This document shows, one piece after another, positions 1 to 64,000 of a DNA stretch of 64,000 nt (positions are counted from its first letter, which is position 1; the number at the start of each line of letters is the position of its first letter). The stretch comes from Acidimicrobiia bacterium (GTDB lineage: Bacteria > Actinomycetota > Acidimicrobiia > Spongiisociales > JAHEDJ01): positions 1,802 to 65,801 of the forward strand of contig JARGFH010000010.1 of assembly GCA_029210695.1 (NCBI GenBank), written 5' to 3'. Position numbers and translations under genes: made by a program. The notes under the pieces were generated by a model, which saw only the letters and a program-made list of their open reading frames with translations, ran no database searches and was not told the DNA's origin.

Positions 1-160
1 CTCCAATCAGCCGCCCACGAACTCGTCCTCGACGGCGAGTCCTACCGGCAACGCCAAAAACCCACCGTTGACAGCCAGCCCACCCAGGTGCCATCATCTC
101 CACGCCGGACCTGACCGAACCCCAACCCGGTCCCATCACACTGGCGAACCGGTGGTCCCA

Positions 161-436
161 TCAAGCTGGCGAGCGACACCGAGACACAGCCAACGGGTTG
201 ATCGCAAACACCCGATAACCCCCAGCAGTCAAAGCATGAACCCACAGGCCCCGGTCGGTTTCGATCCCAACCACCACCCCCGAAGGATCATCGGCATGCT
301 CAGCCACCAGCTCATGGAATCCACGAATACCTTCCAACCCTTCGGGCAAGCGCCGACTCGCCAGCCGCTGCCCTCCCTCGTCCATCACATGGACGTCATG
401 GTGGTCTTCAGACCAATCATCACCAACAAAGATCAT
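161..436 (-). mobile_element. IS110-family transposase, N-terminal (DEDD) fragment only; truncated remnant
   Basis: 91-aa ORF MIFVGDDWSEDHHDVHVMDEGG...VVVGIETDRGLWVHALTAGGYRVFAINPLAVSRCR matches the conserved IS110 N-terminal domain (IDWAEDHHDV...IETSRGL...YAINPLA.SRYR). The ORF stops after ~90 aa. No continuation of the transposase was found in any frame downstream. Confidence 0.55.
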
Positions 437-674
437 CCCGATCTCCCTTCCATCGACACAGCCATTCCTCGAGCCTCGAAGGGAACCCGGCTGCGACCTA
501 ATGGATCAGTGCTCGGACGGCACGACACCCCATGAGCGCTACAGGCACACCCTCACCAACCGGCCGGGGCACGATCTAGCCCTAGGAATCGAAGCTCCTG
601 GCGCCGGCAGTGCTCACCGGCCAGCAGGCTCAGCCACAAGACTCCCACAACCGCAGAAGCCCCGTAGACCCCCA

Positions 675-1616
675 TTAGGTGTACAACCCCTCGACTTCGT
701 TGATCGTGGTGCCGGTTGCTTCCGTGAGGCTCCGATACGCGGGTTCGAGGAGGCGAACTCCCTCGAGCACCTGATCCTTCACACCGGGCGGAAGACCCTC
801 TCGGAGCATCACGGTGATGGTGGCCAACCGTCTCCAGACGGCGGATACCCTGAAGAAAGACAGATCCTCGAGACCGTCGGGCCTCCGATTCGCGTAGGCC
901 GAGAGGATTCGTGCCGCAGTATCACTGCCCATGTAGGCCTCGGCCAGGAGAAGTGACCAGGCCAGGTCAGACCGCGGGTCGGTGATCGCGAACCCTCCCC
1001 AATCAATGACGACCGGTCCCCGCCGGGTGAGGATGACGTTTCTCGGGTGGAAATCCATGTGCACGTATGAGAGGGGCACGGCCTCGATGTCCCGAGCCCG
1101 TTCGGCGAGCCACTGCAGTGCCGGACGAAATCCATCGAGGTCGCCTTCGTCGAGCGCCGCGGAACGGCCGGCCGGCAGATCCCGGTTTGTGCGTACAGCG
1201 ACTGCATGCCGCGCGGCTGCCTCCCTGTCGGGTGTGATGTCGTGGAGCCGAACGAGCAAGCCCGTCAGCTCGTCGAGCGCTTCGTGAGAGGCGCCGAGAG
1301 AGTCGGCAAGCGGGCCATCGAGCCAATCGATGAGCACGAACGGCGCCCCCAGCGGGTCCCGGCTCTCGTGCTGCGCCAGTAAGCGCGGGGCCGGATACTC
1401 AATCTGCTCGAGGGCGCGGTATGCCGCCACCTCGGTTCGCATCGTTCCTCCGGACGGGTCGGCGGTATAGAGGCGGAGAGCGACATCATCGACACCATCT
1501 CGCCCGACGCGAAACACCCGGCACTCCCATCCATCCCCAACTTCCTCGACACGGATGACCGATGTCGGATGGATCCCGGCGGCGACGAGTGCGTTCTCGA
1601 TGTCTTCCGGCTGCAT
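675..1616 (-). CDS. phosphotransferase (aminoglycoside/choline-kinase APH-like) family protein
   Basis: 313-aa ORF. It has the HMDFHPRNVIL catalytic-loop motif (Brenner HxDxxxxN) and the VIDWGGFAITDPRSDLAWS (DxG...D) motif typical of APH/kinase-like fold enzymes. Confidence 0.7.
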   Translation of the reverse strand: MQPEDIENALVAAGIHPTSVIRVEEVGDGWECRVFRVGRDGVDDVALRLYTADPSGGTMRTEVAAYRALEQIEYPAPRLLAQHESRDPLGAPFVLIDWLDGPLADSLGASHEALDELTGLLVRLHDITPDREAAARHAVAVRTNRDLPAGRSAALDEGDLDGFRPALQWLAERARDIEAVPLSYVHMDFHPRNVILTRRGPVVIDWGGFAITDPRSDLAWSLLLAEAYMGSDTAARILSAYANRRPDGLEDLSFFRVSAVWRRLATITVMLREGLPPGVKDQVLEGVRLLEPAYRSLTEATGTTINEVEGLYT

Positions 1617-1675
1617 GATCTTTCAGCGTATCCAATCGGTCGACCATCAGCGCAGATCCCCGGATCCTGTGGCCG

Positions 1676-2581
1676 TCAGCCGCCGCTCTTTGAGAAGTGC
1701 ATCCAATCCTTCAGCGTGTTCCAGTTGCCGCCCCAGGACCACCCGATGGTTCGAAATGCTTCAAAGACCACGTCGTCCTGCTGCACCATTCCGGGGCGCA
1801 GGTCCGACCGATCGAGGTACGCCGAAGCCAGCTCGGGGAGCACCAGATCGCCCTTCAGATATGGATTGTGAAACGGGTTGATGTCTATCGCCAGCCCGTA
1901 GGCGTGTTGGGACCAACCGTTCGACCCGACGGCAGGCCGGCAGACGAAGCTGGTTGTGTCGTTCCAGTCCCCGGTCGGCGGGGCATCGATCTCCTCTTTG
2001 GTTATCACTCGCATTTGCTCGATCGGGAACCGGGCTTCATGCAGCCGTCGGAACACGCCGACCACATCCTCGGCCACGGCAGCATTCACAATGATCTCAC
2101 CGGTGTGGAACGCTCCATCGAATCCAATGTGGGAGACCGTGACGTAGGCCAGTTCATCGACGGTAACGGGGCATTCAGGAACCCAGCTCGATCGAGCGAG
2201 GACGTCGTCTGGAATGGGTGCGAGCGTCCAATTGAACTCGCTGGAGTCGGGTGGGGGAAGCACATCGGGGGTCGCCAACCGGCGGTCGATCAGCTCGGCC
2301 GGTGTCGGCCGCACTTCACCGTGCTCGTCGGGTCGGAGGGGCAGCGGGCGTGTTCCCAACCAGGCCGGCCGGGCAAACGGCGAGATGGTCGTCGTGGTGG
2401 TTGGAGCCGGCACGGTCGTGGTGCTGGGCGTGGCCGGAGTCGAAGTAGTAGTCGATTCCGCAGTGGTCGGGGATGTCACCGTCGAGACCGCGGTGGGCCC
2501 TTCAACGGCGGCGTCAGAGGTGCATCCTGCCGCGACCAATGTGATGAGTACTGCGATTTCGCTGATTCTCATATGTGACAC
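1676..2581 (-). CDS. M15 family metallopeptidase (D-Ala-D-Ala carboxypeptidase/VanY-like), secreted lipoprotein
   Basis: 301 aa. N-terminal signal with lipobox LVAAGC, then a Thr/Pro-rich linker. C-terminal SNGWSQHAYGLAIDINP motif (HxxGxAxD of M15 peptidases). Confidence 0.7.
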   Translation of the reverse strand: MSHMRISEIAVLITLVAAGCTSDAAVEGPTAVSTVTSPTTAESTTTSTPATPSTTTVPAPTTTTTISPFARPAWLGTRPLPLRPDEHGEVRPTPAELIDRRLATPDVLPPPDSSEFNWTLAPIPDDVLARSSWVPECPVTVDELAYVTVSHIGFDGAFHTGEIIVNAAVAEDVVGVFRRLHEARFPIEQMRVITKEEIDAPPTGDWNDTTSFVCRPAVGSNGWSQHAYGLAIDINPFHNPYLKGDLVLPELASAYLDRSDLRPGMVQQDDVVFEAFRTIGWSWGGNWNTLKDWMHFSKSGG

Positions 2582-2692
2582 GGTACCGGTTGTGTGTTCA
2601 TCGGCATGTCAACGGCAGCGCCTTCTCCCCCGTTCCCGAATGGCCGCTCTGTGTCCTACCGGGCATCATGTGAACGACCGAAAGGAGTGCGG

Positions 2693-4603
2693 ATGCGATC
2701 CGTCTTCAGGCCGACCGCGGCGATTGCCCTCTCGTTGGTGTTGACTGCTTGTACGGGTGCGGCATCAGGCACAACGTTCCCGGACAACTCGTCGACCAGC
2801 ACCGTTGCCCTGTTTCCCGCGCCCTCGACCACCGCGCCCATGACAGCGCCCACAACCACCGGTACGGGCCTGTTGGAGTTGGCTGCCCTCGACGGACTCG
2901 CCTTCGGAGACTTTCTCGAAGAGTCCTACCGGATCCTTCTCCTTCGGAGCCCGGAATTGCTCACCTCGCTCGGAGTTTCTGCCGATTACGGGTTGCGCAA
3001 CGATCAGCTCGATGACCTCTCTCCGTCGTATCTTCAACAGACGCAGGCCCTGGAGACCGGGATTCTGGAACGACTGCGTGTCTTCGATCGCTCCGCTCTC
3101 CTCGCCGGTGACCGGACGTCCTACGACGTTTACGAGTGGTACCTCGATCAGCAGGTGCGCGGGCATCGCTTCGCCTACCACGACTACCCGGTGCACCACT
3201 TCGTCAATAGCTACAACTTCAATCTGATCCTCTTTTTGAGCGAGGAACACCCGCTCAATACGGTCGCGGATGCGGAGGACTACATCACGCGCCTTTCCCA
3301 GATCGACGACCAGGTGTCGCAAGTACTCGAACGGCTGCAGATCAGTGAAGACATGGGGGTGCTTCCTCCAAGCATCATCGTCGCGTGGACCAGTGGAAGC
3401 CTGCAGGAGGATCTTGGAGGTACCCGGGATCCCTCAGCCGTCAGGGTGACGCGCCTGGACCTCTACACAGCGTTCGCCGAACGAATGGAAGGTGTTGATG
3501 GTATCGATGATTCGATGCGAGAGTCGCTTCTTGATCGGGCGGAAGCCGAGCTGGTGGCGTCGTTCGTCCCGGCATGGGTCGCACTCATCGACCACATGGA
3601 GGGAATCAGATCGCTGGCAGGTACGGAGGCCGGCGTGTGGCGGTTGCCAGACGGGGATGAGTACTACCAGTACCTGCTGCGTGATCACACCTCAACCGAC
3701 CTGACTCCCGAAGAGATTCATCAGGTCGGACTCGACGGCGTAGCGAGAGTGGAAGCTGAACTGCGGTTGGCCTTCGATCGACTCGGCTATCCAGAGGACG
3801 CCTCGATTGGGGACCTCCGGCACCGCGCCGCCGACGACGGAGGGTTCCTCGACGGTTCTTCGACTGCAGGTGCGGAGCAGGTCGTCGGCGCGTATACCGC
3901 GTTGATCGCGCGAGCGGAAGACGTCGCCGGAGAGTTCTTCAATCTGTGGCCGGAGGCCGAGGTGGGGATCGTTCCCGAAGCTGCCGGGCGGGGCGGGTAT
4001 TACGTGGCGGCATCCGTCGACGGCTCCCGGCCCGGTGCCTTTCATGCGGGTGTTGGTGGCCCGATCGCTTCCTATACGATGCCGACCGTCACCTTTCATG
4101 AAGCTGTTCCCGGTCATCACACGCAGATAGCCATCGCGCAGGAGCTCGACCTTCCTACCTTCCGTCGTTTCATTCAATACAACGGGTTTGCGGAGGGATG
4201 GGCGCTCTATGCGGAGAGGCTGGCGTCCGAGATGGGCTTGTACGAGAACGACCCGTACGGTGACATCGGCCGGCTCGAGTTGGAACTGCTTCGAGCGGTT
4301 CGTCTGGTGGTCGACACCGGTATCCATGCACTGAGGTGGAGTCGTGAGGAAGCGCACGCCTACATGGACGACAAGATCGACGGTTGGTCCCCTGAGGTCG
4401 AGCGCTACATGGTGCTGCCCGGTCAGGCGACCGCCTACATGATCGGGATGCAGACGATTCTCGATCTTCGGACGCAGTGGGAGGAGTCGGCTGAAGAGGG
4501 GATGCTCGATATCGCCGCGTTCCACGATCTCGTGCTCGGCGGTGGAAGCATTCCGCTTGGGGTACTGGAAGCCGTTGTCGAAGGAGCGAGCGCCTCAGGC
4601 TGA
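2693..4603 (+). CDS. DUF885 family lipoprotein (putative secreted metallopeptidase-like)
   Basis: Start at ATG 2693 with RBS AAAGGAG 2681-2687. Signal peptide with lipobox LVLTAC. HEAVPGHHTQ motif characteristic of DUF885. About 636 aa, typical for the family. Confidence 0.7.
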   Translation: MRSVFRPTAAIALSLVLTACTGAASGTTFPDNSSTSTVALFPAPSTTAPMTAPTTTGTGLLELAALDGLAFGDFLEESYRILLLRSPELLTSLGVSADYGLRNDQLDDLSPSYLQQTQALETGILERLRVFDRSALLAGDRTSYDVYEWYLDQQVRGHRFAYHDYPVHHFVNSYNFNLILFLSEEHPLNTVADAEDYITRLSQIDDQVSQVLERLQISEDMGVLPPSIIVAWTSGSLQEDLGGTRDPSAVRVTRLDLYTAFAERMEGVDGIDDSMRESLLDRAEAELVASFVPAWVALIDHMEGIRSLAGTEAGVWRLPDGDEYYQYLLRDHTSTDLTPEEIHQVGLDGVARVEAELRLAFDRLGYPEDASIGDLRHRAADDGGFLDGSSTAGAEQVVGAYTALIARAEDVAGEFFNLWPEAEVGIVPEAAGRGGYYVAASVDGSRPGAFHAGVGGPIASYTMPTVTFHEAVPGHHTQIAIAQELDLPTFRRFIQYNGFAEGWALYAERLASEMGLYENDPYGDIGRLELELLRAVRLVVDTGIHALRWSREEAHAYMDDKIDGWSPEVERYMVLPGQATAYMIGMQTILDLRTQWEESAEEGMLDIAAFHDLVLGGGSIPLGVLEAVVEGASASG

Positions 4604-4851
4604 ACGTCGGGGTCGTTTTGGCGCGGGAATCCCACCGTATTTGGGGTGATTCCCGCGCGAAAACGCTGAAGTCAGGGGAAATCCCCTACACCGGTCGTCC
4701 CATTCAGGGTTTTCGGAGGGTGAGACCCAATAGCGGCCCGCTGTCTGGAGCCGCACTATGTGGCTATGACAAACACTCTGGCCGTCGCCTTCCGATCACG
4801 GGCGGCCGCGGACACGGAACCGCACAAACTAGCGAGAAACACACAGGAGAC

Positions 4852-5553
4852 ATGCACATGCGTATAGGCAAACTCATTGCAGCGTTCGTCGGAATCATGA
4901 TGGTCGTCGGCAGCCTCGGTCTGGTGGCCGCCGGAACCTTCCTGGTCGTCGCTACCGATGATGCGGACGGATTCATATCCGCCGGCCCGGTGCGAGTGCG
5001 GACCGATTCGGCCGCCCTCGTTGGTGACGACCTCGACGTTTTCCTCGACGAACCGGTCCGGGGCGGCGTGTTCCTGGGAATCGACAACATCGAGACCCGC
5101 CTCGCCGTGAATCCCCGCAACGACAAAGGGTTGTTCGTCGGAATCGGACCATCGAGCGACGTCAACCGGTTCCTGGCGGGCGGGTCGTACTCGATCGTGG
5201 AGGCCTTCGGCGACAACGTGGTCCTCGATGACTTCGCCGGTTCGTCCCGTCTAGGAGCGCCCGCCGATCAGGATTTCTGGGTTGCCTCGACGCTCGACGA
5301 CGTCCTGAACTGGGACCTCGAATCCGGTCACTGGTCGGTCGTCGTGATGAACGAAGACGGCACGGCCGGCATCGATAGCTCGGTCACCGTGGCCGCCAGG
5401 GTCCCTTTCCTCCAGCCGATCGGCGCCGCCATCCTGGTTATCGGAGTCATCGGCCTGGCGGTTGGAATCGTCCTGACTTACTTCGGCGTGCGGAGTGATC
5501 CTCAGGCTCCTGTTGTCTCCCCACCTCCGCTCGAGCCGGCTCCGGTCGCATAA
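4852..5553 (+). CDS. hypothetical membrane-anchored protein (N- and C-terminal TM helices flanking an extracytoplasmic domain)
   Basis: ATG at 4852 preceded by AGGAGA RBS. Hydrophobic N-terminus (LIAAFVGIMMVVGSLGLVAAGTFLVVA) and C-terminus (AAILVIGVIGLAVGIVLTYF). No recognisable catalytic motif. Confidence 0.5.
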   Translation: MHMRIGKLIAAFVGIMMVVGSLGLVAAGTFLVVATDDADGFISAGPVRVRTDSAALVGDDLDVFLDEPVRGGVFLGIDNIETRLAVNPRNDKGLFVGIGPSSDVNRFLAGGSYSIVEAFGDNVVLDDFAGSSRLGAPADQDFWVASTLDDVLNWDLESGHWSVVVMNEDGTAGIDSSVTVAARVPFLQPIGAAILVIGVIGLAVGIVLTYFGVRSDPQAPVVSPPPLEPAPVA

Positions 5554-5609
5554 CAAACCGATAACGCGCAGGCGAGTGTCCCCGCCCGATGGCGGGGACA
5601 CCCTTCTGT

Positions 5610-6617
5610 CTAGGCGAACGATTTCTCGTACGTGGTCCCGAAACTGACGACCTCGAAACCAAGGCTCTGATAGAGCCGGTAGGCGCCGTGCGGGTTCTCC
5701 ACGTGGACACCGAGGGCCGCCTCCTCCATCCCCCGCTCTGCCAGTTGTCGCAAGCTGGCGCAGATGAGAGCCGTCGCCACGCCCCTTCCGCGCCACTCCC
5801 TGGCTGTCGAGATGAACTCCGTCCATCCCCGCCTGCGGTTGTTCTCTCGGTTGTCGACCTCGTTGATGAACGATCGGACCTGGCCGGCGACTCGATCGCC
5901 GTCCCATGCGACCTTCCACAGCGATTCGTCCCGATAGGGAAAGTCGAGGAACGTCTGCCAATCCTTTTCCGTCGGTTCGGAGAAGCCCCAGTGATCTCGG
6001 AACGCCTCGACGTCGGCCTCCCAAATCGTCCGCAGCTGCTCGGCCGTCACCGGGCGGATGGTCAGATCAGCCGGAAGGATGGCCTCGGGGATCCCGTCGA
6101 GGTTCGGGCGGACGAGGGTCGCTCCGTGCTGGATTGCTCGATAGCCGGCCTCCTCGAGTAGGGCCGCCCCACCGCTTGCTTGCTCGTCGACGTCGGTCCG
6201 GTACGCTTTCAACTTATCGGTGCGATGGGTGGCGGCCCGCTCTGACAGGCGGTCTTGCGCCCAACGGAGCATGGCCGTCCCGATGCCGCGGTTGCGCCAT
6301 TCCGGTACCACCTTGCACATGTGGCGGTAGACGCGGGGCCCGTCGACCTCATCCCACCAGCGGGTCGTTACGTAGCCGACCGGGATTCCCTCGATCTCTA
6401 CGAATCGGAAGTCATGTTCGAGGTCCATATGGTCGGTGTTGCGGAAGGCGACTTCGACGTCCTCGGCCGTCATCACGGCGTCGGCCTGACCGTCGGCGCG
6501 TGCTTCGGCGACGACGAGTTCGGCGACTACCTGGAAGTCGCCCTCCCGCCCGAACGGGCGGTCGCTAACACCGGCGATGTCGGGAAGCTGCATGTCCATT
6601 TGCGCAACGCTACACAA
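5610..6617 (-). CDS. GNAT family N-acetyltransferase with two tandem GNAT domains (MshD/mycothiol-synthase-like architecture)
   Basis: 335 aa. Two acetyl-CoA-binding motifs (RNRGIGTAMLRWA and RGRGVATALICA) lie in separate halves. The start may be at a downstream Met (6599/6593). Confidence 0.65.
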   Translation of the reverse strand: MCSVAQMDMQLPDIAGVSDRPFGREGDFQVVAELVVAEARADGQADAVMTAEDVEVAFRNTDHMDLEHDFRFVEIEGIPVGYVTTRWWDEVDGPRVYRHMCKVVPEWRNRGIGTAMLRWAQDRLSERAATHRTDKLKAYRTDVDEQASGGAALLEEAGYRAIQHGATLVRPNLDGIPEAILPADLTIRPVTAEQLRTIWEADVEAFRDHWGFSEPTEKDWQTFLDFPYRDESLWKVAWDGDRVAGQVRSFINEVDNRENNRRRGWTEFISTAREWRGRGVATALICASLRQLAERGMEEAALGVHVENPHGAYRLYQSLGFEVVSFGTTYEKSFA

Positions 6618-6661
6618 TCGCCAAACCCCAACCGGGTCCTTTTCTTGGCAGGCAGGGTGCT

Positions 6662-7119
6662 CTAGGCCTCGGGACTGCGGGCAGTCACCAGCGCAGACAT
6701 GCGCACCCAGATCAGATGGTCGGATTGCCGAAGGCGCAGCCAGTCTTGGGCATTATTGATCACATCCGATAAGCGTTCCCCGGAACCATCATCCACGAGG
6801 AGTACACCATCGATACGATGTCCGCCGGTGAGTCGAAGCGTGGCGGGTGTTTCGTGCCAGTAGCCCTCGAGATCGAGTGCGGATGGTGTCACCGACACCC
6901 CGCTCACCGCGGGTTTGTGGATGAGGACGAACTCGCCGTCACCATCCACAGCCGGCAACACATTGCCGGGCTCGTCGATGAGGTCCTTTACCGTCTGGGA
7001 GCCGCCGTGGGTCTGGGCGAAGTCGGCCAGAAACAGGAGTGCCTCTATGACCCGCCCGTCGGACATGAACACCTCGGCCGGGCAGGAGTGCTTCTCGATG
7101 AGAAACCGCTCGCTCATCG
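6662..7119 (-). CDS. hypothetical protein, apparently translationally coupled to the upstream pilT
   Basis: ATG at 7117-7119 directly follows the pilT stop (7114-7116). 152 aa: MSERFLIEKHS...; no recognisable motif. The track ORF extends to 7327, but that N-terminus overlaps pilT and is rejected. Confidence 0.45.
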
Positions 7120-8223
7120 GTGGCCCGCTCGGGCGAGGTACGGAGCGATCAACTCCGGGTTGAGCATCTTGTCCGACGCGTCGAGCGGATCGATCTTGCC
7201 CGCCTCGAGGAGTTGAATGATGGAGGCATCCATCGTGCGCATCCCTTCCCTCTTGCCGGTCTGGAGGGCTGACGGGATTTGGAACGTCTTGCCCTCGCGG
7301 ATGAGGTTGGAGATGGCCGGAGTGCACATCATGAGCTCGAGTGCCGCCACTCGACCCGGCTGGTCGACGCGTTTGAACAAGGTTTGAGCGATTACGGCCC
7401 GAAGCGCGTCGGCGAGAGTGGAGCGAATCTGTGCCTGTTCCCTGGAGGGGAAGACCTCGATGATGCGATCGACCGTCTTTGCCGAGTTGAGGGTGTGGAG
7501 CGTCCCGAAAACGAGGTGTCCGGTGGCGGCGGCTTCGAGTGCCAGCCGAATCGTCTCGAGGTCGCGCATTTCTCCAACCAGGATGATGTCCGGATCCTCA
7601 CGTAACACCGCCCGCAGCGCAGCTGTGAAGCTCTGCGTGTGGTTGCCGACCTCGCGATGACTGACGAGCGCTTTCACGCCCTGGTGGACGAATTCGATCG
7701 GATCTTCGATCGTGATCAGGTTGTCTGATCGATTCCGGTTGACCTCATCGATGATGGCGGCCAGCGTGGTCGACTTACCGGAGCCGGTCGGGCCGGTGAC
7801 GAGCACCAGGCCCTGCCGGAGGTAGGCCAGCTTGCTGACCTCCTCTGGAAGACCTAGGTCGGCGCAGCTCAGGATCTTGGAAGGAATGAGCCGGAAGACA
7901 CCGGCTGCCCCGTCCTTCTGCACGAATAGGTTGGCCCGGAAGCGGGCGATATCTGCCAGTTCGTATCCGAAATCAACGTCGCCCGATTCGGTGTAGGTGG
8001 TCCACATCGAAGGGGGAGTGATCTCCTGGAGCAGCGGCCGGAGGTTGGCGTCGGTGAGGGCAGGACTGTTGAGACGGATCAGTTCGCCGTCGATACGCAT
8101 GATGGGAGGGTTGCCGGCCACCAGATGCAGATCAGACGCACCATGCTCTTTCATGGCACGAAACAGATTGTCGAGTTGCGGCAAGCCGGGCCCCCCAGGA
8201 GGTTCGTTGTGAAGAGATGGCAT
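7114..8223 (-). CDS. pilT: type IV pilus twitching-motility ATPase PilT
   Basis: Walker A GPTGSGKSTT, the ASDLHL N-terminal domain and the PilT signature GKTFQIPS...REGMRTMDAS. Start chosen at MPSLHNEPPGG (alternatives upstream to 8328). Confidence 0.8.
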   Translation of the reverse strand: MPSLHNEPPGGPGLPQLDNLFRAMKEHGASDLHLVAGNPPIMRIDGELIRLNSPALTDANLRPLLQEITPPSMWTTYTESGDVDFGYELADIARFRANLFVQKDGAAGVFRLIPSKILSCADLGLPEEVSKLAYLRQGLVLVTGPTGSGKSTTLAAIIDEVNRNRSDNLITIEDPIEFVHQGVKALVSHREVGNHTQSFTAALRAVLREDPDIILVGEMRDLETIRLALEAAATGHLVFGTLHTLNSAKTVDRIIEVFPSREQAQIRSTLADALRAVIAQTLFKRVDQPGRVAALELMMCTPAISNLIREGKTFQIPSALQTGKREGMRTMDASIIQLLEAGKIDPLDASDKMLNPELIAPYLARAGHR

Positions 8224-8317
8224 CGGCCGGGGGGTCGTGCTTCTTGAGGGCTTTGCGCGGGGAAAGCGATGTGTACCGCCGCACGATCGACCAAACTGAA
8301 GGTGAGAAAGGAAACCC

Positions 8318-9586
8318 ATGACGGGCATGCGGACGTCGGCAGGTCGGGCCGGCCGCGCCGTTGGCGATGCTGCCAGGCAGGCGATCCGGGCGGGTGGTCG
8401 CGGCGTTGACCGGTGGGTGTCTGTGCATGGCCCGGCGTTTCGGCGGCTCGCCGTGACTCAGGCGGCTGCCTATGCCGGCGACACGCTGGTGGCGATCGGA
8501 TTGGCCGGGACGATCTTCTTCGATATCCCGTCGGCGGAAGCACGCGGCAAGGTGGCCCTCTACTTGCTCCTGACGCTGGCGCCGTTCGTCGTCCTCAGTC
8601 CATTTCTTCCTCGCATCTTCGCTCGCCTTCCCAACCCCTACCGGGTCGGGCTGGTCGGCAGTGGCGGTCTCAGAGCAGTTCTCACGGTGATCCTGGTACT
8701 CGTTGGACTCGATGGCATCTGGCTGTTCCCGATTGCGTTTGGTTTGCTCGTTCTTTCACGCCTGCATGGGATCGCCCGGAGTTCGCTGCTCCCAATTACC
8801 TTGCCGGAGGCCGTGGCACTCGTAGCCGCCAATTCCCGTCTGGCGCAAGTGGGGCTGGCCGCCGGGACGGTGGCCGCACTGGTTGGAGCCCTGGTGATGG
8901 AGGTGTTCGGGCCGGAGGCATCACTCTTGCTGGCTGCCGTAGCTTTCGCAGTGATGGCGTTCCTGGCCGGCGCCATCGATGCACCCAGGGCGGCGCAGGG
9001 ATTTGCCAGGGAATGGAACCATGTGTGGTCGCCGCCCCGGGTCGTGCGACTCTCGATGACGGCAACCGCCATGGTCAGGTTGTTGCACGGATTTCTCGTT
9101 CTCCTCCTTGCCTTTGCGTTCAAGGAGGCCGACGCCGGACTCCTCGATTTCGGTGCCCTGCTGGCCGCGGCGGGCGGAGGGTTCGGGCTTTCATCGCTGC
9201 TGGCTCCGTGGCTCGAGCGCCGTCTGCGAGAGGAGCCCATGGTTGTGGCTGCGCTGGCCGTTGAGGCAGCGGCTGCGTTCATCGCCGCGCAGGTCTTCGG
9301 CCTGGCAGCTGGAGCCGCGGTAGCGGCGGCGGCCGGACTGGCGTGGGGAACCGCCAAATTCGCATTCGATGGGATGCTGCAGAACCACACGCCGGCCCAC
9401 CGGCGCGGCCTGGCCTTCACCCGGTCTGAGACGTTCTTTCAGATTGCCTGGGTGCTGGGGGCGATCGTTCCCGTCGCCATCCCTATCGGTGTGCCACTCG
9501 GCCTGGCGCTGGCCGGCACCTCAGCCCTGGCCGTCCAGGCAGTCATCGTTTCGGGTTTGCTCGTCTCGGTCCGAGAGAGCAACTGA
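8318..9586 (+). CDS. polytopic membrane protein, MFS-transporter-like
   Basis: 422 aa with about 10-12 hydrophobic helices; Ala/Gly/Leu-rich spans separated by short loops. No specific family motif could be confirmed. Confidence 0.5.
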   Translation: MTGMRTSAGRAGRAVGDAARQAIRAGGRGVDRWVSVHGPAFRRLAVTQAAAYAGDTLVAIGLAGTIFFDIPSAEARGKVALYLLLTLAPFVVLSPFLPRIFARLPNPYRVGLVGSGGLRAVLTVILVLVGLDGIWLFPIAFGLLVLSRLHGIARSSLLPITLPEAVALVAANSRLAQVGLAAGTVAALVGALVMEVFGPEASLLLAAVAFAVMAFLAGAIDAPRAAQGFAREWNHVWSPPRVVRLSMTATAMVRLLHGFLVLLLAFAFKEADAGLLDFGALLAAAGGGFGLSSLLAPWLERRLREEPMVVAALAVEAAAAFIAAQVFGLAAGAAVAAAAGLAWGTAKFAFDGMLQNHTPAHRRGLAFTRSETFFQIAWVLGAIVPVAIPIGVPLGLALAGTSALAVQAVIVSGLLVSVRESN

Positions 9587-9587
9587 C

Positions 9588-9699
9588 TTTTCTCCGCAAT
9601 GCTATGGACCGTGGCAATGCACTGCATTGCGGAGAAAACGGATTGGAGTTTCTCAGCAATACTATGGACCGTGGCAATGCACTGTATTGCGGAGAAAAA
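9588..9699. repeat. tandem pair of ~50-nt palindromic REP-like elements (TTTTCTCCGCAATGC-N20-GCATTGCGGAGAAAA)
   Basis: Copy 1 at 9588-9638 and copy 2 at 9648-9699. Each has 15-nt perfectly complementary arms. They sit between convergent genes (the 8318..9586 gene and the rhomboid protease). The same element recurs at 23613 and 58357/58417. Confidence 0.65.
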
Positions 9700-9708
9700 T
9701 CTGGTAAA

Positions 9709-10278
9709 TCAGTCAGGCTTGCTCAGCAGGTAGGCCGCCAGCACGCCGCCGGCCATGCCGAAGAGGTGGCCCTCCCACGAGATCCCACGCTGGAACGGCA
9801 GGAGTCCCCAAATGATGGCTCCGCCGTACACAAATAACACGCCAACGCCGATGGCGATCCACCGCAGGTCTTTTTCGAAGAAGCCGACCACCAGCAGATA
9901 CCCGAGGTACCCGAAGACGAGAATGCTGGCGCCGATATGGAGGGTCGGTCGGGCCAGCAGCCACACGAGCAGCCCTCCCACCACCATGATCGTCAAGGTG
10001 ATGGCCAGCCACTTGCGGATTCCGCGCAACATCACCAGTCCGCCCACCACGATGAACGGGACCGTGTTGGAAATGAGGTGGCCGAAGGATCCGTGCAGGA
10101 ACGGCGCCCACAGGATCCCGTCGAATCCCGAGAGGGTCCTCGGGCGAATCCCCTGCGACTGGAGGGCATCACCGAGGAACACACTGTCCACGATCTCGAT
10201 GCTCCACAGCAGGATGACCACCGCGATGAGCAGCTGCAGCTCGCGGATTGGCTCTGTGGGCTTATCCGTGGATTCCAT
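9709..10278 (-). CDS. rhomboid family intramembrane serine protease
   Basis: 189 aa. FLHGSFGHLISN (TM2 His/Asn), GASILVFG (GxSx active-site helix) and WEGHLFGMAGGVLAAY (catalytic His, GxxxG). Confidence 0.75.
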   Translation of the reverse strand: MESTDKPTEPIRELQLLIAVVILLWSIEIVDSVFLGDALQSQGIRPRTLSGFDGILWAPFLHGSFGHLISNTVPFIVVGGLVMLRGIRKWLAITLTIMVVGGLLVWLLARPTLHIGASILVFGYLGYLLVVGFFEKDLRWIAIGVGVLFVYGGAIIWGLLPFQRGISWEGHLFGMAGGVLAAYLLSKPD

Positions 10279-10353
10279 CCGTGCTCAACCTAGATAGTTC
10301 GTTGACGTGTGCATGGATAAGAGAGGCTGGTCGATTCCCGTCGAATGGCACGG

Positions 10354-11883
10354 TCAGCCATCCAGTGCTCTAGCGGCGAGGGCGGCCGCCGTCCGGCCGG
10401 AGCCCATAGCCGTGCTCATTCCACCGCCGCCTATCCACGCACCCGCCAGGAACAGATTGGGGATCGGTGTCCTCGGTGACCGCCGGTTGGTGAACATGTT
10501 CTCAACGGTCTGCTCGCGCCCGTAGATCGACCCGAATGGCTGGCGCCCGTACCGGACGTTGGTCAACGGGGTGGCGATCTCCTTGATAATGATCCGGTCG
10601 GCGAGGCCCGGGATGAGCGCGCTTGCTCTCTTGATCAGCACCTCGCCGGCCGCTTCTTTCACCGCCAGGTACCCCGGATGCTTCGAGTACCCGTCGAGGT
10701 TGCCTCCGGTTCCCCACACATCTGCGTGGTCCCACGGCGCCAGTGTCATCAGCACGAGGGAGCTATGTCCGTCAGGCGCACAGCCGGGGTCGGACTCTGT
10801 GTAATTGGTGATCACCATCCCCGCCCGTTCGAAATCGCCGTTGACCACGAACTGGTATCCGGCCTCGAGATCGTATCCGTCGTCCACGAAGAACTCGTGG
10901 TGAGGCCAGCCTTCCGCCGCCAGGTCCCCCTTCACTCCTAGATAGACGACCAGATTGGAGAGCGCCGGCTGATCGGACGACAGCGCAGCAACGAAGGCGT
11001 CATCGAAATTCTCCTCGCCGGCGAATCCGATGGTGTCGAGCGGGCCTGCCGTGCTGATGAATACGTCCCCTTCATATCGATTTCCCCGGTGGGTCTCAAC
11101 TGTGGTGATCCGCCCGTCCACCACATCGAGGCCGGTGACCGTGTTCCGGTAGACGACCCGGCCGCCGTTTTCGACGATTACCGCCTCCAGAGCCCTGCTC
11201 AAGGCCATACTTCCGCCGACCGGGTAGTAGCCGCCGTTGATGTGGTAGCTCGACAGGGCGGCCGCAAACAGCCCTGCGCTCATCCGGCTGGGCGGAAGCC
11301 CGAAATAGCCCCAGAGCGCAGAGAGGGTCGCTTTCAGCTGGTCGTCGGTCACGTGCGCCCCCAAGAAGTCTGCCCAGCTCTGAGTGAAGGCGATGCTCAT
11401 CGCCGGGTAGCGTTTGAGCATCTGACCGGGGTCGGGGCGATCGCCCTCCGCCCGGTCGCGCGCATAGGAAGAAATGTCTCGGCCGACCTGGACGACGCTG
11501 TCGAGGAAGGATCGGATCCCTCCCGCTTCCCCCGGGAATAGCTCGACGAGCTCGGAGCGATAGTCGTTGATGTCGGCGTGGGCGGTGACCTCGAAATCGG
11601 GCAGCCGCAGCGTGTAGAGAGGGTCGAGACGCTGCATGGTGAGGCGGTCGGTTATCCCGAGCTCCTGAAGCATTCCGTACAACCAGCCCCCCGGCCCGGC
11701 TCCATCCAGCGCGTGCAACGCGACCTCGAAGCGGAAACCGCTTCGTTTGAACTCGTGGGCAAATCCGCCGGGGACCGCATGGTGCTCGATGACCAGCACC
11801 TTCTGCCCCTGTGTGGCGAGGTGGGCGGCGGCACTGAGTCCGGCCAGGCCGGCTCCGATGACGATGACATCCCGATGTTCCAT
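10354..11883 (-). CDS. phytoene-desaturase (CrtI)-family NAD(P)/FAD-dependent oxidoreductase
   Basis: 509 aa. N-terminal Rossmann motif VIVIGAGLAGLSAAAHLA...VLVIE. Length and C-terminal region are typical of CrtI/amine-oxidase-like flavoenzymes. Confidence 0.65.
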   Translation of the reverse strand: MEHRDVIVIGAGLAGLSAAAHLATQGQKVLVIEHHAVPGGFAHEFKRSGFRFEVALHALDGAGPGGWLYGMLQELGITDRLTMQRLDPLYTLRLPDFEVTAHADINDYRSELVELFPGEAGGIRSFLDSVVQVGRDISSYARDRAEGDRPDPGQMLKRYPAMSIAFTQSWADFLGAHVTDDQLKATLSALWGYFGLPPSRMSAGLFAAALSSYHINGGYYPVGGSMALSRALEAVIVENGGRVVYRNTVTGLDVVDGRITTVETHRGNRYEGDVFISTAGPLDTIGFAGEENFDDAFVAALSSDQPALSNLVVYLGVKGDLAAEGWPHHEFFVDDGYDLEAGYQFVVNGDFERAGMVITNYTESDPGCAPDGHSSLVLMTLAPWDHADVWGTGGNLDGYSKHPGYLAVKEAAGEVLIKRASALIPGLADRIIIKEIATPLTNVRYGRQPFGSIYGREQTVENMFTNRRSPRTPIPNLFLAGAWIGGGGMSTAMGSGRTAAALAARALDG

Positions 11884-11966
11884 TCAGTGGCCCCTTTGTT
11901 TCTTGCCCGGAGGCTACCGGCCGGCGTCCGGCTCCCGCGCCCGCGCCCGCGGCCGGCGCAGGCGGA

Positions 11967-13355
11967 TCAAATCTGGCCCGAGTCCGTCATCCGGTCGACC
12001 AGCGTCAGGTAGTCCGGATCGGCATACCGGTCGGGCGAGAACCACCGCCAGTAGTCCGGGAGCGCGCCTCCAACCACGTGCAGTGCGCCGAGTTCTCCCG
12101 CTGCCGCGGCCGCCATGATCCCGAATCCGGAGAGGGCGGCGACCACAAACGATCCGGCCACGCCGGCCGGGCCGATCAGGGGCCGATTCTCTGCCGTTTT
12201 CGTGTAGTAGCCGCCGTCGACGTACGGCTGCGGAAGCCGTTCGAGGTACTCGCCGAACCCCGGCACCATCGTGGTGAGACCGCGCAACACGATCTCGGGG
12301 TAGAGCGGATCATCCGCGATCGGGAACTCAGGCGGACGGACGTCCGTGTGGCACTCCCACAATCCGAGCACGGTGGCCGCCTCATCCGGCCCGTCCGGCC
12401 GGCAATGCGCACCCGCTCCAAGTATCCCGACCAGGTAGCGGAGTTCGGGGTCCCCAGCCAGTTCTGCCAGTTCGGCGTTGCTCCAGGCCAGCGCCTGGGG
12501 ATCGTTCCAGATCAGCATTGGAGCGTGACGTGGGAGGGCAGAGCGGACATCGCGAAACGAGACTTTGCGATGCACCTCCGAGAACAGCGGGAGATCGGCG
12601 CCGGCGAGCTTTCCAACGTCGGCCGCCAGCGGTCCGGCCGCGTTGAGAAACCGATCGGTCTCGATCATCTCGCCTGATTCCAGCCGCACGCCTCTCACTC
12701 GTTCGTCTGAGATGTCGAGAGCCACCACCCGATCTGTGACGAGTTCGACGCCGGCCGTTCTGGCCCGCTCGAGCAGCCACGCTCCCAGTTGCTGGGCAGA
12801 CAACCAGCCGGCCCGACGAACGTGCAAGCCGCCGACCGCCGCCGTTGACAGATACGGGAAGTGGGAGCGCAGCACGCCACCGTCCAGGAATAGGTCGGCA
12901 CCGCCGGGCACTTCCTCGAATGCCGCCGGAGGTGAGGCGGCATAGGCCGGATCGTCGGGCCGACCTCGAAGCACCCGCAGGTCGCCGCCTCCGAGTGCTG
13001 AGATCGCCCCGGCCTGTTGTTCCATGGCCGCCAGATTCACCGGGTCGCCCGTGACGTAGAGATAGCCGCGCCGTGACAGGTTGAACGCGTTGTCGCTGGA
13101 GGTGGCCCACTCCTCGAGGAGGTCGATCGAACGATTCATCAACGCCACCATGCCGTCGCCGGGACCCGGCCACCAGTTCCTGTAGCACTCCGTCGACTTG
13201 TCGCTGGTGAGTGTCATCGGCGGGAGCAGGTCGCAGATGACCACCCGTTCCACTTCGAGTTGCACGGAGAGGTGAAACGCCGTGGATATGCCGGCGATAC
13301 CCGCGCCTGCGATCACGACGTCTGCACGCCCGGGTGCCTTCGGCTGCATCTGCAT
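11967..13355 (-). CDS. FAD-dependent oxidoreductase (DAO family)
   Basis: 462 aa. The dinucleotide-binding motif VVIAGAGIAGISTAFHL is at the N-terminus. Confidence 0.65.
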   Translation of the reverse strand: MQMQPKAPGRADVVIAGAGIAGISTAFHLSVQLEVERVVICDLLPPMTLTSDKSTECYRNWWPGPGDGMVALMNRSIDLLEEWATSSDNAFNLSRRGYLYVTGDPVNLAAMEQQAGAISALGGGDLRVLRGRPDDPAYAASPPAAFEEVPGGADLFLDGGVLRSHFPYLSTAAVGGLHVRRAGWLSAQQLGAWLLERARTAGVELVTDRVVALDISDERVRGVRLESGEMIETDRFLNAAGPLAADVGKLAGADLPLFSEVHRKVSFRDVRSALPRHAPMLIWNDPQALAWSNAELAELAGDPELRYLVGILGAGAHCRPDGPDEAATVLGLWECHTDVRPPEFPIADDPLYPEIVLRGLTTMVPGFGEYLERLPQPYVDGGYYTKTAENRPLIGPAGVAGSFVVAALSGFGIMAAAAAGELGALHVVGGALPDYWRWFSPDRYADPDYLTLVDRMTDSGQI

Positions 13356-13491
13356 GATCCCACCCTATCCGCCTGCCAACGCAGCCTTCCTTGAGCATCC
13401 GTTTCGTGCCGGAAGGCCCTACACCGTTCGGTGAGCAACGTGGTGGAATCCAGCTGAAGTGGGCTGGATCCATCGGCCCGAGGAGGAACAC

Positions 13492-14487
13492 ATGTCAACC
13501 GAAGCGAAGACCGCTGCACCAAAGAGCTGGCCACGCATGGCAGCGGGGGCGCTCGTCGTCGTAGCGGGTCTCGTCCTGATCTCATCGACGTTCATCAACA
13601 ACCTCTTTGAAGTGGGCCCGGCGTTCGAAGAAATGATCGACGACTTCCGTCCGATGCTGACGGATGAGGCGTTGGACACGGCCAAGGCCGATATCGGAGG
13701 CCTGGCTGCGGTAGCAGACGAATTCCAAAACGCGGTGATCCCGGGCATGTCGCAGCAGTTGGTCATGGATGCTGCGCAGTTCGGTGGATTCCTGGGTGAG
13801 AGCTTCCCTGCAGTTGCCCAGGGAGCGGCGGCGCTGCCCGAGATCGCAACAACTTTCAACAGCCTGATCGGCACCCTCGAGGCCGAGCAGGGGCGGTTCG
13901 CTTCGGCGGACGCCATCCCGACCGAGTCCCTTCCAGCCACGACCGTTCCGTGGGGCATGTTGGGAGCCGGCGTAGTGGCGGTGCTCATCGGCCTCTTCAT
14001 GTTCGTTCGGCCGCGACTTGGATCCATGCTGGCACTGGTGCTGGGAGTAGCGCTGGTAGCGGTCCCCGCCTTCCTGTCGCTCCCACAGAAGGCAGCAGAC
14101 GCCGATCAACTCAATGAGAACCTCGAGCCTGTGTACACGGCCGAGCTGGTGGCCGGGGCACAGGGGGCACTCGGCGTGGTGGGCGCCATGGGTATGGAAC
14201 TCCAGACCGCCATGTTGCCTGCTCTGGCCCAGCAGTTGGAAATGCAGCCCGACCAGTTGTCGGCGTTCATTGGTGAGAACTTCCCGGCCATGGCCGGTGT
14301 CATGGCCAACATGGATACCACCATGGGGCGGTTCCAAGGCATGGTGACGGCGTTCGACGTCAACCTCGACAACTACGACACACTCAAGCCGGTCAAATTC
14401 GTTCCGATCATCTGGACGATGATCCTGGTCGGAATCGGAATAGTGCTGTTCGGAGCGTGGGGCTTCCTGGCCTCGAGCGAGGGCTGA
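13492..14487 (+). CDS. hypothetical membrane protein with internal tandem duplication (TM - helical domain - TM, twice)
   Basis: ATG 13492 with AGGAGG RBS at 13481-13486. Four hydrophobic helices. The two halves are recognisably similar (FGGFLGESFPAVAQG vs FIGENFPAMAGV; MLGAGVVAVLIGLFMF vs MILVGIGIVLFGAWGF). Confidence 0.5.
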   Translation: MSTEAKTAAPKSWPRMAAGALVVVAGLVLISSTFINNLFEVGPAFEEMIDDFRPMLTDEALDTAKADIGGLAAVADEFQNAVIPGMSQQLVMDAAQFGGFLGESFPAVAQGAAALPEIATTFNSLIGTLEAEQGRFASADAIPTESLPATTVPWGMLGAGVVAVLIGLFMFVRPRLGSMLALVLGVALVAVPAFLSLPQKAADADQLNENLEPVYTAELVAGAQGALGVVGAMGMELQTAMLPALAQQLEMQPDQLSAFIGENFPAMAGVMANMDTTMGRFQGMVTAFDVNLDNYDTLKPVKFVPIIWTMILVGIGIVLFGAWGFLASSEG

Positions 14488-14538
14488 ACGAACCGGAACA
14501 GATGGACGATGGGGCGTTTCGGCGCCCCATCGTCGCGC

Positions 14539-14982
14539 TCAGCCCTCGGTGGCTTCCAGGTTGCGAACGAATACGCTCAGCTCATCGTCGAAATTGTCGG
14601 CGGATGGGTCGAGGATGATCGAAACCGGGTAGCCAAGTTGCCCGTCGTAGGCGACGTCGATGACGTCTCCATCCGCGTTTGCTTCGATCAGCGCAAACAG
14701 CCCTTCGATCGTCGGGTCCAGGAATTCGACGATGGCGACCGAGCCGGCGGGTGAGCTCGTTCGGATCACGCCGGCCACTTCGCCGGAATGGACTGTGATC
14801 TGAAACGGGCCTCTCACTTCTTCGGGGCAGTAACAATCGACTGTGAGCTGGTACCGGTAGGACTCCGGACCTCGTTCGGACCACGTTTGCTGTCGATCGG
14901 CCAACCGCTCGATGGTTCCGCCGCTACAGGCGGCCAGAGTCAGGGCGATCCCGATGAGCAGAGTCCTTTGCACAACAGTCAC
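14539..14982 (-). CDS. hypothetical lipoprotein
   Basis: Signal peptide with lipobox (LLIGIALTLAACSGG). Start uncertain (GTG about 14982 or upstream ATG 15036). Confidence 0.45.
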   Translation of the reverse strand: MTVVQRTLLIGIALTLAACSGGTIERLADRQQTWSERGPESYRYQLTVDCYCPEEVRGPFQITVHSGEVAGVIRTSSPAGSVAIVEFLDPTIEGLFALIEANADGDVIDVAYDGQLGYPVSIILDPSADNFDDELSVFVRNLEATEG

Positions 14983-15004
14983 ATGATCGCGCTGGCTCCA
15001 GGCT

Positions 15005-15844
15005 TCACCAACCTTCGAGTTCGGCGACCCACTCAACGGCCACTTTCGCCAACTGGCGTTGGAGCCGACGCAACTCGGTTCCGTCGGCCGCCCAATCCGG
15101 TGGGGGCCGCGAGGCGTGGATACCCATCAACCCGGCCAACACGGATGCCCAGGCGGCAGGTTGAGGGAGAACATGCGGGGTTGGGGCGTGGCAGGCTCTC
15201 ATGTCGAGCAATGCAGTGGCGACGTCGAGGTAGCGGTTCCCGCGAGACACATACTCCCAATCAACGATCACCGGTCCGCGCTTCGTGAAGCAGAGGTTGC
15301 CGGCACCAAGGTCTGCGTGGATGAGATCGTCCCCCGACAGGTCTATCTTTGACGACAACTCGATCAGCCGGGTGCCATGTCGGGCGATCCACTCCAAATC
15401 CACGATGCCGAGACCCGTGATCTTTGCTGGATCCGCCGTGATTTCCGACCAAGGCGATACTTCGAGGGGCGGCATCGCTTCGAGATCGAAGGGCACTCTG
15501 GTGTCGGCGATCCGGGTCAGTGTGGGGAAGAGAATGCTCGACTCGGCCGGCCACGGCGGCGGCCACTGAGCCTTCGATAGATCTTCGAGGATGAGAATCG
15601 GTTCGGGACCGTCCTCCCATGCCCATACGACCGGGAGCCAGTCGGCCTCGAGCGCGGCGTACAGGCTGTGCTCCGTCCGCAGGGACCGGGCGGTTCGCTC
15701 ATCGGCAGCCGCCTTGACGAAAACCCTGGTGCCCGCTTCGGTGGTCACCATACCCCGCCACGACCGAGTGTGGCCCCCGGTCGGCTGCTGCACGTCGATG
15801 ACCGGGCTGTCGAGCAGACGTTCGAGGCGCTCGGGTGGATTCAT
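15005..15844 (-). CDS. phosphotransferase (APH/kinase-like) family protein
   Basis: DLIHADLGAGNL (catalytic loop HxDxxxxN) and VIVDWEYVSRGNRYLDVA (DxE/D motif). Start taken at MNPPERLERL (ATG 15842-15844); the longer track ORF to 16339 is rejected as an N-terminal over-extension. Confidence 0.6.
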   Translation of the reverse strand: MNPPERLERLLDSPVIDVQQPTGGHTRSWRGMVTTEAGTRVFVKAAADERTARSLRTEHSLYAALEADWLPVVWAWEDGPEPILILEDLSKAQWPPPWPAESSILFPTLTRIADTRVPFDLEAMPPLEVSPWSEITADPAKITGLGIVDLEWIARHGTRLIELSSKIDLSGDDLIHADLGAGNLCFTKRGPVIVDWEYVSRGNRYLDVATALLDMRACHAPTPHVLPQPAAWASVLAGLMGIHASRPPPDWAADGTELRRLQRQLAKVAVEWVAELEGW

Positions 15845-15899
15845 GTACCTGCAACGAAAGCCGATCGTCCGCCGGTGGTCAACATGTAGGGTTTGGATC

Positions 15900-16859
15900 G
15901 TGGCTTTCTCTGAGGCTTCGGTCCCGGTGCGTTCCGACCTCGCCGCTGCGCTGCGACAAGTGTGGGCGAGCCTGGCGGCACCCGGGACGTGGTGGTCGGG
16001 TGTCGAGCGGGTCGCCATCGCCGGCGCGGCCAGGGGCCAGGCGACCGACGTCATTCCGGCCTCCGCCGGGGCAGCTGCCCGGACGGTGTACGCAGATATC
16101 ACCGCCACCTCGCGGGACTGGGTGGACAACTTGATACAGGATGGTCTGGGGATTCCGGCTTTCATCGAGATCATCGGGATCGTCAGCCGCCTGGCGGCGG
16201 TCGACGAATTCAGCAGAGCGCTCGGGCAATCGGTCGAACCCCTTCCGGATCCGCTTCCCGGCGACCCATCCTTCGAGCCGGCTCCTCCGGCCAGACCCGG
16301 CCGGTCGTGGCTCCCGACGGCCGGTCCGGCCTCGATCACCCAGTCGCTCAGCCTGGTGCCGGCCGAATCTGCCGCGCAGGAGGACCTCCATGGGCCCTTG
16401 TACCTGACCTATGAGCAGATGGGCGATTTGAGATTCCGGCGGGAACTCACCCGTCCTCAGATGGAACTCGTTGCCGCCCGCGTGTCGGCGGTCAACGAGT
16501 GCTTCTACTGAGTGCTTTCACACACGATGATGCTCCGGGCGAGCAGCGAGGCATTTTCATATCAGGTTGATCTGCGGTCCGTGACGGACCCCTCAGTAGA
16601 TCCTTTGCTTCCGCATGGTTCGGTCCTGATCGAATTCACCGATGCGGTTCTGGAGAGACGGGACGCCGGCACGATGCGGCGGGAAGTCATCGCAACCCTC
16701 GGTGAGGCCGGGTTGACCGGAGCAGCCGGGGTGATCGCCAACTTCTCGATGATGAATCGGATCGCCGATGCCACCGGGATGCCGACCGGCCGGGGCACTT
16801 TGGCACGAACCGCAGATGTCCGCGCCGCACTTGGACTCGATCGTTTCATGCATGACTAG
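15900..16859 (+). CDS. AhpD/carboxymuconolactone-decarboxylase (CMD) family peroxidase-related protein with in-frame TGA (candidate selenocysteine, CxxU) at 16509-16511
   Basis: Track ORFs 15591..16511 and 16512..16859 are the same frame, split only by the TGA. Across the TGA the sequence reads AVNECFY-TGA-VLSHT, matching the AhpD-core motif N-G-C-x-Y-C-x-x-S-H-T with TGA at the second Cys. Downstream IANFSMMNRIADATG continues the CMD domain. The 5' start is uncertain (GTG 15900 or ATG 15843). Confidence 0.5.
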
Positions 16860-16962
16860 CTCGCCGCGCACGTTGCAGGTTCGTGCGATTCGTTGTCGCC
16901 GTTCCAGGTTCTGAGTTGTAGGTCCTGAATTGCGGGTCGAGCGCGTGGTGTGCCGGCCGGGC

Positions 16963-17392
16963 TTAGACGCCGGGTCGCCAGATATCGCGAATGAAGCCGG
17001 GGCCGAGTAGTGACGCGTACGACACTGCAGTTTCTACGAACACCAGGTCGGGATTGTCCGGGGACTGGAAGAACGGAATCGGGTCGTAACCCAGGACGCC
17101 GTCTTCCCACAGTCGGTGACGGGCCGCTTCCGAGTCGTGGAGTGTCGCTACCCCGCGGGCGAACAACTCGCCGGGACCAGACCCGGACGTGACCGGCCAG
17201 TGGAACGTTATGTTCGGGTTGCCTCGTAGGTTCCGAACCTTCCGGCTGGCCGAGCGCGACCCAAACCAGATCGTTCCTTCGGTGAATCCCGGCGAAACCG
17301 GCGCAACGTGCGGTCGACCGTCCGGCCCACTGGAGGCCGCCTACGTGACCCAGTCGATATCGCCGGCCGCCTGCACCAATTCATCCCACGTC
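16963..17392 (-). pseudogene. PPOX-class (pyridoxamine 5'-phosphate oxidase-like, F420/FMN-binding) gene interrupted by in-frame TAG at 17341-17343
   Basis: Minus-strand translation reads MTWDELVQAAGDIDWVT-TAG-AASSGPDGRPHVAPVSPGFTEGTIWFGSRSASRKVRNLRGNPNITF... The conserved DGRPH.VPV and RKVRNL.NP motifs lie after the stop. No alternative start exists between the TAG and these motifs. Confidence 0.5.
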
Positions 17393-17492
17393 ATGGGCGA
17401 AGTCTATTGAGTCATGGAGATTCGGCGATCGAGCACAACCGACTACTGCCTGTTGCCTACTGCCACCGGCCATCCTCCACCAGAATGGGCTC

Positions 17493-19016
17493 ATGACACT
17501 CCTGCTCAGCGACATCGTCGAGGTCTCTTCTCGGGTGGCGGCCACTCGCAGACGAACGGAGAAGATTGCTGCGCTGGTGGACCTCTTCTCGCGAGCCGGG
17601 GAGGCGGACGTGCCGATCATGGTGGCGATGCTCTCCGGTGCAGCAAGGCAGGGAAAGATCGGGGTCGGCTACCGCGCAGTCTCGAGCATCAGGGCCGAAC
17701 CGGCCGGGACCCCCACCGTCACAATCGTCGAGGTCGACCAAATCCTCACCGCACTGAAAGACAGGCGCGGTGAGGGTTCGCAGGCGGACCGGGAAAGCCT
17801 CTTGACGGATCTCTTCGGGCGCTGCACGGCACCGGAACAAGATTTCCTCAAACGGCTGCTCGTCGGAGGAGTCCGCCAGGGAGCACTCGAGGGGATCATG
17901 ACCGATGCCGTGGCGGCGGCTGCTGGTGTTCCGGCCGCCGCCGTCCGCAGAGCGTTGATGATGTTGCCAGACCTGGGCCGGGTTGCGACGGTCGCGTTGG
18001 CCGGGGGAGCCGGAGACCTGGCAGGAATCGGGCTGGAAGTGCTTCGCCCGATCCAGCCCATGCTGGCCAAGACGGCGGCTTCAGCGACTGCTGCGGTCCA
18101 GGCGGAGGGACTCTCGTCGGTTGAGTGGAAACTCGACGGAGTCCGCATCCAGGTGCATCGGGCGGGGTCCGTCGTGCGGATCTACACGCGCAATCTCAAC
18201 GACGTGACCGAGCGATTGCCGGACGTGGCGGATGTGGTGCTCGGCTTCGGGTCCGAACATTTCGTACTCGACGGAGAGGTCATTTCCCTGACTGCAGGCA
18301 ACGAACCGCGTGCGTTTGTCGAAACGATGAGCCGGTTTGGAACCGAGCATCGTGACGGCGAGGAGGCGCCGGTCGTACCGTTCTTCTTCGACGTGCTGCA
18401 TGAGGGCGGGCAGGACCTCATCGACCTGCCGCTCTCGGCCCGTCAGGAAGTTCTCGATCAGGTGGTCCCGGCGGCATACCGGGTCACTCGCGTTATCACC
18501 GACCAAGAGGATCGGGCAGAACGCACGCTGGTGGAAGCCAGAGCAGAGGGACACGAGGGGATCATGGTCAAACGCCTCGACTCGTCCTATGAGGCGGGAA
18601 GGCGCGGCGCTACCTGGCTCAAGGTCAAACCTGCGAACACCCTCGATCTCGTTGTTCTGGCCGTGGAGTGGGGGAGCGGGCGGCGTCAAGGATGGCTGTC
18701 GAATATCCACCTCGGTGCGCGCGAGGCAGCAACCGGCGACTTCATCATGCTCGGAAAGACGTTCAAGGGGATGACGGATGAGATGCTCGAGTGGCAAACG
18801 GGGCGGTTCCTCGAGTTGGAGACCCACCGGGACGGTCACGTCGTGCACGTGCGTCCCGAACAGGTGGTAGAGATTGCGTTCGACGGGATTCAGGCCAGCT
18901 CCCGCTATCCCGGTGGCATGGCATTGCGCTTCGCACGGGTCAAGAGCTACCGCCACGACAAGGCGGCCCGGGAGGCCGACACCGTCGACACAGTCAGGGC
19001 AATCTTCGAGAAGTAA
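17493..19016 (+). CDS. ligB: ATP-dependent DNA ligase (LigB-type)
   Basis: 507 aa. Adenylation motif I VEWKLDGVRIQVH (KxDGxR), followed by OB-fold region. Length equals that of mycobacterial LigB. Confidence 0.8.
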   Translation: MTLLLSDIVEVSSRVAATRRRTEKIAALVDLFSRAGEADVPIMVAMLSGAARQGKIGVGYRAVSSIRAEPAGTPTVTIVEVDQILTALKDRRGEGSQADRESLLTDLFGRCTAPEQDFLKRLLVGGVRQGALEGIMTDAVAAAAGVPAAAVRRALMMLPDLGRVATVALAGGAGDLAGIGLEVLRPIQPMLAKTAASATAAVQAEGLSSVEWKLDGVRIQVHRAGSVVRIYTRNLNDVTERLPDVADVVLGFGSEHFVLDGEVISLTAGNEPRAFVETMSRFGTEHRDGEEAPVVPFFFDVLHEGGQDLIDLPLSARQEVLDQVVPAAYRVTRVITDQEDRAERTLVEARAEGHEGIMVKRLDSSYEAGRRGATWLKVKPANTLDLVVLAVEWGSGRRQGWLSNIHLGAREAATGDFIMLGKTFKGMTDEMLEWQTGRFLELETHRDGHVVHVRPEQVVEIAFDGIQASSRYPGGMALRFARVKSYRHDKAAREADTVDTVRAIFEK

Positions 19017-19079
19017 GAGTGGCACATCCGGATGGACTTGAGTTCTGCCAGGCTGGGTCGGACGCCGATCGGAGCGATA

Positions 19080-19778
19080 ATGAGTGTGTCCGAATACCCG
19101 TATACGAGCGAAGGCGACTTCGTTGCCTACGACGTGGGTCGATCCTCAGAGGAGACCATGCGAGGGGCCGCTCGTTCGTTTTTCGAACTCATGAACCGGC
19201 GCAGGTCGATCCGAACGTTCAGTTCAGATCCCGTTCCTCGCGACCTCATCGAACTCGCCGTCCTGGCGGCAGGTACCGCTCCATCGGGAGCACACCAGCA
19301 ACCCTGGACCTTCGTTGCCGTGGGTGATCCAGACCTCAAGCGACGGATTCGCCTGGCGGCCGAGGATGAGGAGCGGACTAACTATCTCGAAGGGCGGATG
19401 CCGGACGACTGGAAACGGGACGTCGCCCGACTCGGTACGTCTTGGCAGAAGCTCTTTCTCGAAGGCGCCCCCTGGTTGGTGGTCCTGTTCGAGCAACGCT
19501 ACGGGCTCGCCGATGACGGATCCCGGACAAAGCATTACTACGCAAAGGAATCCGTCGGCATTGCAGCCGGCCTGTTCATCACCGCGCTTCACACTATGGG
19601 CCTGGCGACGCTCACTCACACGCCCAGTCCGATGGCGTTCCTATCCAGACTTCTGGACCGCCCGGTCAACGAGCGACCCTTCGTGTTGTTCCCGATCGGG
19701 TATCCGGCGGAAGGATCGGTGGTGCCCAGACTCGATCGCAAGCCTCTGGCCGAGATCATGGTCGAGTGTGAGGCTTGA
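19080..19778 (+). CDS. nitroreductase family protein
   Basis: RRSIRTFSSDPVPRDLIELAVLAAGTAPSGAHQQPW matches the nitroreductase signature (RRS.R.F....V......l..A...APS..N.QPW). Confidence 0.7.
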   Translation: MSVSEYPYTSEGDFVAYDVGRSSEETMRGAARSFFELMNRRRSIRTFSSDPVPRDLIELAVLAAGTAPSGAHQQPWTFVAVGDPDLKRRIRLAAEDEERTNYLEGRMPDDWKRDVARLGTSWQKLFLEGAPWLVVLFEQRYGLADDGSRTKHYYAKESVGIAAGLFITALHTMGLATLTHTPSPMAFLSRLLDRPVNERPFVLFPIGYPAEGSVVPRLDRKPLAEIMVECEA

Positions 19779-20581
19779 GAATGGCCGGCTTCGTCGAGAT
19801 CAACGACCCGGCAGATGAAAGGTTGGACGACTACAGGGCGCTGCGGACGTCCGGCAGGCCCACCGAAACCGATTCCGGAGCATTCCTGTGCGAGGGGATC
19901 CGCGGAGTCGAGCGGTTGCTCGACTCCGACATGGTGATTCGGTCGGTGCTTGTAACAAGTACCAAGCTCGACAGACTCGGGTCGCGCCTCGCCGACCGTG
20001 ATGTGACGGTACTGGTCGCGTCGCAGGAGGTGCTCAACGCCACGGTCGGATTCAACATCCACCGTGGGGTGATCGCCTCGGCGTTGCGGCGCCCGTCGAT
20101 GGCGGTGCACGATCTGCTCTCTGGTTTCGGAACCGTGGCCGCCCTCGAAGGCATCAACGACCACGAGAATCTGGGGGCCATTTTCCGCAGCGCCCTGGCC
20201 CTCGGCATCGACGGCGTCATCCTCGACTCAGCGTGTGGCGACCCCTATTACCGGCGGGTTGTGCGGGTTTCCATGGGGGCCGCCTTCACTTTGCCGTTTG
20301 CCAGAATTGTGGCACCGGCCGATCTCGTCGATGTGCTGGATGGGGCCGCATTTGCCTCGATTGCGCTCACTCCCGATCCCACTGCGCTACCGATTGACCG
20401 GTTGGTGCTGGCGGAAGGGGAGCGTCCCGCCCTGCTGTTGGGGGCGGAGGGAGATGGGCTTCGTCGGGAGACGCTGGAGCGGGCGACCTACCGGGTGCGG
20501 ATCCCGATTCGTGAAGGGGTCGACTCGCTCAACGTCGGGCACGCGGCGGCGGTGGCGTTCCACCGCTTCGGGTCGGTCTAG
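19775..20581 (+). CDS. TrmH/SpoU family RNA 2'-O-methyltransferase
   Basis: ATGA overlap with the nitroreductase stop. ENLGAIFRSALALGIDGVILD and LLLGAEGDGL motifs of SPOUT methyltransferases. N-terminal substrate-binding region is present. Confidence 0.7.
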   Translation: MRMAGFVEINDPADERLDDYRALRTSGRPTETDSGAFLCEGIRGVERLLDSDMVIRSVLVTSTKLDRLGSRLADRDVTVLVASQEVLNATVGFNIHRGVIASALRRPSMAVHDLLSGFGTVAALEGINDHENLGAIFRSALALGIDGVILDSACGDPYYRRVVRVSMGAAFTLPFARIVAPADLVDVLDGAAFASIALTPDPTALPIDRLVLAEGERPALLLGAEGDGLRRETLERATYRVRIPIREGVDSLNVGHAAAVAFHRFGSV

Positions 20582-20585
20582 CCGG

Positions 20586-21647
20586 TTAGTTGGTGGAAGG
20601 GGGCCAGACCGGGTTCGAACAGTCTTCAAACGAATCGGCCATATCATTCGAACTCCCGCCACCGAAGGTGACGATCGGAGTTGATGCGGACCGATCCTCA
20701 GCTACACAGAACCAGGTCCCGGTCTCGCTGAACGTCACCAACAGCACCCGATCCGGCTCTGCGATGAATCCGACGACATCCGGTGTGGTCACCAGCGGCC
20801 CGTCCACGTACGAGACACTCGGTTCACGCAGGTCGAGTGTTTCGGTGGTCAAACCCGAGAAAGTGTCTTCGCCGGTATGGAACAACTGGGCGGCAATCAG
20901 AACGTCGTTGAGGTGGTTCTTGGCCCGGTCGTCTGCCAGCACATCGCCGGGAATGATCAGACCTTCTGCCGGGGGCACGATGGCAATCACGGCCCCGAGT
21001 TCGTTGATGCGGGCGGAGACCGTGACGGTTACGAAGCCGATGCCGTCGTCTGCAGTTGCGGCCATTTCAAAGGCGAGCACGAGTCCGTCTGCATCGACCC
21101 ACACATCCGTAGTACCTTCGAAGTCGACGGTGATGCCGAGCCCGGCGGCGAGCTGGTCGGCAACGACCGGCCCGGGGAAGATGGGGGGCCCCTCGAAGTG
21201 CGAGGCGACGCGCGCGGCGACCGTTTCCTCTCCGACATATTCGAATTCGCCGGCCGAGTTGGCGACTTCTGCATGGATTGCACCCAGCCAGGTCACGTCG
21301 TCGACCGTCTCGTCGATCGGCACAAACGGGCCCATGCCCGTGCGAGACAGAACCGAGCCATCTTCGAGGAAGTAGATTTCGCCCTGGGTGGTGACTCCGG
21401 CGGCGGTGATCTCGCCGTTGACGCGCGTCCGGCGGGGCTCGGCGGTATGCACTGCATTGGCGATGGATCCGACATCGCCGAAGGTCTCGCCCGCCTGGAA
21501 CGAGTAGGTGTAGGCAGTCGTGCTCGAGTACGAGTCGACGGCAGCCAGCCTGAAGACGTCGGGATCTGCTGCGACGGTCAGTGGCCTGGATTCGCCGCAT
21601 GCGGCGAGCACCAGGGTGATGGCAAGGGCGGACAGGAGGTAACGCAT
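20586..21647 (-). CDS. hypothetical secreted lipoprotein
   Basis: MRYLLSALAITLVLAACGE signal/lipobox. 353 aa. No recognised catalytic motif. Confidence 0.5.
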   Translation of the reverse strand: MRYLLSALAITLVLAACGESRPLTVAADPDVFRLAAVDSYSSTTAYTYSFQAGETFGDVGSIANAVHTAEPRRTRVNGEITAAGVTTQGEIYFLEDGSVLSRTGMGPFVPIDETVDDVTWLGAIHAEVANSAGEFEYVGEETVAARVASHFEGPPIFPGPVVADQLAAGLGITVDFEGTTDVWVDADGLVLAFEMAATADDGIGFVTVTVSARINELGAVIAIVPPAEGLIIPGDVLADDRAKNHLNDVLIAAQLFHTGEDTFSGLTTETLDLREPSVSYVDGPLVTTPDVVGFIAEPDRVLLVTFSETGTWFCVAEDRSASTPIVTFGGGSSNDMADSFEDCSNPVWPPSTN

Positions 21648-21696
21648 GTAACGCTCGGGGGTGGGAGGCCATGGAGTGTAGACCTCATCGGGATTC

Positions 21697-22098
21697 TTAC
21701 GGAAGTTGGAGCAATTGGATCGTGTTGCCGTCGGGATCGCTCAGTGTGGCGATCCGGCCTCCCCACGACTCGGACTCCGGAGGTCGGGTGAACGGAACAC
21801 CGAGTTTCTGGAGCCTCATGAACGACTCGGCGATGTCCTCAACCGCCAGGTTGATCATGAGTCGGAGCGGATCGGTGGCCCGGCCCCAGACTTCATCGTG
21901 CACTCCGATGGTCAACCGGAACGCCCCGAATTCGAACGAAACATGATCGGGGCGCCTGGTGGCAGGTTCGAGTCCGAGCGTGTGCTCGTAGAAGTTGGCC
22001 AGAGTGGCGAAGCGCGAGGATTCGGTCCAGATGATCACCCCGGCGGGGGTCGGCGCCGGCTCACTCACTCGCCCGGTCCGGGCCGTCGGTGCTCGCAT
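21697..22098 (-). CDS. VOC (glyoxalase/bleomycin-resistance) family protein
   Basis: About 125 aa. The beta-alpha-beta-beta-beta-like sequence (IIWTES...FYEHTLGLE...SFEFGAFRLTIGVHDE...PDGNTIQL) is typical of VOC-fold proteins. Start may be GTG about 22068. Confidence 0.5.
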   Translation of the reverse strand: MRAPTARTGRVSEPAPTPAGVIIWTESSRFATLANFYEHTLGLEPATRRPDHVSFEFGAFRLTIGVHDEVWGRATDPLRLMINLAVEDIAESFMRLQKLGVPFTRPPESESWGGRIATLSDPDGNTIQLLQLP

Positions 22099-22711
22099 CG
22101 TCGAGGTCGATGCCGAGGGATTTGGCCAGGTCCCGTAGCTGCCGCTCGAGGAGCGTGACCCGATCGACCAGGGAGTTGGTCGGAGGCGAGGCGGCCGGTT
22201 GGGCAGACTCCTCGAACCCTTCCACCAGCAGGGTTCGATACCGGTTCTCCTTCTGACCGGCCGCCCGGGGCAGGCGCTCGGCGAGAGGTATTGCCCTGGC
22301 CATCAGATCGTCGAGGACTACCTCGATCGCCTCCGGAGTTTTGGCGACTTCGAAGTAGCGCTCGGTCCGTCCCCGCAGTTCACCGGGGGTCTGCGGTCCT
22401 CGTAGGAGAAGCACCGCCAGGATCGCCAGTTGCTCGTCGTCTATCTCATAGGTGTCTTCTGCTCTGTGTAGGTACTTGGTGGTCCGGCCGCCGCTAGAAC
22501 GCGCCAGGCCGATCAGGCCCTTGGAGTCGAGAGAGCGCAGTGCCCGTTCGACGGTTAGCTCGTCGTACTCGACGACCGGCTGTCGGTTTGTTTTCTGGTT
22601 GCAGGCCGCCACCAGCGCGTTGACGGTCAACGGGTAATACTCGGGAGTCGTCCGTTCCTTCTCGACGAGGCAACCGAGGACCCGGGCTTCTTCGGGACTG
22701 AGTGATTCCAT
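22061..22711 (-). CDS. YceH/DUF480 (UPF0502) family protein
   Basis: N-terminus MESLSPEEARVLGCLVEKERTTPEYYPLTVNALVAACNQKTNRQPV closely matches the conserved DUF480/YceH N-terminal winged-helix region. Start set at this Met rather than the upstream track Met. Confidence 0.65.
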   Translation of the reverse strand: MESLSPEEARVLGCLVEKERTTPEYYPLTVNALVAACNQKTNRQPVVEYDELTVERALRSLDSKGLIGLARSSGGRTTKYLHRAEDTYEIDDEQLAILAVLLLRGPQTPGELRGRTERYFEVAKTPEAIEVVLDDLMARAIPLAERLPRAAGQKENRYRTLLVEGFEESAQPAASPPTNSLVDRVTLLERQLRDLAKSLGIDLDDASTDGPDRASE

Positions 22712-22799
22712 GGGTATCAAGCGTAGGCGTCGGTCGTGGCCCGACATAGTGGAGAGTTCGAGCTTAGGATCGCCATTCGTTTGTCCAGGAGGTCCATCC

Positions 22800-23600
22800 G
22801 TGTCTCGCGTCCGTATTGCCGTCCAGATTCATCCGCAGCAGGGTTCGTACGCTGCCATCCACGATGCCTTGAAAGAAGCAGAGGACCTGGGCGTGGATAT
22901 CGCCTACAACTGGGATCACTTCTATCCGCTCTACGGTGACCCCGACGGTCAACACTTCGAGGCATGGACGATGTTGGGTGCATGGGCGGAGCAGACCGAG
23001 CGAATCGAGATAGGGCCGCTCGTGACCTGTAACTCGTATCGCAATCCCCAGTTGCTCGCCGATATGGCGCGGACTGTGGACCACATTTCGAACGGCCGGC
23101 TGATCTTGGGTATCGGATCAGGATGGTTCGAGCGGGACTACGACGAGTACGGATACGAGTTCGGGACTGCGGTATCTCGCCTTCATGATCTCGGGGAGGC
23201 GCTGCCGCTGATCGAGCAACGGTGGGAGAAGCTCAACCCGGCCCCGACGCGGAAGATCCCGGTGCTGATCGGAGGTGGGGGAGAGAAGGTGACGTTGCGG
23301 CTCACCGCCCGCCACGCCGACGTGTGGCACTTCTTCCCGAAAGATCCGGCGGCGATGGCGCACAAGATGGCCATTCTCGACGGATGGTGTGAGAAGGAGG
23401 GCCGCTCGCCTGATGCGATCGAGCGGAGCGCCGGTGTTCACCCTCACCTGCTCGACAAGGGCCTTGCCGAAGCCGATGAGTATGTCGATCTGGGTGTTCG
23501 GCAGTTCACCCTTGGTGTCGGCGGGCCGGACTTCGATCTGGCGGCCGTCCCCCGGTGGCTCGAGTGGAGAGACCGAACCAACGAGCGATTGGCCGGCTAG
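22800..23600 (+). CDS. LLM-class (luciferase-like) flavin/F420-dependent oxidoreductase
   Basis: DIAYNWDHFYPLYGD, RIEIGPLVTCNSYRNPQLLA and LILGIGSGWFERDY motifs of LLM-class oxidoreductases. GTG start about 22800 (the track ORF begins upstream at 22710). Confidence 0.65.
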   Translation: MSRVRIAVQIHPQQGSYAAIHDALKEAEDLGVDIAYNWDHFYPLYGDPDGQHFEAWTMLGAWAEQTERIEIGPLVTCNSYRNPQLLADMARTVDHISNGRLILGIGSGWFERDYDEYGYEFGTAVSRLHDLGEALPLIEQRWEKLNPAPTRKIPVLIGGGGEKVTLRLTARHADVWHFFPKDPAAMAHKMAILDGWCEKEGRSPDAIERSAGVHPHLLDKGLAEADEYVDLGVRQFTLGVGGPDFDLAAVPRWLEWRDRTNERLAG

Positions 23601-23612
23601 GACTCCTTCTCC

Positions 23613-23663
23613 TTTTCTCCGCAATGTAATGGCGCGTGGTGATGCACTGCATTGCTGAGAAAA
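23613..23663. repeat. single copy of the palindromic REP-like element
   Basis: TTTTCTCCGCAATGTAATGGCGCGTGGTGATGCACTGCATTGCTGAGAAAA. Lies between the LLM gene stop (23600) and deoD (23717). Confidence 0.6.
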
Positions 23664-23716
23664 CAGGGGGCCACGCGATCGGGTAGGTTATCGCTCTACA
23701 CATTCCAGGAGGATGG

Positions 23717-24442
23717 GTGTCGACCCCACACATTGCCGCACAACCGGGCGATATCGCCGAAGCGATTCTGCTGCCGGGTGATCCATTGCGGGCCGAATAC
23801 ATTGCAGATACCTTCCTGTCGCAGGCCAAGCGGGTCACGGCCATCCGGAACATGCTCGGATTCACGGGCGAGTACGAAGGGATGCCCGTCTCAGTCATGG
23901 GCACCGGAATGGGCATTCCCTCAGCCTCGATCTACGTATCAGAGCTGATCAATGAGTACGGCGTTCGGCGTCTCGTTCGAGTCGGATCCTGCGGAGGGAT
24001 CGGAGCCGATGTGGCAGTCCGCGATGTCATCATCGCCCTGGGCGCATCAACCGACTCGGGTGTGAACCGCGCCAGATACGCCGGCTGGGACTACTCGGCA
24101 GTTGCGGACTTCGAGCTCGCGCGAACCGCGGTCCTGGCTGCCGGGCAAGCGGGGGTGCCCGTCCGGGTTGGAAATGTGCACTCGGCCGACCTGTTCTACA
24201 ACCCGAATCCGCAGGCGTTCGACGTTATGGACAAGATGGGGGTGCTGGCCGTCGAGATGGAAGCTGCCGGGATCTATGGAGCGGCCTCAGAAGCACGGGC
24301 GCGAGCGCTCACGATCCTCACGGTTTCCGACCATGTCCGCACTGGAGTATCGACCAGTCCGGAAGAACGCGAACGCAGTTTCGATGACATGGTTCGCATT
24401 GCGCTGGCCGGGCTCCTGCTCGATGCCCAACCGGCTCGCTGA
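23717..24442 (+). CDS. deoD: purine nucleoside phosphorylase, DeoD-type (PNP/UDP family)
   Basis: 241 aa. N-terminal [26 protein letters not shown], plus [15 protein letters not shown] and VRVGSCGGI motifs of hexameric PNP. Confidence 0.8.
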
Positions 24443-24740
24443 ACCCGATCCGAAGGCCGTTGCGACCGGCCGTCGGACGGTTGGGGACCGGTTGCGGTTC
24501 GCGAAAATGACTACTCGACAGCACTCCCAACTCGTCGTACGATGAGGGTCTGATCGGGATACGTAGGCGGCTGACGAGCTGAAACAGAAAGGCTCTCACC
24601 GCCGGACCACGGCGATTGGTGAGTGGGCACCAGGCGGTGTTCACGAAAGGGAGGTCCCGGGATGCTGCGCAGCATTGCGGGGCCTCTCCGCGTGGGGACT
24701 CCCTCCGGCCGCCGTGCAGTCACTCAGCTTGTCTAGGCGG

Positions 24741-25670
24741 TCAGCGGCCGGTCGGATCGCCTACGGGCAGCGGCTGGACGAAGAGTCCCTCCGGAATCGG
24801 CGCTCCGACTCGGACGAGGGCAAGGTTCCAGGAGGGTGACGAACCCAGCGCCCACCGTAGCGTCGCAACGGTACCGCGCCCGACCAACCGCGACCCCGGG
24901 AGCCGGCGGACTCCCAGCATCCGGCGCAGCCGTAGTGGGATCGTGGCGACAGCTGCATTGAAGAGGAGTCGATATCCGGCTCTCTGCATCCTGGATAGCG
25001 GGGGGTGAACGAGGAAGGCAACCGTCTCTTGCATCCCCGGTGAAGGGGCAGCCTCGGGGTGGTTCGTGAGCCAGGACGACAACGAGGCGGCCTGGTCGGG
25101 GAGCGGGTCTGCGCGGAGCATCGATCCAACGGCCGTTTGCTCCGCTACGAAGGCATCGGCCTCGGCCGGAGAGAGGCGATCCCGTCCGAAGGTCTGGTAG
25201 GCGACGAGGAAGGAGTCGGTGAGGGCATTGTGAACCCACGCCGCGTATTCGGGGGTGCCCGCCGAATAGCGCCGACCTCTGGTGGAAGAGCCATGTACCG
25301 GACGGTGCGCAGTGCGGACGATTTCGATCGCCTGTTCAACCTCCGGATTTGCGCCGTAGCAGGTCGCCGTGACATAGGCAGAGGTCCGAGAGAGCCTGCC
25401 GAGAGGATCGGAACGGTAAGAGGAGTGATCGGCAACGCCGGCGACGACCTCGGGGTGGGCCGCCTGAATGAGCAACGCTCGAATGCCTCCGATGAACGCA
25501 GCAACGTCACCGACGACCCGCCACGTCACCGAGTCTGGTCCGAACAACCCGGGATCACCCCGATGCTCGAGGGTGGACGCCAGCGGATATCCGGCGTGAC
25601 TGAATGGCCCGGTAACACCGGCGGTCAGCCGGGTCCGGATTGACTCGAAGAGGTGCGCGGCGGGTGACAT
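24741..25670 (-). CDS. oxygenase MpaB/DUF2236 family protein
   Basis: 309 aa. Matches the general DUF2236 architecture (GPDSVTWRV...ALLIQAAHP...). Family assignment is from overall pattern, not a single motif. Confidence 0.55.
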   Translation of the reverse strand: MSPAAHLFESIRTRLTAGVTGPFSHAGYPLASTLEHRGDPGLFGPDSVTWRVVGDVAAFIGGIRALLIQAAHPEVVAGVADHSSYRSDPLGRLSRTSAYVTATCYGANPEVEQAIEIVRTAHRPVHGSSTRGRRYSAGTPEYAAWVHNALTDSFLVAYQTFGRDRLSPAEADAFVAEQTAVGSMLRADPLPDQAASLSSWLTNHPEAAPSPGMQETVAFLVHPPLSRMQRAGYRLLFNAAVATIPLRLRRMLGVRRLPGSRLVGRGTVATLRWALGSSPSWNLALVRVGAPIPEGLFVQPLPVGDPTGR

Positions 25671-25721
25671 GATCCTGTCAGCAGTGTTCCACGGCTGCTG
25701 CGCAACCGGGAATCCCGGCTG

Positions 25722-26105
25722 TCAGCCGGTGATGTGGGAGCGCGCCCACTCCATGGCTTCGATCTCAGAAGTGAAGATCTCGATCGGCCGTTTGGGCTCC
25801 GTGGCCAGGAACGCCTTCGCCATGGTCTGGCTGGCGCTCGAGCCCACGATGAGGGCGGTCGCCGACTCGGATGTCTCTTGTGTCGAGGCGCCGAACATCT
25901 GACGGGCGGCGCGTTCGGCATATCCAACGGCTCGCATGTCGACCACGGCGGGCGCAGGACGGCCATCGGTGAGCTCAAGGACGGCCGCCTGGACCGCGGC
26001 GGCGTCCTCCATCGTGATACTGAGGCCATGCTCGATGCGATGAACGAGCACGCCTTCGTCCGTCATCCACATCTCACCCAGCGGCGTCTGTACCCTATCC
26101 GGCAT
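25722..26105 (-). CDS. hypothetical protein (small, STAS-like?)
   Basis: 127 aa from MPDRVQTPLGEM. No assignable motif. Confidence 0.4.
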   Translation of the reverse strand: MPDRVQTPLGEMWMTDEGVLVHRIEHGLSITMEDAAAVQAAVLELTDGRPAPAVVDMRAVGYAERAARQMFGASTQETSESATALIVGSSASQTMAKAFLATEPKRPIEIFTSEIEAMEWARSHITG

Positions 26106-26246
26106 GGCTTGTCCCTCTCGGCCAAAACCAGACTGTAGCGACAATGGCACGAATTCTGGAAGATCGTCTCCAGAAAACCGGCCTCTGCCGATCCGGGCGG
26201 GGAGGTGCCGGGTAGGCTCGCGATCGTTCGTTTCGCAGGAGGGTTC

Positions 26247-27971
26247 ATGGCCGGCTGCACAGGTGGTGAGATAGTCGCCAGGATGCTTGCTGCCGAAGGT
26301 GTCGACACGGTATTCGGGATCATCGACGGAACGTACTTCGGCCTCTACTCGAGATTAGAGCAGTTCGGCATCCGGCTGATTTCGCCCCGGCACGAAACCT
26401 CTGCGTTGCACATGGCCGGAGCATATGCCCGCCTGACCGGGAGCCTCGGGGTGGCCATCGCCTCCAACGGCCCTGGGGTAGCTAATGCGCTCCCGGGAGT
26501 TGCAGTTGAGAACGGTGAAGGCAATCGCGTGCTTCTCATCACCTCGTCCCGCCGCGAGGGAATCGGGTATCCGGATCGGGGCGGGGCGTTCCAATACTTC
26601 GATCAAGTGGCCGTCACAAAACCGATGTGCAAATGGGCGGGGGCCGTCCCGAACCGGGACCGGATTCCGGAGTTCATGCGCCGGGCGTTCAGAACAACAT
26701 GGTCCGGCCGTCCAGGAGTCGTGCACGTCGATATCCCCGAGAGCGTGATGAACGGCAAAGGGAAGTTCGACCAGCGTGTAATCCGCTCTCCGGAGTCGTA
26801 TCGCCGTGTCCACTCGATCGAACCCGACCCAGTCCACATCGAGCAGGCAGCCAGGATGCTCACTGAAGCCCGGGCACCGCTGATCCATGCAGGGACCGGT
26901 GTGATCCATGCCCGTGCCTACGATGGATTGCGGAGCCTGGCCGAGCAACTAGATGCCCCGGTAACAACGAGTTGGGGAGGCAGGGGGGCGCTCGAGGAAA
27001 CACATCCACTGGCCATTCCGATGGTGCACCTCGACCTCTACCAGAAGCTGCGCAACAACGCCGACCTCGTCCTCGTCCTCGGATCGCGCCTCGGGGAGAC
27101 GGATTGGTGGGGCAAGCCACCCTACTGGTCTGCCGATCAGCGGGTGATTCAGGTCGACATCGACGATTCATCCATCGGCGTCAACAAGCCCGTCGACCTG
27201 GCGATCCTGGGCGACATCGGGTGGTTCCTTCAGCGGGTCGGGGAGGAACTCGGATCCGCCATTGAACGGCAGCCGGACATCTGGACGGCAGATCGCGCGG
27301 CCGACCGGGCCAAACTCGACAAGCGGCTCGAAAAGACCGGGGACGGTGTGAACCCCGGTGCGGTACCCCGCATCGCCCAGCAGACATTGCCCGACGACAC
27401 CGTATGGGTATTCGATGGGGGCAACACCACCGTCTGGTCGCATTTCTTCCATGAAACCAAGCACCCCAACTCGTTGGTGACAACCTTCAAGTTCGGGATG
27501 CTCGGAGCAGGCGTCGCCCAGGCTCTCGGGGCCCAGATCGCCTGCCCGGACAGAGTCGTGTGTTGCCTGATCGGTGACGGAGCAATGGGTTTTCATCCGC
27601 AAGAACTCGAGACGGCCGTCCGCAACCGGCTGCCCGTCATCTATGTGGTGTTCGTGGACCTCCAGTGGGGCATGGTCAAGATAAACCAGCAGTTCTCCCT
27701 GAAACCACTCAAGACGATCGTGCGCAAGTCGCTCGATGGGGACGAGACGATCAACGCTGACTTCTCTGAAATCCGGTTCGACGATCTCGCCCGCGCGATG
27801 GGAGCCCACGGCGAGCGGGTGTCCAGTATCGATGAGCTTGCACCTGCGCTCCAACGCTGCGTGGAGGCCGGGCTGCCCTCAGTCGTCCATGTCGACGTTG
27901 ATCCCGTCACTCACATGTGGGCACCGGCCTTGCGGACCTTCAGAGACATGCACCAGGAACCGTCTGGTTAG
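26247..27971 (+). CDS. thiamine-pyrophosphate-dependent enzyme (acetolactate-synthase large-subunit-like)
   Basis: ATG 26247 with AGGAGGG RBS. N-terminal Pyr domain (GGEIVARMLAAEGVDTVFGI), central domain and C-terminal TPP motif GDGAMGF...ELETAVRNRLPVIYVVF. Confidence 0.75.
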   Translation: MAGCTGGEIVARMLAAEGVDTVFGIIDGTYFGLYSRLEQFGIRLISPRHETSALHMAGAYARLTGSLGVAIASNGPGVANALPGVAVENGEGNRVLLITSSRREGIGYPDRGGAFQYFDQVAVTKPMCKWAGAVPNRDRIPEFMRRAFRTTWSGRPGVVHVDIPESVMNGKGKFDQRVIRSPESYRRVHSIEPDPVHIEQAARMLTEARAPLIHAGTGVIHARAYDGLRSLAEQLDAPVTTSWGGRGALEETHPLAIPMVHLDLYQKLRNNADLVLVLGSRLGETDWWGKPPYWSADQRVIQVDIDDSSIGVNKPVDLAILGDIGWFLQRVGEELGSAIERQPDIWTADRAADRAKLDKRLEKTGDGVNPGAVPRIAQQTLPDDTVWVFDGGNTTVWSHFFHETKHPNSLVTTFKFGMLGAGVAQALGAQIACPDRVVCCLIGDGAMGFHPQELETAVRNRLPVIYVVFVDLQWGMVKINQQFSLKPLKTIVRKSLDGDETINADFSEIRFDDLARAMGAHGERVSSIDELAPALQRCVEAGLPSVVHVDVDPVTHMWAPALRTFRDMHQEPSG

Positions 27972-27979
27972 GAGAAGTG

Positions 27980-28888
27980 GTGATCGATCAGGTTGAGCTG
28001 AACTTCAACGAGGCAACGCTGACGTTGCTGAACATCCTGATCGGCCTCATCATGTTCGGGGTGGCGCTCGATATCCGGTTGGAGGACTTCCGGCGCGTTG
28101 TGCGCGATCCACGAGGGCCGCTCATCGGGCTAGGGGCGCAGTTCCTCCTGCTCCCTGCGTTCACGTTCCTGTTGACCAGGATCATCGACCCGGCGCCGTC
28201 TATTGCACTCGGGATGATTCTCGTGGCTGCCTGCCCTGGGGGGAACTTCTCCAACTTCCTCGCCCATCATGCCGGTGCGAACGCGGCGCTCAGCGTCAGC
28301 ATGACGGCGGTCTCGACCGCGCTCGCCGTCTTCATGACTCCCCTCAATCTGGCCTTCTGGGGCGGACTCAACGAAGGCACCGCCGCCATCCTGACCGCGG
28401 TCGACCTCGAACCTATCGACCTGCTACTCACCATTCTCCTCATTCTTGGAATTCCCCTGGTCGCCGGGATGTGGGTAGCAGCGCGTTTTCCGACCCTGAC
28501 GGCCCGGCTACGCCGCCCGATGAAGGTTTTCTCCCTGGCCGCCTTCGGCCTCTTCATCGTCGGAGCGCTGGCGGCCAACTGGCAGCAGTTCATGGACCAC
28601 ATCGGCGCGGTGGTTATCGCCGTGTTCCTCCACAACGGCTTCGCGATCCTGCTCGGCTACTGGTCGGCCCGCGGCTTGAAGTCCCCGAGATACGATGCGC
28701 GGGCGATAGGGATCGAGGTCGGCATCCAGAACTCGGCGCTCGGGCTCATTCTCATCTTCACGTTCTTCGAGGGCCTGGGTGGGATGGCCATCGTGGCGGC
28801 CTGGTGGGGGGTCTGGCATCTCATCTCGGGTCTCACCATTTCGACCTGGTGGTCCAGGCGGCCGGTTCCCATCCCGCAGGCGGCATGA
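27980..28888 (+). CDS. bile acid:sodium symporter (BASS) family transporter
   Basis: GTG start just after the upstream stop, with GGAGAAG RBS. MILVAACPGGNFSNFLAHHAGANAALSVSMTAVSTALAVFMTP matches the BASS signature region. About 9 TM helices. Confidence 0.7.
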   Translation: MIDQVELNFNEATLTLLNILIGLIMFGVALDIRLEDFRRVVRDPRGPLIGLGAQFLLLPAFTFLLTRIIDPAPSIALGMILVAACPGGNFSNFLAHHAGANAALSVSMTAVSTALAVFMTPLNLAFWGGLNEGTAAILTAVDLEPIDLLLTILLILGIPLVAGMWVAARFPTLTARLRRPMKVFSLAAFGLFIVGALAANWQQFMDHIGAVVIAVFLHNGFAILLGYWSARGLKSPRYDARAIGIEVGIQNSALGLILIFTFFEGLGGMAIVAAWWGVWHLISGLTISTWWSRRPVPIPQAA

Positions 28889-29829
28889 CGGGATCACGCG
28901 TTCTGGTCACGGGGGCGGCAGGGTTCATCGGAGCTCAGGTCGTCGACCGACTCGCCGGACTCCCGGAGGTTGCGCATGTCGTTTCCGTGGACGTGCGTGC
29001 CATGGAGGGACGGCACGGTGTCTCCCGCCATGAACTCGACGTGCGCGATCCGGCCCTCGTCGATCTGGTGGTGGAGCAGAGAGTCGATCGGATCGTGCAT
29101 CTGGCGGCGGTGGTGACGCCTCGCCCCGATCAGACCAGGGAGTTCCTATATTCCGTTGATGTAGAGGGAACCTCCAACGTGCTGGCCGCCTGCGGCACCG
29201 GTGCCGTCAACCACCTAACGGTAACGTCGAGTGGCGCCGCCTACGGCTATCACCCGGACAACCCGGAGTGGATCGACGAGAACGATCAGCTGCGCGGCAA
29301 CGCCGCATTTGCCTACTCGGATCACAAGCGCATTCTCGAGGAAATGCTGGCCGCTCACCGCTCCGCGCACCCGGAGGTCGAGCAGCTCGTTCTGCGTCCG
29401 GGAACCATTCTCGGAGCCTCCGTTGCCAATCAGATCACCCGGCTCTTCGAGTGGCCCGTCGTGCTCGGGATCGCCGGGTCGCCGTCGCCGTTCGTGTTCA
29501 TATGGGATGCCGATGTAGTTGAGGTCATCGTGCGGGGAACGCTCGAAAAGCGGACCGGCATCTTCAACCTGGCCGGTTCCGGTGCCGTCCCGATGCGAGA
29601 CCTGGCCGGCGAACTCGGCAAGCGCTATGTTCCATTGCCGGCGACGGTCGTCAGGGCCGTACTGGCCGTGCTCCATCGTCTGCGGCTGGCTCCTTATGGA
29701 CCAGAACAAGTCGACTTTCTCCGGTACCGTCCCGTCTTGTCCAACCGCCGGTTGATCGAGGAATTCGGCTACACGCCGACCAAGACCTCGCTCGAGGCGT
29801 TTCGCTCCTACTTAGAGCATCGTGGCTGA
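28885..29829 (+). CDS. NAD-dependent epimerase/dehydratase family protein
   Basis: ATGA overlap with the BASS stop. VLVTGAAGFIGAQVVDRL Rossmann motif. YAYSDHK (YxxxK) catalytic motif. Confidence 0.75.
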   Translation: MTGSRVLVTGAAGFIGAQVVDRLAGLPEVAHVVSVDVRAMEGRHGVSRHELDVRDPALVDLVVEQRVDRIVHLAAVVTPRPDQTREFLYSVDVEGTSNVLAACGTGAVNHLTVTSSGAAYGYHPDNPEWIDENDQLRGNAAFAYSDHKRILEEMLAAHRSAHPEVEQLVLRPGTILGASVANQITRLFEWPVVLGIAGSPSPFVFIWDADVVEVIVRGTLEKRTGIFNLAGSGAVPMRDLAGELGKRYVPLPATVVRAVLAVLHRLRLAPYGPEQVDFLRYRPVLSNRRLIEEFGYTPTKTSLEAFRSYLEHRG

Positions 29830-30580
29830 CTTGCCGACGGTCGTCGTGACTGGAGCGGCCGGGGGAATCGGCCGGGAAGTGTGCCGGGCGTTCGCAGCGG
29901 ACGGGGGTCGAGTGATAGGCCTCGATGTCGACCGTGCCGGACTGGCGTCGCTCGGCGTGGGGATCGAGGGTGTGGCCCTGGACGTCACCGACCCCGCTGC
30001 CGTCGCTCACATCTTTGGCAAGCTCGGGCCAATCGATGTACTCATCCATGCGGCCGGCATCACTGCCCTCGGCCCATTCATGGATACGCCCCTCGAAGCG
30101 TTCGAGCGCGTGCTCGACGTCAACGTAAGCGGCGCCGTCATCGTGACCGCGGCCGCCTTGCCGGGTCTGATCGCGCGGGGCGGGCGGATCGGCGTGCTAT
30201 CGAGTGTGGCGGGCTTCAGCCCGCTCCTCTACCGGACGGCCTATGCCGCCTCGAAACACGCTCTGCACGGGTTCTTCGAGAGCCTTCGGGCCGAACTGGC
30301 GGATTCCGGTGTATCCATAACGATGATCTGCCCTTCGTTCGTAGACACCGGAATCGAACGGCGCGCCGCCCACCGGGCCGCCGGCGCACCCGGTTCCTGG
30401 ACGACGACCGGCCGAGTCATGACACCGGAGCACCTGGCCGGTTTGGTTCGAAAGGGTGTCATGCGAAGGCGCAGGCTCGTGCTCCCGTCGTCGACTGCCC
30501 GGTCCGCCTACGTTCTCTCCAGGGTCGGTCCGGCGCTGTTCGAACGGTTCATGCGCAAACGCATCGGTCGGCCGTCGTGA
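29822..30580 (+). CDS. SDR family short-chain dehydrogenase/reductase
   Basis: GTG start overlapping the previous stop. TGAAGGIGREV (TGxxxGIG) and YAASKHAL (YxxxK) motifs. Confidence 0.75.
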   Translation: MADLPTVVVTGAAGGIGREVCRAFAADGGRVIGLDVDRAGLASLGVGIEGVALDVTDPAAVAHIFGKLGPIDVLIHAAGITALGPFMDTPLEAFERVLDVNVSGAVIVTAAALPGLIARGGRIGVLSSVAGFSPLLYRTAYAASKHALHGFFESLRAELADSGVSITMICPSFVDTGIERRAAHRAAGAPGSWTTTGRVMTPEHLAGLVRKGVMRRRRLVLPSSTARSAYVLSRVGPALFERFMRKRIGRPS

Positions 30581-30706
30581 GCCTCCGGGTTTCCCCGTCC
30601 ATGGGGAGGCGCCGTGCCGGAAGGGCAATCCGTCGGCAAGGTTTCATCGCGACCGTACGGTCCGCTATGGTGTCGTTTCGATGATCCAGTTGTCGTTTGT
30701 TGAAGT

Positions 30707-30732
30707 GCCGCCCCGAGGGGCGGCCTTTTTTC
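30707..30732 (+). terminator. rho-independent terminator (GC hairpin + T-tract)
   Basis: GCCGCCCCGAGGGGCGGCC followed by TTTTTTCT, downstream of the SDR gene. Confidence 0.6.
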
Positions 30733-30796
30733 TGTCCGGAGTGCGGTGCGCGGCCGCGCCGGTATCGAGCGAACGTCGTTTCCAAGGAGGGCCCAT

Positions 30797-31774
30797 ATGA
30801 CCACCAGACGCACCACAGATCACCTCCCATTCGGTGAGAAACGAGACCCCCGGTTCTTCGGCATCGATGTCTTGTCGGTCTCGCAGTTTGATCGTTCCGA
30901 CCTCGAAACGATCTTCGAGGTCGCAGGCGAGATGCGGGGGATGGTCGAACGGATCGGGACGTTCGACCTGCTCAAAGGGAAAGTCCTCACCAACCTCTTC
31001 TATGAGCCGTCAACGCGGACGTCATCATCGTTCGTGGCGGCGATCGAGCGGTTGGGTGGCAGCGTCATCCAGATCAACAACGTGACCTACTCGTCCGTTT
31101 CGAAAGGTGAGTCGCTTCCCGACACGATCAGGACCCTCGAGTCGTACTCCGACGCCATCGTCATCCGCCATCCCGAGAAGGGGTCGGCGGCCGAGGCAGC
31201 GGCAGCAGCGAGCAAGCCGGTCATCAATGCCGGAGATGGGCCCGGTGAGCATCCAACTCAGGCGCTCCTCGATGTCTTCACGATCAGGGAGGAAATGGGC
31301 ACCCTCGACGGCCTCACGGTCACCATGCTCGGTGACCTCAAGTACGGACGGACGGTGCATTCGCTGGCCAAGCTCCTGACGCTCTTTGACGTGAAGATCA
31401 ACTATGTGTCGCCGGAGATCCTCAGGATGCCGGCCGCCCTCGTCGAAGAGGTCGGCGCGGCCGGGATCTCTCAAACGGAGACGGCCGACCTCGACGCGGT
31501 ACTCCCGGACACCGACGTCCTCTACGTAACGCGGATCCAGAAGGAGCGGTTCGAGAACATCGAGGAGTACGACCAGGTCAAAGACTCCTACGTCATCACC
31601 GCCGAGACCATGAAGTCAGCGAAGGAGCGGATGGCGGTGCTGCACCCGCTGCCCCGAGTGGGTGAAATCGCCATGGAGGTCGACGACGATCCGCGCGCCG
31701 CCTATTTCCGCCAGATGGAATACGGCATGTACGTTCGGATGGCGCTGCTGGCGCTGGTGCTCGGCCGGGCGTAG
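30797..31774 (+). CDS. pyrB: aspartate-carbamoyltransferase-like protein (ATCase catalytic chain family), outside any pyr operon
   Basis: ATG 30797 with AAGGAGG RBS. STRTS (carbamoyl-phosphate binding), HPTQALLD, and [11 protein letters not shown], which is the ATCase-type rather than the OTCase-type signature. Confidence 0.65.
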
Positions 31775-31786
31775 GCCACTCTCATC

Positions 31787-31839
31787 CCGTTCTTGCGTCG
31801 TTTTCGAGCGCTCCGCGCTCATTACTGTCGCAAGAACGG
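31787..31839. terminator. bidirectional terminator-like hairpin between convergent genes
   Basis: CCGTTCTTGCG ... CGCAAGAACGG: an 11-bp perfect stem with a ~30-nt loop, between the pyrB-like stop (31774) and the ABC permease stop (31840). Confidence 0.45.
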
Positions 31840-32658
31840 TCAGCTTCGTCTCCGCTGCAGGCGGATGTTGAGCAGCATGATCGACACGGTGATGAAGAAG
31901 ATCGCCGCCCCGAACACATTCACCTGGGCAGGGACGCCGACGCGGGCGGCACCCCAGATGAAGAGCGGGAATGTGATTGTGTTGCCGGAGTTGAAGTTGG
32001 TGATGATGAAGTCGTCGAATGAGAGGGCGAACCCGAGCAGGAACGCAGCCATGACGCCCGGGAGGATCATCGGCAGCGTCACTTTGCGGAAAGTTGTCCA
32101 CTCGTTGGCGTAGAGGTCCATGGCGGCCTCCTCGAGGTGGCGATCGAATCCGGCCAGCCTCGCTTTGACTGTGACCACGACGTAGCTGATGTTGAACATG
32201 ATGTGGGCGATGACGATGGTTCCGAAGCCACGGGTGACCCCCATGACAATGAAGAGCGCCAGCAGCGAAGATCCCATCACCACCTCAGGGGTGGCCATCG
32301 GTAGGAACAACCCGAGACTGGTCGCCGACCGGCCCCTGAACTGGTAGCGGACTAGGGCGAGCGCGATGAGCGTCCCGAGGAGAGTGGCAATGGCCGAAGA
32401 GATGAAGGCGATCTGCAGACTCGTGACGAGGGAATCGAAGAGCCTCGGGACGCCGAAGGCGTTCTGCCAGTGGTCCAGAGTGAAGCCCTGCCATGTGAAG
32501 TTGTACCGTCCCAGGTGGTCGTTGAACGAGAACAGAATGACGATCGCCACCGGCATGAACAGATATGTCAAGGCGACGACCATGTAGACGGGCAAGATCT
32601 TGCGCTTGATCCACGCCCAGGCCGATGGCTTCCTGCGGGCCGTTGCTACCTGAGCCAT
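31840..32658 (-). CDS. ABC transporter permease (spermidine/putrescine PotC-like)
   Basis: 272 aa, 6 TM helices, EAA-loop region (EAAMDLYANEWTTFRKVTLP). Confidence 0.8.
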   Translation of the reverse strand: MAQVATARRKPSAWAWIKRKILPVYMVVALTYLFMPVAIVILFSFNDHLGRYNFTWQGFTLDHWQNAFGVPRLFDSLVTSLQIAFISSAIATLLGTLIALALVRYQFRGRSATSLGLFLPMATPEVVMGSSLLALFIVMGVTRGFGTIVIAHIMFNISYVVVTVKARLAGFDRHLEEAAMDLYANEWTTFRKVTLPMILPGVMAAFLLGFALSFDDFIITNFNSGNTITFPLFIWGAARVGVPAQVNVFGAAIFFITVSIMLLNIRLQRRRS

Positions 32659-33555
32659 CTACGCCACCAGATCCTCGGTGCCGGAAGCCCGGACGTAGGG
32701 GATGATGATCGCCAGGATCACCAGCATCAGCGAGAACGACAGGGCAGCTGCAGTCGGGTAGTCCACGATGCGGAGGAACCGGTTGTCGATGATGTTGCCG
32801 ACCATCAGCCGCTGCGGATTGCCGAGCAGGCTCGCGTTGACGAAATCGCCCGCCGCCGGGATCAGGGTCAGCAGCGTTCCGGCCACGATCCCCGGGAGGG
32901 ACAACGGCAGCGTGACCTTCCGAAAGGCGGTGATCGGCTTCGCATACAGATCATTGGCCGCCTCGATCAGTGACGGGTGAATCTTCTCCAGCGACACGTA
33001 GATCGGCAGGGTCATAAAGGCCAGGAAGTTGTAGGTGATGCCGGCCACGACCGCCGATCCGGTGGCGAGGATTCGTCCGGTCGGCGAGATGATGTGCAGC
33101 GTCTTGAGGGTTTCGACGACGAAGCCGCTGTCGGCCAGGATGACCTTCCAGGCCAGCGTTCGGAGGAGGAACGGAGTCAGGAACGGCATCAGCACGAGTA
33201 CCAGCAGCAGGTTCTTGTATTTCCCTCCCCGAAATGCGATGCCGTAGGCGAGCGGATAGGCGATGACGAGTGCCAGCGCGGTTGCCGCTCCCGCATAGAG
33301 GAACGAGCGAAGGAAGTGCGAGCCTGCCAACGCGAAGGCGTCGGCGTAGTTCTCCCATCGGAACGTCTGCGTGTAGCCCGTCTGGTAGGTCCCTTCCTGC
33401 AGGGAGATACCGACCAGCTGGATCATGGGGGCTATGTAGAAAATGGCCAGCCACAAACCGCCGGGGAGCAGCAGCAGGTATGGAACGGCCTTCCGGCGGC
33501 GGGCGGCCTTGCGGGCGCCGACGTTGACCAGTGGAGCGGCTTCCTCAGTCGTCAT
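32659..33555 (-). CDS. ABC transporter permease (PotB-like)
   Basis: Start at MTTEEAAPL, overlapping the ATPase gene end by about 11 nt. [23 protein letters not shown] motif. Confidence 0.8.
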   Translation of the reverse strand: MTTEEAAPLVNVGARKAARRRKAVPYLLLLPGGLWLAIFYIAPMIQLVGISLQEGTYQTGYTQTFRWENYADAFALAGSHFLRSFLYAGAATALALVIAYPLAYGIAFRGGKYKNLLLVLVLMPFLTPFLLRTLAWKVILADSGFVVETLKTLHIISPTGRILATGSAVVAGITYNFLAFMTLPIYVSLEKIHPSLIEAANDLYAKPITAFRKVTLPLSLPGIVAGTLLTLIPAAGDFVNASLLGNPQRLMVGNIIDNRFLRIVDYPTAAALSFSLMLVILAIIIPYVRASGTEDLVA

Positions 33556-34666
33556 GGATAACGAAACTCCGTTCGGGATGCCAGCCGAGGGAGACTTCCT
33601 CGCCTTGCGCGAAGCGATCGCCCGTGAGGTTTTGCACGACGGCGCTGAGGTCACCCGCCGTGTTGGTCCGCACCACGTAGTGGGTACTGACCCCGATGAA
33701 CGATGCGTCCAAGATCCGGCCGGTGAGGACATTGGGTGGGATGTCGCCGCTTCCATGCCGGTAGACGTTCAACTTCTCGGGCCTTACTCCGACTCGGAGT
33801 CCGCTGGTTTCTGCGCCGAGCGCGGTTGGCGGCACGAAGATGGTCGTTCCGTCGGCAGTTGCGACCGATCCGGCGGCCCGGTCGACCACCGACACCGGCA
33901 TCAGGTTGGAACCTCCGAGGAAGTTGGCGACGAACGCGGTCCTCGGGTCCTCGTATATCTCGGCGGGGTCGCCCATCCGTTCGATCTTCCCTTTGTTCAT
34001 CACGGCGATGGTGTCGGCCATGGTCATGGCCTCTTCCTGATCGTGCGTCACGTGGATGAACGTGATGCCGACCTCCTGCTGGATCCGCTTTAGTTCTATC
34101 TGCATCTCTTTGCGGAGCTTCAGATCGAGCGCGCCGAGCGGCTCATCGAGTAGCAGGACTCGCGGATGGTTGATCAGGGCGCGCGCCAGGGCAACCCGCT
34201 GCTGTTGTCCACCGGACAGTTTGGCGGGATGCCGGTTATCGAGGCCCGACAGTTGCACGAGAGACAACATCTCGGCGACCCGTCGCTCCAGGTCACCTTT
34301 GTCGACGTTGGTCCGGCGAAGGCCGAATGCGACGTTCTCGAAAACCGATAGGTGCGGAAAGAGGGCGTAGCTCTGGAAGACCGTGTTGACGGGCCGCCGG
34401 TAGGCTTTCAGACCCGTTACGTCGTCGCCGTGCAGGTTGATGCTGCCTTGGGTGGGGTCTTCGAAACCGCCGATCATGCGAAGCGTTGTGGTCTTGCCGC
34501 AGCCGGATGGTCCGAGGAGGGCGAAGAACTTGTTCTCGCCGATGGAGAGCGTCAGGTTGTCGACGGCCAGGACGTCGCCGAACCGCTTGGTGATGTTGAA
34601 GAGTTCGACGGCGGCGGGTTCGGATGGTCCGAACCCGCCTTCCGTCGTTGCGACCGAATCGATCAC
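33545..34666 (-). CDS. ABC transporter ATP-binding protein (PotA-like, with C-terminal TOBE domain)
   Basis: Walker [10 protein letters not shown], signature [15 protein letters not shown], Walker [12 protein letters not shown]. Confidence 0.85.
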   Translation of the reverse strand: MIDSVATTEGGFGPSEPAAVELFNITKRFGDVLAVDNLTLSIGENKFFALLGPSGCGKTTTLRMIGGFEDPTQGSINLHGDDVTGLKAYRRPVNTVFQSYALFPHLSVFENVAFGLRRTNVDKGDLERRVAEMLSLVQLSGLDNRHPAKLSGGQQQRVALARALINHPRVLLLDEPLGALDLKLRKEMQIELKRIQQEVGITFIHVTHDQEEAMTMADTIAVMNKGKIERMGDPAEIYEDPRTAFVANFLGGSNLMPVSVVDRAAGSVATADGTTIFVPPTALGAETSGLRVGVRPEKLNVYRHGSGDIPPNVLTGRILDASFIGVSTHYVVRTNTAGDLSAVVQNLTGDRFAQGEEVSLGWHPERSFVIHDD

Positions 34667-34669
34667 TCG

Positions 34670-35944
34670 CTATCCACCGGTGACGGCGGCGAAGAGCTCG
34701 TTGAGCTCGATCTCCTCTTCTTCGCTGAGGTCTCTGAAGATGTGGGTCTTGGCCAGAGTCGCCTCATCCGGGAAGATGAGCGGGTCGTCGGCGATTCCCG
34801 CCAGCTCTTCGTCGTCCATTTCTGTACCGAGCTGGCGGAGGGCTTCCTGCGCGCCGGCGACCGGGCAGATGTAATTGACCCAGCTCTCGATCTTGGCCGC
34901 CACGACCGGGTCGTAGACGTAGTTCATGAACGCTTCGGCTTCGGCCTTGTTGGTGGCGCCCTTGGGGATCAGCATGTTATCCGACCACAACATCAGGCCC
35001 TCTTCCGGAATCAGGAACTGGAGGTCGGGGTTGTCGATTTGCAGCTGGATGATGTCACCGGACCAGGCAAACGCGGCGGCCAGGTTGCCGGAGGCGAGCT
35101 CACCCGTGTAGTCGTTGCCGAGGAACTGACGGATCTGTCCGTTGTCCACGTTCTCCTGGATCTTGTCCATCGCTTGCCGTGCCTCGTCCATGGTGAACGT
35201 TGCCGGATCGAGGCCCATGCCGAGCATCACCAGCCCGAGAGTGTCACGCATCTCGGTCAGCAAACTGACGCTGCCGGCGATGGCCGGATCGAAGATGTCG
35301 TTGATTGATGACAGCTCGCCACCGGTCAATGCAGGGTTGTATCCGATGGCGGTGAAGCCCGACTGCCACGGCAGGGTATAGGTGCGATCGGGGTCGAATC
35401 CCGGGCTCTCGAGCGCAGCTACCAGGTTGGCTGCGTTGGGGACGTTGGCTTTGTTGATCTCATCGACCCATCCGAGCTGGATGAAGCGGGCCGCCATCCA
35501 GTCGGTCAATACTGCGATGTCGCGGCCGATGTTCTCCCCGGCGCTCAGAGGAGCCTGATACTTGCCGAAGAAGCCGTCGTTGTCGTTGACTTCTTCGATG
35601 TACTCGAGCTCAATCCCCGTTTCGGCCATGAAGTCGTCGAGCGAGGAGGTCTCGAAGTAGCTGTCGTCCCCGCCCGGATCGATGTAGAAGGGCCAGTTGG
35701 CGATGACGAGTTTCTTCGGGCCCGACGCAGCGGTGGTGGCGGTGCCTCCGGTGCCGGCCAGCGTGGTGGCGGTTTCAGAACCGTCAACGCCGCAGGCGGC
35801 CAGCAGGGCGGGGCCACCGATCAAGAACAGGCCGGTTCCTCCTGCTTTCCTGAGGAACTCGCGCCGGTCGATGCCTTGCCTGGATAGTTCCCTCATCAGG
35901 GCATCTCTGTTGCCGCGTCGCTGTGATGGTCGCTTATTGGTCAT
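34670..35944 (-). CDS. ABC transporter substrate-binding lipoprotein (PotD/PotF polyamine-binding family), Tat signal
   Basis: SRREFLRKAGGTGL twin-arginine motif followed by lipobox LLAACG. Start at MTNKRP. Confidence 0.75.
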   Translation of the reverse strand: MTNKRPSQRRGNRDALMRELSRQGIDRREFLRKAGGTGLFLIGGPALLAACGVDGSETATTLAGTGGTATTAASGPKKLVIANWPFYIDPGGDDSYFETSSLDDFMAETGIELEYIEEVNDNDGFFGKYQAPLSAGENIGRDIAVLTDWMAARFIQLGWVDEINKANVPNAANLVAALESPGFDPDRTYTLPWQSGFTAIGYNPALTGGELSSINDIFDPAIAGSVSLLTEMRDTLGLVMLGMGLDPATFTMDEARQAMDKIQENVDNGQIRQFLGNDYTGELASGNLAAAFAWSGDIIQLQIDNPDLQFLIPEEGLMLWSDNMLIPKGATNKAEAEAFMNYVYDPVVAAKIESWVNYICPVAGAQEALRQLGTEMDDEELAGIADDPLIFPDEATLAKTHIFRDLSEEEEIELNELFAAVTGG

Positions 35945-36293
35945 GTGAGCCTCCTCAACGGATGGATCCGGCTTTCCGGGATCTGCAGTCTTTGCAGCTT
36001 CGCCTCCTGAGCGCATGATGCCCGTTGACCGCTGCCGGGCTGAGGCTACTTGCCGGTTTGCTGTCGTGTGGCTGTGATGCGCTCTGATTTGTCGCCGTCT
36101 GTAGCCGATCCCACCTCCCCGTAGTCGGTTCTTGTCGACTGGTCACGACATTATCGGTTGCGTTTCCGTTCGATGCAAGCGAAACTGCTGTACTGAGTGC
36201 TCGATTCGGTGGTTACGCATGCAGGGTTGGCGTCTGTCAATAGAATTGAGCTGAGTGGGTCCCCAAGGGATCACTAGGAGTAGTTGGTCGACA

Positions 36294-36773
36294 ATGGCGC
36301 AGAACACGGTGGCGAAACAACAACGGTCACGACTCGACGAGACGGACAGAGCCATCATCCGCCGTCTCCAAAGCGACGGCCGCATGCCGTTTTCGAGGCT
36401 CGGACCGCTCGTTGAGCTCTCCCCGGCGGCCGTCCGGCAGCGCGTATTGCAGCTCATGGAAGATGGAGTCATGTCCATCGTGGCGGTCACAGATCCGACT
36501 GCCATCGGCCATCGTGTTCAGGTGATGCTCGGTATCAAGGTCCAGGGCGACATCGACCGAGTGGTCGGGGACCTCGAAGCTCAGCCTGAAGTCGTGTATC
36601 TGGTCGTAACGGCGGGCCGTTTCGACCTGCTTGCCGAGATCGTATGCGAGGACACCACGCGACTGCTTGAGATCCTGCAGGGAATCCGTATGCAACCGGG
36701 CGTGCAGTCGGCGGAGGTCTTCTCTTATCTCCGCCTCGCCAAACAGACCTACAACTGGGGTGTACCGGAATGA
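36294..36773 (+). CDS. Lrp/AsnC family transcriptional regulator
   Basis: N-terminal HTH (LDETDRAIIRRLQSDGRMPFSRLGPLVELSPAAVRQRV) plus C-terminal RAM domain. Divergent from the ABC operon. Confidence 0.8.
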   Translation: MAQNTVAKQQRSRLDETDRAIIRRLQSDGRMPFSRLGPLVELSPAAVRQRVLQLMEDGVMSIVAVTDPTAIGHRVQVMLGIKVQGDIDRVVGDLEAQPEVVYLVVTAGRFDLLAEIVCEDTTRLLEILQGIRMQPGVQSAEVFSYLRLAKQTYNWGVPE

Positions 36774-36819
36774 ACCACCCGTCTTTGAGAACGACCACGA
36801 CCACCCGCGGAGGAATCAG

Positions 36820-38181
36820 ATGACCGCCCACATCGACCGAGATCGCGTCGAGCGTCTCACGAAGCAGATGGAAGAGAAACTCCTGGCACAGACTCGCCGG
36901 TCGGGGGAGTTCGTGGAGGAGGCCAAGCGAGTGCTGCCGGCCGGCGTCGCCTCTTCGTTCCAGGACCAACCTCCGCATCCGGTGTACATCGTCGAAGGGC
37001 ATGGTTCGCGCGTCGTAGATCTCGACGGCAACGACTATGCCGACTATCACAACGGCTTCGGCGTGATGGTCGTTGGCCACGCGCATCCGGTGATTGCGGG
37101 CGCTATCGCGGTCGCGGCTCACAAGGGAACCCATTTTGCGGCGCCGAATCAATCGGCGGTGCGGGTGGCAACGGAACTCTCCCGGAGGTTCCGCCTGCCC
37201 AAAGTCCGTTTCTCGAATTCGGGTACCGAAGCGACGCTCGACGCCGTCCGGCTGGGCCGGGCCTTCACCGGGAAAGATGCCATCGTCAAGATCGAGGGCT
37301 CATATCACGGGCATCATGATGCCGTAATGGTGTCGGTAGGGCCGGCCGCCGACAAGATGGGGCCAAGGGCGCATCCGGTCTCTGTTCCACAGACCGCCGG
37401 AATCCCATCCGCGTTGCTGGACCTCACCGTGGTCATCCCGTTCAACGACCCCGACGCCCTGGACGCAGTGCTCACCGAACACAGTGATATCGGGACGATG
37501 ATCATCGAACCGATCATGCTCAACATCGGAGTCGTTCCCCCGCTGGAAGGCTATCTCGAAGCGGTGCGCGAGATTACCCGGAAACATGGCGTCGTTCTGA
37601 TCTTCGATGAGGTGAAGACGGGAGCAACCATCGCGGCAGGCGGGGTGGTCGAACGCTACGGGGTGGTGCCGGATCTCATCGCGCTGGCCAAAGCGACGGG
37701 AGGCGGCACACCGATCGGTGCGGTGCTCGGCACCGATGAGATCATGGCTCAGATCAGCGACGGGACGGTGACGCAGATCGGGACGTTCAATGGGAATCCG
37801 CTCACCATGGCGGCGGCCGAGGCGACACTGACCCAGGTCCTCACCCCAGGCGCCTATCAGCGCCTCGAGCAAGCCGGCGATCGGATTTTGGCCGGATGTC
37901 AGGACGTGGTCGATCGCTACGACCTGCCTGCCTACGCGGTCGGTATGTCCTCCAAGGGCTGCGTCATGTTCTCCACCGAGCGGGTGGTGGACTACCGGTC
38001 GTACATCTCCGGGTTCGACGAGGGCCTCAACTACCTGGGTTGGCTGTACCACATGACCAACGGCGTCTACATGACGCCGGGGGCCGACGAGCAATGGACC
38101 CTCTCGGTTGCGCACTCGGACGAGGAACTCGACCACTACGTCGCGGTCTTCGAGGAGTTCGCCAAGGATGTGACTTCCTGA
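36820..38181 (+). CDS. class-III (aspartate aminotransferase family) PLP-dependent aminotransferase, GSA-aminomutase-like
   Basis: ATG 36820 with GGAGG RBS. Family signatures DYHNGFGVMVVGHAHP and VLIFDEVKTG (PLP-Lys region). Confidence 0.8.
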   Translation: MTAHIDRDRVERLTKQMEEKLLAQTRRSGEFVEEAKRVLPAGVASSFQDQPPHPVYIVEGHGSRVVDLDGNDYADYHNGFGVMVVGHAHPVIAGAIAVAAHKGTHFAAPNQSAVRVATELSRRFRLPKVRFSNSGTEATLDAVRLGRAFTGKDAIVKIEGSYHGHHDAVMVSVGPAADKMGPRAHPVSVPQTAGIPSALLDLTVVIPFNDPDALDAVLTEHSDIGTMIIEPIMLNIGVVPPLEGYLEAVREITRKHGVVLIFDEVKTGATIAAGGVVERYGVVPDLIALAKATGGGTPIGAVLGTDEIMAQISDGTVTQIGTFNGNPLTMAAAEATLTQVLTPGAYQRLEQAGDRILAGCQDVVDRYDLPAYAVGMSSKGCVMFSTERVVDYRSYISGFDEGLNYLGWLYHMTNGVYMTPGADEQWTLSVAHSDEELDHYVAVFEEFAKDVTS

Positions 38182-38226
38182 AGTCGGAGCTGTGCTGGTG
38201 AGACCACAGCAGGAGCGAGGAGCCCA

Positions 38227-39855
38227 GTGAAACCGGGTCAGCCTGCCGATCTCATTGTCCACGGTGGCACCATCGTGACGGTGGATCGGGACCAACCCGA
38301 AGCCGACCACCTCATTGTCCGGGGTGGAAGGATCGTGGCGATGAGCGGTGGCCTCGACGAGTGGGTAGGTCCCGGGACGGATATCGTCGATCTGGATGGC
38401 CGGATGGTGCTGCCCGGCTTCCAGGACTCCCATGTTCATCCCCCGATTGGTGGGCTGAATCTCCTGCGCTGCAACCTGGCGAACGACCCCGATCGAGGCG
38501 CCTATCTGGACAGCATCCGGCGGTATGCCGACGATCACCCCGAGCGGGAGTGGATTCTGGGAGGCGGCTGGGGCATGGATCACTTCCCCAACGGCATTCC
38601 AACCAGGGACGAACTCGACCGCCTGGTTGCCGACCGCCCGGTATTCCTCGTCAACCGGGACGGCCACGGCGCATGGGTCAACTCGAAAGCTTTGGAACTG
38701 GCCGGTATCGGACGGCACACCGACGACCCGGCCGACGGTCGAATCGAGCGAGACGCCGGCGGAGATCCCATCGGCTGCCTGCAGGAAGGTGCCATGGATC
38801 TGGTCGAGAGGTTGGTGCCTGAGACAACGGATACCGAACTGCAACAGGCACTGACCAAAGGGCAGAGCTACCTGTTGTCGCTGGGGATCACTGCCTGGCA
38901 GGACGCCTGGGTAACCAGCCAGGTTGAAGAGGCATATCGAACTCTTGCAGCGGACGGGAGTCTGAAAGCCCGGGTGGTCGGCGCGCTCTGGTGGGAACGG
39001 GATCGAGGCGAAGAGCAGATCGAAGAGCTCCAGCGGAGGAGGGCAAGGGGGCCGGCCGGGAGATTCAAACCCGGCGCAGTGAAGATCATGCTCGACGGCG
39101 TCGCCGAGAACTTCACGGCCGCGCTGCTCGAGCCGTACCGCGGCGCAGACGGCCGGCCAACCAAGAACGCCGGCCTCGACTTCATTGACCCGTCGCGGCT
39201 CGGCCGATACGTAGCGCGGTTGGACGCCGCCGGGTTTCAGGTCCACTTCCATGCCATCGGCGATCGCGCCGTCCGAAACGCCCTGGACGCCGTCGACCAG
39301 GCCAGACGGGTCAACGGCGCATCGGATCACCGCCATCACATTGCCCATCTCCAGCTGGTTCACCCGGACGACATCCCTCGATTCCGCCTGCTCGACGTGG
39401 TGGCCAACGCGCAGCCGTTCTGGGCGGTCCACGAGGACCAGCAGGATCACCTCACTGCTCCGTTTCTGGGTCCACACCGCAGCGGTTGGCAATACCCGTG
39501 GCACAGCCTGGTGCGCAGTGGCGCTCGCCTTGCCTTCGGAAGCGACTGGTCGGTATCCACCCCGAACCCCCTGGCGATCATCGAAACCGCGGTGAGGCGT
39601 GTGTCGCCGTTCGATCGAGCTGCCGCCGAGTTCTATCCCGAGGAAAGGCTTGATCTCGGAATTGCCTTGCAGGCGGCCACCAGAGGAAGCGCCTACGTGA
39701 ATCATCTCGATCACCTGACCGGGACTCTGGTCCCCGGCAAACTGGCCGACTTCGTCGTCCTGGATCGTGACATCCGCCACAGCCCCGTGGATGAGATCGC
39801 TGATGCAGGAGTGGAGATGACGTTCATCGAAGGCGAGTGCGTTTATGAGAACTGA
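38227..39855 (+). CDS. amidohydrolase family protein (amidohydrolase-3 / metal-dependent hydrolase)
   Basis: N-terminal PGFQDSHVHP metal-binding HxH motif. FHAIGDRA and AFGSDWSV(ST) C-terminal metal ligands. 542 aa. Confidence 0.75.
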   Translation: MKPGQPADLIVHGGTIVTVDRDQPEADHLIVRGGRIVAMSGGLDEWVGPGTDIVDLDGRMVLPGFQDSHVHPPIGGLNLLRCNLANDPDRGAYLDSIRRYADDHPEREWILGGGWGMDHFPNGIPTRDELDRLVADRPVFLVNRDGHGAWVNSKALELAGIGRHTDDPADGRIERDAGGDPIGCLQEGAMDLVERLVPETTDTELQQALTKGQSYLLSLGITAWQDAWVTSQVEEAYRTLAADGSLKARVVGALWWERDRGEEQIEELQRRRARGPAGRFKPGAVKIMLDGVAENFTAALLEPYRGADGRPTKNAGLDFIDPSRLGRYVARLDAAGFQVHFHAIGDRAVRNALDAVDQARRVNGASDHRHHIAHLQLVHPDDIPRFRLLDVVANAQPFWAVHEDQQDHLTAPFLGPHRSGWQYPWHSLVRSGARLAFGSDWSVSTPNPLAIIETAVRRVSPFDRAAAEFYPEERLDLGIALQAATRGSAYVNHLDHLTGTLVPGKLADFVVLDRDIRHSPVDEIADAGVEMTFIEGECVYEN

Positions 39856-39865
39856 AAGGTGACAA

Positions 39866-42361
39866 ATGACGGATGACGGAAGTCGGAGCATGGCGGAGAC
39901 GAGGCCGGACAAGTCGCTCCCCGATCGGGCGCGAGTAGTCATCATCGGAGGCGGCGTGATCGGTGCCAGCGTCGCCTATCACCTCACCAAGCTCGGATGG
40001 AGTGACGTAGTCCTGTTGGAGCGCGATCAGCTCAACTCGGGTACCACCTGGCACGCGGCGGGTCTCGTCGTGTCGGGAGGCATGACAACGGAGACGCTGG
40101 CATGGATGGCGAAGTACTCGCGTGACCTCTTCGAGGTCCTCGAGGAGGAGACGGGTCTCTCGACGGGTTTTCGCCCCGTTGGATACCTGCAGACGGGGAG
40201 CACGAAGGAGCGGACGCACAAGCTCCGCCGCGAAGCGGACTTCATGCGACTCATGGGGATCGATCGCCAGGAAATCTCTCCTGCTGAGGTCGCCGCCATG
40301 TGGCCTCAGATTGACGCCAGAGATGTCATGGCAGGCTTCTTCACTGCCAACGAGGGTAGGGCCGATCCCTCGAGCGTCACGCTGTCCCTGGCCAAAGGGG
40401 CGAGGATGCGAGGCGCTCGCGTTTTCGAAGGCACTCGCGTAACCGGGATCCAGAAAGAGGATGGACGAGTCACCGGGGTCTTGACCGACCAGGGGACGAT
40501 TGAAGCCGAGTACGTCGTCAACTGCGCAGGGATGTGGGCGAAACAGGTCGGTGCAATGGCCGGCGCCTCGGTGCCACTCCAGGCGATCGAGCATGCGTAC
40601 TTGATCAGCGAGCCATTCGAGGGGGTGTCGCGAGATCTGCCGATCTTCGAAGATCCGGATCGGTTCGCCTACTACCGCGAAGAGGTCGGGGGTCTCATGG
40701 TGGGTCTCTTCGAGCCGGTGGCGGCTCCGTGGTCGCTCGACGCCATTCCCGATGATTTCAGCTTCGGTGAGATACCGTCGGATTGGGATCGACTGGCGCC
40801 TTTTTTGGAGTACGCGATGGAGATCCTGCCCGCCCTGGCCAACGTGGGCATTCGCAAGTTATTCACCGGCCCTGAGAGTTTCACTCCGGATAATGGATTC
40901 CTGATCGGGGAGGCTCCCGAGCTGCGCAACTTCTTCGTGGCCGCCGGCTTCAATTCCTTGGGGATCCTCACCGGCGGCGGCGCCGGGTCGATAGTCGCCA
41001 ACTGGATCGTCGATGGCCTTCCGCCGGTCGACGTTACTGACATCGACATCGCCAGGTTGCTGCCGTTTCAGACGAACCGCCCGTATCTGGCGGAACGCAG
41101 CGTCGAGTTGCTCGGCAGGCTGCACTCGACGGGCTCATGGCCGCACTCCCACCCGACCACGGCACGAAACGTGCGGCGCTCCGCGATACACGAAAGACTC
41201 GAGAAGGCCGGAGCTCATTTTGCGGACTCCTCCGGATGGGAAAACGCCGCCTGGTTCGCGCCGCCCGGCGTCGAGATCGAGTACCAGCAGGCCTACGCAC
41301 GCAAGGAGTGGTTCGAGTTTCATGCAGCCGAACACAAGGCGGTCCGCCAGGGTGTGGCGCTGTTCGACCTGTCGTCGATGTCGAAGTTCCTGCTGCAAGG
41401 CCCCGATGCCGAGAGTTCTCTCAATCATCTGGCAGGCAACAATGTGGCGGTCCCGATCGGGCGGTGCGTCTACACACAGTTCTTGAACGTGCGAGGAGGT
41501 GTGGAAGCCGATGTGACGGTGACCCGGATTGCGGGGGACCGCTTTTTCATCGTCGCCGCTGAGGCTTTTCATCGGAGGGTTGAGAACATGCTGCATAGGG
41601 GCATACCGGCCAACGCCCGCGCCTATGTGACGGACGTGACTTCCGGATACACACTGCTCAGTGTGCAGGGCCCCGAGTCGCGCAATCTTCTGAGCACCGT
41701 CACGACCGCCGGGTTGACCAACGACGTCTTCCCCTACTTCACGGGGCAAGAAATCGACATACACATGGCGAGGGTTTGGGCGCTGAGGATGAGCTTCGTC
41801 GGTGAACTCGGATGGGAACTCTACGTCCCCACGGAATTCGCCCTCGGCGTGTACGACCGGATCATCGAAGCCGGAGCCGAGTTCGGTCTCGCGCACGCTG
41901 GCATCGAGACGCTCGAGAGCACTCGGACCGAAGCAGGCAGGCGAGACTACGGGCTCGACATGGAGAACAGCGACACTGCTCTCGAAGCAGGCCTCGGCTT
42001 TGCCATCGATTTCGACAAGCCGGGCGGATTTGTCGGTCGCCGGGCGCTCCTGGCGCAACGGGAAAACCGGCCACTGCCATCCCGGCTGGTCCAGTTCCTG
42101 CTCGAAGATCCCGAGCCGCTGCTGTACGGGGAAGAGCCCATTCTGCGCAACGGGGTGGCGGTTGGCTACCTTCGATCGGGCGCCTACGGGCACACACTCG
42201 GCGGTGCCATGGGATTCGGCTACGTTGAACACGCCGACGGTGTGACCCCGGATCTACTCCGCGCTGGTGGATTTGAGATCCTGGTGGCGGGTGAACGATT
42301 CTCCGCCAGAGCATCGCTCCGGCCGATGTACGACCCCGGGGCCGAACGTGTGCGAATGTGA
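39866..42361 (+). CDS. dimethylglycine-oxidase/dehydrogenase-like protein (N-terminal FAD DAO domain fused to C-terminal GcvT folate-binding aminomethyltransferase domain)
   Basis: 831 aa. VVIIGGGVIGASVAYHL Rossmann motif and TTWHAAGLV. C-terminal GcvT-like region (GELGWELYVP, RLEAG). Architecture and length match Arthrobacter DMGO and DMGDH/sarcosine dehydrogenase. Confidence 0.75.
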   Translation: MTDDGSRSMAETRPDKSLPDRARVVIIGGGVIGASVAYHLTKLGWSDVVLLERDQLNSGTTWHAAGLVVSGGMTTETLAWMAKYSRDLFEVLEEETGLSTGFRPVGYLQTGSTKERTHKLRREADFMRLMGIDRQEISPAEVAAMWPQIDARDVMAGFFTANEGRADPSSVTLSLAKGARMRGARVFEGTRVTGIQKEDGRVTGVLTDQGTIEAEYVVNCAGMWAKQVGAMAGASVPLQAIEHAYLISEPFEGVSRDLPIFEDPDRFAYYREEVGGLMVGLFEPVAAPWSLDAIPDDFSFGEIPSDWDRLAPFLEYAMEILPALANVGIRKLFTGPESFTPDNGFLIGEAPELRNFFVAAGFNSLGILTGGGAGSIVANWIVDGLPPVDVTDIDIARLLPFQTNRPYLAERSVELLGRLHSTGSWPHSHPTTARNVRRSAIHERLEKAGAHFADSSGWENAAWFAPPGVEIEYQQAYARKEWFEFHAAEHKAVRQGVALFDLSSMSKFLLQGPDAESSLNHLAGNNVAVPIGRCVYTQFLNVRGGVEADVTVTRIAGDRFFIVAAEAFHRRVENMLHRGIPANARAYVTDVTSGYTLLSVQGPESRNLLSTVTTAGLTNDVFPYFTGQEIDIHMARVWALRMSFVGELGWELYVPTEFALGVYDRIIEAGAEFGLAHAGIETLESTRTEAGRRDYGLDMENSDTALEAGLGFAIDFDKPGGFVGRRALLAQRENRPLPSRLVQFLLEDPEPLLYGEEPILRNGVAVGYLRSGAYGHTLGGAMGFGYVEHADGVTPDLLRAGGFEILVAGERFSARASLRPMYDPGAERVRM

Positions 42362-42408
42362 GGTGCCTTCTTTGACCGCCATCCGAACCGACCGAGGGAG
42401 CTGCGGCA

Positions 42409-43815
42409 ATGGGAAGTGAAAGTTGGGCAGTGCAGGCATTGGCCGGCGCCAAGCCGGCCGTGTTTTGGTCCGACCGCCAGGACGCTCCACCACCGGCACC
42501 TTCTCTTGGTGGCGAAGTCACGGCAGACCTCACCGTGATCGGCGGGGGCCTGACCGGCCTATGGACGGCGGTTCAGGCACTTGAGGATCAGCCCGACCTG
42601 AGCGTCGTCCTGCTCGAAGCCGAGCGATGCGGCTTTGGTGCCAGTTCCCGCAACGGTGGATTCTGTGACGGCTCGCTCACCCACGGCCTCGCAAACGGGC
42701 TGTCACACTGGCCCGATGAAATGAGGAGCCTGATCCGGCTCGGGCGCGAGAACCTCAACGGCATCGATGCCGGCATCATCCGTTACGGGATCAACGCCGA
42801 TTACCGGCGGGCAGCAGAAATCGACGTGGCGACGGAAGCCTGGCATGTCGAGGCCTTGGGGGAAGCAGTCGAGCAGCACGTGACGTTCGGAGACGACGTC
42901 GAGTTGGTCGGTGCCGATGAGATGCAGGCCCGGATCCATTCGCCGACCTACCTGGGTGGCCTCGTTCGCCACAACGACATAGCGTTGGTCGACCCTGCCC
43001 GTCTCTGTTGGGGGCTACGTCGAGCGGCGGAGTCTCTGGGTGCAGCGCTCTACGAGAACTCACCTGCCACGGCGGTGGAGAGCGATGGCCGCGACTTGAA
43101 AGTCGTAACTCCGACCGGCACCGTCCGCTGCGGGCGAGTCGTGATGGCCACCAACGCCTATGCCGGTCCCATCGGCCGACCGCGCCGGTACATCATCCCG
43201 GTCTACGACCATGTTCTCATGACCCAACCCTTGAGTTCGGAACAGCTGACGTCGATCGGATGGCAGGAAAGGGAGGGGGTTGGGGACGTTTCGAACCAGT
43301 TCCATTACTACCGGTTGACCGAAGACAACAGGATTCTGTGGGGCGGTTACGACGCTACTTATCACTTCGGTAGCGATCTGGATCCGCAACATGATCAAAG
43401 CCAGGTCACGCACGGCTTGCTGGCCGAACATTTCTTCGAGACATTCCCCCAACTCGAGGGCCTACGGTTCACGCATCGTTGGGGTGGACCCGTTGCGACG
43501 ACCTCGCATTTTGCCCCCACCTGGGGATCCGCCCACGGTGGCCGTCTGACATGGGTGGGCGGCTACACAGGATTGGGTGTTGGTTCCAGCCGCTTCGGGG
43601 CGCGGGTGGCTTTGGATCTTGTTTTCGGACGGACCACGGAATACACCGAGTTGGAAATGGTGAGGAAGAAGCCGTTTCCGTTCCCGCCCGAACCATTGCG
43701 GTGGGCAGTGGTCCAACTCACCCGCAAAGCCATCCAGAGATCCGACCGTCACGGCGGCAAACGCGGTGCCTGGCTCGGATTGCTCGACCGTTTTGGCGTG
43801 GGATTCGACTCGTGA
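42409..43815 (+). CDS. FAD-dependent oxidoreductase (DAO family; PuuB/sarcosine-oxidase-beta-like)
   Basis: LTVIGGGLTGLWTA Rossmann motif and GFGASSRNGG. About 468 aa. Confidence 0.7.
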   Translation: MGSESWAVQALAGAKPAVFWSDRQDAPPPAPSLGGEVTADLTVIGGGLTGLWTAVQALEDQPDLSVVLLEAERCGFGASSRNGGFCDGSLTHGLANGLSHWPDEMRSLIRLGRENLNGIDAGIIRYGINADYRRAAEIDVATEAWHVEALGEAVEQHVTFGDDVELVGADEMQARIHSPTYLGGLVRHNDIALVDPARLCWGLRRAAESLGAALYENSPATAVESDGRDLKVVTPTGTVRCGRVVMATNAYAGPIGRPRRYIIPVYDHVLMTQPLSSEQLTSIGWQEREGVGDVSNQFHYYRLTEDNRILWGGYDATYHFGSDLDPQHDQSQVTHGLLAEHFFETFPQLEGLRFTHRWGGPVATTSHFAPTWGSAHGGRLTWVGGYTGLGVGSSRFGARVALDLVFGRTTEYTELEMVRKKPFPFPPEPLRWAVVQLTRKAIQRSDRHGGKRGAWLGLLDRFGVGFDS

Positions 43816-43879
43816 CCCCCACGTTTCAGCAACCGATCAACAACCCACGCTAACCACGCCGACGCAAGGAGATTTCCGC

Positions 43880-45259
43880 ATGACTGTCGACTACCGCAGT
43901 CTTTCGTTCTGGCTGGATGCTCATCCCGGAGCACTCGACCCACGCCCCCCGCTCGGGGGCGACACTCAGGTCGACGTGGCCATAGTCGGTGGCGGATACA
44001 CCGGCCTGTGGACCGCCTACTACCTCCTCCGCCTGGACCCGACATTGCGGGTGTTGGTGATCGAGAAGGAGATCGTCGGTTTCGGCGCCTCAGGTCGCAA
44101 TGGGGGTTGGTGTGTCGGTGAACTGGCGGCGAGCCCGGATCGTCATGAGCGGGTCGCCGGCAACGATGCCGCTCGGCGTTTGCTGCGAGAGGTTTTCGAC
44201 TCGGTCGATGAGGTGGGGCGCGTTGGAGAAAGGGAGGGTATCGACTGTCACTTCGCCAAGGGGGGCACGATCCGCTTGGCTCGAAACGAGGCACAGTTGG
44301 CGCGTCAGCGTGCAGAGGTCGCCCACCACCAGCTTTCATTCGGACTCACCGACGATGATCTCCGCATGCTCGACGCCGGTGAAGCCAGGGCTCATCTCAA
44401 TGCCACCGACGTGGTTGGGGGGTTGTTCTACGCCCATACCGCGGCATTGGACCCTGCCCGACTCGTCCGGGGTTTGGGCGAAGCGGTCGAGCGGTTGGGC
44501 GGCACTATCGTCGAGCAGACCGCTGCGACCGCCATCGAAGCGGGTCGGGTCGTGACCGAACTCGGCACAGTTGGGGCAGAGGTGGTGGTGCGAGCCACTG
44601 AGGGCTACACCCCAACGCTCGAGGGCCACGGGCGCACGCTGTCGCCCCTGTACTCCCTGATGGTGGCCACCGAACCACTCGGCGACGACCGTTGGGCAGA
44701 AATCGGGCTGTCCGACCGGCAGACTTTCTCAGATGATCGCCACATGGTCATCTACGGCCAGCGCACCGCGGATGGACGAATTGCGTTCGGTGGGCGAGGT
44801 GCGCCCTATGGTTTTGGCTCCAGGATCGACCCGGCCATCGAGCAGCGGTCGCGAATACACGATCGGATCGTCGCCTCACTGGTTGAGTTGTTCCCGGTAC
44901 TTGAAGGCATCGGCATCACCCACCGCTGGGGCGGGGTGCTCGGTGTGCCGCGCGACTGGTACCCGTCGGTCGGGTTCGATCGCACCACCGGGATCGCCTG
45001 GGCAGGCGGTTACGTCGGGGAGGGCGTATCGCCGTCAAACCTCGCCGGTCGCACACTCGCCGAGCTGATTACGGGCACTGAGTCTCCGCGGGTCGATCTC
45101 CCCTGGGTGGGGCATCGGTCCCGCAAATGGGAACCCGAACCGATTCGCTGGCTCGCTATCAACGGCGCCCTGGCAGTGATGGGACAGGCGGACCGCTCCG
45201 AGTCACGCTCCGGCAAGGACTCCACTCTTGCCAAGCTGATGTGGAAGTTGATGCGGTGA
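43880..45259 (+). CDS. FAD-dependent oxidoreductase (DAO family), paralog of 42409..43815
   Basis: ATG 43880 with AAGGAGA RBS. VAIVGGGYTGLWTA and GFGASGRNGG are co-linear with the upstream paralog. Confidence 0.7.
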   Translation: MTVDYRSLSFWLDAHPGALDPRPPLGGDTQVDVAIVGGGYTGLWTAYYLLRLDPTLRVLVIEKEIVGFGASGRNGGWCVGELAASPDRHERVAGNDAARRLLREVFDSVDEVGRVGEREGIDCHFAKGGTIRLARNEAQLARQRAEVAHHQLSFGLTDDDLRMLDAGEARAHLNATDVVGGLFYAHTAALDPARLVRGLGEAVERLGGTIVEQTAATAIEAGRVVTELGTVGAEVVVRATEGYTPTLEGHGRTLSPLYSLMVATEPLGDDRWAEIGLSDRQTFSDDRHMVIYGQRTADGRIAFGGRGAPYGFGSRIDPAIEQRSRIHDRIVASLVELFPVLEGIGITHRWGGVLGVPRDWYPSVGFDRTTGIAWAGGYVGEGVSPSNLAGRTLAELITGTESPRVDLPWVGHRSRKWEPEPIRWLAINGALAVMGQADRSESRSGKDSTLAKLMWKLMR

Positions 45260-45377
45260 TCGGATTCATTTCAAGCAGGAAGCGCTCATCATCGGAGATG
45301 TCCAGCTCGACAGGATCGATGCTTCGCCAACTCGATCACAAATCCGTTAGCGATCCACTCGAGAGGGGAAGGCACCC

Positions 45378-47849
45378 ATGATCCGAACAACCGGTTCCAC
45401 CACCAAGTCCAAGGCGACTTTGCCGGACCGAACGCAGGTTCTCGTGATCGGCGGTGGCGTGATTGGAGCGAGTGTCGCCTATCACCTGACCCGGCGGGGT
45501 ATCACAGACGTCACCGTCATCGAACAGGGTGCGCTCACCGGCGGAACTACCTGGCACGCGGCCGGCCTGGTGTCTCAGCTCAAGTCCTCGCACAGCCTCA
45601 CCCGGTTGGCAACCTATTCGGCGAGGCTGTTCGAAGAACTCGAAGACGAGACCGGACAAGCGACCGGATGGCGCACACCGGGCTCAATCTCGGTGGCGGC
45701 CGATGAGGAACGCTGGGAGGAAATCCTGCGCGGTGCCACGATGGCAACCACTGTTGATGTCGAGACGGAGGTGATCGACCTCGATCGCGCCAAGGAGCTG
45801 TTTCCCCTCCTCAACACCGATGACCTGGTGGGAGCGCTGTACATCCCGGACGACGGCGTCACCTCTCCGGTCGATACGACCATGGCGCTGGCCAAGGGTG
45901 CCAAAGCGCGCGGAGCGCGGATCATCGAAGGCGTCGCAGTAACGAAGCTCGTTGCCGAAAACGGCCGGATCGTCGGCGTCGAGACCGAGCAGGGGTACGT
46001 CGAAACCGAGACCGTCGTGCTTGCCGGTGGGATCTGGACCCGTCACCTCGCCGAGACGGTTGGTGTCAACGTTCCACTCCAGGCCTGCGAGCACTTCTAC
46101 ATAGTCACTGAGCCGCTCGACGGTGTGGAACGGGGTATGCCCACGCTCCGCGACCCGGGTGGCTACACCTACTTCAAGGAAGAGACCGGCAAGATAATGG
46201 CCGGGTTCTTCGAGCCCCGGGCCAAGGTATGGCGATTGGACGGTATCCCACGGGACTTCTCGTTCGGTACCCTCCCGGAGGATTGGGAACACATCGGACC
46301 GATCTTCGAGAGGGCCATCCACCGGGTCCCGGCGTTGGGGGAGTGCGGGCTCGAGCTCTTCTTCAACGGCCCGGAAGCCTTCACCCCCGATGGGGTGTAC
46401 TACCTCGGCGAAGCACCGGAGGTCGACGGATGCTACGTCGCGGCAGGCTTCAACTCGGTGGGACTCCAGTCGGCAGGTGGCGTGGGGTGGGTGCTCGCCG
46501 ACTGGATCGCTGACGGCCATCCACCCATGGACCTTGCGTCGGTCGATATCCGCCGTGCCTTTCCTTTCCAGAGGAATCCGCACTACCTCCAGGAGCGCAT
46601 CTCGGAGAGCCTGGGCTTGCTCTATGCCATGCACTGGCCGTTCCGCCAGTACGAGAGCGCCCGCAATCAGCGGCTGTCTCCGATCCACGATCGACTCGAT
46701 GCCGGCGGTGCAGTATTCGGTGAGGTAGCCGGGTGGGAGCGACCGAACTGGTTTGCCCTCGAGGGTCAGGAACGGGTCTACGAGTACAGCTACGGCAAGC
46801 AGAACTGGTTTGATGCTTCCCGTGTCGAGTGCGGTGCAGTGCGAAACGCGGTCGGGCTCTTCGACCAGACGTGCTTCGTCAAGATCCGTGTCGAGGGCCC
46901 GGATGCACTCACCGCCCTCAACGAGATTTGCGCGAACGATGTCGATGTTCCCGCCGGCAAGGCTGTGTACACGCAATGGTGCAATGATCGGGGTGGAATC
47001 GAGGCCGACCTCACGGTCACCAGGATCGACGAAAACGACTACATGGTCGTCACCGCCGCGGCAGCCGGAACTCGTGACTTCGCCTGGCTTCGCCGAGGAT
47101 GTCGCGGCTACAACGTGGCCATCACCGATGTCACGGAGCAGACCTCGACACTCGGCTTGATGGGGCCGAACTCACGGGGGTTGCTCTCCAAGCTGACTTC
47201 GGCGGGACTGACCAACGACGTGTTCCCGTTCGGGACGGCGCAGCGGATTGAAGTGGCGGGACACAACGTGCTGGCTATGCGCATGACCTATGAGGGCGAA
47301 CTCGGCTGGGAACTCTACGTCCCGTGGGACGAGACGGGTTCCCTGTACGACGCCATCTTGGCGGCGGGCGATGAGTTCGGATTGAGGAACGCCGGATATC
47401 ACGCAATGAACACGCTGCGGCTCGAAGCCGGATATCGCCACTGGGGACATGACATCACCGACGAGGACACCCCGCTCGAAGCGGGGCTCGGGTTCGCAGT
47501 CGGATGGGAAAAACCATCGTTCAGAGGTCGGGAGGTTCTGCTTGCGCAACGTGAGCTCCCGAGGGCGAAGCGCCTCATCCAGTTCCGGCTCGAAGACCCG
47601 GATCGATTGCTGTACCACGACGAGCCCATCTTCCGCGATGGCCGAATAGTCGGTCGCACCAGCTCCGGAATGTGGAGCTATGCCCAGAATCGCTGTTTGG
47701 CGATGGGCTACCTGAACTATCGAGGCGGGGTAACCAAAGACTGGCTGGAGGCAGGCACGTACGAGATCGAAGTGGCCATGGAACGCATCCCGGCAACTGC
47801 CTCAATCCGCTCTTTCTACGATCCGATGAGCAGGCGCGTGAGAATGTGA
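45378..47849 (+). CDS. dimethylglycine-oxidase/dehydrogenase-like protein (FAD DAO + GcvT), paralog of 39866..42361
   Basis: 823 aa. VLVIGGGVIGASVAYHL and TTWHAAGLV. C-terminal GELGWELYVP and RLEAGY. Co-linear with the first copy. Confidence 0.75.
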   Translation: MIRTTGSTTKSKATLPDRTQVLVIGGGVIGASVAYHLTRRGITDVTVIEQGALTGGTTWHAAGLVSQLKSSHSLTRLATYSARLFEELEDETGQATGWRTPGSISVAADEERWEEILRGATMATTVDVETEVIDLDRAKELFPLLNTDDLVGALYIPDDGVTSPVDTTMALAKGAKARGARIIEGVAVTKLVAENGRIVGVETEQGYVETETVVLAGGIWTRHLAETVGVNVPLQACEHFYIVTEPLDGVERGMPTLRDPGGYTYFKEETGKIMAGFFEPRAKVWRLDGIPRDFSFGTLPEDWEHIGPIFERAIHRVPALGECGLELFFNGPEAFTPDGVYYLGEAPEVDGCYVAAGFNSVGLQSAGGVGWVLADWIADGHPPMDLASVDIRRAFPFQRNPHYLQERISESLGLLYAMHWPFRQYESARNQRLSPIHDRLDAGGAVFGEVAGWERPNWFALEGQERVYEYSYGKQNWFDASRVECGAVRNAVGLFDQTCFVKIRVEGPDALTALNEICANDVDVPAGKAVYTQWCNDRGGIEADLTVTRIDENDYMVVTAAAAGTRDFAWLRRGCRGYNVAITDVTEQTSTLGLMGPNSRGLLSKLTSAGLTNDVFPFGTAQRIEVAGHNVLAMRMTYEGELGWELYVPWDETGSLYDAILAAGDEFGLRNAGYHAMNTLRLEAGYRHWGHDITDEDTPLEAGLGFAVGWEKPSFRGREVLLAQRELPRAKRLIQFRLEDPDRLLYHDEPIFRDGRIVGRTSSGMWSYAQNRCLAMGYLNYRGGVTKDWLEAGTYEIEVAMERIPATASIRSFYDPMSRRVRM

Positions 47850-47883
47850 AGATGCCGACTAATGCGGCGAGAGGGAGAGGCGT

Positions 47884-47962
47884 TAGTTCTAGGTTCTAGG
47901 TTCTGGGTGCTAGTCAGTAATCGCGGCCGATCACAAAACCTAGAACCTATGACCCAGAACCT
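47884..47962. repeat. inverted array of TTCTAGG-like heptamers forming a long imperfect hairpin between convergent genes
   Basis: Left arm TAGTTCT-AGGTTCT-AGGTTCT-GGGT. Right arm AACC-TAGAACC-TATGACC-CAGAACC. AGGTTCTGGGT / ACCCAGAACCT are exact 11-nt complements. Lies between the DMGO-like stop (47849) and the TMADH-like stop (48012). Confidence 0.5.
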
Positions 47963-48011
47963 CCCAATGTGAGCGGCGTCTCTGGAGAATCTCCTATGCC
48001 GTGCCGTTTGC

Positions 48012-50021
48012 TCATTCCCGCCGGAACGGGACCGGAACCATCGACTCAGAATCCATCTCTCGCGCACAACGATGTCCTGAATACACCGAAGTTGCGATCG
48101 TCCCGGGGGCGAGGCAATCCCCGATTCGCTGGATGTCGATGCGATTGACCAGCGCGTAATAGAGATCATCCTGAGGGATCCGTGACGTGATCATGACGAC
48201 GTTCGCAGCCTCGACTTCTCGCGAGTGCCCCGTGTGGATGCTCTTCAGCGACACCGTGTGCCCGGCGACGCCGGCGAGTGTGGTGCCGGTCGCCAGCACT
48301 ATTCCCAGCCCGAGAACCCGCTCCTGAATCCGGTGCTGTTCCTCCGTGTGAGTGGTCCAGGTAGAGACTTCGTTGGCCGGCGTCACCAGGGTGACGTCGA
48401 AGCCGGTTCGGCGAAGCTTCTCGGCAATGACACCGCCCATGTAGTAGTGATCGTCGTCGTAGACGACGACGGGACCGGTCGGCATCACCCCGGCCAGGAT
48501 GTCGTCCGGCGTGATGACCGACGGGCCATCCCAGCCTGGAATCGGCTCTTCGAGCGAGCGACCCGTGCCATCTCGACGCCACTTGGCACCGGTGGCGATC
48601 ACAACGCGATCGGCGCCGAACTCCAGGATCTGCTCTTCGTCGACCACGCTCTCGAGGTAGAACTCGACATTCGGCAGTTTCCCGATTTGATTGAGCCGCC
48701 AGTCGCGGACGCGAGCCCATTGGGCGAGGCCGGGCAAGGAGGACTCGAGCGTGACCCGGCCGCCCAACTCACGGCGTGCTTCTGTCAGGGTGACGTCGTA
48801 GCCGCGCTTGCCGAGCGAGACGGCGGCCTCGAGTCCTGCAGGGCCGGCTCCGACGATCAGAACGGATGAATCGGATCCCTTCGCCGGGATGTACTCGGGG
48901 TGCCATCCTTTCCGCCACTCCTCTCCCATGGTGGGGTTTTGTGTGCAGCGGATCGGCGTCCCCGTCTGATCGCCCGTGTAGCAAATGTTGCAGCCGATGC
49001 ACTCGCGGATCTCGTCTTCCCGTCCTTCTGAGATCTTATGGGGTATGAATGGGTCGGCAATCGAGGGACGAGCTGCGCCGACCAGATCGATTACGCCCTG
49101 CCGAACGAGGCGCAACATCGTCTCAGGGGAAGTGAAACGTCCAACGCTGACGACCGGTTTGTTGGTCACGCTCTTGACCCACGACATCGTCGCTTCGAGC
49201 CCGGCCTCGGGCACGAAGCGCGAAGTTCCCATTTCGAAGGTGTAGTCGTGCACGGTGATATCCCACAGGTCGGGCAGCTCTGCGAGGAGCCGGATCATCT
49301 CCCGCGGCTCAGCGGTTTCCTGATCGTCGTCAGGGCCCCCGGTGCTGGCGGAGAAGCGCACGGCCACCGCACAGGTGTCTCCGACGGCTTCCTTCGTCTC
49401 CTCGATCAACTCGCGCAGCAGCCGTGCGCGGTTCTCGAGCGAGCCGCCGTACTCGTCGCCCCTTTGATTCGATGGGAGCAGGAACTGGCGAATGAGATAC
49501 CAGTGAGCCGCGTAGACGTAAACGATGTCGAAGCCGGCGCGCTGTGCCCTACGGGCGGCTTCGAGGTGCCAGCGCTTCAGCTCTCGAATGTCGGCCTTGT
49601 CCATCGCCCGCGTTTGCACCGGGTCCCACACTCCGGCCGGCCGGCTGAAGGGGCCGAGGGGCGCCTCACGGGAATAGTGGTTGGCGCTGGCCGCCCCGCC
49701 GTGCCACAACTCGACACCTGCAAGAGCACCGTGTTCGTGAATCCTGTCGACCGTCATCGCCAGGGCCGTCACGTCCTGGTCGTCCCAAAGCGATGCGGAC
49801 GGGAAAGGCTCGTCGTCCGATGAGGGGTGGATTGAGCAGTACTCAGTACAAACCGTGCCCCACCCGCCCTCGGCCTTGACCCCGCGCAACCCGGCGAGTG
49901 TCTGGGGACGGCGATACCCCATGCCCGTGCAGTGGGGCACCTGATAGAAGCGGTTCGGAGCCGTCACAGGTCCAATCCGGACGGGCTCAAACAGGACGTC
50001 AAATCGGGGGTCGCGGGGCAT
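48012..50021 (-). CDS. trimethylamine/dimethylamine/histamine-dehydrogenase-family flavo-iron-sulfur oxidoreductase (OYE-like FMN domain + 4Fe-4S + FAD/NAD(P)-binding domain)
   Basis: N-terminus MPRDPRFDVLFEPVRIGPVTAPNRFYQVPHC. Cys cluster ECIGCNICY. C-terminal Rossmann VLIVGAGPAGLEAAVSL. About 669 aa. Confidence 0.75.
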   Translation of the reverse strand: MPRDPRFDVLFEPVRIGPVTAPNRFYQVPHCTGMGYRRPQTLAGLRGVKAEGGWGTVCTEYCSIHPSSDDEPFPSASLWDDQDVTALAMTVDRIHEHGALAGVELWHGGAASANHYSREAPLGPFSRPAGVWDPVQTRAMDKADIRELKRWHLEAARRAQRAGFDIVYVYAAHWYLIRQFLLPSNQRGDEYGGSLENRARLLRELIEETKEAVGDTCAVAVRFSASTGGPDDDQETAEPREMIRLLAELPDLWDITVHDYTFEMGTSRFVPEAGLEATMSWVKSVTNKPVVSVGRFTSPETMLRLVRQGVIDLVGAARPSIADPFIPHKISEGREDEIRECIGCNICYTGDQTGTPIRCTQNPTMGEEWRKGWHPEYIPAKGSDSSVLIVGAGPAGLEAAVSLGKRGYDVTLTEARRELGGRVTLESSLPGLAQWARVRDWRLNQIGKLPNVEFYLESVVDEEQILEFGADRVVIATGAKWRRDGTGRSLEEPIPGWDGPSVITPDDILAGVMPTGPVVVYDDDHYYMGGVIAEKLRRTGFDVTLVTPANEVSTWTTHTEEQHRIQERVLGLGIVLATGTTLAGVAGHTVSLKSIHTGHSREVEAANVVMITSRIPQDDLYYALVNRIDIQRIGDCLAPGTIATSVYSGHRCAREMDSESMVPVPFRRE

Positions 50022-50147
50022 TTCTTCCTCCAAGCTCTGGCGTCCGACCCGCTGAGACTCCGACGCTTCGCAATGAGCGAGCCGGTAGCCCATGGCGGGC
50101 GGAGGTTGTGGTGGGGACGGCCCGAGGGCCGTCCCCACCAACGGCTC

Positions 50148-51260
50148 CTAGCTTTTCACCTCGTTGAGGGCGTCCGAGTAGTTGGTCTCGAAGTCGCCGG
50201 TATCGGCGAGGAACTCGAGGCGCTCGAACACCTCGTCGGGGGGATAGATCGTCTCATCGTCGAGAATCTCGGGATCAACGAAGGGCTCCGACGCCGCGTT
50301 CGGGCTGGCGTAGAAGTTGAAGTTCGTCAACGCGGCTCCATTCTCAGGGTCGAGAAGGAAGTTGATGAAGGTGTGGGCGGTGCATGGAGCATCGGCGGTG
50401 ATGGGAATGGCCATCGTGTCAACCCAGGCCACCGCCCCTTCCTTGGGAATGCCGTATCCGAACTCCTCATAGGCGTCGTACTCGTCGTCGGACGCTTCGT
50501 CGAATGCGGCGAAGAAGTCGCCGGACCAGCCGTGCGCGACCGTGGTCTCACCGGATACGAGCAGGTCTTCGAACTGATCCGAATCGAACAGCTTGACGCG
50601 GTCCTTGATGCCTTGGAGCAGTTCGACCGCTTCATCCAGTTCTGCCTGGTCGGTCGTGTTGATGGAGTAGCCCAGATACTTGAGTGCGATACCTATCGTT
50701 TCCCGCGGGTCGTTGAGAAGGGAGATGCTGCCGGACACATCGGGAGCGAAGGCGGGGTCGAAGATGATCTCCCAACTCACCTCCCAGTCTTCCGGTACAA
50801 CGTCGTAGCTGTAGCCGATACCGCTGGTGCCCCACTGGTAGGGAACCGAGTATTCGTCGGTCTCGTCGTATGGGAGGCCGGTGAAGGCAGGATCGAGGTT
50901 GCTCAGATTCGGGATCGCATCCTTGTTGAGTGCAATGATCAGGCCTTCCTCCGACATGATCGTCACCGTGTAGTCGGACGGCACGACCAGGTCGTAGTCA
51001 TTGCCACCCGATTCGATCTGCGGGAGCATCGCCTCATTCGAGTCGTAGAACGATTCGTTGACCGCTACGGCGTACTCCGCCTCGAAGGCGGTGATCAGTT
51101 CCGGGTCGATGTACTCAGACCAGTTGTATAGGTCCAGGTCACCATCGACGTCTCCGACCTCACAGGCGGCGGCTGCGTCCACCAGTTCGGCATTCCCGTC
51201 CCCCCCACAAGCGGCCGCAAGTAATGCGAACGCCAATCCGATCATCAGTATTCGTCTCAC
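50148..51260 (-). CDS. ABC transporter substrate-binding lipoprotein (PotD/PotF polyamine-binding family)
   Basis: MRRILMIGLAFALLAAACGG signal/lipobox. LYNWSEYIDPELI is typical of PotD-family binding proteins. Confidence 0.8.
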   Translation of the reverse strand: MRRILMIGLAFALLAAACGGDGNAELVDAAAACEVGDVDGDLDLYNWSEYIDPELITAFEAEYAVAVNESFYDSNEAMLPQIESGGNDYDLVVPSDYTVTIMSEEGLIIALNKDAIPNLSNLDPAFTGLPYDETDEYSVPYQWGTSGIGYSYDVVPEDWEVSWEIIFDPAFAPDVSGSISLLNDPRETIGIALKYLGYSINTTDQAELDEAVELLQGIKDRVKLFDSDQFEDLLVSGETTVAHGWSGDFFAAFDEASDDEYDAYEEFGYGIPKEGAVAWVDTMAIPITADAPCTAHTFINFLLDPENGAALTNFNFYASPNAASEPFVDPEILDDETIYPPDEVFERLEFLADTGDFETNYSDALNEVKS

Positions 51261-51275
51261 TGCCCACTCCTCCTA

Positions 51276-52067
51276 TCAATTCCGTCTCTGCAAGGCTAGT
51301 GAACTGAGTACCAGGACCACGGAAGCCGTCAACATGAGCGTTGAGACGGCGTTTATCTCAGGGGTGACACCCCGCTTGATCAGACCGAAGACGAACGTCG
51401 GCAAAGTATCCGGGCCCTTGACGAACTGGGTGATGACCACATCGTCTAGCGAAAGGGTCAACGCCAGCAAGGCTCCGCCCAATACCCCCGGCATGATCAA
51501 CGGCAACGTGATCCTCCTGAAAGCCTGCCACCGGCCCGCGTAGAGGTCGGCCGCAGCTTCCTCGAGCGCCGGGTCCAGATTGGCGAGGCGAGCTCGCACG
51601 ACGATTGAAACGAACGAAATGTTGAAGGCGATATGGCTGAGGACAATGGTCGTGATACTCAGTTGTTGGCCAAGGGAAGTGAAAAAGACGAGCAACATGG
51701 CGGCCATGGTCACGTCCGGGATGATGACCGGAAGATAAAGCAGCGCGTCGAACGTCCGCTTGCCGAGCCAGCGTTTGTAGCGTTCGAGCGCCAGCGCCGC
51801 GGCGGTCCCAAGGACCGTTGAAATCACGGTGGAAATCGCCGCTACCTGCAGAGACGCCCACAGTGCAGCCATCAGGTTGTCATTGGCGAACATCTGTCGG
51901 TACCACCGCAGCGACAGAGCCTCCCACGTGAAGAACCGACTCTCATTGAACGAGAACACAATCAACACGAGGATCGGGAGATAGAAGAACAGATACACGA
52001 ACCAGGCGTGGCCTTTGAGGATCCGATCGAGGCGGCGGGTGAGAGCCGATCCGTTGCGAGTGGTCAT
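51276..52067 (-). CDS. ABC transporter permease (PotC-like)
   Basis: Start MTTRNGS, overlapping the upstream permease stop (TCAT/ATGA). EAAADLYAGRWQAFRRITLP EAA motif. Confidence 0.8.
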   Translation of the reverse strand: MTTRNGSALTRRLDRILKGHAWFVYLFFYLPILVLIVFSFNESRFFTWEALSLRWYRQMFANDNLMAALWASLQVAAISTVISTVLGTAAALALERYKRWLGKRTFDALLYLPVIIPDVTMAAMLLVFFTSLGQQLSITTIVLSHIAFNISFVSIVVRARLANLDPALEEAAADLYAGRWQAFRRITLPLIMPGVLGGALLALTLSLDDVVITQFVKGPDTLPTFVFGLIKRGVTPEINAVSTLMLTASVVLVLSSLALQRRN

Positions 52068-52945
52068 AGCGTCTTTGCTCCCGACCGGAAGTAGAAGACG
52101 GTGGCGACCAGCATGACCATCATGATCGCCATCGATAGGGACGATCCGAGCGGCCAGTTGCGGGCGGTCAGAAACTGATTGACGACGTAATTGCCGATGA
52201 GCGTGGTCTTCGCTCCGCCCAGGATGTCCGGCGTCACGTAGGCGCCCAGGCTCGGGATGAAGACGAGAATCGAACCGGCGATGATGCCCTGCTTGGTGAG
52301 CGGCAGCGTGACCTTGCGAAACGCCACCCATCCGGATGCATACAGATCTCGGGCCGCCTCGACCAGCGACCAGTCGAGTCGCTCGATGGAGGCGTACAAC
52401 GGCAGCACCATGAACGGCAGGAAGCCGTACACCAGGCCGATGTAGACGGCCGGCAGCGTGAACAGCATGGAATCCCACAAGTTCAAGAACCTGCCCAGTG
52501 CGGTGATCAGACCGTCCTCGCCGAGCAGAACCCGCCAGGCATAGGTGCGGACCAGGAAGTTGGTCCAGAACGGGATCATCACGAAGACAAGCAGGATGTT
52601 TCGCATCTTCTCGGATCTGGTGGCGATGTAGTAGGCGAATGGATAGCCGACCAGCAAGCAGAACACAGTCGTGAGAACGGCGACGATCAGCGACCGCGCA
52701 AAGATCGAACGGATCAGATCATCGGTGAACAGCTTCGTGATCGAGTCGAGATTCCAGCCTTCGAGCTTGGGCATGCCGGTGCGGGACCGGCTGGCGAAGG
52801 AGTACACACCGATGATGAGCAGCGGCAGTGCGAATAGGAACAACAGGTATATGTAGGAAGGCAGAGCCAGGAACAAACCGCGGCGCGACTCCGCCCGGTC
52901 GGCAGCGGCCTCCAGTTCGGCGGTGACCGGCCCGTCCGTCGTCAT
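52064..52945 (-). CDS. ABC transporter permease (PotB-like)
   Basis: 293 aa, 6 TM helices. [20 protein letters not shown]. Confidence 0.8.
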
Positions 52946-54009
52946 TCGGTCAACGCCTCAGCCGAATCCGGGTGAAAGGCGGCGATGATGGGGGCGCCTT
53001 CCGCGAAGCGTTCCCGGCCCGGCCGATTCTCCTCTCGTGCGTCGACGATCGAGTGGCCGAAGTCGACTTCGTAGAAGTGTGAGTCGCCGAAGTAGAGCCT
53101 GCGGACGATCGTGCCGGCCAGCTTGTTGAAGTGCCCAGGTACGGAGTCCTCCGTGTGATGCAGGTCGATCTTCTCGGGTCGCAGGTTGAGCGTCACGGCG
53201 GTCCCGGCACCCGAATGAGTTCTGGCTTTGACGATGCTGCCGTCTGCCAGCTTCACGATCCCGGACTCAACAACGGTGCCCGAAATCAAATTCGTTTCGC
53301 CGATGAACTCAGCGACGAACCGCGTGTTGGGTCGCTCGTATATCTCTTCCGAGGGAGCGACCTGAAGCAGTTGGCCCTCATTCATCACCGCAATGCGGTC
53401 GGACATGGTCAGCGCTTCTTCTTGATCGTGCGTCACGTAGACGAAGGTGATACCCACCTCGCGCTGGATCTCTTTGAGTTCGAGTTGCATGGCTTGCCGC
53501 AACTTGAGGTCGAGGGCGCCGAGTGGCTCATCGAGCAGGAGGACCTGCGGCCGATTGACCAGTGCCCTGGCGAGGGCAACTCGCTGCTGCTGACCTCCGG
53601 AGAGCATTCCCGGTCGGCGATTCTCCATTCCCGAGAGCCGGACGAGATCGATTGCCTCACCAACCCGTCGTCTTGTTGCATCTTCGGAGATCTTCTGCAT
53701 CTGAAGACCGAACGCAACGTTGCCGGACACCGTCATGTGCGGAAACAGTGCATATGACTGGAAGACGGTGTTGACCGGTCGCTTGTTGGGCGGACGCAAC
53801 CCCATCTCTTCGCCATGGATGGTGATGCTGCCCTCGGTTGGGTATTCGAGTCCGGCGATCATCCTCAGTGTGGTGGTCTTCCCACATCCAGACGGCCCGA
53901 GCAATGAGAAGAATTCGCCGTCTGTGATCTCTAGGTCGATGCTTTCGACGGCTACGACGTCGCCGAACCGCTTCGTCACTCCCTTGATGCCGACTGCTGC
54001 TGCCGTCAT
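52942..54009 (-). CDS. ABC transporter ATP-binding protein (PotA-like)
   Basis: Walker [10 protein letters not shown], signature [15 protein letters not shown], Walker [13 protein letters not shown]-terminal TOBE-like domain. Confidence 0.85.
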
Positions 54010-55445
54010 TCAGTGCGGCCGATGTCGAATACGACCGTTTGCAGGTCGGTGAACTCCGTGATTCTTCCACGCCCCCAGCCGGTGTCCGTCCCGGCCGCTC
54101 CTCCGAACGGCTGGAAGGTCTCCCAGAAGTCGGTCGAGTCATTGACAACGACCGTACCCGACCGGATTCGGTCGGCGTACCAAAAAGCCTTGGAGAGACT
54201 CTGGGTGAATACAGCAGCCTGCAGGCCCAACCTCGAACGGTTGGCGATCGCCACCGCTTCGGCGTCATCTGCGGCGCGCAGGATGGGAAGGACCGGCCCA
54301 AACGACTCCTCCTGCGAGAGAGCGCTTTCCTCAGGCACGTTGTCGACGATCGTCAGGTCGTAGTAGAGGTCGGTCGGGTGTCCCGGTGATCTTCCTCCGC
54401 CGACCAGTACCCGCCCACCCCGGTCGCGGGCGTCGGCCAGGTGGCGGTCCATCTTTGCCGCGGTCGGCTCGTTGTTCAGCGGACCCATGTTTGTAGTCTC
54501 GTCGAATGGATCTCCCAGCTTGACGTCGGACGCAGCTGCGACTGCCAACTCGACGAACCGATCGTGAACCTCGTCGAGCACGATGACACGCTCGGTGGCG
54601 CAGCAGACCTGGCCTGCGTTGTAGTAAGCCCCGTACACCGCCAGGGGAGCGGCCGCCTCGACATCGGCATCTGCCGTGACGATTGTCGGTCCGTTGCCGG
54701 ACATCTCCATGATCGACCGCTTCACCCCCATTTGGGCGATGATCCGCTTGCCGGTTGCCGACGATCCGGTGAAACCGATTGCGTCTACTCCGTCGTGAGT
54801 GACCAGCGCCTCGCCTACCCGGCCATCTCCGGGTAGGACGGAGATTGCCCCCTTCGGTACTCCGGCCTCGTCGAATGCCTCTGCCAGTTTCAACAGTGCC
54901 CACGAGGTGAACTCAGGTGGTTTGACGATGACGGAGTTGCCGGTGGCGAGGCCCGGGCCGACGTACTCGAGGGGTATGGTCACCGGGAAGTTCCAGGGCG
55001 TGATCGCCGCCCACACGCCGATCGGCCGGTGGAAGGTGAACATGCGTTTGTTGCGGTCGGAGGTGGGGATCACCTCACCGGTCAGCCGTTTCACATCTTC
55101 GGCCGCGTTGTAGAAGTACTGGTTGGCCTCCGCGATGTCGGCAAGTGACTCAGCGTGATAGGGCTTGCCCTGCTCGAGGGTCTGGATTCGGGCAATCTCT
55201 GATTCCAGCGGTTCGATGGCCGCCGCTATCCGGAGACAGAGATCCGCTCTCTCGAAGGCCGACCAGTGCCGCATTTCGTCGGCCGCCCGGCGAGCTGCCG
55301 TGACTGCGCGATCAACATCCGCGTTGGATGGAAGCGGAACCGTCGCAATGTGCTCGCCCGTCACGGGGGAGATGAGGTCGTGGGCGTGATCGCCGGTACC
55401 TTCGGTCCATTCGCCGCCAAGGTACATCTTCAGAGTTGGTGCCAT
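54006..55445 (-). CDS. NAD(P)-dependent aldehyde dehydrogenase
   Basis: 479 aa, with an ALDH-family N-terminal region; catalytic nucleophile LTLELGGKSP was not found. Confidence 0.7.
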
Positions 55446-55636
55446 CGCTCTCCAGAATCAGGTCGCCTCATTATTGCCGATGGGAGCGGCTCCTCGCTTC
55501 GCCCGGCGCGGGGTTCCGGCCTGGCTCGAGCATCGGTAGCATTGTGATCGCCACGCAGTCAACGCTTCCGTCTGAGTTTTTCGTGTCGCTTTGTCCGCCG
55601 ACGCTGAGTCATTGAAATCGAAAGTCCGTTGTATCC

Positions 55637-56965
55637 ATGGCAGGAGGAGAACTCATGGGGTTGCAGGGTGAACAGACGGCGGCCTGGTTCCGTCGAGCCA
55701 AGGCGGCGCTGGTCAATGGCGTGTCGAGCCAGTTCCGATACTGGGGCGATGACGACACGATGGTCATCGACCACGGGGAAGGTGGCCACGTCATCGACAT
55801 GGATGGCAATCGCTACATCGACTACCAGCTCGGCTTCGGTCCCGTCATCCTTGGTCATGGCGATCCGGATGTTGCCGCCGCCGTGTCGGAAGCTGCTCTC
55901 GCCGGCACAACGTTCGCGATGACCCAGCGCCGGGAAGTCGAAGCTGCAGAGCAGTTTCTAGCTGCCGTTCCATGGGCTGAGCAGCTTCGTTTCGGCAACA
56001 CCGGCACCGAGGCGACCATGCACGCCATCCGGCTGGCGAGAGGCGTCACCGGTCGTGATGTCATCCTCAAGTTCGAGGGCCAGTATCACGGCGTCCACGA
56101 CTATGTCATGTTCTCCACAGCCGGTGCTCCGCCCGCTGCACTCGGTTCGCGCTCGCAGCCGGTTCCCTGGCAGAGTTCGTCCGGCATTCCGGAGACCATC
56201 CGGTCGTACATACGGGTGCTGCCGTTCAATGACTTGGAAGGTGTCGAGCGGCTATTCAGAGACCAGGGTCACCAGATTGCGGGCGTCATCGTTGAGCCGA
56301 TGCTCGGCAACGCTTTTGGCATCATGCCGGAAGACGGTTTCCTCGAGGGCCTGCGCCGGTTGTGCACGGACTACGGGTCCGTGTTGATCTTCGATGAGGT
56401 CAAGACGGGCTTCCGCATGGGCCTCGGTGGAGCCGGTGAGTACTTCGGAATCGATCCCGATCTCGGGACCTTTGCGAAAGCCATGGGGAACGGGTTTCCT
56501 GTGGCCGCGATTGCCGGGCGAGGCGACGCTATCAAGGGATGGGCGGAGGGCGGGATCGCTCAGGCAGGAACCTACTCGGCCAACGGAGTCGCGGTGGCGG
56601 CGGCCGGCGCCACAATCGCCAAGCTGGCGACGGGTGAGCCGTATACCCGGATCGAGACGGTCGGACGGATGCTGATGGAAGGCTTCGCCGCTATTTGCGC
56701 ACAGCAGAGCGTGCCGGCCCATGTTCCGGGTGTCCCCGCCATGTTCGGGCTCGTCTTCTCCGACGAGCCGCCTCGTGATTTCCGGGACGCGGCCAACCAT
56801 GACGAGGAGTTGTACGGGGACGTCATCCGCAGGATGATCGGCAAGGGAGTGTTTCCGGTCGATGATGCGCTCGAGCCGTGGTTCCTCTGTGCCGCCCACA
56901 CCGAAGAAGACGCGGCGAAGACCCTGTCCGTGTTCGAGGAGTCGTTGCGAGAGGCCCGAGCCTGA
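55637..56965 (+). CDS. class-III PLP-dependent aminotransferase (GSA-aminomutase-like), paralog of 36820..38181
   Basis: DYQLGFGPVILGHGDP and VLIFDEVKTG. Start may be the internal Met at 55655. Confidence 0.8.
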   Translation: MAGGELMGLQGEQTAAWFRRAKAALVNGVSSQFRYWGDDDTMVIDHGEGGHVIDMDGNRYIDYQLGFGPVILGHGDPDVAAAVSEAALAGTTFAMTQRREVEAAEQFLAAVPWAEQLRFGNTGTEATMHAIRLARGVTGRDVILKFEGQYHGVHDYVMFSTAGAPPAALGSRSQPVPWQSSSGIPETIRSYIRVLPFNDLEGVERLFRDQGHQIAGVIVEPMLGNAFGIMPEDGFLEGLRRLCTDYGSVLIFDEVKTGFRMGLGGAGEYFGIDPDLGTFAKAMGNGFPVAAIAGRGDAIKGWAEGGIAQAGTYSANGVAVAAAGATIAKLATGEPYTRIETVGRMLMEGFAAICAQQSVPAHVPGVPAMFGLVFSDEPPRDFRDAANHDEELYGDVIRRMIGKGVFPVDDALEPWFLCAAHTEEDAAKTLSVFEESLREARA

Positions 56966-57003
56966 GGTCACCTTGGGCGGCTCACAAAGCTGCCTCGGGT
57001 GTG

Positions 57004-57405
57004 CTACCAGGAGCGCAGGCGGGTCGGTCGGATGACTATGGGTACCGGATAGTCGGCGGAGAAGCTCTTCGCCGTCCATCCATAACGGTTGAGGAACGAC
57101 TGGTACTTCTCGATGTACTCGGGCATTGCCCACGCCGGGGGATGGTCGCGCTCGACCTGCGCCGTGCCCTCGATGACAACGATTGCTCCTCCGCGTCCGT
57201 CACCGTCCAGATTGAGGGAGACGTGCGGGTTGCCTGCGATGTTGCTCAGCCTCGCCGTGTTGTCTTTGCTGAACATCCGGATGTCTTCGCCGTTCCACAG
57301 GAACCAGACCGGAGAAGGCTGGGGGCGCCCGGTCGTGGTCACGGTGGTCATCCAGATGAGCGGCTCGGAACCGAGGCGCTCATCGACGTTCGGCGGAATG
57401 TTCAT
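57004..57405 (-). CDS. PPOX-class F420-dependent (pyridoxamine-5'-phosphate-oxidase-like) enzyme
   Basis: 133 aa. LIWMTTVTTTGRPQPSPVWFLWNG...SNIAGNPHVSL matches the PPOX-class split-barrel signature. Confidence 0.65.
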   Translation of the reverse strand: MNIPPNVDERLGSEPLIWMTTVTTTGRPQPSPVWFLWNGEDIRMFSKDNTARLSNIAGNPHVSLNLDGDGRGGAIVVIEGTAQVERDHPPAWAMPEYIEKYQSFLNRYGWTAKSFSADYPVPIVIRPTRLRSW

Positions 57406-57503
57406 TAGTCCTTCTCGATTGGTTGGCAGGCAGATTACGACTCCCGCCTGATGATTGCCGGAACGCGCTTGCCACGGGCACGTCCAGGCACCACTATCTG
57501 GCT

Positions 57504-58349
57504 ATGACTATCGAAGCCGGCTGGCTCGCCGATCCCACCAAGCGTCACCAATACCGTTACTGGAACGGTTCCACCTGGACCGAACATGTTGCGGACAACG
57601 GCGTGCAATCGACCGATCCAACCGACGGACTCGACCGTCTAGACGCCGCGCTCACGCTCGACGATGCGTCCGATCCGGAGAAGATTCGCCGGCAGGTGAC
57701 CGGGAGCGGTTACGACGGTGCGGGGATCCAAAGCCCCGGTAGCGGTGGAGGCGATCTCTTCAGCGAGCCGGTGCTGGTGGTCAATCAGAAGGCCAAGCTG
57801 ATCGAGTTGACCAATCAGTACGGCGTCTTCGACCAGAACGGCAAACAGATCGGCTCGGTCAACCAAGTCGGGCAGTCAACGCTGAAGAAAGCGATGCGCC
57901 TGATCTCATCCGTGGACCAGTTCCTGACCCACCGGCTCGAGATCACCGATATGTCCGGCACCGTTGTACTCAGACTCACCCGTCCGGCCAAGGTATTCAA
58001 GTCCACAGTGGTAGTCGAGGATGGTTCCGGGCGAGAGCTGGGTCGCATCGTCCAGCGGAACATGATCGGCAAGATCAATTTCGGACTCGAGTCGAACGGC
58101 CAGGAACTCGGTGCCGTGAAAGCAGAGAACTGGCGGGCCTGGAACTTCCGCATAGAAGACGCAACGGGTAGTGAGGTGGCCAGGATCACGAAGACCTGGG
58201 AAGGTCTGGCCAAGACGATGTTCACGACGGCCGACAACTACGTGGTGCAGATCCACAGCCGTCTGTCGCAGCCCTTGCTGTCGCTGGTTGTTGCCACCGC
58301 GCTCTCGGTCGACACGGCCCTCAAGCAGGACGATCGCGGCTTCGGTTAG
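57504..58349 (+). CDS. DUF2510-domain protein fused to a scramblase/LURP-one-related (tubby-like) C-terminal domain
   Basis: N-terminal AGWLADPTKRHQYRYWNGSTWTEHV (DUF2510 motif). C-terminal ~200 aa of repeated beta-strand pattern (VLRLTRPAKVFKSTVVVEDGSGRELGRIVQRNMIGKINFGLE...) like scramblase/LOR family. Confidence 0.55.
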   Translation: MTIEAGWLADPTKRHQYRYWNGSTWTEHVADNGVQSTDPTDGLDRLDAALTLDDASDPEKIRRQVTGSGYDGAGIQSPGSGGGDLFSEPVLVVNQKAKLIELTNQYGVFDQNGKQIGSVNQVGQSTLKKAMRLISSVDQFLTHRLEITDMSGTVVLRLTRPAKVFKSTVVVEDGSGRELGRIVQRNMIGKINFGLESNGQELGAVKAENWRAWNFRIEDATGSEVARITKTWEGLAKTMFTTADNYVVQIHSRLSQPLLSLVVATALSVDTALKQDDRGFG

Positions 58350-58356
58350 TCGGAGG

Positions 58357-58468
58357 TTTCTACGCAATGCAGTGGCGCGAAAGCCGTACACAGCATTGCC
58401 GAGAAACTCCCTGATGTTTTCTGCGCAATGCAATGGCGCGAAAACCGTACACAGCATTGCCGAGAAAA
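58357..58468. repeat. tandem pair of the palindromic REP-like element (diverged variant)
   Basis: Copy at 58357-58406 (TTTCTACGCAATGCAGTGGCGCGAAAGCCGTACACAGCATTGCCGAGAAA) and copy at 58417-58468. Between convergent genes (58349 stop / serB stop 58471). Confidence 0.6.
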
Positions 58469-58470
58469 CC

Positions 58471-59688
58471 TCAGGTCTGGGCTGGACCTCGTCTGGGTTC
58501 CCTGTCGAAGGTCGGGTCGGCGGCATCTGCTGCTTCGACGTCGTCCCGGCGGATCCCGAGGAGGAACAAGATTGCGTCGAGGTAGGGAACCGAAACGGCG
58601 GTGTCCGCCGCCGCTCGCACGAGGGGCTTCGCATTGAAGGCGATACCCAATCCGGCGGCGGCGAGCATGTCGAGGTCGTTGGCGCCGTCGCCGACCGCGA
58701 CCGTTTGCTCAACGGGAATGCCGCGTTCGGCGGCGATCCGGCGCAGCACCTCGGCCTTGCCCGCGCGATCGATGATTGGCCCTTCGAGCTCTCCGGTCAG
58801 GGTTCCGTTCTCGATGACCAACCGGTTGGCGAAGGTGTGGTCTACTCCGAGGTCCGCCCCCAGCGCGTCGACGAAGAACTCGAACCCGCCGCTGACCAAC
58901 ACGATCTCATAGCCGAGGCGCTTGAGGGTGCGAACGAACGTCCTGGCTCCCGGCGTCAGGGAGATCTTCGCGGCGACACGCTCGAGTGCCGCCGTGTCGA
59001 GGCCCCGGAGTGTCTCGACACGTGATCGCAGCGCCGCCTCGAAGTCGAGTTCGCCGCGCATGGCCCTATCGGTGATGGCGGCCACCGCCTCGACCCGGCC
59101 GGCCTCCTGGGCGAGAAGGTCGATGACCTCGTTCTCGATCAACGTCGAATCGACATCGAGGACCACTAGTCGTTTGGCGCGCCGCTGCAGGCCCTCGGGT
59201 TGCACTGCGATATCGAGCCGGAACGCTTGCGAAGCATCGAGGAGTCCCTTGCGGAGATGGTCGAAGTCTGCTCCCGACACTATGAACTCGTAGCTCATGA
59301 CCGGGTAGTCGGAGAGCCGGAGGATGCGATCGATGTTGCCGCCCGCCCCGGCGATGGCGGCGGTAGCTCCGGCCAGTGCATCGGCCGATAGATCCGGCGC
59401 CAGGAGCGTGACGGCGTAGCGGGGGCCGATCGGAGGGACCGGTTGGTCGTCGACAACGTCGAATTCGATTTCGATCCCTCGCTGCCACCCGAAGAACAAG
59501 AGGTCCTTCAGTGTCTGATGCTCCTCGGACAGCCCCACGAGCAGGTCGAGCGTCAGCCGGCCCCGAACGACGACTTGTTCCATATCGTGTACCTGGGCGC
59601 CGCCGAGGGACAAGATATCGAGCAACCCGGCGGTGATGCCGGGTGCGTCGCGTCCGCGAATGCGGACCAGGATCGTGTCGTGTGCCAT
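58471..59688 (-). CDS. serB: phosphoserine phosphatase SerB with N-terminal tandem ACT domains
   Basis: HAD motifs LVVLDVDSTLI (DxDxT), the SGG region and GDGANDL. Two N-terminal ACT-like repeats. Start at MAHDTILV. Confidence 0.75.
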   Translation of the reverse strand: MAHDTILVRIRGRDAPGITAGLLDILSLGGAQVHDMEQVVVRGRLTLDLLVGLSEEHQTLKDLLFFGWQRGIEIEFDVVDDQPVPPIGPRYAVTLLAPDLSADALAGATAAIAGAGGNIDRILRLSDYPVMSYEFIVSGADFDHLRKGLLDASQAFRLDIAVQPEGLQRRAKRLVVLDVDSTLIENEVIDLLAQEAGRVEAVAAITDRAMRGELDFEAALRSRVETLRGLDTAALERVAAKISLTPGARTFVRTLKRLGYEIVLVSGGFEFFVDALGADLGVDHTFANRLVIENGTLTGELEGPIIDRAGKAEVLRRIAAERGIPVEQTVAVGDGANDLDMLAAAGLGIAFNAKPLVRAAADTAVSVPYLDAILFLLGIRRDDVEAADAADPTFDREPRRGPAQT

Positions 59689-59795
59689 CCGTTCTGAGGA
59701 TAACGCCACCGTCTCTCTTTCCGGCGAGGTCCTGATCGTCTGGGCCGGGACCAACGCTGCGGTCCGGCATTGCCTTGCGTATATGGCAATGTGTG

Positions 59796-60035
59796 ATGAT
59801 GCAGGAGAAGTCGCAACGCCATCTGGTCGTCCGCATCGTCGTCACGACGGTCGGCGGGCTGCTTCTGATCGTCGGCATCCTCGGCTTGTTCCTGCCGCTT
59901 GTCCCCGGTTTCCTTCTGATCCTGCCGGGCCTGGCGATTCTCGCCGGCGAGTTCGTTTGGGCGCGCCGGCTCCTCGACGGGACCCGGGCGCGACTGAATT
60001 CAGGTTTGTCCAAGGCGCGACGCTCGGATAAATAA
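59796..60035 (+). CDS. PGPGW-domain small transmembrane protein
   Basis: LLIVGILGLFLPLVPGFLLILPGLAILAGEF matches the PGPGW hairpin-TM family. Confidence 0.5.
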   Translation: MMQEKSQRHLVVRIVVTTVGGLLLIVGILGLFLPLVPGFLLILPGLAILAGEFVWARRLLDGTRARLNSGLSKARRSDK

Positions 60036-60122
60036 CGCTGCATCGCATCGTCCGATTGACGGCCCTCCGGTGAACCGCCGTTCCGACATGCTGTTGGAAC
60101 ACAACTCGATATGCTCCTCACC

Positions 60123-60524
60123 ATGGCGAAACAGGCAAGGCGCCGCTCAACTCGGATCATGCTGGCCGGACTCGGGTTCCTGAGTCTCGGCGTCTCCATC
60201 ATCGGCATCGTTCTGCCTGGAATTCCCACGACCGGCCCGGTGCTGCTGGCCGCGTACTTCTTCTCCCGGTCCTCAGAGCGATTTGATCAGTGGTTGGTGG
60301 GACATCGGCTGTTCGGCCCAATCGTCCGGGACTGGCGCGCCGGACTCGGGTTCACGGCGCGTTCCAAGGTTTTGTCCATCATCGCCATAGCCGCCACCTT
60401 CTCGATCACGGTTGGTTTCGCAGTCTCGAACTCGACCGTCCGCGTCGGACTTGTGATGCTGGCGCTTGCGATCAGCACCTATATTCTGCGATTGCCGACC
60501 AAGGTGTCGGAGACCCCGGCGTAG
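60123..60524 (+). CDS. YbaN/DUF454 family inner-membrane protein
   Basis: GIVLPGIPTTGPVLLAAYFFSRSS..F..WL signature of the DUF454/YbaN family. Confidence 0.6.
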   Translation: MAKQARRRSTRIMLAGLGFLSLGVSIIGIVLPGIPTTGPVLLAAYFFSRSSERFDQWLVGHRLFGPIVRDWRAGLGFTARSKVLSIIAIAATFSITVGFAVSNSTVRVGLVMLALAISTYILRLPTKVSETPA

Positions 60525-60587
60525 GAATGACCACGCGGCAGAGGCGCCGTTGCCGACGCCTCGTGTCGCGCCTCCCGCCGATTCGTC

Positions 60588-63995
<3,408 letters not shown>

Positions 63996-64000
63996 GTCGT

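What the first reader, a model, noticed from the sequence alone, without database searches (positions are those of the whole stretch)
9588..9699. Dispersed ~50-nt palindromic (REP-like) element family at convergent gene junctions, twice as tandem pairs
The unit TTTTCTCCGCAATGC-(~20 nt)-GCATTGCGGAGAAAA has 15-nt arms that are exact reverse complements (predicted 15-bp stem, ~20-nt loop). Copies occur at 9588-9638 and 9648-9699 (tandem), at 23613-23663, and at 58357-58406 and 58417-58468 (tandem, diverged arms ACGCAATGC...GCATTGCCGAG). A degenerate half-copy (ATGCTGCGCAGCATTGCGG) is at 24662-24680. All sit immediately after stop codons of convergent or co-directional genes, consistent with REP-like elements acting as bidirectional terminators or mRNA-stabilising hairpins. 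Loop sequences co-vary between loci (TATGGACCGTGGCAATGCAC vs AGTGGCGCGAAAGCCGTACACA), suggesting subfamilies.
Basis: seen in the sequence. Interest (0 to 1): 0.55.

Follow-up and report, generated by a model that had tools for sequence, protein, structure and literature searches.

The report
Dispersed palindromic repeats, candidate nuclease partner
A 49-base palindromic DNA repeat really does sit at gene ends throughout a group of uncultured Acidimicrobiia, stays at the same spots across species, and seems tied to a DNA-binding nuclease gene bracketed by the same repeats rather than to the usual REP transposase.

Summary
The window has exactly five copies of a 49-50-nt palindromic unit: a doublet, a singlet and a doublet. 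None is expected by chance. The claimed half-copy at 24662-24680 is not a member.

The family is genome-wide in three uncultured Acidimicrobiia MAGs, with at least 170 units at 113 sites, and in at least 100 metagenome contigs. Units lie a median of 7 nt after a stop codon. They occur only as singlets or as same-orientation doublets with a 10-11-nt spacer whose length, not sequence, is conserved.

Sites are conserved between species that are only about 72% identical in DNA. The sequences follow a species-specific consensus, so they evolve in concert. Stem positions do not covary, there is no U-tract, no sense-strand G·U bias, no target-site duplication and no RAYT. This points to arm-by-arm recognition of DNA rather than a selected RNA hairpin or terminator.

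The new lead is a single-copy AbiEi-like wHTH plus DUF559 (Vsr-like) nuclease gene. It is bracketed by these units in all four genomes where it was seen. Homologues in five of six other gene neighbourhoods carry related lineage-specific palindromes, usually 44 nt before the start codon. I read this as a REPtron-like system with a different enzyme. That link is inferred, not demonstrated.

The parts
9589..9637 (+). Unit 1 of doublet 1, 49 nt, starting 2 nt after the stop of the MFS-like gene 8318-9586. Arms are TTTCTCCGCAATGC / GCATTGCGGAGAAA; the flanking T9588 and A9638 extend the palindrome.
   Evidence: 64.5 bits; -25.2 kcal/mol
9638..9648 (.). Spacer of doublet 1 (ACGGATTGGAG). Its length is conserved family-wide at 10-11 nt but its sequence is not. 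The orthologous spacer in Ww198 is unrelated.
9649..9697 (+). Unit 2 of doublet 1, 49 nt, ending 11 nt before the stop of the convergent rhomboid gene 9709-10278 (minus strand).
   Evidence: (61.3 bits)
23614..23662 (+). Singlet, 49 nt. It lies 13 nt after the stop of the luciferase-like monooxygenase gene and 54 nt before the GTG start of the purine nucleoside phosphorylase gene (co-directional spacer).
   Evidence: (66.1 bits)
58357..58406 (+). Unit 1 of doublet 2, 50-nt loop subtype (GCGAAAGCCGTACAC), 7 nt after the stop of the scramblase-like gene.
   Evidence: (45.7 bits)
58407..58417 (.). Spacer of doublet 2 (CTCCCTGATGT), 11 nt.
58418..58467 (+). Unit 2 of doublet 2, 50 nt, ending 3 nt before the stop of the convergent SerB-like gene 58471-59754 (minus strand).
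   Evidence: (44.8 bits)

Best explanation
The five units belong to a lineage-specific family of 49-50-nt palindromic DNA repeats that fills the short spacers just downstream of stop codons in a clade of uncultured Acidimicrobiia. Shown: the family is dispersed genome-wide. It occurs as singlets or same-orientation doublets with a fixed 10-11-nt spacer. It stays at orthologous sites across species while its sequence tracks a species-specific consensus. It evolves about three times more slowly than third codon positions. Each arm is conserved as a sequence, without pair covariation. Inferred: the units are recognised as double-stranded DNA, one arm at a time, by a trans-acting protein. The best candidate is a single-copy protein made of an AbiEi-type winged-helix DNA-binding module fused to a DUF559 (Vsr-like, PD-(D/E)XK) nuclease. 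Its own gene is bracketed by the repeats, with the upstream copy ending 44 nt before the start codon. On this reading one unit is a pair of inverted AbiEi-type binding sites. A doublet is then the four-site operator layout known for the AbiEi homologue Rv2827c, copied around the genome. Nuclease-triggered repair or gene conversion between copies would spread and homogenise them. This resembles a REPtron (RAYT plus REPs) but uses a different enzyme. The repeats survive only at gene 3' ends because insertions elsewhere are harmful. The RNA hairpin they create is a by-product that may sometimes be useful.
For: Dispersal: 111 genome blocks, 94 of them from three MAGs; 170 units at 113 sites; at least 100 metagenome contigs carrying about 135 more units. 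Position: 84 of 100 classed sites have a stop codon within 20 nt, median 7 nt. Divergent spacers are depleted, 7 sites where about 19 are expected, chi-square p=2e-5. Doublets: 57, never more than two units, period 59/60/61 nt in 9/41/7 cases, same orientation in 45 of 48. Spacer sequence is unconserved even between orthologous doublets. With an 11-nt spacer the GCAAT/ATTGC cores are N25 apart both within a unit and across the spacer. Constraint: window against Ww199 differs at 14 of 247 element positions (5.7%), against 18.6% at third codon positions. Sites: all 3 window sites and at least 17 of 34 Ww199 sites are occupied at the orthologous spot in Ww198. Yet orthologous copies are about 72% identical, no more alike than random inter-genome pairs (71%), while intragenomic pairs are 78-86% identical. 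The 49-nt and 50-nt loop types swap at orthologous sites. Arm-wise conservation without covariation; no sense-strand G·U bias; only weak orientation bias relative to the gene, 42 against 24. Partner gene: it is flanked on both sides by units in L001, L061, L204 and L232. In L232 the whole 113-nt doublet, spacer included, is a 96% direct repeat on either side. Homologues at 38-45% identity in other neighbourhoods are bracketed by related palindromes: L233/L236; L234/L237 and L238, with a decayed version in L235; and L241. In L239 a 48-nt palindrome is itself dispersed and forms a doublet, and a half copy lies 44 nt upstream of the gene. No other non-coding repeat pair brackets a gene in those loci, except the L239 family's own copies on either side of a Lon gene. 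Protein: AbiEi E=3e-31; AbiEi_4 and DUF559 pass the Pfam cut-offs; the nuclease residues D238, E249, D251, H256 and D265 are invariant in 21 homologues down to 31% identity. A profile search hits the DUF559 structure 3HRL and the Vsr-like homing endonuclease 3R3P. AbiEi proteins bind inverted repeats upstream of their own genes, and Rv2827c binds four arranged as two pairs (PMC7319586).
Against: Nothing shows binding or cleavage; the link is by position only. The partner gene is not in the window. Because sites are positionally conserved, the four type-1 cases count as one event. In four other lineages no copies were seen beyond the two at the gene in 11-21 kb, so possession of the gene does not by itself give a dispersed family. 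One homologue (L240) has no palindrome. Only about 1.5 Mb of sequence was held, not whole genomes, so a RAYT or another enzyme elsewhere is not excluded. The blocks were retrieved with an exact-arm pattern, which inflates arm conservation and limits what the covariation test can see. Gene calls come from my own crude caller.
Confidence: 0.45

Rival explanations
1. The selected function is at the RNA level. The transcribed unit forms a 17-bp hairpin at the 3' end of the upstream message, like REP in E. coli operons or the TRIT motif of mycobacteria. There it ends transcription, blocks 3' exonucleases or is bound by a dsRNA-binding factor.
For: The hairpins are stable. Units lie a median of 7 nt after stop codons and are enriched between convergent genes. 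Sequence is constrained. TRIT shows that a conserved palindromic motif can mark gene ends in another actinobacterial lineage, and its authors proposed a factor that binds it (PMC3152330).
Against: No U-tract follows the stem on either strand. Mycobacterial RNA polymerase needs a U-tract at intrinsic terminators (PMC3993855, title and abstract). Predicted TRITs overlapped mapped 3' ends only minimally (bioRxiv 2022.06.01.494293). There is no covariation, no sense-strand G·U excess and only weak orientation bias. Many units sit inside tightly packed co-directional gene pairs. An RNA role does not explain why arm sequence and doublet spacing are conserved, or why a nuclease gene is bracketed.
Confidence: 0.2
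2. The link with the nuclease gene is real but runs the other way. The AbiEi-DUF559 gene is a selfish, homing-type gene that targets and lands in pre-existing palindromes, duplicating them. The palindromes spread or persist by some other means, such as replication slippage, general recombination or an unseen enzyme.
For: The doublets on either side of the gene are direct copies of each other, spacer included, as expected after Campbell-type or homing insertion. The nuclease domain resembles a Vsr-like homing endonuclease (3R3P). The gene sits in different neighbourhoods in different lineages.
Against: The palindrome ends exactly 44 nt before the start codon in types 1, 3 and 5. This suggests it is part of the gene's own conserved upstream region and inherited with it. 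In four lineages the palindrome was seen only at the gene.
Confidence: 0.15
3. This is a classical REP family mobilised by a single-copy RAYT (an IS200-like HUH tyrosine transposase) that lies in a part of the genomes not held here.
For: Copy number, extragenic position, vertical persistence with a species-specific consensus, absence of target-site duplications and a hint of regional strand bias (adjacent sites share orientation 27 times against 12) all fit REP/RAYT biology (PMC3337134, PMC3733652).
Against: There was no RAYT-like hit by tblastn with remembered E. coli RayT and IS200 TnpA sequences, and no HUH...Y..NP motif in about 1.5 Mb of repeat-bearing DNA, where RAYTs are normally found because REPs flank them. 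There is no GTAG or CGTC tag. Units are longer than the 20-40 nt typical of REPs. Doublets are direct, not inverted.
Confidence: 0.1
4. This is a MITE: a deletion derivative of a DDE-transposase insertion sequence, whose terminal inverted repeats make up the two arms.
For: The element is short, has terminal inverted repeats and is dispersed in many copies.
Against: No target-site duplication of 2-8 nt appears at any of four boundary offsets in 107 sites. There is no multi-copy transposase in the held loci. Length is fixed at 49-50 nt, and sites are conserved across species.
Confidence: 0.03

Closest known systems
REP elements with their RAYT gene (REPtrons) in Proteobacteria
   Same: Both are short palindromic extragenic repeats in hundreds of copies, inherited vertically with a species-specific consensus. 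Both lack target-site duplications. In both, a single-copy enzyme gene is flanked by the repeats, and such units also exist in genomes without a dispersed family (PMC3733652; PMC3337134).
   Different: The candidate enzyme is an AbiEi wHTH plus Vsr-like PD-(D/E)XK nuclease, not an HUH tyrosine transposase. Units are 49-50 nt rather than 20-40 nt and carry no GTAG or CGTC tag. The evidence points to double-stranded, arm-wise recognition rather than a single-stranded hairpin. The host phylum is Actinomycetota.
REPINs and BIMEs
   Same: Repeats occur as fixed-geometry pairs, and the pair rather than the single unit looks like the constrained form.
   Different: REPINs and BIMEs pair units in inverted or alternating orientation, with conserved linkers in BIMEs. 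Here the two units are direct and the 10-11-nt spacer has no conserved sequence. Arrays never exceed two units.
TRIT motif of Mycobacterium (Gardner et al. 2011, PMC3152330)
   Same: It is a conserved palindromic motif with about 147 copies in another actinobacterial lineage, distributed very narrowly around stop codons and restricted to one lineage. Its authors suspected a dedicated binding factor.
   Different: TRIT lies mostly inside the coding end, around -8; these units start after the stop, median +7. TRIT was proposed as a terminator. The sequences and host classes differ. No partner protein is known for TRIT.
AbiEi / Rv2827c operators (type IV toxin-antitoxin antitoxins)
   Same: The partner protein's N-terminal 170 residues match AbiEi at E=3e-31. 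AbiEi proteins bind inverted repeats just upstream of their own gene, and Rv2827c binds four 23-bp repeats arranged as two pairs within 131 bp (PMC7319586). A doublet here is likewise four arms in 109 bp, ending 44 nt before the start codon.
   Different: There is no AbiEii toxin gene next to it. The module is fused to a nuclease. A second copy follows the stop codon, and in this lineage the 'operator' occurs more than 100 times across the genome.
Vsr-like (EDxHD) homing endonucleases such as I-Bth0305I, and DUF559 proteins
   Same: A profile of the nuclease domain hits 3HRL (DUF559, E=6e-8) and 3R3P ('mobile intron protein', E=0.002). The acidic and histidine residues are invariant.
   Different: This gene is free-standing and not inside an intron or intein. 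Its target is unknown.

Membership tests
REP (repetitive extragenic palindrome), classical sense | High-copy, extragenic, imperfectly palindromic short repeat | tested here: met
   170 units at 113 sites in three MAGs. Of 100 classed sites, 93 lie in convergent or co-directional spacers and 7 in divergent ones; a further 6 were called inside genes, probably through miscalled genes. About 135 more units occur in metagenome contigs.
REP (repetitive extragenic palindrome), classical sense | Length 20-40 nt with an unpaired GTAG or CGTC tag at one end (PMC3733652) | tested here: not met
   Units are 49-50 nt. The ends are TTTCTC / GAGAAA and are fully paired. No GTAG or CGTC appears in the consensus.
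REP (repetitive extragenic palindrome), classical sense | Cognate RAYT (HUH/Y1 transposase) gene flanked by the repeats | tested here: inconclusive
   No hit by tblastn with remembered RayT and IS200 sequences, and no HUH...Y..NP motif in about 1.5 Mb of repeat-bearing DNA. Whole genomes could not be scanned.
REPIN | Two REPs in inverted orientation forming one long hairpin | tested here: not met
   45 of 48 scorable doublets have both units in the same orientation.
BIME | Mosaic of REPs in alternating orientation with conserved linker motifs, in arrays of variable length | tested here: not met
   Orientation is direct, spacers have no conserved sequence, and there are never more than two units.
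MITE | Target-site duplication flanking the terminal inverted repeats | tested here: not met
   No excess of 2-8-nt direct repeats at four boundary offsets in 107 sites, compared with shuffled partners.
MITE | Parent insertion sequence with the same ends | tested here: inconclusive
   No multi-copy transposase was found in the held loci. Whole genomes were not available.
Intrinsic (Rho-independent) terminator | G+C-rich hairpin followed at once by a U-tract | tested here: not met
   On both strands the stem ends in GAGAAA(A). The T-run is at the 5' foot and is paired. The units are not among the terminator-like hits of the consensus scan of 1-20000.
Structured RNA family (Rfam) | Match to a curated covariance model; compensatory changes in stems | tested here: not met
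   No hits at gathering score across the whole window. There are only chance miRNA-hairpin hits at E of about 0.1-10. Covariation equals that of shuffles.
TRIT (Mycobacterium) | Membership of the TRIT covariance model; restricted to Mycobacterium; centred about 8 nt inside the coding end | not testable with these tools
   The TRIT model or consensus is not available here. Position differs (median +7 after the stop) and so does the host (Acidimicrobiia). Treated as an analogue only.
AbiEi-type operator | Pairs of inverted repeats immediately upstream of an AbiEi-family gene | tested here: met
   A unit or doublet ends 44 nt before the start codon in L001, L061, L204 and L232 (type 1), L234 (type 3) and L239 (type 5); the distance is 42 nt in L238 and 57 nt in L233. 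The protein matches AbiEi at E=3e-31.
AbiEi-type operator | Bound by the cognate AbiEi protein | not testable with these tools
   This needs a gel-shift or footprinting experiment.
CRISPR array / integron attC | Many repeats with 25-50-nt unique spacers; or cassette-associated attC sites with an integrase | tested here: not met
   There are at most two repeats with 10-11-nt spacers. Flanking genes are syntenic housekeeping genes.

The most novel reading that the evidence does not exclude
These repeats are the dispersed copies of the four-arm operator of an AbiEi-wHTH/Vsr-like nuclease. They would define a REPtron-like repeat-plus-enzyme system that uses a PD-(D/E)XK nuclease in place of the HUH transposase of RAYTs. 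Related cassettes (palindrome, 44 nt, gene, palindrome) occur across Acidimicrobiia, and the palindrome has expanded genome-wide in at least two lineages. The protein would recognise double-stranded arms and drive gene conversion, which would explain fixed sites with a species-specific sequence.
Probability: 0.4. Interest if true: 0.75.

Novelty: new variant of a known kind. Interest (0 to 1): 0.55.

Why it matters
Short dispersed palindromes are among the most abundant non-coding features of bacterial genomes. Only one enzyme class, the RAYTs, has so far been tied to them, and large repeat groups such as CGTC REPs and TRIT have no known partner. A second, unrelated enzyme class linked to such repeats would show that this lifestyle arose more than once. 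It would give the large, uncharacterised DUF559/AbiEi-fusion family of Actinomycetota a testable role. It would also offer a mechanism, protein-guided nicking and conversion, for the long-standing puzzle of repeats that stay in place while their sequence changes in step within a species. The family is also a practical marker for this uncultured clade and breaks its assemblies, since runs of N sit next to several copies.

Tried and rejected
- **Rfam.** The gathering-score scan of the whole window gave nothing, and the E-value scan of 9540-9750 gave only chance miRNA hairpins.
- **RAYT/IS200.** tblastn used sequences I recalled from memory, which is a weak query, plus a regex for HUH...Y..NP. 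Both found nothing.
- **Multi-copy ORFs in the held loci.** Only low-identity paralogues such as transporters turned up.
- **Target-site duplications.** None were found.
- **Empty against filled sites.** I looked for these to define insertion boundaries. The only candidates were a divergent spacer that does not align (L057:1431 against window 22746-22775) and decayed remnants in L017/L037, so there is no clean empty site.
- **Strand bias.** Neighbouring sites share orientation 27 times against 12. The link to GC skew is not significant (odds ratio 2.05, p=0.10) and there is none to local gene strand.
- **G·U against A·C on the sense strand.** No bias.
- **Source look-up.** Exact-protein look-ups for two window proteins found neither on record.
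- **Literature.** Searches for the MAG names, and for Acidimicrobiia together with REP, found nothing relevant. A search on DUF559 with palindrome and repeat found no description of this link.
- **NCBIfam.** No model matches the nuclease protein.
- **PDB sequence search.** The single-sequence search found nothing; only the profile search did.
- **First search pattern.** Its fixed 22-nt gap found only the two 50-nt units.

Full report
**1. Observation**

The sequence at 9588-9699 is two 49-nt units separated by 11 nt. A third unit lies at 23614-23662 and a pair of 50-nt units at 58357-58467. A pattern that fits all five (TTTCTNNGCAATN{20,30}ATTGCNGAGAAA) finds only these loci, against none in 100 shuffles. 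A covariance model built later from 73 family members scores them 45-66 bits with all filters off. The next hit in the window scores 13 bits. The 'half copy' at 24662-24680 is not found even at E<=10 and is not a member. As RNA the units fold at -17 to -27 kcal/mol. Rfam has no match.

**2. Source and spread**

One scan of 185,579 species genomes returned 111 blocks. Of these, 94 come from three uncultured MAGs: Ww198, Ww199 and the Acidimicrobiia MAG CSMAG_694. The other 17 are low-G+C chance matches.

The window is about 91% identical to Ww199 contig JAHEDK010000011 and 70-75% identical to Ww198. It therefore comes from a sister species of Ww199.

Allowing two mismatches per arm, the held blocks contain 170 units, 143 of them exactly 49 nt long. 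These are lower bounds, because blocks were fetched with an exact pattern. About 100 of those are high-G+C family members, with about 135 further units.

**3. Anatomy**

Once oriented, the whole unit is conserved, not only the arms. In Ww198 it reads TTTCTC-R-GCAAT-R-CTGT TGCGCGTGGGGAACG ACAG-Y-ATTGC-Y-GAGAAA. An asymmetric GCGCGTGG core is shared by all three MAGs. A 50-nt subtype has a CGAAAAC-like loop. Flank positions -1 and -2 are weakly conserved (G/A, then T/G); nothing beyond them is.

The 113 sites are 57 doublets and 56 singlets, never more than two units. Several apparent singlets abut runs of N. Doublet periods are 59, 60 and 61 nt in 9, 41 and 7 cases, and 20 more doublets in the metagenome contigs behave the same way. 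Both units have the same orientation in 45 of 48 doublets.

The spacer has no conserved sequence, even between orthologous doublets. With an 11-nt spacer the GCAAT and ATTGC cores are 25 nt apart both within a unit and across the spacer. A doublet is therefore four evenly spaced arms.

**4. Position**

I used my own codon-usage gene caller, which is crude but reliable for stop codons. It gives 39 sites between convergent genes, 54 between co-directional genes and 7 between divergent genes. The background in the same blocks is 112, 320 and 114 (chi-square p=2e-5).

Of 100 classed sites, 84 have a stop codon within 20 nt, with a median of 7 nt. In co-directional spacers the next start codon is a median of 41 nt away. 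The genes flanking the window sites are unrelated housekeeping genes.

**5. Evolution**

All three window sites are occupied at the orthologous spot in both Ww199 and Ww198, and site 1 is a doublet in all three. At least 17 of the 34 Ww199 sites are occupied in Ww198, and 34 orthologous pairs were found in all. Loop orientation is the same in 11 pairs and flipped in 4.

Orthologous copies are nevertheless no more alike (about 0.72 for Ww198 against Ww199) than random pairs between the two genomes (0.71). Copies within one genome are 0.78-0.86 alike, and the two units of a doublet 0.875. The 49-nt and 50-nt types replace each other at orthologous sites. So the sites are fixed and the sequences are homogenised, which is concerted evolution.

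Between the window and Ww199 the elements differ at 14 of 247 positions (5.7%), against 18.6% at third codon positions. Decayed remnants exist where one species has lost the unit.

**6. DNA or RNA?**

- The variable stem positions (7/43 and 13/37) vary as R and Y independently on the two arms.
- On 73 sequences, 88.6% of cells are paired against 88.2% in shuffles, and the covariation score is 0.090 against 0.089.
- In co-directional spacers, where only one strand is a message, G·U and A·C mismatches on the sense strand number 67 and 64.
- Orientation relative to the gene is only weakly biased, 42 against 24.
- No U-tract follows the stem on either strand.

Together with the conserved arm sequence and spacing, this fits independent protein-binding half-sites on duplex DNA better than a selected RNA hairpin. 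One caveat applies: the exact-arm retrieval pattern limits the variation that could be seen.

**7. What moves or maintains them?**

There are no target-site duplications, no multi-copy transposase and no RAYT-like sequence or motif in about 1.5 Mb of repeat-bearing DNA. The RAYT test is weak, because the queries were recalled from memory and whole genomes were not available.

I then looked at genes with units on both sides. Most are ordinary enzymes. One is a 303-aa protein with an AbiEi_4 domain and a DUF559/MTES_1575 nuclease domain. It is single-copy in the held data and is bracketed by units in Ww199, Ww198 and two metagenome contigs. The upstream unit always ends 44 nt before the start codon, and the downstream unit starts 2-4 nt after the stop. 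In L232 the two bracketing doublets are 96% identical over 113 nt, spacer included.

**8. Is the link more than one accident?**

A search of 5.8 billion proteins gave orthologues at 62-76% identity and then more distant homologues at 47% identity and below, mostly from Acidimicrobiia MAGs. I looked up eight of them. One (P0004, L232) is a type-1 orthologue; the other seven fall into six further gene neighbourhoods.

| Neighbourhood (loci) | Identity | What brackets the gene |
|---|---|---|
| L233/L236 | 45% | A 48-nt palindrome (GTTCTTGCGTAACTATGGGAAGCC / GGCTTCC...ACGCAAGAAC) at both ends |
| L234/L237, L238, L235 | 40-43% | GTTCTTGCGTAACTGGCGGC-8-GCCGCCAGTTACGCAAGAAC at both ends, ending 44 and 42 nt before the start in L234 and L238; decayed in L235 |
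| L241 | 38% | A 43-nt palindrome (GTGGTGTGGATTGACGGTCAC-T-...) at both ends |
| L239 | 40% | A 48-nt palindrome (GTTCTGGCGGATCTGAGGCCC...GGGCCTGGTGTCCGCCAAAAC) that is itself dispersed: three full copies in 11 kb, including a doublet. A half copy ends 44 nt before the gene; its other half is replaced by the end of an IS-like ORF |
| L240 | 38% | Nothing |

Self-comparison of these loci shows no other non-coding repeat pair bracketing a gene, apart from the L239 family's own copies on either side of a Lon gene. The termini of types 1, 2, 3 and 5 are alike: (G)TTYT..GCG ... CGC..ARAA(C). The cassette 'palindrome, 44 nt, gene, palindrome' therefore appears homologous across lineages, and the palindrome has expanded genome-wide in at least two of them.

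**9. The protein**

The N-terminal 170 residues match AbiEi at E=3e-31. The C-terminal domain keeps D238, E249, D251, H256 and D265 invariant in 21 homologues. A profile hits the DUF559 structure 3HRL (E=6e-8) and the 'mobile intron protein' 3R3P (E=0.002), with weaker hits to Vsr and AbiEi.

AbiEi antitoxins bind inverted repeats just upstream of their own genes. S. agalactiae AbiEi binds two 23-bp repeats. M. tuberculosis Rv2827c binds four, arranged as two pairs within 131 bp of the start codon (PMC7319586). A doublet has the same layout: four arms in 109 bp, ending 44 nt before the start.

**10. Interpretation**

The terminator or stabiliser function is not supported as the selected role.

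My best reading is a REPtron-like system in which an AbiEi-type DNA binder fused to a Vsr-like nuclease recognises the arms and homogenises or spreads the copies. This step is inferred from position and homology only.

Four rivals remain open:
- an RNA-level role like that proposed for TRIT (PMC3152330), although predicted TRITs barely overlap mapped 3' ends;
- the nuclease gene being a passenger that homes into palindromes;
- an unseen RAYT;
- a MITE.

**11. Limits**

- Only 8-kb blocks around exact pattern matches were available, not whole genomes.
- Gene calls are my own.
- The four type-1 cases are one evolutionary event.
- The sampling environment is not given by the tools.
- The partner gene is not in the window.

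Noticed in passing
L239 7443-7490, 10126-10173, 10196-10243, and about 125-144: Another Acidimicrobiia MAG (GCA_029979655.1) has its own dispersed 48-nt palindrome, GTTCTGGCGGATCTGAGGCCC..GGGCCTGGTGTCCGCCAAAAC. It sits after the stops of a TadE-like gene and a Lon gene, once as a doublet with a 70-nt period. A 3' half copy lies 44 nt upstream of the AbiEi-DUF559 homologue; its 5' half is replaced by the end of an IS-like ORF.
   Followed up: partly
Ww198/Ww199 contigs (loci mapped); window 1-64000: Neighbouring sites on a contig tend to share loop orientation (27 same, 12 different), and all five window units are '+' in a window with positive GC skew. The link with the GC skew of each block is not significant (odds ratio 2.05, p=0.10). 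This could be a replication-strand bias.
   Followed up: partly
L057 about 430-530, L097 about 6730-6830, L002, L026, L038, L087: Runs of N lie directly next to units in the MAG assemblies, and L057 and L002 show a duplicated unit 221 nt apart across the gap. These look like scaffolding artefacts at the repeats, so some 'singlets' are probably doublets.
   Followed up: no
L017 about 2960-3010 and L037 about 2820-2880: There are decayed remnants of units at orthologous spots where the other species still has an intact unit (for example TTTCTACGCAGCGCTATGTG...CGAAAAC). This shows that units can erode in place.
   Followed up: partly
window 33996-34528 vs 53381-53913; 31840-33555 vs 51276-52945: Two paralogous gene blocks lie 19,385 nt apart on the minus strand, with 73-75% DNA identity over 290 and 107 nt and about 43% protein identity between members. 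This looks like a duplicated operon, probably a transporter.
   Followed up: no
window 39866-42361 and 45378-47849: Two paralogous ORFs of 831 and 823 aa lie 5,494 nt apart on the plus strand, sharing 76-78% identical DNA stretches. Their function was not checked.
   Followed up: no
window 5576-5601: A unique G+C-rich 11-bp hairpin (GTGTCCCCGCC CGAT GGCGGGGACAC) sits between the convergent genes ending at 5553 and 5610. This is an ordinary gene-end hairpin in a spacer that lacks the repeat.
   Followed up: no
L081 2433-2481, L089 5399-5509, L104 7896-7944, L021 6388-6496: In some units the loop has itself become self-complementary, for example GGCGCG-TCA-CGCGCC and GCGCG-AAAA-CGCGC. This gives an almost perfect long hairpin, as expected from template-switch 'correction' of quasi-palindromes.
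   Followed up: no
L173 1406-1535 and L165 4236-4377: Two metagenome contigs carry unit pairs with periods of 81 and 93 nt, outside the otherwise strict 59-61-nt range.
   Followed up: no

Follow-up and report, generated by a model that had tools for sequence, protein, structure and literature searches.

Structure and annotation of the gene

The DNA analyzed in this work, hereinafter referred to as the window, is a stretch of 64,000 nucleotides (64 kb) from the metagenome-assembled genome (MAG) of a member of the Acidimicrobiia. The features recognized in the region under study are reported in Table 1. The translation of positions 15900-16859 yields 319 sense codons with one internal stop, a TGA, across which the protein reads ...AVNE-C-F-Y-*-V-L-S-H-T...; the same frame then runs on for 115 amino acids, up to the TAG at 16857. 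This confirms what an earlier note, made from the letters of the sequence, had claimed, i.e., that a single reading frame is broken solely by the TGA at 16509-16511. The start of the gene given there (15591) has to be corrected, this position being merely the upstream edge of the open frame, which shares bases with a divergent minus-strand gene. The start is the GTG at 15900, in agreement with the GenBank product MDF1595442.1 (P1T08_05015), a hypothetical protein of 203 amino acids that corresponds to positions 15900-16508 and ends before the TGA. This entry almost certainly represents a mis-annotated gene, truncated at the selenocysteine (Sec) codon.

Table 1. Coordinates of the features recognized in the predicted selenoprotein gene (positions of the window).
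Feature	Position	Strand	Evidence or remark
Complete gene of the predicted selenoprotein	15900..16859	+	GTG start, 319 codons including UGA-204, TAG stop; member of NF041238 (AhpD_rel_CFYUT)
N-terminal helical domain, AhpD/CMD-like fold without redox motif (~residues 1-107)	15900..16220	+	
Catalytic CMD/AhpD-core domain (~residues 152-295), spanning the TGA	16353..16784	+	PF02627, TIGR01926 and PDB alignments
Glu189, counterpart of Glu118 in the relay of M. tuberculosis AhpD, 12 residues ahead of the first Cys	16464..16466	+	Without exception in sets of 51 and 72 homologs; spacing compared with PMC3141380
Cys201-Phe202-Tyr203, first half of C-x-x-U	16500..16508	+	C201 and Y203 invariant; F202 in at least 90% of homologs
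In-frame UGA, putative Sec204, at the place of Cys133 in M. tuberculosis AhpD, the second Cys of CxxC	16509..16511	+	TGA in all the 94 copies of the 81 loci; Cys in PDB homologs, TGC in rare non-Sec members
His208, counterpart of His137 in M. tuberculosis AhpD (C-x-x-U-x-x-x-H)	16521..16523	+	CAC or CAT in 93/93 copies
SECIS-like hairpin	16529..16547	+	Stem 16531-16535 (UGCUC) x 16541-16545 (GAGCA); apical loop 16536-16540 (CGGGC)
True stop codon TAG	16857..16859	+	Translation, frames of homologs

TGA is the stop codon of 25 of the 36 NCBIfam-verified genes of the 64-kb window, in line with the earlier statement that other genes end in TGA and that the codon is not globally reassigned. A second pair of same-frame ORFs split by a TGA (36610-38181 and 38182-39855) was rejected as a selenoprotein, the two ORFs being unrelated genes for a class-III aminotransferase and an amidohydrolase.

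Family membership and domain architecture

The joined protein, with a Cys placed at the TGA, belongs to the family NF041238, whose model it matches from position 66 to position 356 (of 357) with 276.4 bits (E = 3.7e-82), the curated equivalog cutoff being 175. Since this alignment crosses the stop and reaches model position 356, and since PDB 2pfx aligns with residues 180-295, its KCFYCLVAH lying over ECFY[U]VLSH, the 115 downstream amino acids are part of the same protein, as the earlier note had proposed. The C-F-Y-U signature of the family is found as C201-F-Y-[TGA]204 and also in all the 94 copies discussed below. The full-length architecture, i.e., an N-terminal extension followed by a C-terminal CMD domain, is found as well, with the first ~65 model positions partly present. 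In the structure predicted for the N-terminal 203 amino acids, the AhpD-like domain reaches a pLDDT of 93. As to the catalytic domain, Pfam CMD (PF02627) matches residues 174-214 with 27.3 bits (gathering threshold 23) and TIGR00778 (ahpD_dom) scores 31.6 bits (cutoff 27.8), and PDB 2pfx, 6k40 and 3c1l align with residues 152/180-295. TIGR01926, a related family distinct from NF041238, stays below its cutoff (42.8 against 81.8 bits) and covers residues 182-295 only; the score on the canonical AhpD model, TIGR00777, is also below cutoff (12.6 against 191.95 bits), so that the protein does not qualify as a canonical AhpD.

A 2026 review (PMC13188914) lists NF041238 as a CxxU selenoprotein with one Sec and equates it with the "hypothetical protein 1" that Zhang, Fomenko and Gladyshev had listed in 2005 (PMC1088965) for the selenoproteome of the Sargasso Sea. 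The earlier note had likewise remarked that AhpD-like selenoproteins are reported from other bacteria. The selenoprotein family is, in other words, already known, having been catalogued since 2005, and biologically there is nothing new in kind at this locus. The protein under study shares with that family the C-F-Y-U motif, the single Sec (predicted here), the length class and a stem-loop with a G in the loop after the UGA. However, some differences can be observed. The Sec is followed by Val in this and in the other copies from Acidimicrobiia, unlike the Thr of the family name (CFYUT); moreover, the N-terminus is shorter, model position 66 corresponding to residue 52 at the start of the alignment, and the residues preceding the Sec are ~203 in Acidimicrobiia versus ~245-250 in most other phyla. 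The AhpD-like 1, AhpD-like 2 and CMD-domain selenoproteins of marine metagenomes (COG2128, TIGR01926, PF02627; PMC2398784, PMC1088965) have in common with it the CMD/AhpD-core, the CxxU motif in which Sec is the second residue and a redox function, predicted to be based on thiol/selenol chemistry. They are, however, single-domain proteins of ~180 amino acids, whereas the protein described here possesses an additional N-terminal AhpD-like domain of ~150 residues.

Active site

The residues of the proton relay of AhpD were compared by their spacing (PMC3141380). In M. tuberculosis AhpD (PDB 1gu9; TIGR00777), the relay is formed by Glu118, Cys130, His132, Cys133 and His137, and in P. aeruginosa PA0269 (PDB 2o4d) by Glu36, Cys48, Tyr50, Cys51 and His55; in both cases the spacing is identical to that of E189, C201, Y203, U204 and H208, with Tyr203 taking the position of His132 in the former and of Tyr50 in the latter. 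The all-helical AhpD fold is also shared with the two proteins, the difference being the second Cys, replaced here by the putative Sec. Neither ahpC nor genes of the lipoamide system (dlaT/lpd) are present among the annotated genes of the 64-kb window. Given this absence and the low TIGR00777 score, a role as peroxiredoxin reductase is not implied.

Conservation of the TGA and of the downstream frame

In the 81 loci retrieved, which harbor 94 copies of the gene, codon 204 is TGA in all the copies and never TAA, TAG or TGY. The TGA-bearing copies are found in Acidimicrobiia, Chloroflexota, Binatia, Acidobacteriota, Proteobacteria, Myxococcota and Thermodesulfobacteriota, the closest locus in the searched genome collection being 67% identical. 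One of the orthologs lies on a complete Acidimicrobiia chromosome, OZ244213.1 (L060). The frame after the TGA is open for 113-157 amino acids in each of the 94 copies and it is under coding selection. The median identity to the window protein is 41.6% upstream and 41.4% downstream of the TGA, and the substitutions with respect to the three syntenic orthologs (L001-L003) pile up at third codon positions (56-57, versus 21-36 at positions 1 and 2). These orthologs keep the TGA, the hairpin described below and the downstream homology; the behavior of the orthologs is, therefore, the one that the reading of the earlier note entails.

Coverage of the query is just 60-64% in all the 113 word-indexed homolog clusters, 112 of which stop right at C-x-Y. 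The placement of the TGA at the catalytic position of the second Cys, another claim of the earlier note, is borne out by the alignment at this point of the second Cys of PDB 2pfx and 6k40 and by the rare full-length members of NF041238 (P0123, P0140, P0247 and P0257), which carry a TGC codon there. A further member, P0129 (locus L086), is a Ser form with TCG at the Sec codon. When the best matches are grouped at 50% identity, the Cys forms represent ~3% of the clusters.

Tandem paralogs of the gene are present in Dehalococcoidia. No partner gene common to several phyla was found among the conserved neighbors across the 81 loci; the neighbor clusters occurring in 12-18 loci reflect lineage synteny, nearly all of these loci belonging to Dehalococcoidia/Chloroflexota.

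The SECIS-like hairpin

The stem-loop that the earlier note had placed after the TGA is indeed present and conserved at synonymous sites, but the string lies at 16529-16547 rather than at 16527-16547 and contains a mismatch (A16530 x G16546), beyond which an outer pair (G16529-C16547) flanks the core stem of 5 bp. The GG-containing apical loop reported there is the CGGGC of Table 1. The core hairpin, UGCUC-NG[U/G]NN-GAGC[A/G], lies 22-36 nt past the UGA, with the loop beginning 27 nt after the U of the UGA; the distance criterion in the description of bSECISearch is reportedly 16-37 nt from the UGA. The same hairpin recurs, without any shift in position, in 91 distinct sequences, its core pairs being kept in 85-91 of the 91, and RNAalifold independently predicts the same 5-bp stem. 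The apical loop conforms to N-G-[U/G]-N-N, with G in position 2 and U or G in position 3, in 93/93 copies.

The codon usage within the hairpin reveals that it is under nucleotide-level selection. At Leu codon 8, CTC is used in 93/93 copies, although it makes up 38% of the Leu codons in these genes; at Ser codon 11 the usage of AGY is 91/91 versus 36% in the same genes, and at Arg codon 9 CGC and CGA are never used versus 56% for both together in the same genes; the copy of the window itself carries the constrained codons CTC, CGG, GCG and AGC. Among the non-Sec relatives (n = 5, four with TGC and one with TCG), CUC is kept in one and the hairpin is lost in three (Fisher p = 1.4e-6), which shows that most of the rare Cys forms are free from the constraint. 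The hairpin persists in one Cys form (P0140; L081/L082) and in the Ser form (P0129) and is not strictly tied to the UGA; its survival in the Ser form could, in an unlikely reading, hint at a second role of the RNA element.

The fold of the 71 nt at 16500-16570 is no stabler than expected by chance (z = +1.69 with respect to shuffled sequences), so that the case for a SECIS is built on the comparison among the copies and not on the stability of a single sequence. The window hairpin (-6.0 kcal/mol) is the seventh weakest of the 93 of the family, and compensatory covariation is sparse in the near-invariant core stem, where 25 double-change cells were counted, a value reached by 53 of 500 shuffles. 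The search of the whole window against Rfam at gathering thresholds gave no match, a result that carries little weight because bacterial SECIS elements are poorly covered in Rfam. Compared with bacterial SECIS elements of the fdhF type, the hairpin is alike in being a stem-loop within the coding sequence soon after the UGA, with a small apical loop and a conserved G (G-U or G-G). It differs in the very short core stem (5 bp), in the variable and sometimes bulged outer stem, in the core GCUC/GAGC being near-invariant across phyla and in lacking an Rfam match; the binding of SelB is putative.

Decoding of the UGA

On the whole, the region 15900-16859 is one NF041238 gene, encoding a two-domain redox protein of the AhpD fold with ~319 residues, in which the UGA at 16509-16511 is very probably read as Sec204 through the putative SECIS hairpin. 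Judging from the sequence comparisons, this UGA almost certainly encodes selenocysteine; the site-specific insertion that the earlier note put forward is supported by the alignment with Cys, the orthologs, the hairpin and the ordinary TGA stops elsewhere. According to this model, the hairpin (core 16531-16545) would recruit, as a bacterial SECIS, SelB with GTP and Sec-tRNA(Sec); selenocysteine would enter at residue 204 and translation would run on for 115 residues. Sec204 would replace the second Cys of the AhpD C-x-x-C and, together with Glu189, Cys201, Tyr203 and His208, would rebuild the five-residue relay. The enzyme would most likely alternate between two redox states, a selenol/thiol one and one with a Cys201-Sec204 selenenylsulfide, and the substrate reduced might be a disulfide, a sulfenate or a peroxide. 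No report of experimental selenium incorporation into any NF041238 member was found in the literature searched.

The NCBIfam annotation of the 47 ORFs of the 64-kb window disclosed no selA, selB or selD, and ARAGORN detected no tRNA-Sec in the window nor in 60 related loci. A tblastn search across the related loci with an E. coli SelD sequence gave a sole match, in L032, which NCBIfam identifies as an oxidoreductase-SelD fusion; it belongs to another organism and is silent on the genome under study. Sec machinery is documented in Actinomarinales, another order of Acidimicrobiia (bioRxiv 10.64898/2026.04.03.716425), and we infer that it is present in this genome as well.

The lack of visible Sec machinery in the window is what one would expect if the UGA were read through with a non-Sec residue (e.g., Cys or Trp, by a near-cognate or mischarged tRNA) in an organism devoid of a functional Sec pathway, with a hairpin that does no more than cause pausing or stimulate read-through. 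The Ser form L086 and the Cys form L081/L082, which keep the hairpin without the UGA, point in the same direction, since the hairpin is maybe not exclusively a SECIS. However, NF041238 is curated as a selenoprotein and Cys, which is just one mutation away (TGA to TGC or TGT), is used by 0/94 copies, which argues for a UGA-encoded residue not replaceable by Cys. This explanation is, thus, very unlikely.

It is highly improbable that the TGA is a genuine stop, either of a pseudogene or of the first of two genes (203 amino acids at the N-terminus and 115 restarted at GTG 16512). This possibility would agree with the sole 203-aa product in GenBank, with the potential GTG start directly after the TGA in the window and with the use of TGA as the usual stop in this genome. 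Nevertheless, 94/94 copies from different phyla have the stop exactly where the catalytic Cys would be, which is not the outcome expected of decay. Moreover, most lineages continue with ACG, ACC or CTG, none of them a start codon, the two halves evolve at an equal rate under purifying selection, and a stop would part Cys201 from His208 inside one active-site helix. Finally, a TGC or TGT misread during sequencing or assembly, conceivable in a MAG, is scarcely credible, given that 80 loci assembled independently carry the same TGA, among them the syntenic orthologs and long-read complete chromosomes, and that the synonymous constraints of SECIS type (CTC, CGG, GCG, AGC) are present in the window itself.

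Significance for the annotation and the biology of the family

The practical value of a Sec204 reading lies in annotation repair only. The GenBank record and nearly all the metagenomic gene calls of NF041238 end at the Sec codon, giving rise to a "hypothetical protein" of 203-250 amino acids plus an orphan fragment of ~110 amino acids; in the protein collections searched, 112 of the 113 homolog clusters consist of such half-length entries, as do 145 of the 150 best C-terminal matches. Complete genes may be found and repaired by means of the signature formed by the invariant GCUC-NG[U/G]NN-GAGC hairpin, the near-absent Cys forms, the tandem AhpD fold and the tandem paralogs in Dehalococcoidia.

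As for the organism, the presence of the gene makes the use of selenocysteine probable in this Acidimicrobiia MAG. Concerning the family, an unlikely, though conceivable, reading is that NF041238 goes beyond one more CxxU variant of AhpD and constitutes an almost obligately selenium-dependent class of tandem-AhpD-fold (sestrin-like) enzymes, an idea compatible with the rarity of the Cys forms, with the lack of any Cys-using copy in the 81 loci and with a SECIS core frozen across at least seven phyla. If this were true, it would suggest a chemistry beyond the reach of Cys.

Gene Structure and Conservation of the In-Frame TGA

The frame starting at GTG 15900 contains 319 sense codons before its TAG and a sole internal stop, the TGA at codon 204, across which the translation reads ...RPQMELVAARVSAVNE-C-F-Y-[TGA]-V-L-S-H-T-M-M-L-R-A-S-S... 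The open frame reaches upstream as far as 15591, and the stretch from there to the GTG overlaps a divergent gene having a weak APH/thiamine-kinase-like match. The GTG start gives exactly the 203-aa GenBank product MDF1595442.1 (P0001, 'hypothetical protein P1T08_05015', recorded on an 83,123-bp contig of a MAG of an Acidimicrobiia bacterium), therefore confirming the observation of the earlier note that a single frame is broken by this TGA alone; GenBank holds only the N-terminal half, labelled hypothetical.

Coordinates of the features discussed in the text (positions refer to the window or to the homologous locus indicated)
Feature	Sequence	Position	Strand
Subject gene	window	15900-16859	+
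MDF1595442.1 (N-terminal half)	window	15900-16508	+
In-frame TGA	window	16509-16511	+
Second half	window	16512-16859	+
Putative SECIS hairpin core	window	16531-16545	+
Hairpin loop CGGGC	window	16536-16540	+
TAG stop	window	16857-16859	+
Divergent gene	window	15008-15844	-
potABCD-type polyamine ABC transporter operon 1	window	31843-36016	-
potABCD-type polyamine ABC transporter operon 2	window	50151-54009	-
ORF before rejected TGA	window	36631-38178	+
Rejected TGA	window	38179-38181	+
ORF after rejected TGA	window	38227-39852	+
FAD-oxidase/GcvT-type fusion 1	window	39866-42358	+
FAD-oxidase/GcvT-type fusion 2	window	45378-47846	+
Aminophosphonate-oxidoreductase-like genes (two)	window	42409-45256	+
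NrdJ	window	60591-63995	-
Oxidoreductase/SelD fusion	L032	4378-6777	-
tRNA-Pyl call	L057	2621-2702	-
Ser form P0129	L086	2001-2948	
Tandem paralogs	L025	10676 and 11784	

In a word-indexed search, query coverage was merely 60-64% in 113/113 homolog clusters, with the exact end at C-x-Y in 112; when the C-terminal 115 aa were searched exhaustively with HMMER, most hits were 100-160-aa fragments starting at a Met directly after the stop, which are the orphaned second halves of family members. Nearly all members in the public protein collections searched exist as two orphan halves (112/113 clusters, and 145 of the best 150 hits to the C-terminal part).

The genome scan disclosed more than 590 loci with homologs. 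In the best 80 of these plus the window, codon 204 is TGA in 94/94 copies, none having TAA, TAG, TGC or TGT, and the following frame stays open for 113-157 aa in each; orthologs with a genuine stop and no downstream homology are absent from this set. The median identity to the window is 41.6% upstream of the TGA vs 41.4% downstream, which, together with a profile match across the stop, bears out the claim that both segments form one protein. The window and its closest orthologs (L001-L003) share the gene order FAD-oxidoreductase, membrane protein, APH-like gene, subject gene, ATP-dependent DNA ligase, nitroreductase and RlmB, and differ at 56-57 third codon positions vs 21-36 first and second positions. 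TGA is the ordinary terminator of 25 of the 36 NCBIfam-verified window genes; as previously claimed, the codon is not reassigned, and recoding at codon 204 is site-specific.

As for other explanations, a UGA read through with a non-Sec residue is improbable. That the TGA is a genuine stop, in a split gene or pseudogene, is very improbable, and an assembly error is scarcely credible, since both are contradicted by the TGA found at the catalytic position in every copy across independent assemblies.

Thirteen Dehalococcoidia/Chloroflexota loci among the same best 80 (L025, L029, L034, L036, L037, L043, L044, L047, L052, L058, L062, L070 and L075) harbor two neighbouring selenoprotein genes of this one family, tandem paralogs about 1.1 kb apart, each with an in-frame TGA and a hairpin, the loop of the second copy being GGUCG.

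Family Membership, Active Site and Fold

Profile searches were performed on the joined protein, with a Cys put in at the stop. Their scores assign it to the NCBIfam equivalog NF041238 'AhpD_rel_CFYUT' (276.4 bits, cutoff 175), whose match spans model positions 66-356 of 357 and so crosses the stop; Pfam CMD PF02627 is also matched (27.3 bits, cutoff 23). The protein falls below the cutoffs of the peroxidase-related, single-domain AhpD-like proteins (TIGR01926, 42.8 vs 81.8 bits) and of canonical AhpD (TIGR00777, 12.6 vs 192 bits), and is a relative rather than a member of both. NF041238, which a 2026 review (PMC13188914) equates with "hypothetical protein 1" of the 2005 Sargasso Sea paper, has been known as a selenoprotein family for about 20 years; the 2005 paper noted its conserved CXXU motif and SECIS-like stem-loop, without functional evidence (PMC1088965). 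In GOS data, the related selenoproteins AhpD-like 1 and 2 belong to the most abundant ones (PMC2398784).

Solved relatives align over residues 152/180-295, and their C-x-x-C sits on C201...[TGA]204 (KCFYCLVAH in 2pfx, RCVYCAVSH in 6k40 AhpD). Residues E189, C201, Y203, U204 and H208 have the same spacing as the proton relays of M. tuberculosis AhpD (Glu118, Cys130, His132, Cys133, His137) and PA0269 (Glu36, Cys48, Tyr50, Cys51, His55) (PMC3141380). Alignment and spacing agree with the claim that the stop occupies exactly the catalytic second-Cys position of the AhpD motif, where Cys homologs carry their second Cys. E189, C201 and Y203 are unchanged in 72/72 homologs and H208 in 93/93 copies.

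The fold comparison, based on a model of the N-terminal 203 aa, listed 2pfx (8.1), Sestrin-2 (7.8), Atu0492 (7.7), SMU.961 (7.6), Bmp8 (7.3) and M. tuberculosis AhpD (7.2), and from it a tandem AhpD fold is predicted, with the redox motif absent from the first domain and C-x-x-U in the second.

Putative SECIS Hairpin

The stem-loop sequence given in the earlier note spans 16529-16547 rather than 16527-16547, with an A x G mismatch inside and a conserved core of only 5 bp. All copies share UGCUC-NG[U/G]NN-GAGC[A/G] at +22 to +36, counted from the first base of the UGA, and unguided RNAalifold finds the same 5-bp stem. Across 91 distinct sequences, each of the five core pairs is a standard pair in 85-91, and shifting the partner by one column lowers pairing from 81.5% to ~31%; real compensatory changes are few because the core is nearly invariant. 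Taken by itself, the sequence after the window's TGA is unremarkable: the local hairpin (-6.0 kcal/mol) is the 7th weakest of 93 (family median -10.7), and the 71 nt around it gain nothing in stability over shuffled sequences (z = +1.69).

Because the hairpin is embedded in conserved codons, [M/L]-L-[R/S/G]-x-S, synonymous sites were tested against the codon usage of the same genes. Leu codon 8 is CTC in 93/93 copies (background, 38% of Leu codons) and Ser codon 11 is AGY in 91/91 (36% of Ser codons); Arg codon 9 is never CGC or CGA (together 56% of Arg codons). Codon 9 varies among R, S and G with its second base constantly G, the third base of codon 10 is always G, and loop positions 2 and 3 are G and U/G in 93/93. 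The selection seen at these frozen sites acts on the RNA rather than on the protein.

A natural control is offered by the non-Sec forms: of the 150 best hits in the exhaustive search, the only full-length relatives are four Cys forms (TGC) and one Ser form (TCG), with codons verified in DNA. In three of the four Cys forms, CUC has given way to CUG, CUU or CUA and the stem is gone; one of these also uses CGC (CUC in Sec vs non-Sec forms, Fisher's test, p = 1.4e-6). The hairpin is still present in one Cys form (P0140, L081/L082), where it is intact and of SECIS type, and in the Ser form P0129 (CAY-S, -11.9 kcal/mol), where a compensated pair, CUG...CAG, replaces CUC...GAG. Either these two were recently converted from Sec, or the hairpin serves some purpose besides Sec insertion.

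Sec Machinery and Gene Neighbourhood

No tRNA gene occurs in the 64-kb window, nor are selA, selB or selD among its 47 annotated ORFs; for the source organism, we infer a Sec pathway from the selenoprotein gene itself. In Actinomarinales, another order of the same class, selA, selB, selC and selD are universal (bioRxiv 10.64898/2026.04.03.716425). In a Spirochaetales MAG (L032), the AhpD-related selenoprotein gene is preceded, about 5 kb upstream, by a verified 800-aa pyridine-nucleotide-disulfide oxidoreductase/SelD fusion (TIGR03169, 380 bits; TIGR00476 selD, 259 bits). Near the copy in a Thermoanaerobaculia MAG chromosome (L057), ARAGORN called a tRNA-Pyl with anticodon CTA, which may be spurious or may represent a tRNA of the suppressor type.

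Among 81 loci, no neighbour gene was found conserved across phyla, and no ahpC adjoins the subject gene. The window genes include polyamine ABC transporters, FAD oxidases, aminotransferases, DNA ligase and NrdJ. Its amine-catabolism modules are duplicated, a feature unconnected with the selenoprotein: two transporter operons, two ~830-aa FAD-oxidase/GcvT-type aminomethyltransferase fusions, two adjoining aminophosphonate-oxidoreductase-like genes and two GSA-aminomutase-like transaminases. The B12-dependent ribonucleotide reductase NrdJ (1135 aa), whose open frame is cut by the window edge at its upstream end, has its model matches split over two stretches, possibly reflecting an insertion or a domain gap. 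Another pair of ORFs sharing a frame around a TGA was rejected as a recoding site: they encode two unrelated proteins, a class-III aminotransferase and an amidohydrolase, and the TGA between them is thus an ordinary stop.

Interpretation

The reading of TGA 16509-16511 as a site-specific Sec codon is judged correct, given its invariance and the synonymous-site constraint on the hairpin; very probably, a redox protein with a tandem AhpD fold receives Sec at residue 204 in a SelB/SECIS-dependent manner. Sec204 would then pair with Cys201 as a selenenylsulfide redox couple, served by a relay of Glu189, Tyr203 and His208. It is unlikely that NF041238 represents a sestrin-like class of tandem-AhpD enzymes with unknown chemistry and an almost obligate dependence on Sec. 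What was found is a routine, already known member of a curated selenoprotein family, cut short by gene callers and in the GenBank record.

Follow-up and report, generated by a model that had tools for sequence, protein, structure and literature searches.

The gene cluster described here, about 25 kb of DNA from a MAG of marine Acidimicrobiia (an uncultured marine actinobacterium), most likely imports and degrades polyamine-like and N-methylated amines. The best reading is that polyamine-type amines would be taken up and oxidized and N-methyl groups would be transferred to folate. We assign a probability of roughly 0.6 to the region being a chromosomal catabolic cluster of marine Acidimicrobiia in which at least two older modules were brought together, rather than one block that was duplicated. 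The first-pass annotation had also described an amine catabolic cluster, and its components are present: polyamine-type ABC uptake, folate-dependent N-demethylases, flavin amine oxidoreductases, an aldehyde dehydrogenase, omega-type transaminases, and an Lrp regulator. We agree with its statement that the sequence cannot name the substrate.

Gene content of the cluster

Open reading frames, translations, Pfam, and NCBIfam were used to check the gene list, and all 18 genes were found with the expected domain architectures and within a few codons, at most, of the positions first given. No cluster protein reached an NCBIfam equivalog cutoff; the only cutoffs passed were those of generic subfamily models, by PotA1, PotA2, and the aminotransferase AT2. 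Transporter 1 (pot1; 31840-35944) lies on the minus strand and is followed by a plus-strand run (36294-47849) of Lrp, AT1, Amidohydro_3, FAD-GcvT #1, DAO1, DAO2, and FAD-GcvT #2. A minus-strand run (48012-55445) then holds the flavo-FeS enzyme, potD2, potC2, potB2, potA2, and the aldehyde dehydrogenase gene. There are indeed two PotABCD-type transporters that differ in gene order, with pot1 transcribed D-A-B-C and pot2 transcribed A-B-C-D.

All eight transporter genes are on the minus strand. The permeases of transporter 1, potC1 (31840..32658) and potB1 (32659..33558), carry PF00528, and their best NCBIfam models are PotC (230 bits, under the equivalog cutoff) and PotB (188 bits, under the cutoff). 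The permeases potC2 (51276..52070) and potB2 (52064..52945) also carry PF00528 and score 244 bits and 235 bits with the PotC and PotB models, respectively. The ATPase gene potA1 (33545..34666; ABC_tran and TOBE_2) scores 367.5 bits and potA2 (52942..54009) 378 bits against the potA subfamily model TIGR01187, both above its cutoff of 355.6.

The binding proteins are less alike. PotD2 (50148..51260) is a predicted PotD-type polyamine-binding lipoprotein, with scores of 227 bits for 4GL0 and 191 bits for E. coli PotD, and it keeps 12 of the 13 residues that we take, from structure work, to be the spermidine contacts of E. coli PotD. In E. coli PotD and PotF themselves, all listed positions hold the residue that was expected. 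A perfect 15-bp stem with a 2-nt loop (50109..50140, minus strand) directly follows the potD2 stop codon and is likely an intercistronic terminator or mRNA stabilizer. PotD1 (34670..35944; SBP_bac_8) is a divergent PotD/PotF-family lipoprotein with a Tat-like signal and a lipobox, and it matches the nearest solved PotD-type proteins at only 98 bits. It keeps the aromatic box but has Pro, Phe, and Phe at the equivalents of PotD Thr35, Glu36, and Gln327. A SAR11 protein annotated as PotD was found to bind glycine betaine and DMSP, not polyamines (PMC11485210); therefore, a Pot-type annotation can mislead, above all for PotD1.

Divergent from pot1 is the gene of an Lrp/AsnC-family regulator (36294..36773, plus strand; HTH_AsnC and AsnC_trans_reg), which has its most likely start at 36294, giving 159 aa as in locus L006. 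It is followed on the same strand by AT1, a class-III, HemL-like aminotransferase (36820..38181; PF00202) that reaches 366 bits with NF000818, under the cutoff of 398, and by an Amidohydro_3 metal-dependent hydrolase (38227..39855; PF07969, 322 bits) whose only PDB sequence matches are the uncharacterized hydrolases 3ICJ and 3IGH. At the other end, the NAD(P)-dependent aldehyde dehydrogenase (54006..55445, minus strand; PF00171, 471 bits) is under every NCBIfam equivalog cutoff, and the end of its gene overlaps the start of potA2 by 4 bp. Divergent from it is AT2 (55637..56965, plus strand), a class-III, HemL/GntE-like aminotransferase with 411.6 bits against NF000818, above the cutoff of 398, and 484 bits against the GntE model, under the cutoff of 525. 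Its orthologs in loci L017 and L020 are 67-70% identical.

Predicted amine-oxidizing and demethylating enzymes

DAO1 (42409..43815) and DAO2 (43880..45259), both on the plus strand, are PuuB-like FAD amine oxidoreductases with PF01266. On either side lie FAD-GcvT #1 (39866..42361, plus strand) and FAD-GcvT #2 (45378..47849, plus strand), two predicted THF-dependent amine N-demethylases of the DMGDH/DMGO/MABO family (DAO+FAO_M+GCV_T+GCV_T_C) that belong to different orthogroups. The His for covalent FAD and the catalytic His/Tyr dyad are conserved in these enzymes, and the GCV_T domains are full-length. Among the references tested, the closest characterized relative of both is 4-methylaminobutanoate oxidase, each being 40% identical to pAO1 MABO. 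An Aureimonas homolog of #1 adjoins gabT, succinate-semialdehyde dehydrogenase, and ETF genes. Between the convergent gene ends after FAD-GcvT #2, GTTCTAG-type heptamer repeats and an inverted copy (47886..47960) form inverted repeats, one of 23 nt with 83% complementarity and one of 16 nt with 94%, possibly a bidirectional terminator.

The FMN and [4Fe-4S] amine dehydrogenase (48012..50021, minus strand; OYE/FMN and Pyr_redox) has the Cys for 6-S-cysteinyl-FMN and the CxxCxxC...C motif. It had been called TMADH-like, which holds for the family, but its nearest match is histamine dehydrogenase 3K30 (full-length, 752 bits) rather than TMADH (553 bits). Only one of the three residues of the TMADH aromatic bowl is kept, and the substrate pocket mixes features of both enzymes. 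The protein is better read as a probable primary or secondary amine dehydrogenase than as a trimethylamine demethylase. Histamine dehydrogenases also oxidize putrescine, agmatine, and 1,3-diaminopropane (PMC10180351). We place the start at 50021, giving 669 aa, instead of at the upstream TTG of an earlier map; this agrees with the gene calls in relatives and comes with a GGAGGA ribosome-binding site.

Gene neighborhoods in relatives

DAO2 was the anchor gene of widest conservation, with orthologs of 55-95% identity in 80 GTDB species genomes. These often lie beside Lrp, pot, and aldehyde dehydrogenase genes: among 52 DAO2-ortholog loci, an Lrp ortholog (~50% identity) adjoins in 30, pot genes are neighbors in 27, and aldehyde dehydrogenase genes in 23. 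The grouping exceeds chance. In other species-level genomes, too, these families are found together near DAO2 orthologs. DAO1 adjoins DAO2 in loci L001-3 and L013-L022. Orthologs of FAD-GcvT #1 (80-94% identity) are present in many marine Acidimicrobiia, and a compact pot-Lrp-AT / DAO1-DAO2-GcvT #1 cluster is present in one population, represented by 107 contigs. In L007/8 the island is present without DAO1-DAO2.

The set that recurs in marine relatives holds a pair each of PuuB-like FAD oxidases and THF-dependent FAD-GcvT N-demethylases, along with an amine dehydrogenase, an aldehyde dehydrogenase, a transaminase, and a single Pot transporter. A putative module B would hold FAD-GcvT #1, DAO1, DAO2, FAD-GcvT #2, the histamine-dehydrogenase-like enzyme, potA2B2C2D2, the aldehyde dehydrogenase, and AT2; it recurs in several marine relatives, with its genes in varying orders in L016-L020. 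A putative module A (potD1A1B1C1, Lrp, AT1, and the amidohydrolase) would be a separate add-on that accompanies DAO2 in other Actinomycetota.

Proposed pathway

The following steps are drawn from family membership and gene context. Pot2 would import a spermidine- or putrescine-like polyamine and Pot1 a related amine whose end is less basic or modified. Both PuuB-like FAD enzymes, together with the FMN/FeS amine dehydrogenase, would oxidize C-N bonds to give amino-aldehydes, which the aldehyde dehydrogenase would turn into omega-amino or omega-methylamino acids. The two MABO/DMGDH-like enzymes would strip N-methyl groups singly to form 5,10-methylene-THF, the class-III transaminases would take off the remaining primary amino groups, and the Lrp-type regulator would govern the divergent operons. 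The paired genes would be distinct, anciently diverged family members for different steps or substrates. For the electrons and C1 units, the homolog search found no ETF, FolD, or PurU in the window, meaning the whole 64-kb stretch of DNA analyzed.

To our knowledge, the common marine polyamines are not N-methylated, and so known chemistry does not explain what two folate-dependent demethylases would do in a polyamine route. An alternative, which we consider unlikely, is that the region merely brings together two or three independent pathways, which share a nitrogen-scavenging neighborhood and perhaps a regulator: a polyamine pathway (pot2, DAO1/2, histamine-dehydrogenase-like enzyme, aldehyde dehydrogenase, AT2) and a demethylation pathway for a methylated osmolyte or amino acid of the dimethylglycine, sarcosine, or N-methyl-GABA type (pot1 and both FAD-GcvT enzymes). 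This would fit the only distant PotD-likeness of PotD1, its lack of an acidic residue at the Glu36 equivalent, and the ligands of the SAR11 protein. It would also fit the contexts of FAD-GcvT homologs. The nearest Paracoccus homolog of #2 is ~7 kb from soxBDA, a Phaeobacter homolog adjoins hydantoinase genes in a context suggestive of sarcosine formation, and the #1 ortholog in L004 has no pot or DAO genes nearby. However, GcvT #1 in L001-3 lies 27 bp downstream of DAO1-DAO2 and beside a single, PotD2-type transporter, without pot1, which ties the demethylase to the polyamine-type module. The GcvT, DAO, histamine-dehydrogenase-like, aldehyde dehydrogenase, and AT2 genes also stay together across several rearrangements, and domain scans of the window found no enzyme for the conversion of glycine betaine to dimethylglycine. 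Shared regulation, rather than one pathway, may be the cause of the co-location.

Origin of the gene pairs

The observation that nearly every function occurs twice reflects a real pattern. Protein identity within pairs is 46% for FAD-GcvT, 34% for DAO, 36% for AT, 53% for PotA, 43% for PotB, 42% for PotC, and 27% for PotD, and at the DNA level a 600-bp segment of potA and two shorter stretches are the only places with detectable similarity, at ~70%. With 27-53% protein identity and at most ~70% DNA identity in this pairwise comparison, these are genuine old paralogs, and an assembly artifact or recent identical duplication is ruled out.

The first-pass annotation had explained the pairs by an old segmental duplication followed by subfunctionalization. 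In such a model, one ancestral block (pot, AT, FAD-GcvT, and DAO) was duplicated long ago in the lineage and the copies diverged in function, as could be suggested by four families present twice in 25 kb and by a FAD-GcvT pair whose members are closer to each other than to MABO, DMGDH, or DMGO. We consider it very improbable, and it is already contradicted by tree and synteny. In identity matrices and a neighbor-joining tree, the copies fall in different deep orthogroups, and each is closer to relatives from other lineages or phyla than to its island partner. FAD-GcvT #1 shares 51% identity with an Aureimonas protein; #2, in a clade apart from #1, shares 54% with a Paracoccus homolog; and DAO2 shares 46-62% with proteins from other Actinomycetota, from Chloroflexota-related bacteria, and from Proteobacteria. 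Transporter pot2 is equally similar to E. coli PotABCD and to pot1. Divergence is uneven among the pairs, and the order pot-AT-GcvT-DAO / DAO-GcvT-pot-AT, in which the four central genes share a strand, fits neither a tandem nor an inverted duplication; the differing transcription orders of pot1 and pot2 add to this. In relatives, the parts occur apart from one another and in varying order: L016-L020 combine the two GcvT genes and the two DAO genes with a single pot and a single AT, and the DAO1-DAO2 pair is also found with a single GcvT gene.

Comparison with known systems

Degradation of aminophosphonates or aminosulfonates, such as N-methylated 2-aminoethylphosphonate or N-methyltaurine, via PhnS/PotD-like transporters is highly doubtful. 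The best NCBIfam match of DAO1 and DAO2 is TIGR03329, "putative aminophosphonate oxidoreductase", but the scores (221 and 230 bits) are far under the cutoff of 632.8. PotA1 and PotA2 score well against the PhnT2 model, though likewise far under its cutoff, and an S. meliloti FAD-GcvT homolog sits between taurine and AEP catabolic genes; against this, PhnA and PhnW homologs are missing from the window, the identity of the TPP enzyme at 26205-27971 to Xsc is only 28%, and PotD2 retains the polyamine contacts of PotD. A gamma-glutamylation (Puu/Pau-type) pathway with DAO1 and DAO2 as gamma-glutamyl-polyamine oxidases is scarcely credible. In its favor, DAO1 and DAO2 share 31% identity with E. coli PuuB, and the aldehyde dehydrogenase shares 34% with PuuC, but homologs of PuuA (glutamine-synthetase-like) and PuuD were found neither in the window nor in the syntenic loci.

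The view that the route is not that of Puu, GbcAB, or heterotetrameric Sox is borne out, with no PuuR or SoxD homolog in the window either. The cluster is an uncharacterized variant composed of ordinary enzyme families.

Gene content and layout of the island

The first-pass annotation listed a largely doubled set of amine catabolic genes at 31840-56965, and every gene on its list was found in the ORF map, the translations, and the Pfam and NCBIfam scans. On the minus strand, potD1-potA1-potB1-potC1 (31840-35944; pot1) encode a complete ABC importer. A plus-strand run at 36294-47849, with intergenic gaps of 10-118 bp, then carries an Lrp/AsnC regulator, a class-III aminotransferase (AT1), an Amidohydro_3 hydrolase, FAD-GcvT #1 (39866-42361), two PuuB-like FAD oxidoreductases, DAO1 (42409-43815) and DAO2 (43880-45259), and FAD-GcvT #2 (45378-47849). 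From 55445 down to 48012, the minus strand holds an aldehyde dehydrogenase (ALDH) gene, whose end overlaps potA2 by 4 bp, followed by potA2-potB2-potC2-potD2 (pot2) and an FMN/FeS flavoenzyme. The second class-III aminotransferase gene, AT2 (55637-56965), is divergent from the ALDH gene. The start of the flavoenzyme gene was placed at 50021 since the protein has 669 aa in relatives and GGAGGA precedes this position. The Lrp gene most likely starts at 36294.

The island is flanked by housekeeping genes, namely pyrB, an ATP-dependent DNA ligase, a SerB-like ACT+HAD protein, and a class II ribonucleotide reductase, and no mobile-element genes were seen. The GC content was even across the window, with a dip to 0.593-0.604 in the pot2 region (50001-54000) compared to 0.615-0.64 elsewhere in the island. 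Two upstream genes were considered for more specific roles, which were rejected. The carbamoyltransferase immediately upstream (30746-31774) is not a putrescine carbamoyltransferase but PyrB, with a score above the equivalog cutoff, and a TPP enzyme considered as Xsc is generic (277 bits against a cutoff of 676, 28% identity). A third DAO-family ORF (11967-13355, minus strand) adjoins a CrtI/phytoene-desaturase-family gene (10354-11883); both lie outside the island and have no contextual relation to it. The B12-dependent ribonucleotide reductase (60588-63995) has 1135 aa, a barrel domain matched in two stretches, and a C-terminal TSCPD domain.

Two repeat structures were observed between genes. 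FAD-GcvT #2 and the flavoenzyme gene converge on a 162-bp gap that holds, at 47886-47960, tandem GTTCTAG-type heptamers (GTTCTAGGTTCTAGGTTCTGGGT) and an inverted copy 29 nt away; a small repeat element or a bidirectional terminator could be present here. At 50109-50140, between potD2 and the flavoenzyme gene, a perfect 15-bp stem closes a 2-nt loop (TGGTGGGGACGGCCC TC GGGCCGTCCCCACCA). It lies directly after the potD2 stop codon, no T-run follows the stem, and it is probably an intercistronic stabiliser or a terminator that raises binding-protein mRNA levels.

Repeated families probably reflect assembly of diverged members

The doubled gene content is genuine. Protein identity between partners is 46% for the FAD-GcvT enzymes, 34% for the DAO proteins, 36% for the aminotransferases, and 53/43/42/27% for PotA/B/C/D, and DNA similarity, at ~70%, is confined to 600 bp of potA and two shorter stretches. 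These low values exclude an assembly artefact.

The first-pass annotation suggested an old segmental duplication as the origin of the pairs, and this explanation was not supported, since the partners are not each other's nearest relatives (closer homologs occur in other phyla), their divergence is uneven (27-53%), their order is not colinear, and the modules occur separately in relatives. FAD-GcvT #1 shares 51% identity with a protein of an Aureimonas plasmid and FAD-GcvT #2 shares 54% with one of Paracoccus denitrificans, both values being higher than the identity between the two. A neighbour-joining tree of 26 sequences placed them in separate clades, each with its proteobacterial relative. 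DAO2 shares 55-62% identity with many Actinomycetota proteins and 46-48% with homologs from Nonomuraea, Cupriavidus, Rhodococcus, and Thermomicrobium, and so is closer to all of these than to DAO1. Likewise, pot2 resembles E. coli PotABCD (50/43/41/34%) and pot1 to the same degree. The island runs pot-AT-GcvT-DAO | DAO-GcvT-pot-AT, and its four central genes share a strand; neither a tandem nor an inverted duplication fits this layout. The internal order of the transporter genes also differs, being D-A-B-C in pot1 and A-B-C-D in pot2.

Because of the closer relatives elsewhere, this layout, and the separate carriage of parts in relatives, we conclude that the island is a mosaic in which a module B (GcvT#1, DAO1, DAO2, GcvT#2, the flavo-FeS dehydrogenase, pot2, ALDH, and AT2) was joined to a module A (pot1, Lrp, AT1, and the amidohydrolase). 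The repeated families thus reflect the assembly of anciently diverged family members, which is a caution that repeated families within a catabolic island need not imply duplication.

Conservation of the gene set in relatives

Synteny was compared through the loci of FAD-GcvT #1 and DAO2 homologs. FAD-GcvT #1 has thousands of homologs in marine metagenomes, many of them at 79-94% identity. The same island was found in a 94%-identical genome (L006/L013), and an 86% relative (L007/L008) carries the island but lacks DAO1-DAO2 at the position between its FAD-GcvT genes. In L016-L020, the FAD-GcvT pair and the DAO pair occur with the flavo-FeS enzyme, ALDH, and AT2 in several differing orders, alongside one pot2-type transporter and only one aminotransferase. 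In a population found on 107 contigs (L001-3), with gene orthology assigned by BLAST, the set is a compact pot(A-B-C-D)-Lrp-AT | DAO1-DAO2-GcvT#1 arrangement with a single demethylase.

In soil and freshwater Actinomycetota, DAO2 orthologs adjoin an Lrp ortholog and a pot1-type or pot2-type transporter. Among the 52 loci that contain a DAO2 ortholog and span at least 12 kb, Lrp was present in 30, pot in 27, ALDH in 23, and a DAO1 ortholog in 12, compared to seven with FAD-GcvT, six with the flavo-FeS enzyme, and three with the amidohydrolase. Little or no functional information came from the gene neighbourhoods of the Paracoccus and Thermomicrobium homologs.

Further members of the same families were seen in other places. 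In L007/L008, a different 425-aa DAO-family gene (476-1753), only ~30% identical to DAO2, lies just after potC1. Downstream of the GcvT#1 ortholog in L001, a called gene of 121 aa (12892-13257) matches two short pieces of DAO2 (53-58% identity, ~60 aa per piece) and looks like the remnant of a further DAO2-type gene. A plasmid of the marine alphaproteobacterium Rhodobacteraceae SC52 (L098, 7520-12436) has two tandem FAD-GcvT genes, ~50% and ~32% identical to the window enzymes, and thus adjacent FAD-GcvT pairs arise repeatedly across lineages. This pair and its neighbouring amidohydrolase were rejected as a parallel to the island, since the amidohydrolase is non-homologous and one member of the pair is only 32% identical.

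Two complete transporters with different binding proteins

Each transporter set consists of a TOBE-domain ATPase, two permeases, and a binding protein of the PotD/PotF family. Both potA1 and potA2 passed the TIGR01187 cutoff, and no permease or binding protein of pot1 or pot2 reached an NCBIfam equivalog cutoff. The spermidine-preferential E. coli PotABCD shares the gene order of pot2 and differs from pot1 in this respect. With conservative changes counted as kept, PotD2 retains 12 of the 13 spermidine contacts of E. coli PotD and 10 of the 11 PotF contacts. PotD1 is only 24% identical to E. coli PotD and has Pro, Phe, and Phe in place of Thr35, Glu36, and Gln327, while the aromatic box and Asp257 are retained. 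Among relatives, NWP[F/L/A/E]Y in the PotD1 family corresponds to NW[S/T/A/P]EY in the PotD2 family. PotD2 also appears, by eye, to be markedly rich in Asp and Glu.

Putative demethylases and amine dehydrogenase

Both ~820-aa FAD-GcvT proteins have the order DAO - FAO_M - GCV_T - GCV_T_C, with the four Pfam domains above cutoff and near full-length. They keep the TWHAAG motif with the covalent-FAD His (8-alpha-N3-histidyl link), as well as the His/Tyr dyad equivalent to His225 and Tyr259 of DMGO; the roles of these residues in DMGO/DMGDH are taken from PMC5082570. The four-domain FAD and folate-binding architecture is shared with MABO, the characterised 4-methylaminobutanoate (gamma-N-methylaminobutyrate) oxidase of Paenarthrobacter nicotinovorans pAO1 (sequence from NZ_CP089294), which in the alignment also has the His225 equivalent and a Tyr at the Tyr259 position. 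MABO shares 40% identity with each of the two enzymes (565 and 607 bits), and rat/human DMGDH (439 and 484 bits) and DMGO (384 and 385 bits) scored below it. Orthologs of FAD-GcvT #1 have been named after MABO by JGI. However, the MABO gene sits between folD and purU on plasmid pAO1, whereas the window enzymes are without flanking folD and purU and form two orthogroups in one cluster, amid polyamine-type transporter and amine oxidase genes. An identity of 40% is too low for the substrate specificity of MABO to be transferred. The neighbours of the Aureimonas homolog of FAD-GcvT #1 are gabT, succinate-semialdehyde dehydrogenase, and ETF genes, a context that would be compatible with demethylation of an N-methyl omega-amino acid to GABA.

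The FMN/FeS flavoenzyme (48012-50021) had been called TMADH-like. It matches the histamine dehydrogenases of Nocardioides simplex (3K30) and Rhizobium sp. (6DE6) over its full length (~669 aa), with 752 bits to 3K30 and 553 bits to TMADH (2TMD), and is ~57% identical to 3K30 across the first 412 aligned columns. It has Oxidored_FMN, Pyr_redox_2, and an OYE-like second domain, together with the 6-S-cysteinyl-FMN Cys (equivalent to Cys35 of 3K30), the [4Fe-4S] motif CIGCNIC...C (CxxCxxC...C), and C-terminal nucleotide (ADP)-binding domains. The TMADH aromatic bowl for the trimethylammonium group, Tyr60/Trp264/Trp355, reads Tyr/Tyr/Asp here, so that only Tyr60 is kept. The cofactor motifs are those of the TMADH/histamine dehydrogenase family, whereas the bowl does not fit TMADH proper. 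Of the eight residues proposed to bind histamine (Gln65, Ile74, Phe77, Glu79, Asn115, Tyr181, Trp267, and Asp358; PMC10180351), the enzyme keeps Phe77, Tyr181, and Asp358 and is changed at the other five (Gln65Tyr, Ile74Asp, Glu79Ser, Asn115Ala, and Trp267Tyr). Neither histamine nor trimethylamine is likely to be its substrate. Histamine dehydrogenases accept putrescine, agmatine, and 1,3-diaminopropane as well (PMC10180351).

Proposed mechanism and a possible route for methylated polyamines

Each step of what we consider the most likely mechanism was deduced from family membership and conserved gene context. Pot2 would import a spermidine- or putrescine-like amine, and Pot1 a related compound whose end is modified or less basic. 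DAO1, DAO2, and the FMN/FeS dehydrogenase would oxidise C-N bonds to give amino-aldehydes, which ALDH would convert to omega-amino or omega-methylamino acids. N-methyl groups would be transferred to tetrahydrofolate by both FAD-GcvT enzymes, and primary amines would be taken off by the transaminases. Expression may be controlled by the Lrp-type regulator, whose gene is divergent from pot1 and is the first of the long plus-strand run.

From gene context, the grouping of the demethylases with the polyamine-type genes is best supported by the compact L001-3 operon and by the persistence of the set through rearrangements. The main weakness of the mechanism lies in the absence of methyl groups from common marine polyamines. 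For this reason, and because a SAR11 protein annotated as PotD binds glycine betaine and DMSP (PMC11485210), another serious explanation is that a polyamine route and a separate methylated-osmolyte route are merely co-located. In a more novel and less likely reading, to which we give a probability of about 0.2, marine Acidimicrobiia would use the gene set on natural N-methylated di- or polyamines, such as compounds of the N-methylputrescine type or the long-chain N-methylated polyamines in diatom silica. The PuuB-like and histamine-dehydrogenase-like enzymes would cut the chain, ALDH would produce omega-(methyl)amino acids, two sequential MABO-like demethylases would hand the methyl groups to folate, and PotD1, with its hydrophobic Pro-Phe for Thr-Glu, would recognise the methylated (or acylated) end. 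If true, this would be polyamine catabolism with a folate-linked demethylation branch, which to our knowledge is found in none of the Puu, transaminase, and spermidine-dehydrogenase pathways.

Polyamines and methylated amines are important labile sources of nitrogen and carbon in seawater, where Acidimicrobiia are abundant and uncultured. The cluster brings folate-dependent N-demethylases together with polyamine-type uptake and with amine oxidation, and it is conserved in populations on more than a hundred contigs, which points to an undescribed substrate class or route. It also offers proteins for testing: two binding proteins, two demethylases, two oxidases, and one FMN/FeS dehydrogenase.

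Comparison with known systems

No characterised orthologous cluster was found in the literature on Acidimicrobiia polyamine/DMGDH genes, methylated polyamine degradation, polyamines with GcvT and potD, or Streptomyces polyamine genes. A PDB sequence search with DAO2 gave no match at E<=1e-10, and the best family model for DAO1 and DAO2 was "aminophosphonate oxidoreductase", with a score far below cutoff. The amidohydrolase matched only uncharacterised structural-genomics entries in the PDB and has no characterised close relative.

The first-pass annotation had set aside the classic Puu and sarcosine oxidase routes, and our searches agree. SoxD, FolD, PurU, PhnA, PhnW, and ETF homologs were not found in the 64-kb window. 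A SoxB query matched DAO domains only, at 23-24% identity, and with no SoxD match in the window the genes do not fit a heterotetrameric sarcosine oxidase (SoxBDAG). The E. coli Puu pathway is similar in that a PuuB-like FAD oxidoreductase (31% for both DAO1 and DAO2), a PuuC-like ALDH (34%), and PuuE-like class-III transaminases (31-32%) sit with a polyamine importer. However, the island has two PuuB-like genes, and PuuA, PuuD, and PuuR gave no match at E<=1e-3 by tblastn over the whole window; without PuuA and PuuD, this is not the Puu route. The island also has folate-dependent demethylases and an FMN/FeS amine dehydrogenase, both of which the Puu route lacks. All the enzyme families are well known, whereas their combination and the conserved DAO1-DAO2 pair are undescribed. 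By analogy, the cluster may work like a blend of the oxidative part of Puu without gamma-glutamylation, the MABO-GABA branch of nicotine catabolism, and amine oxidation of the histamine-dehydrogenase type.
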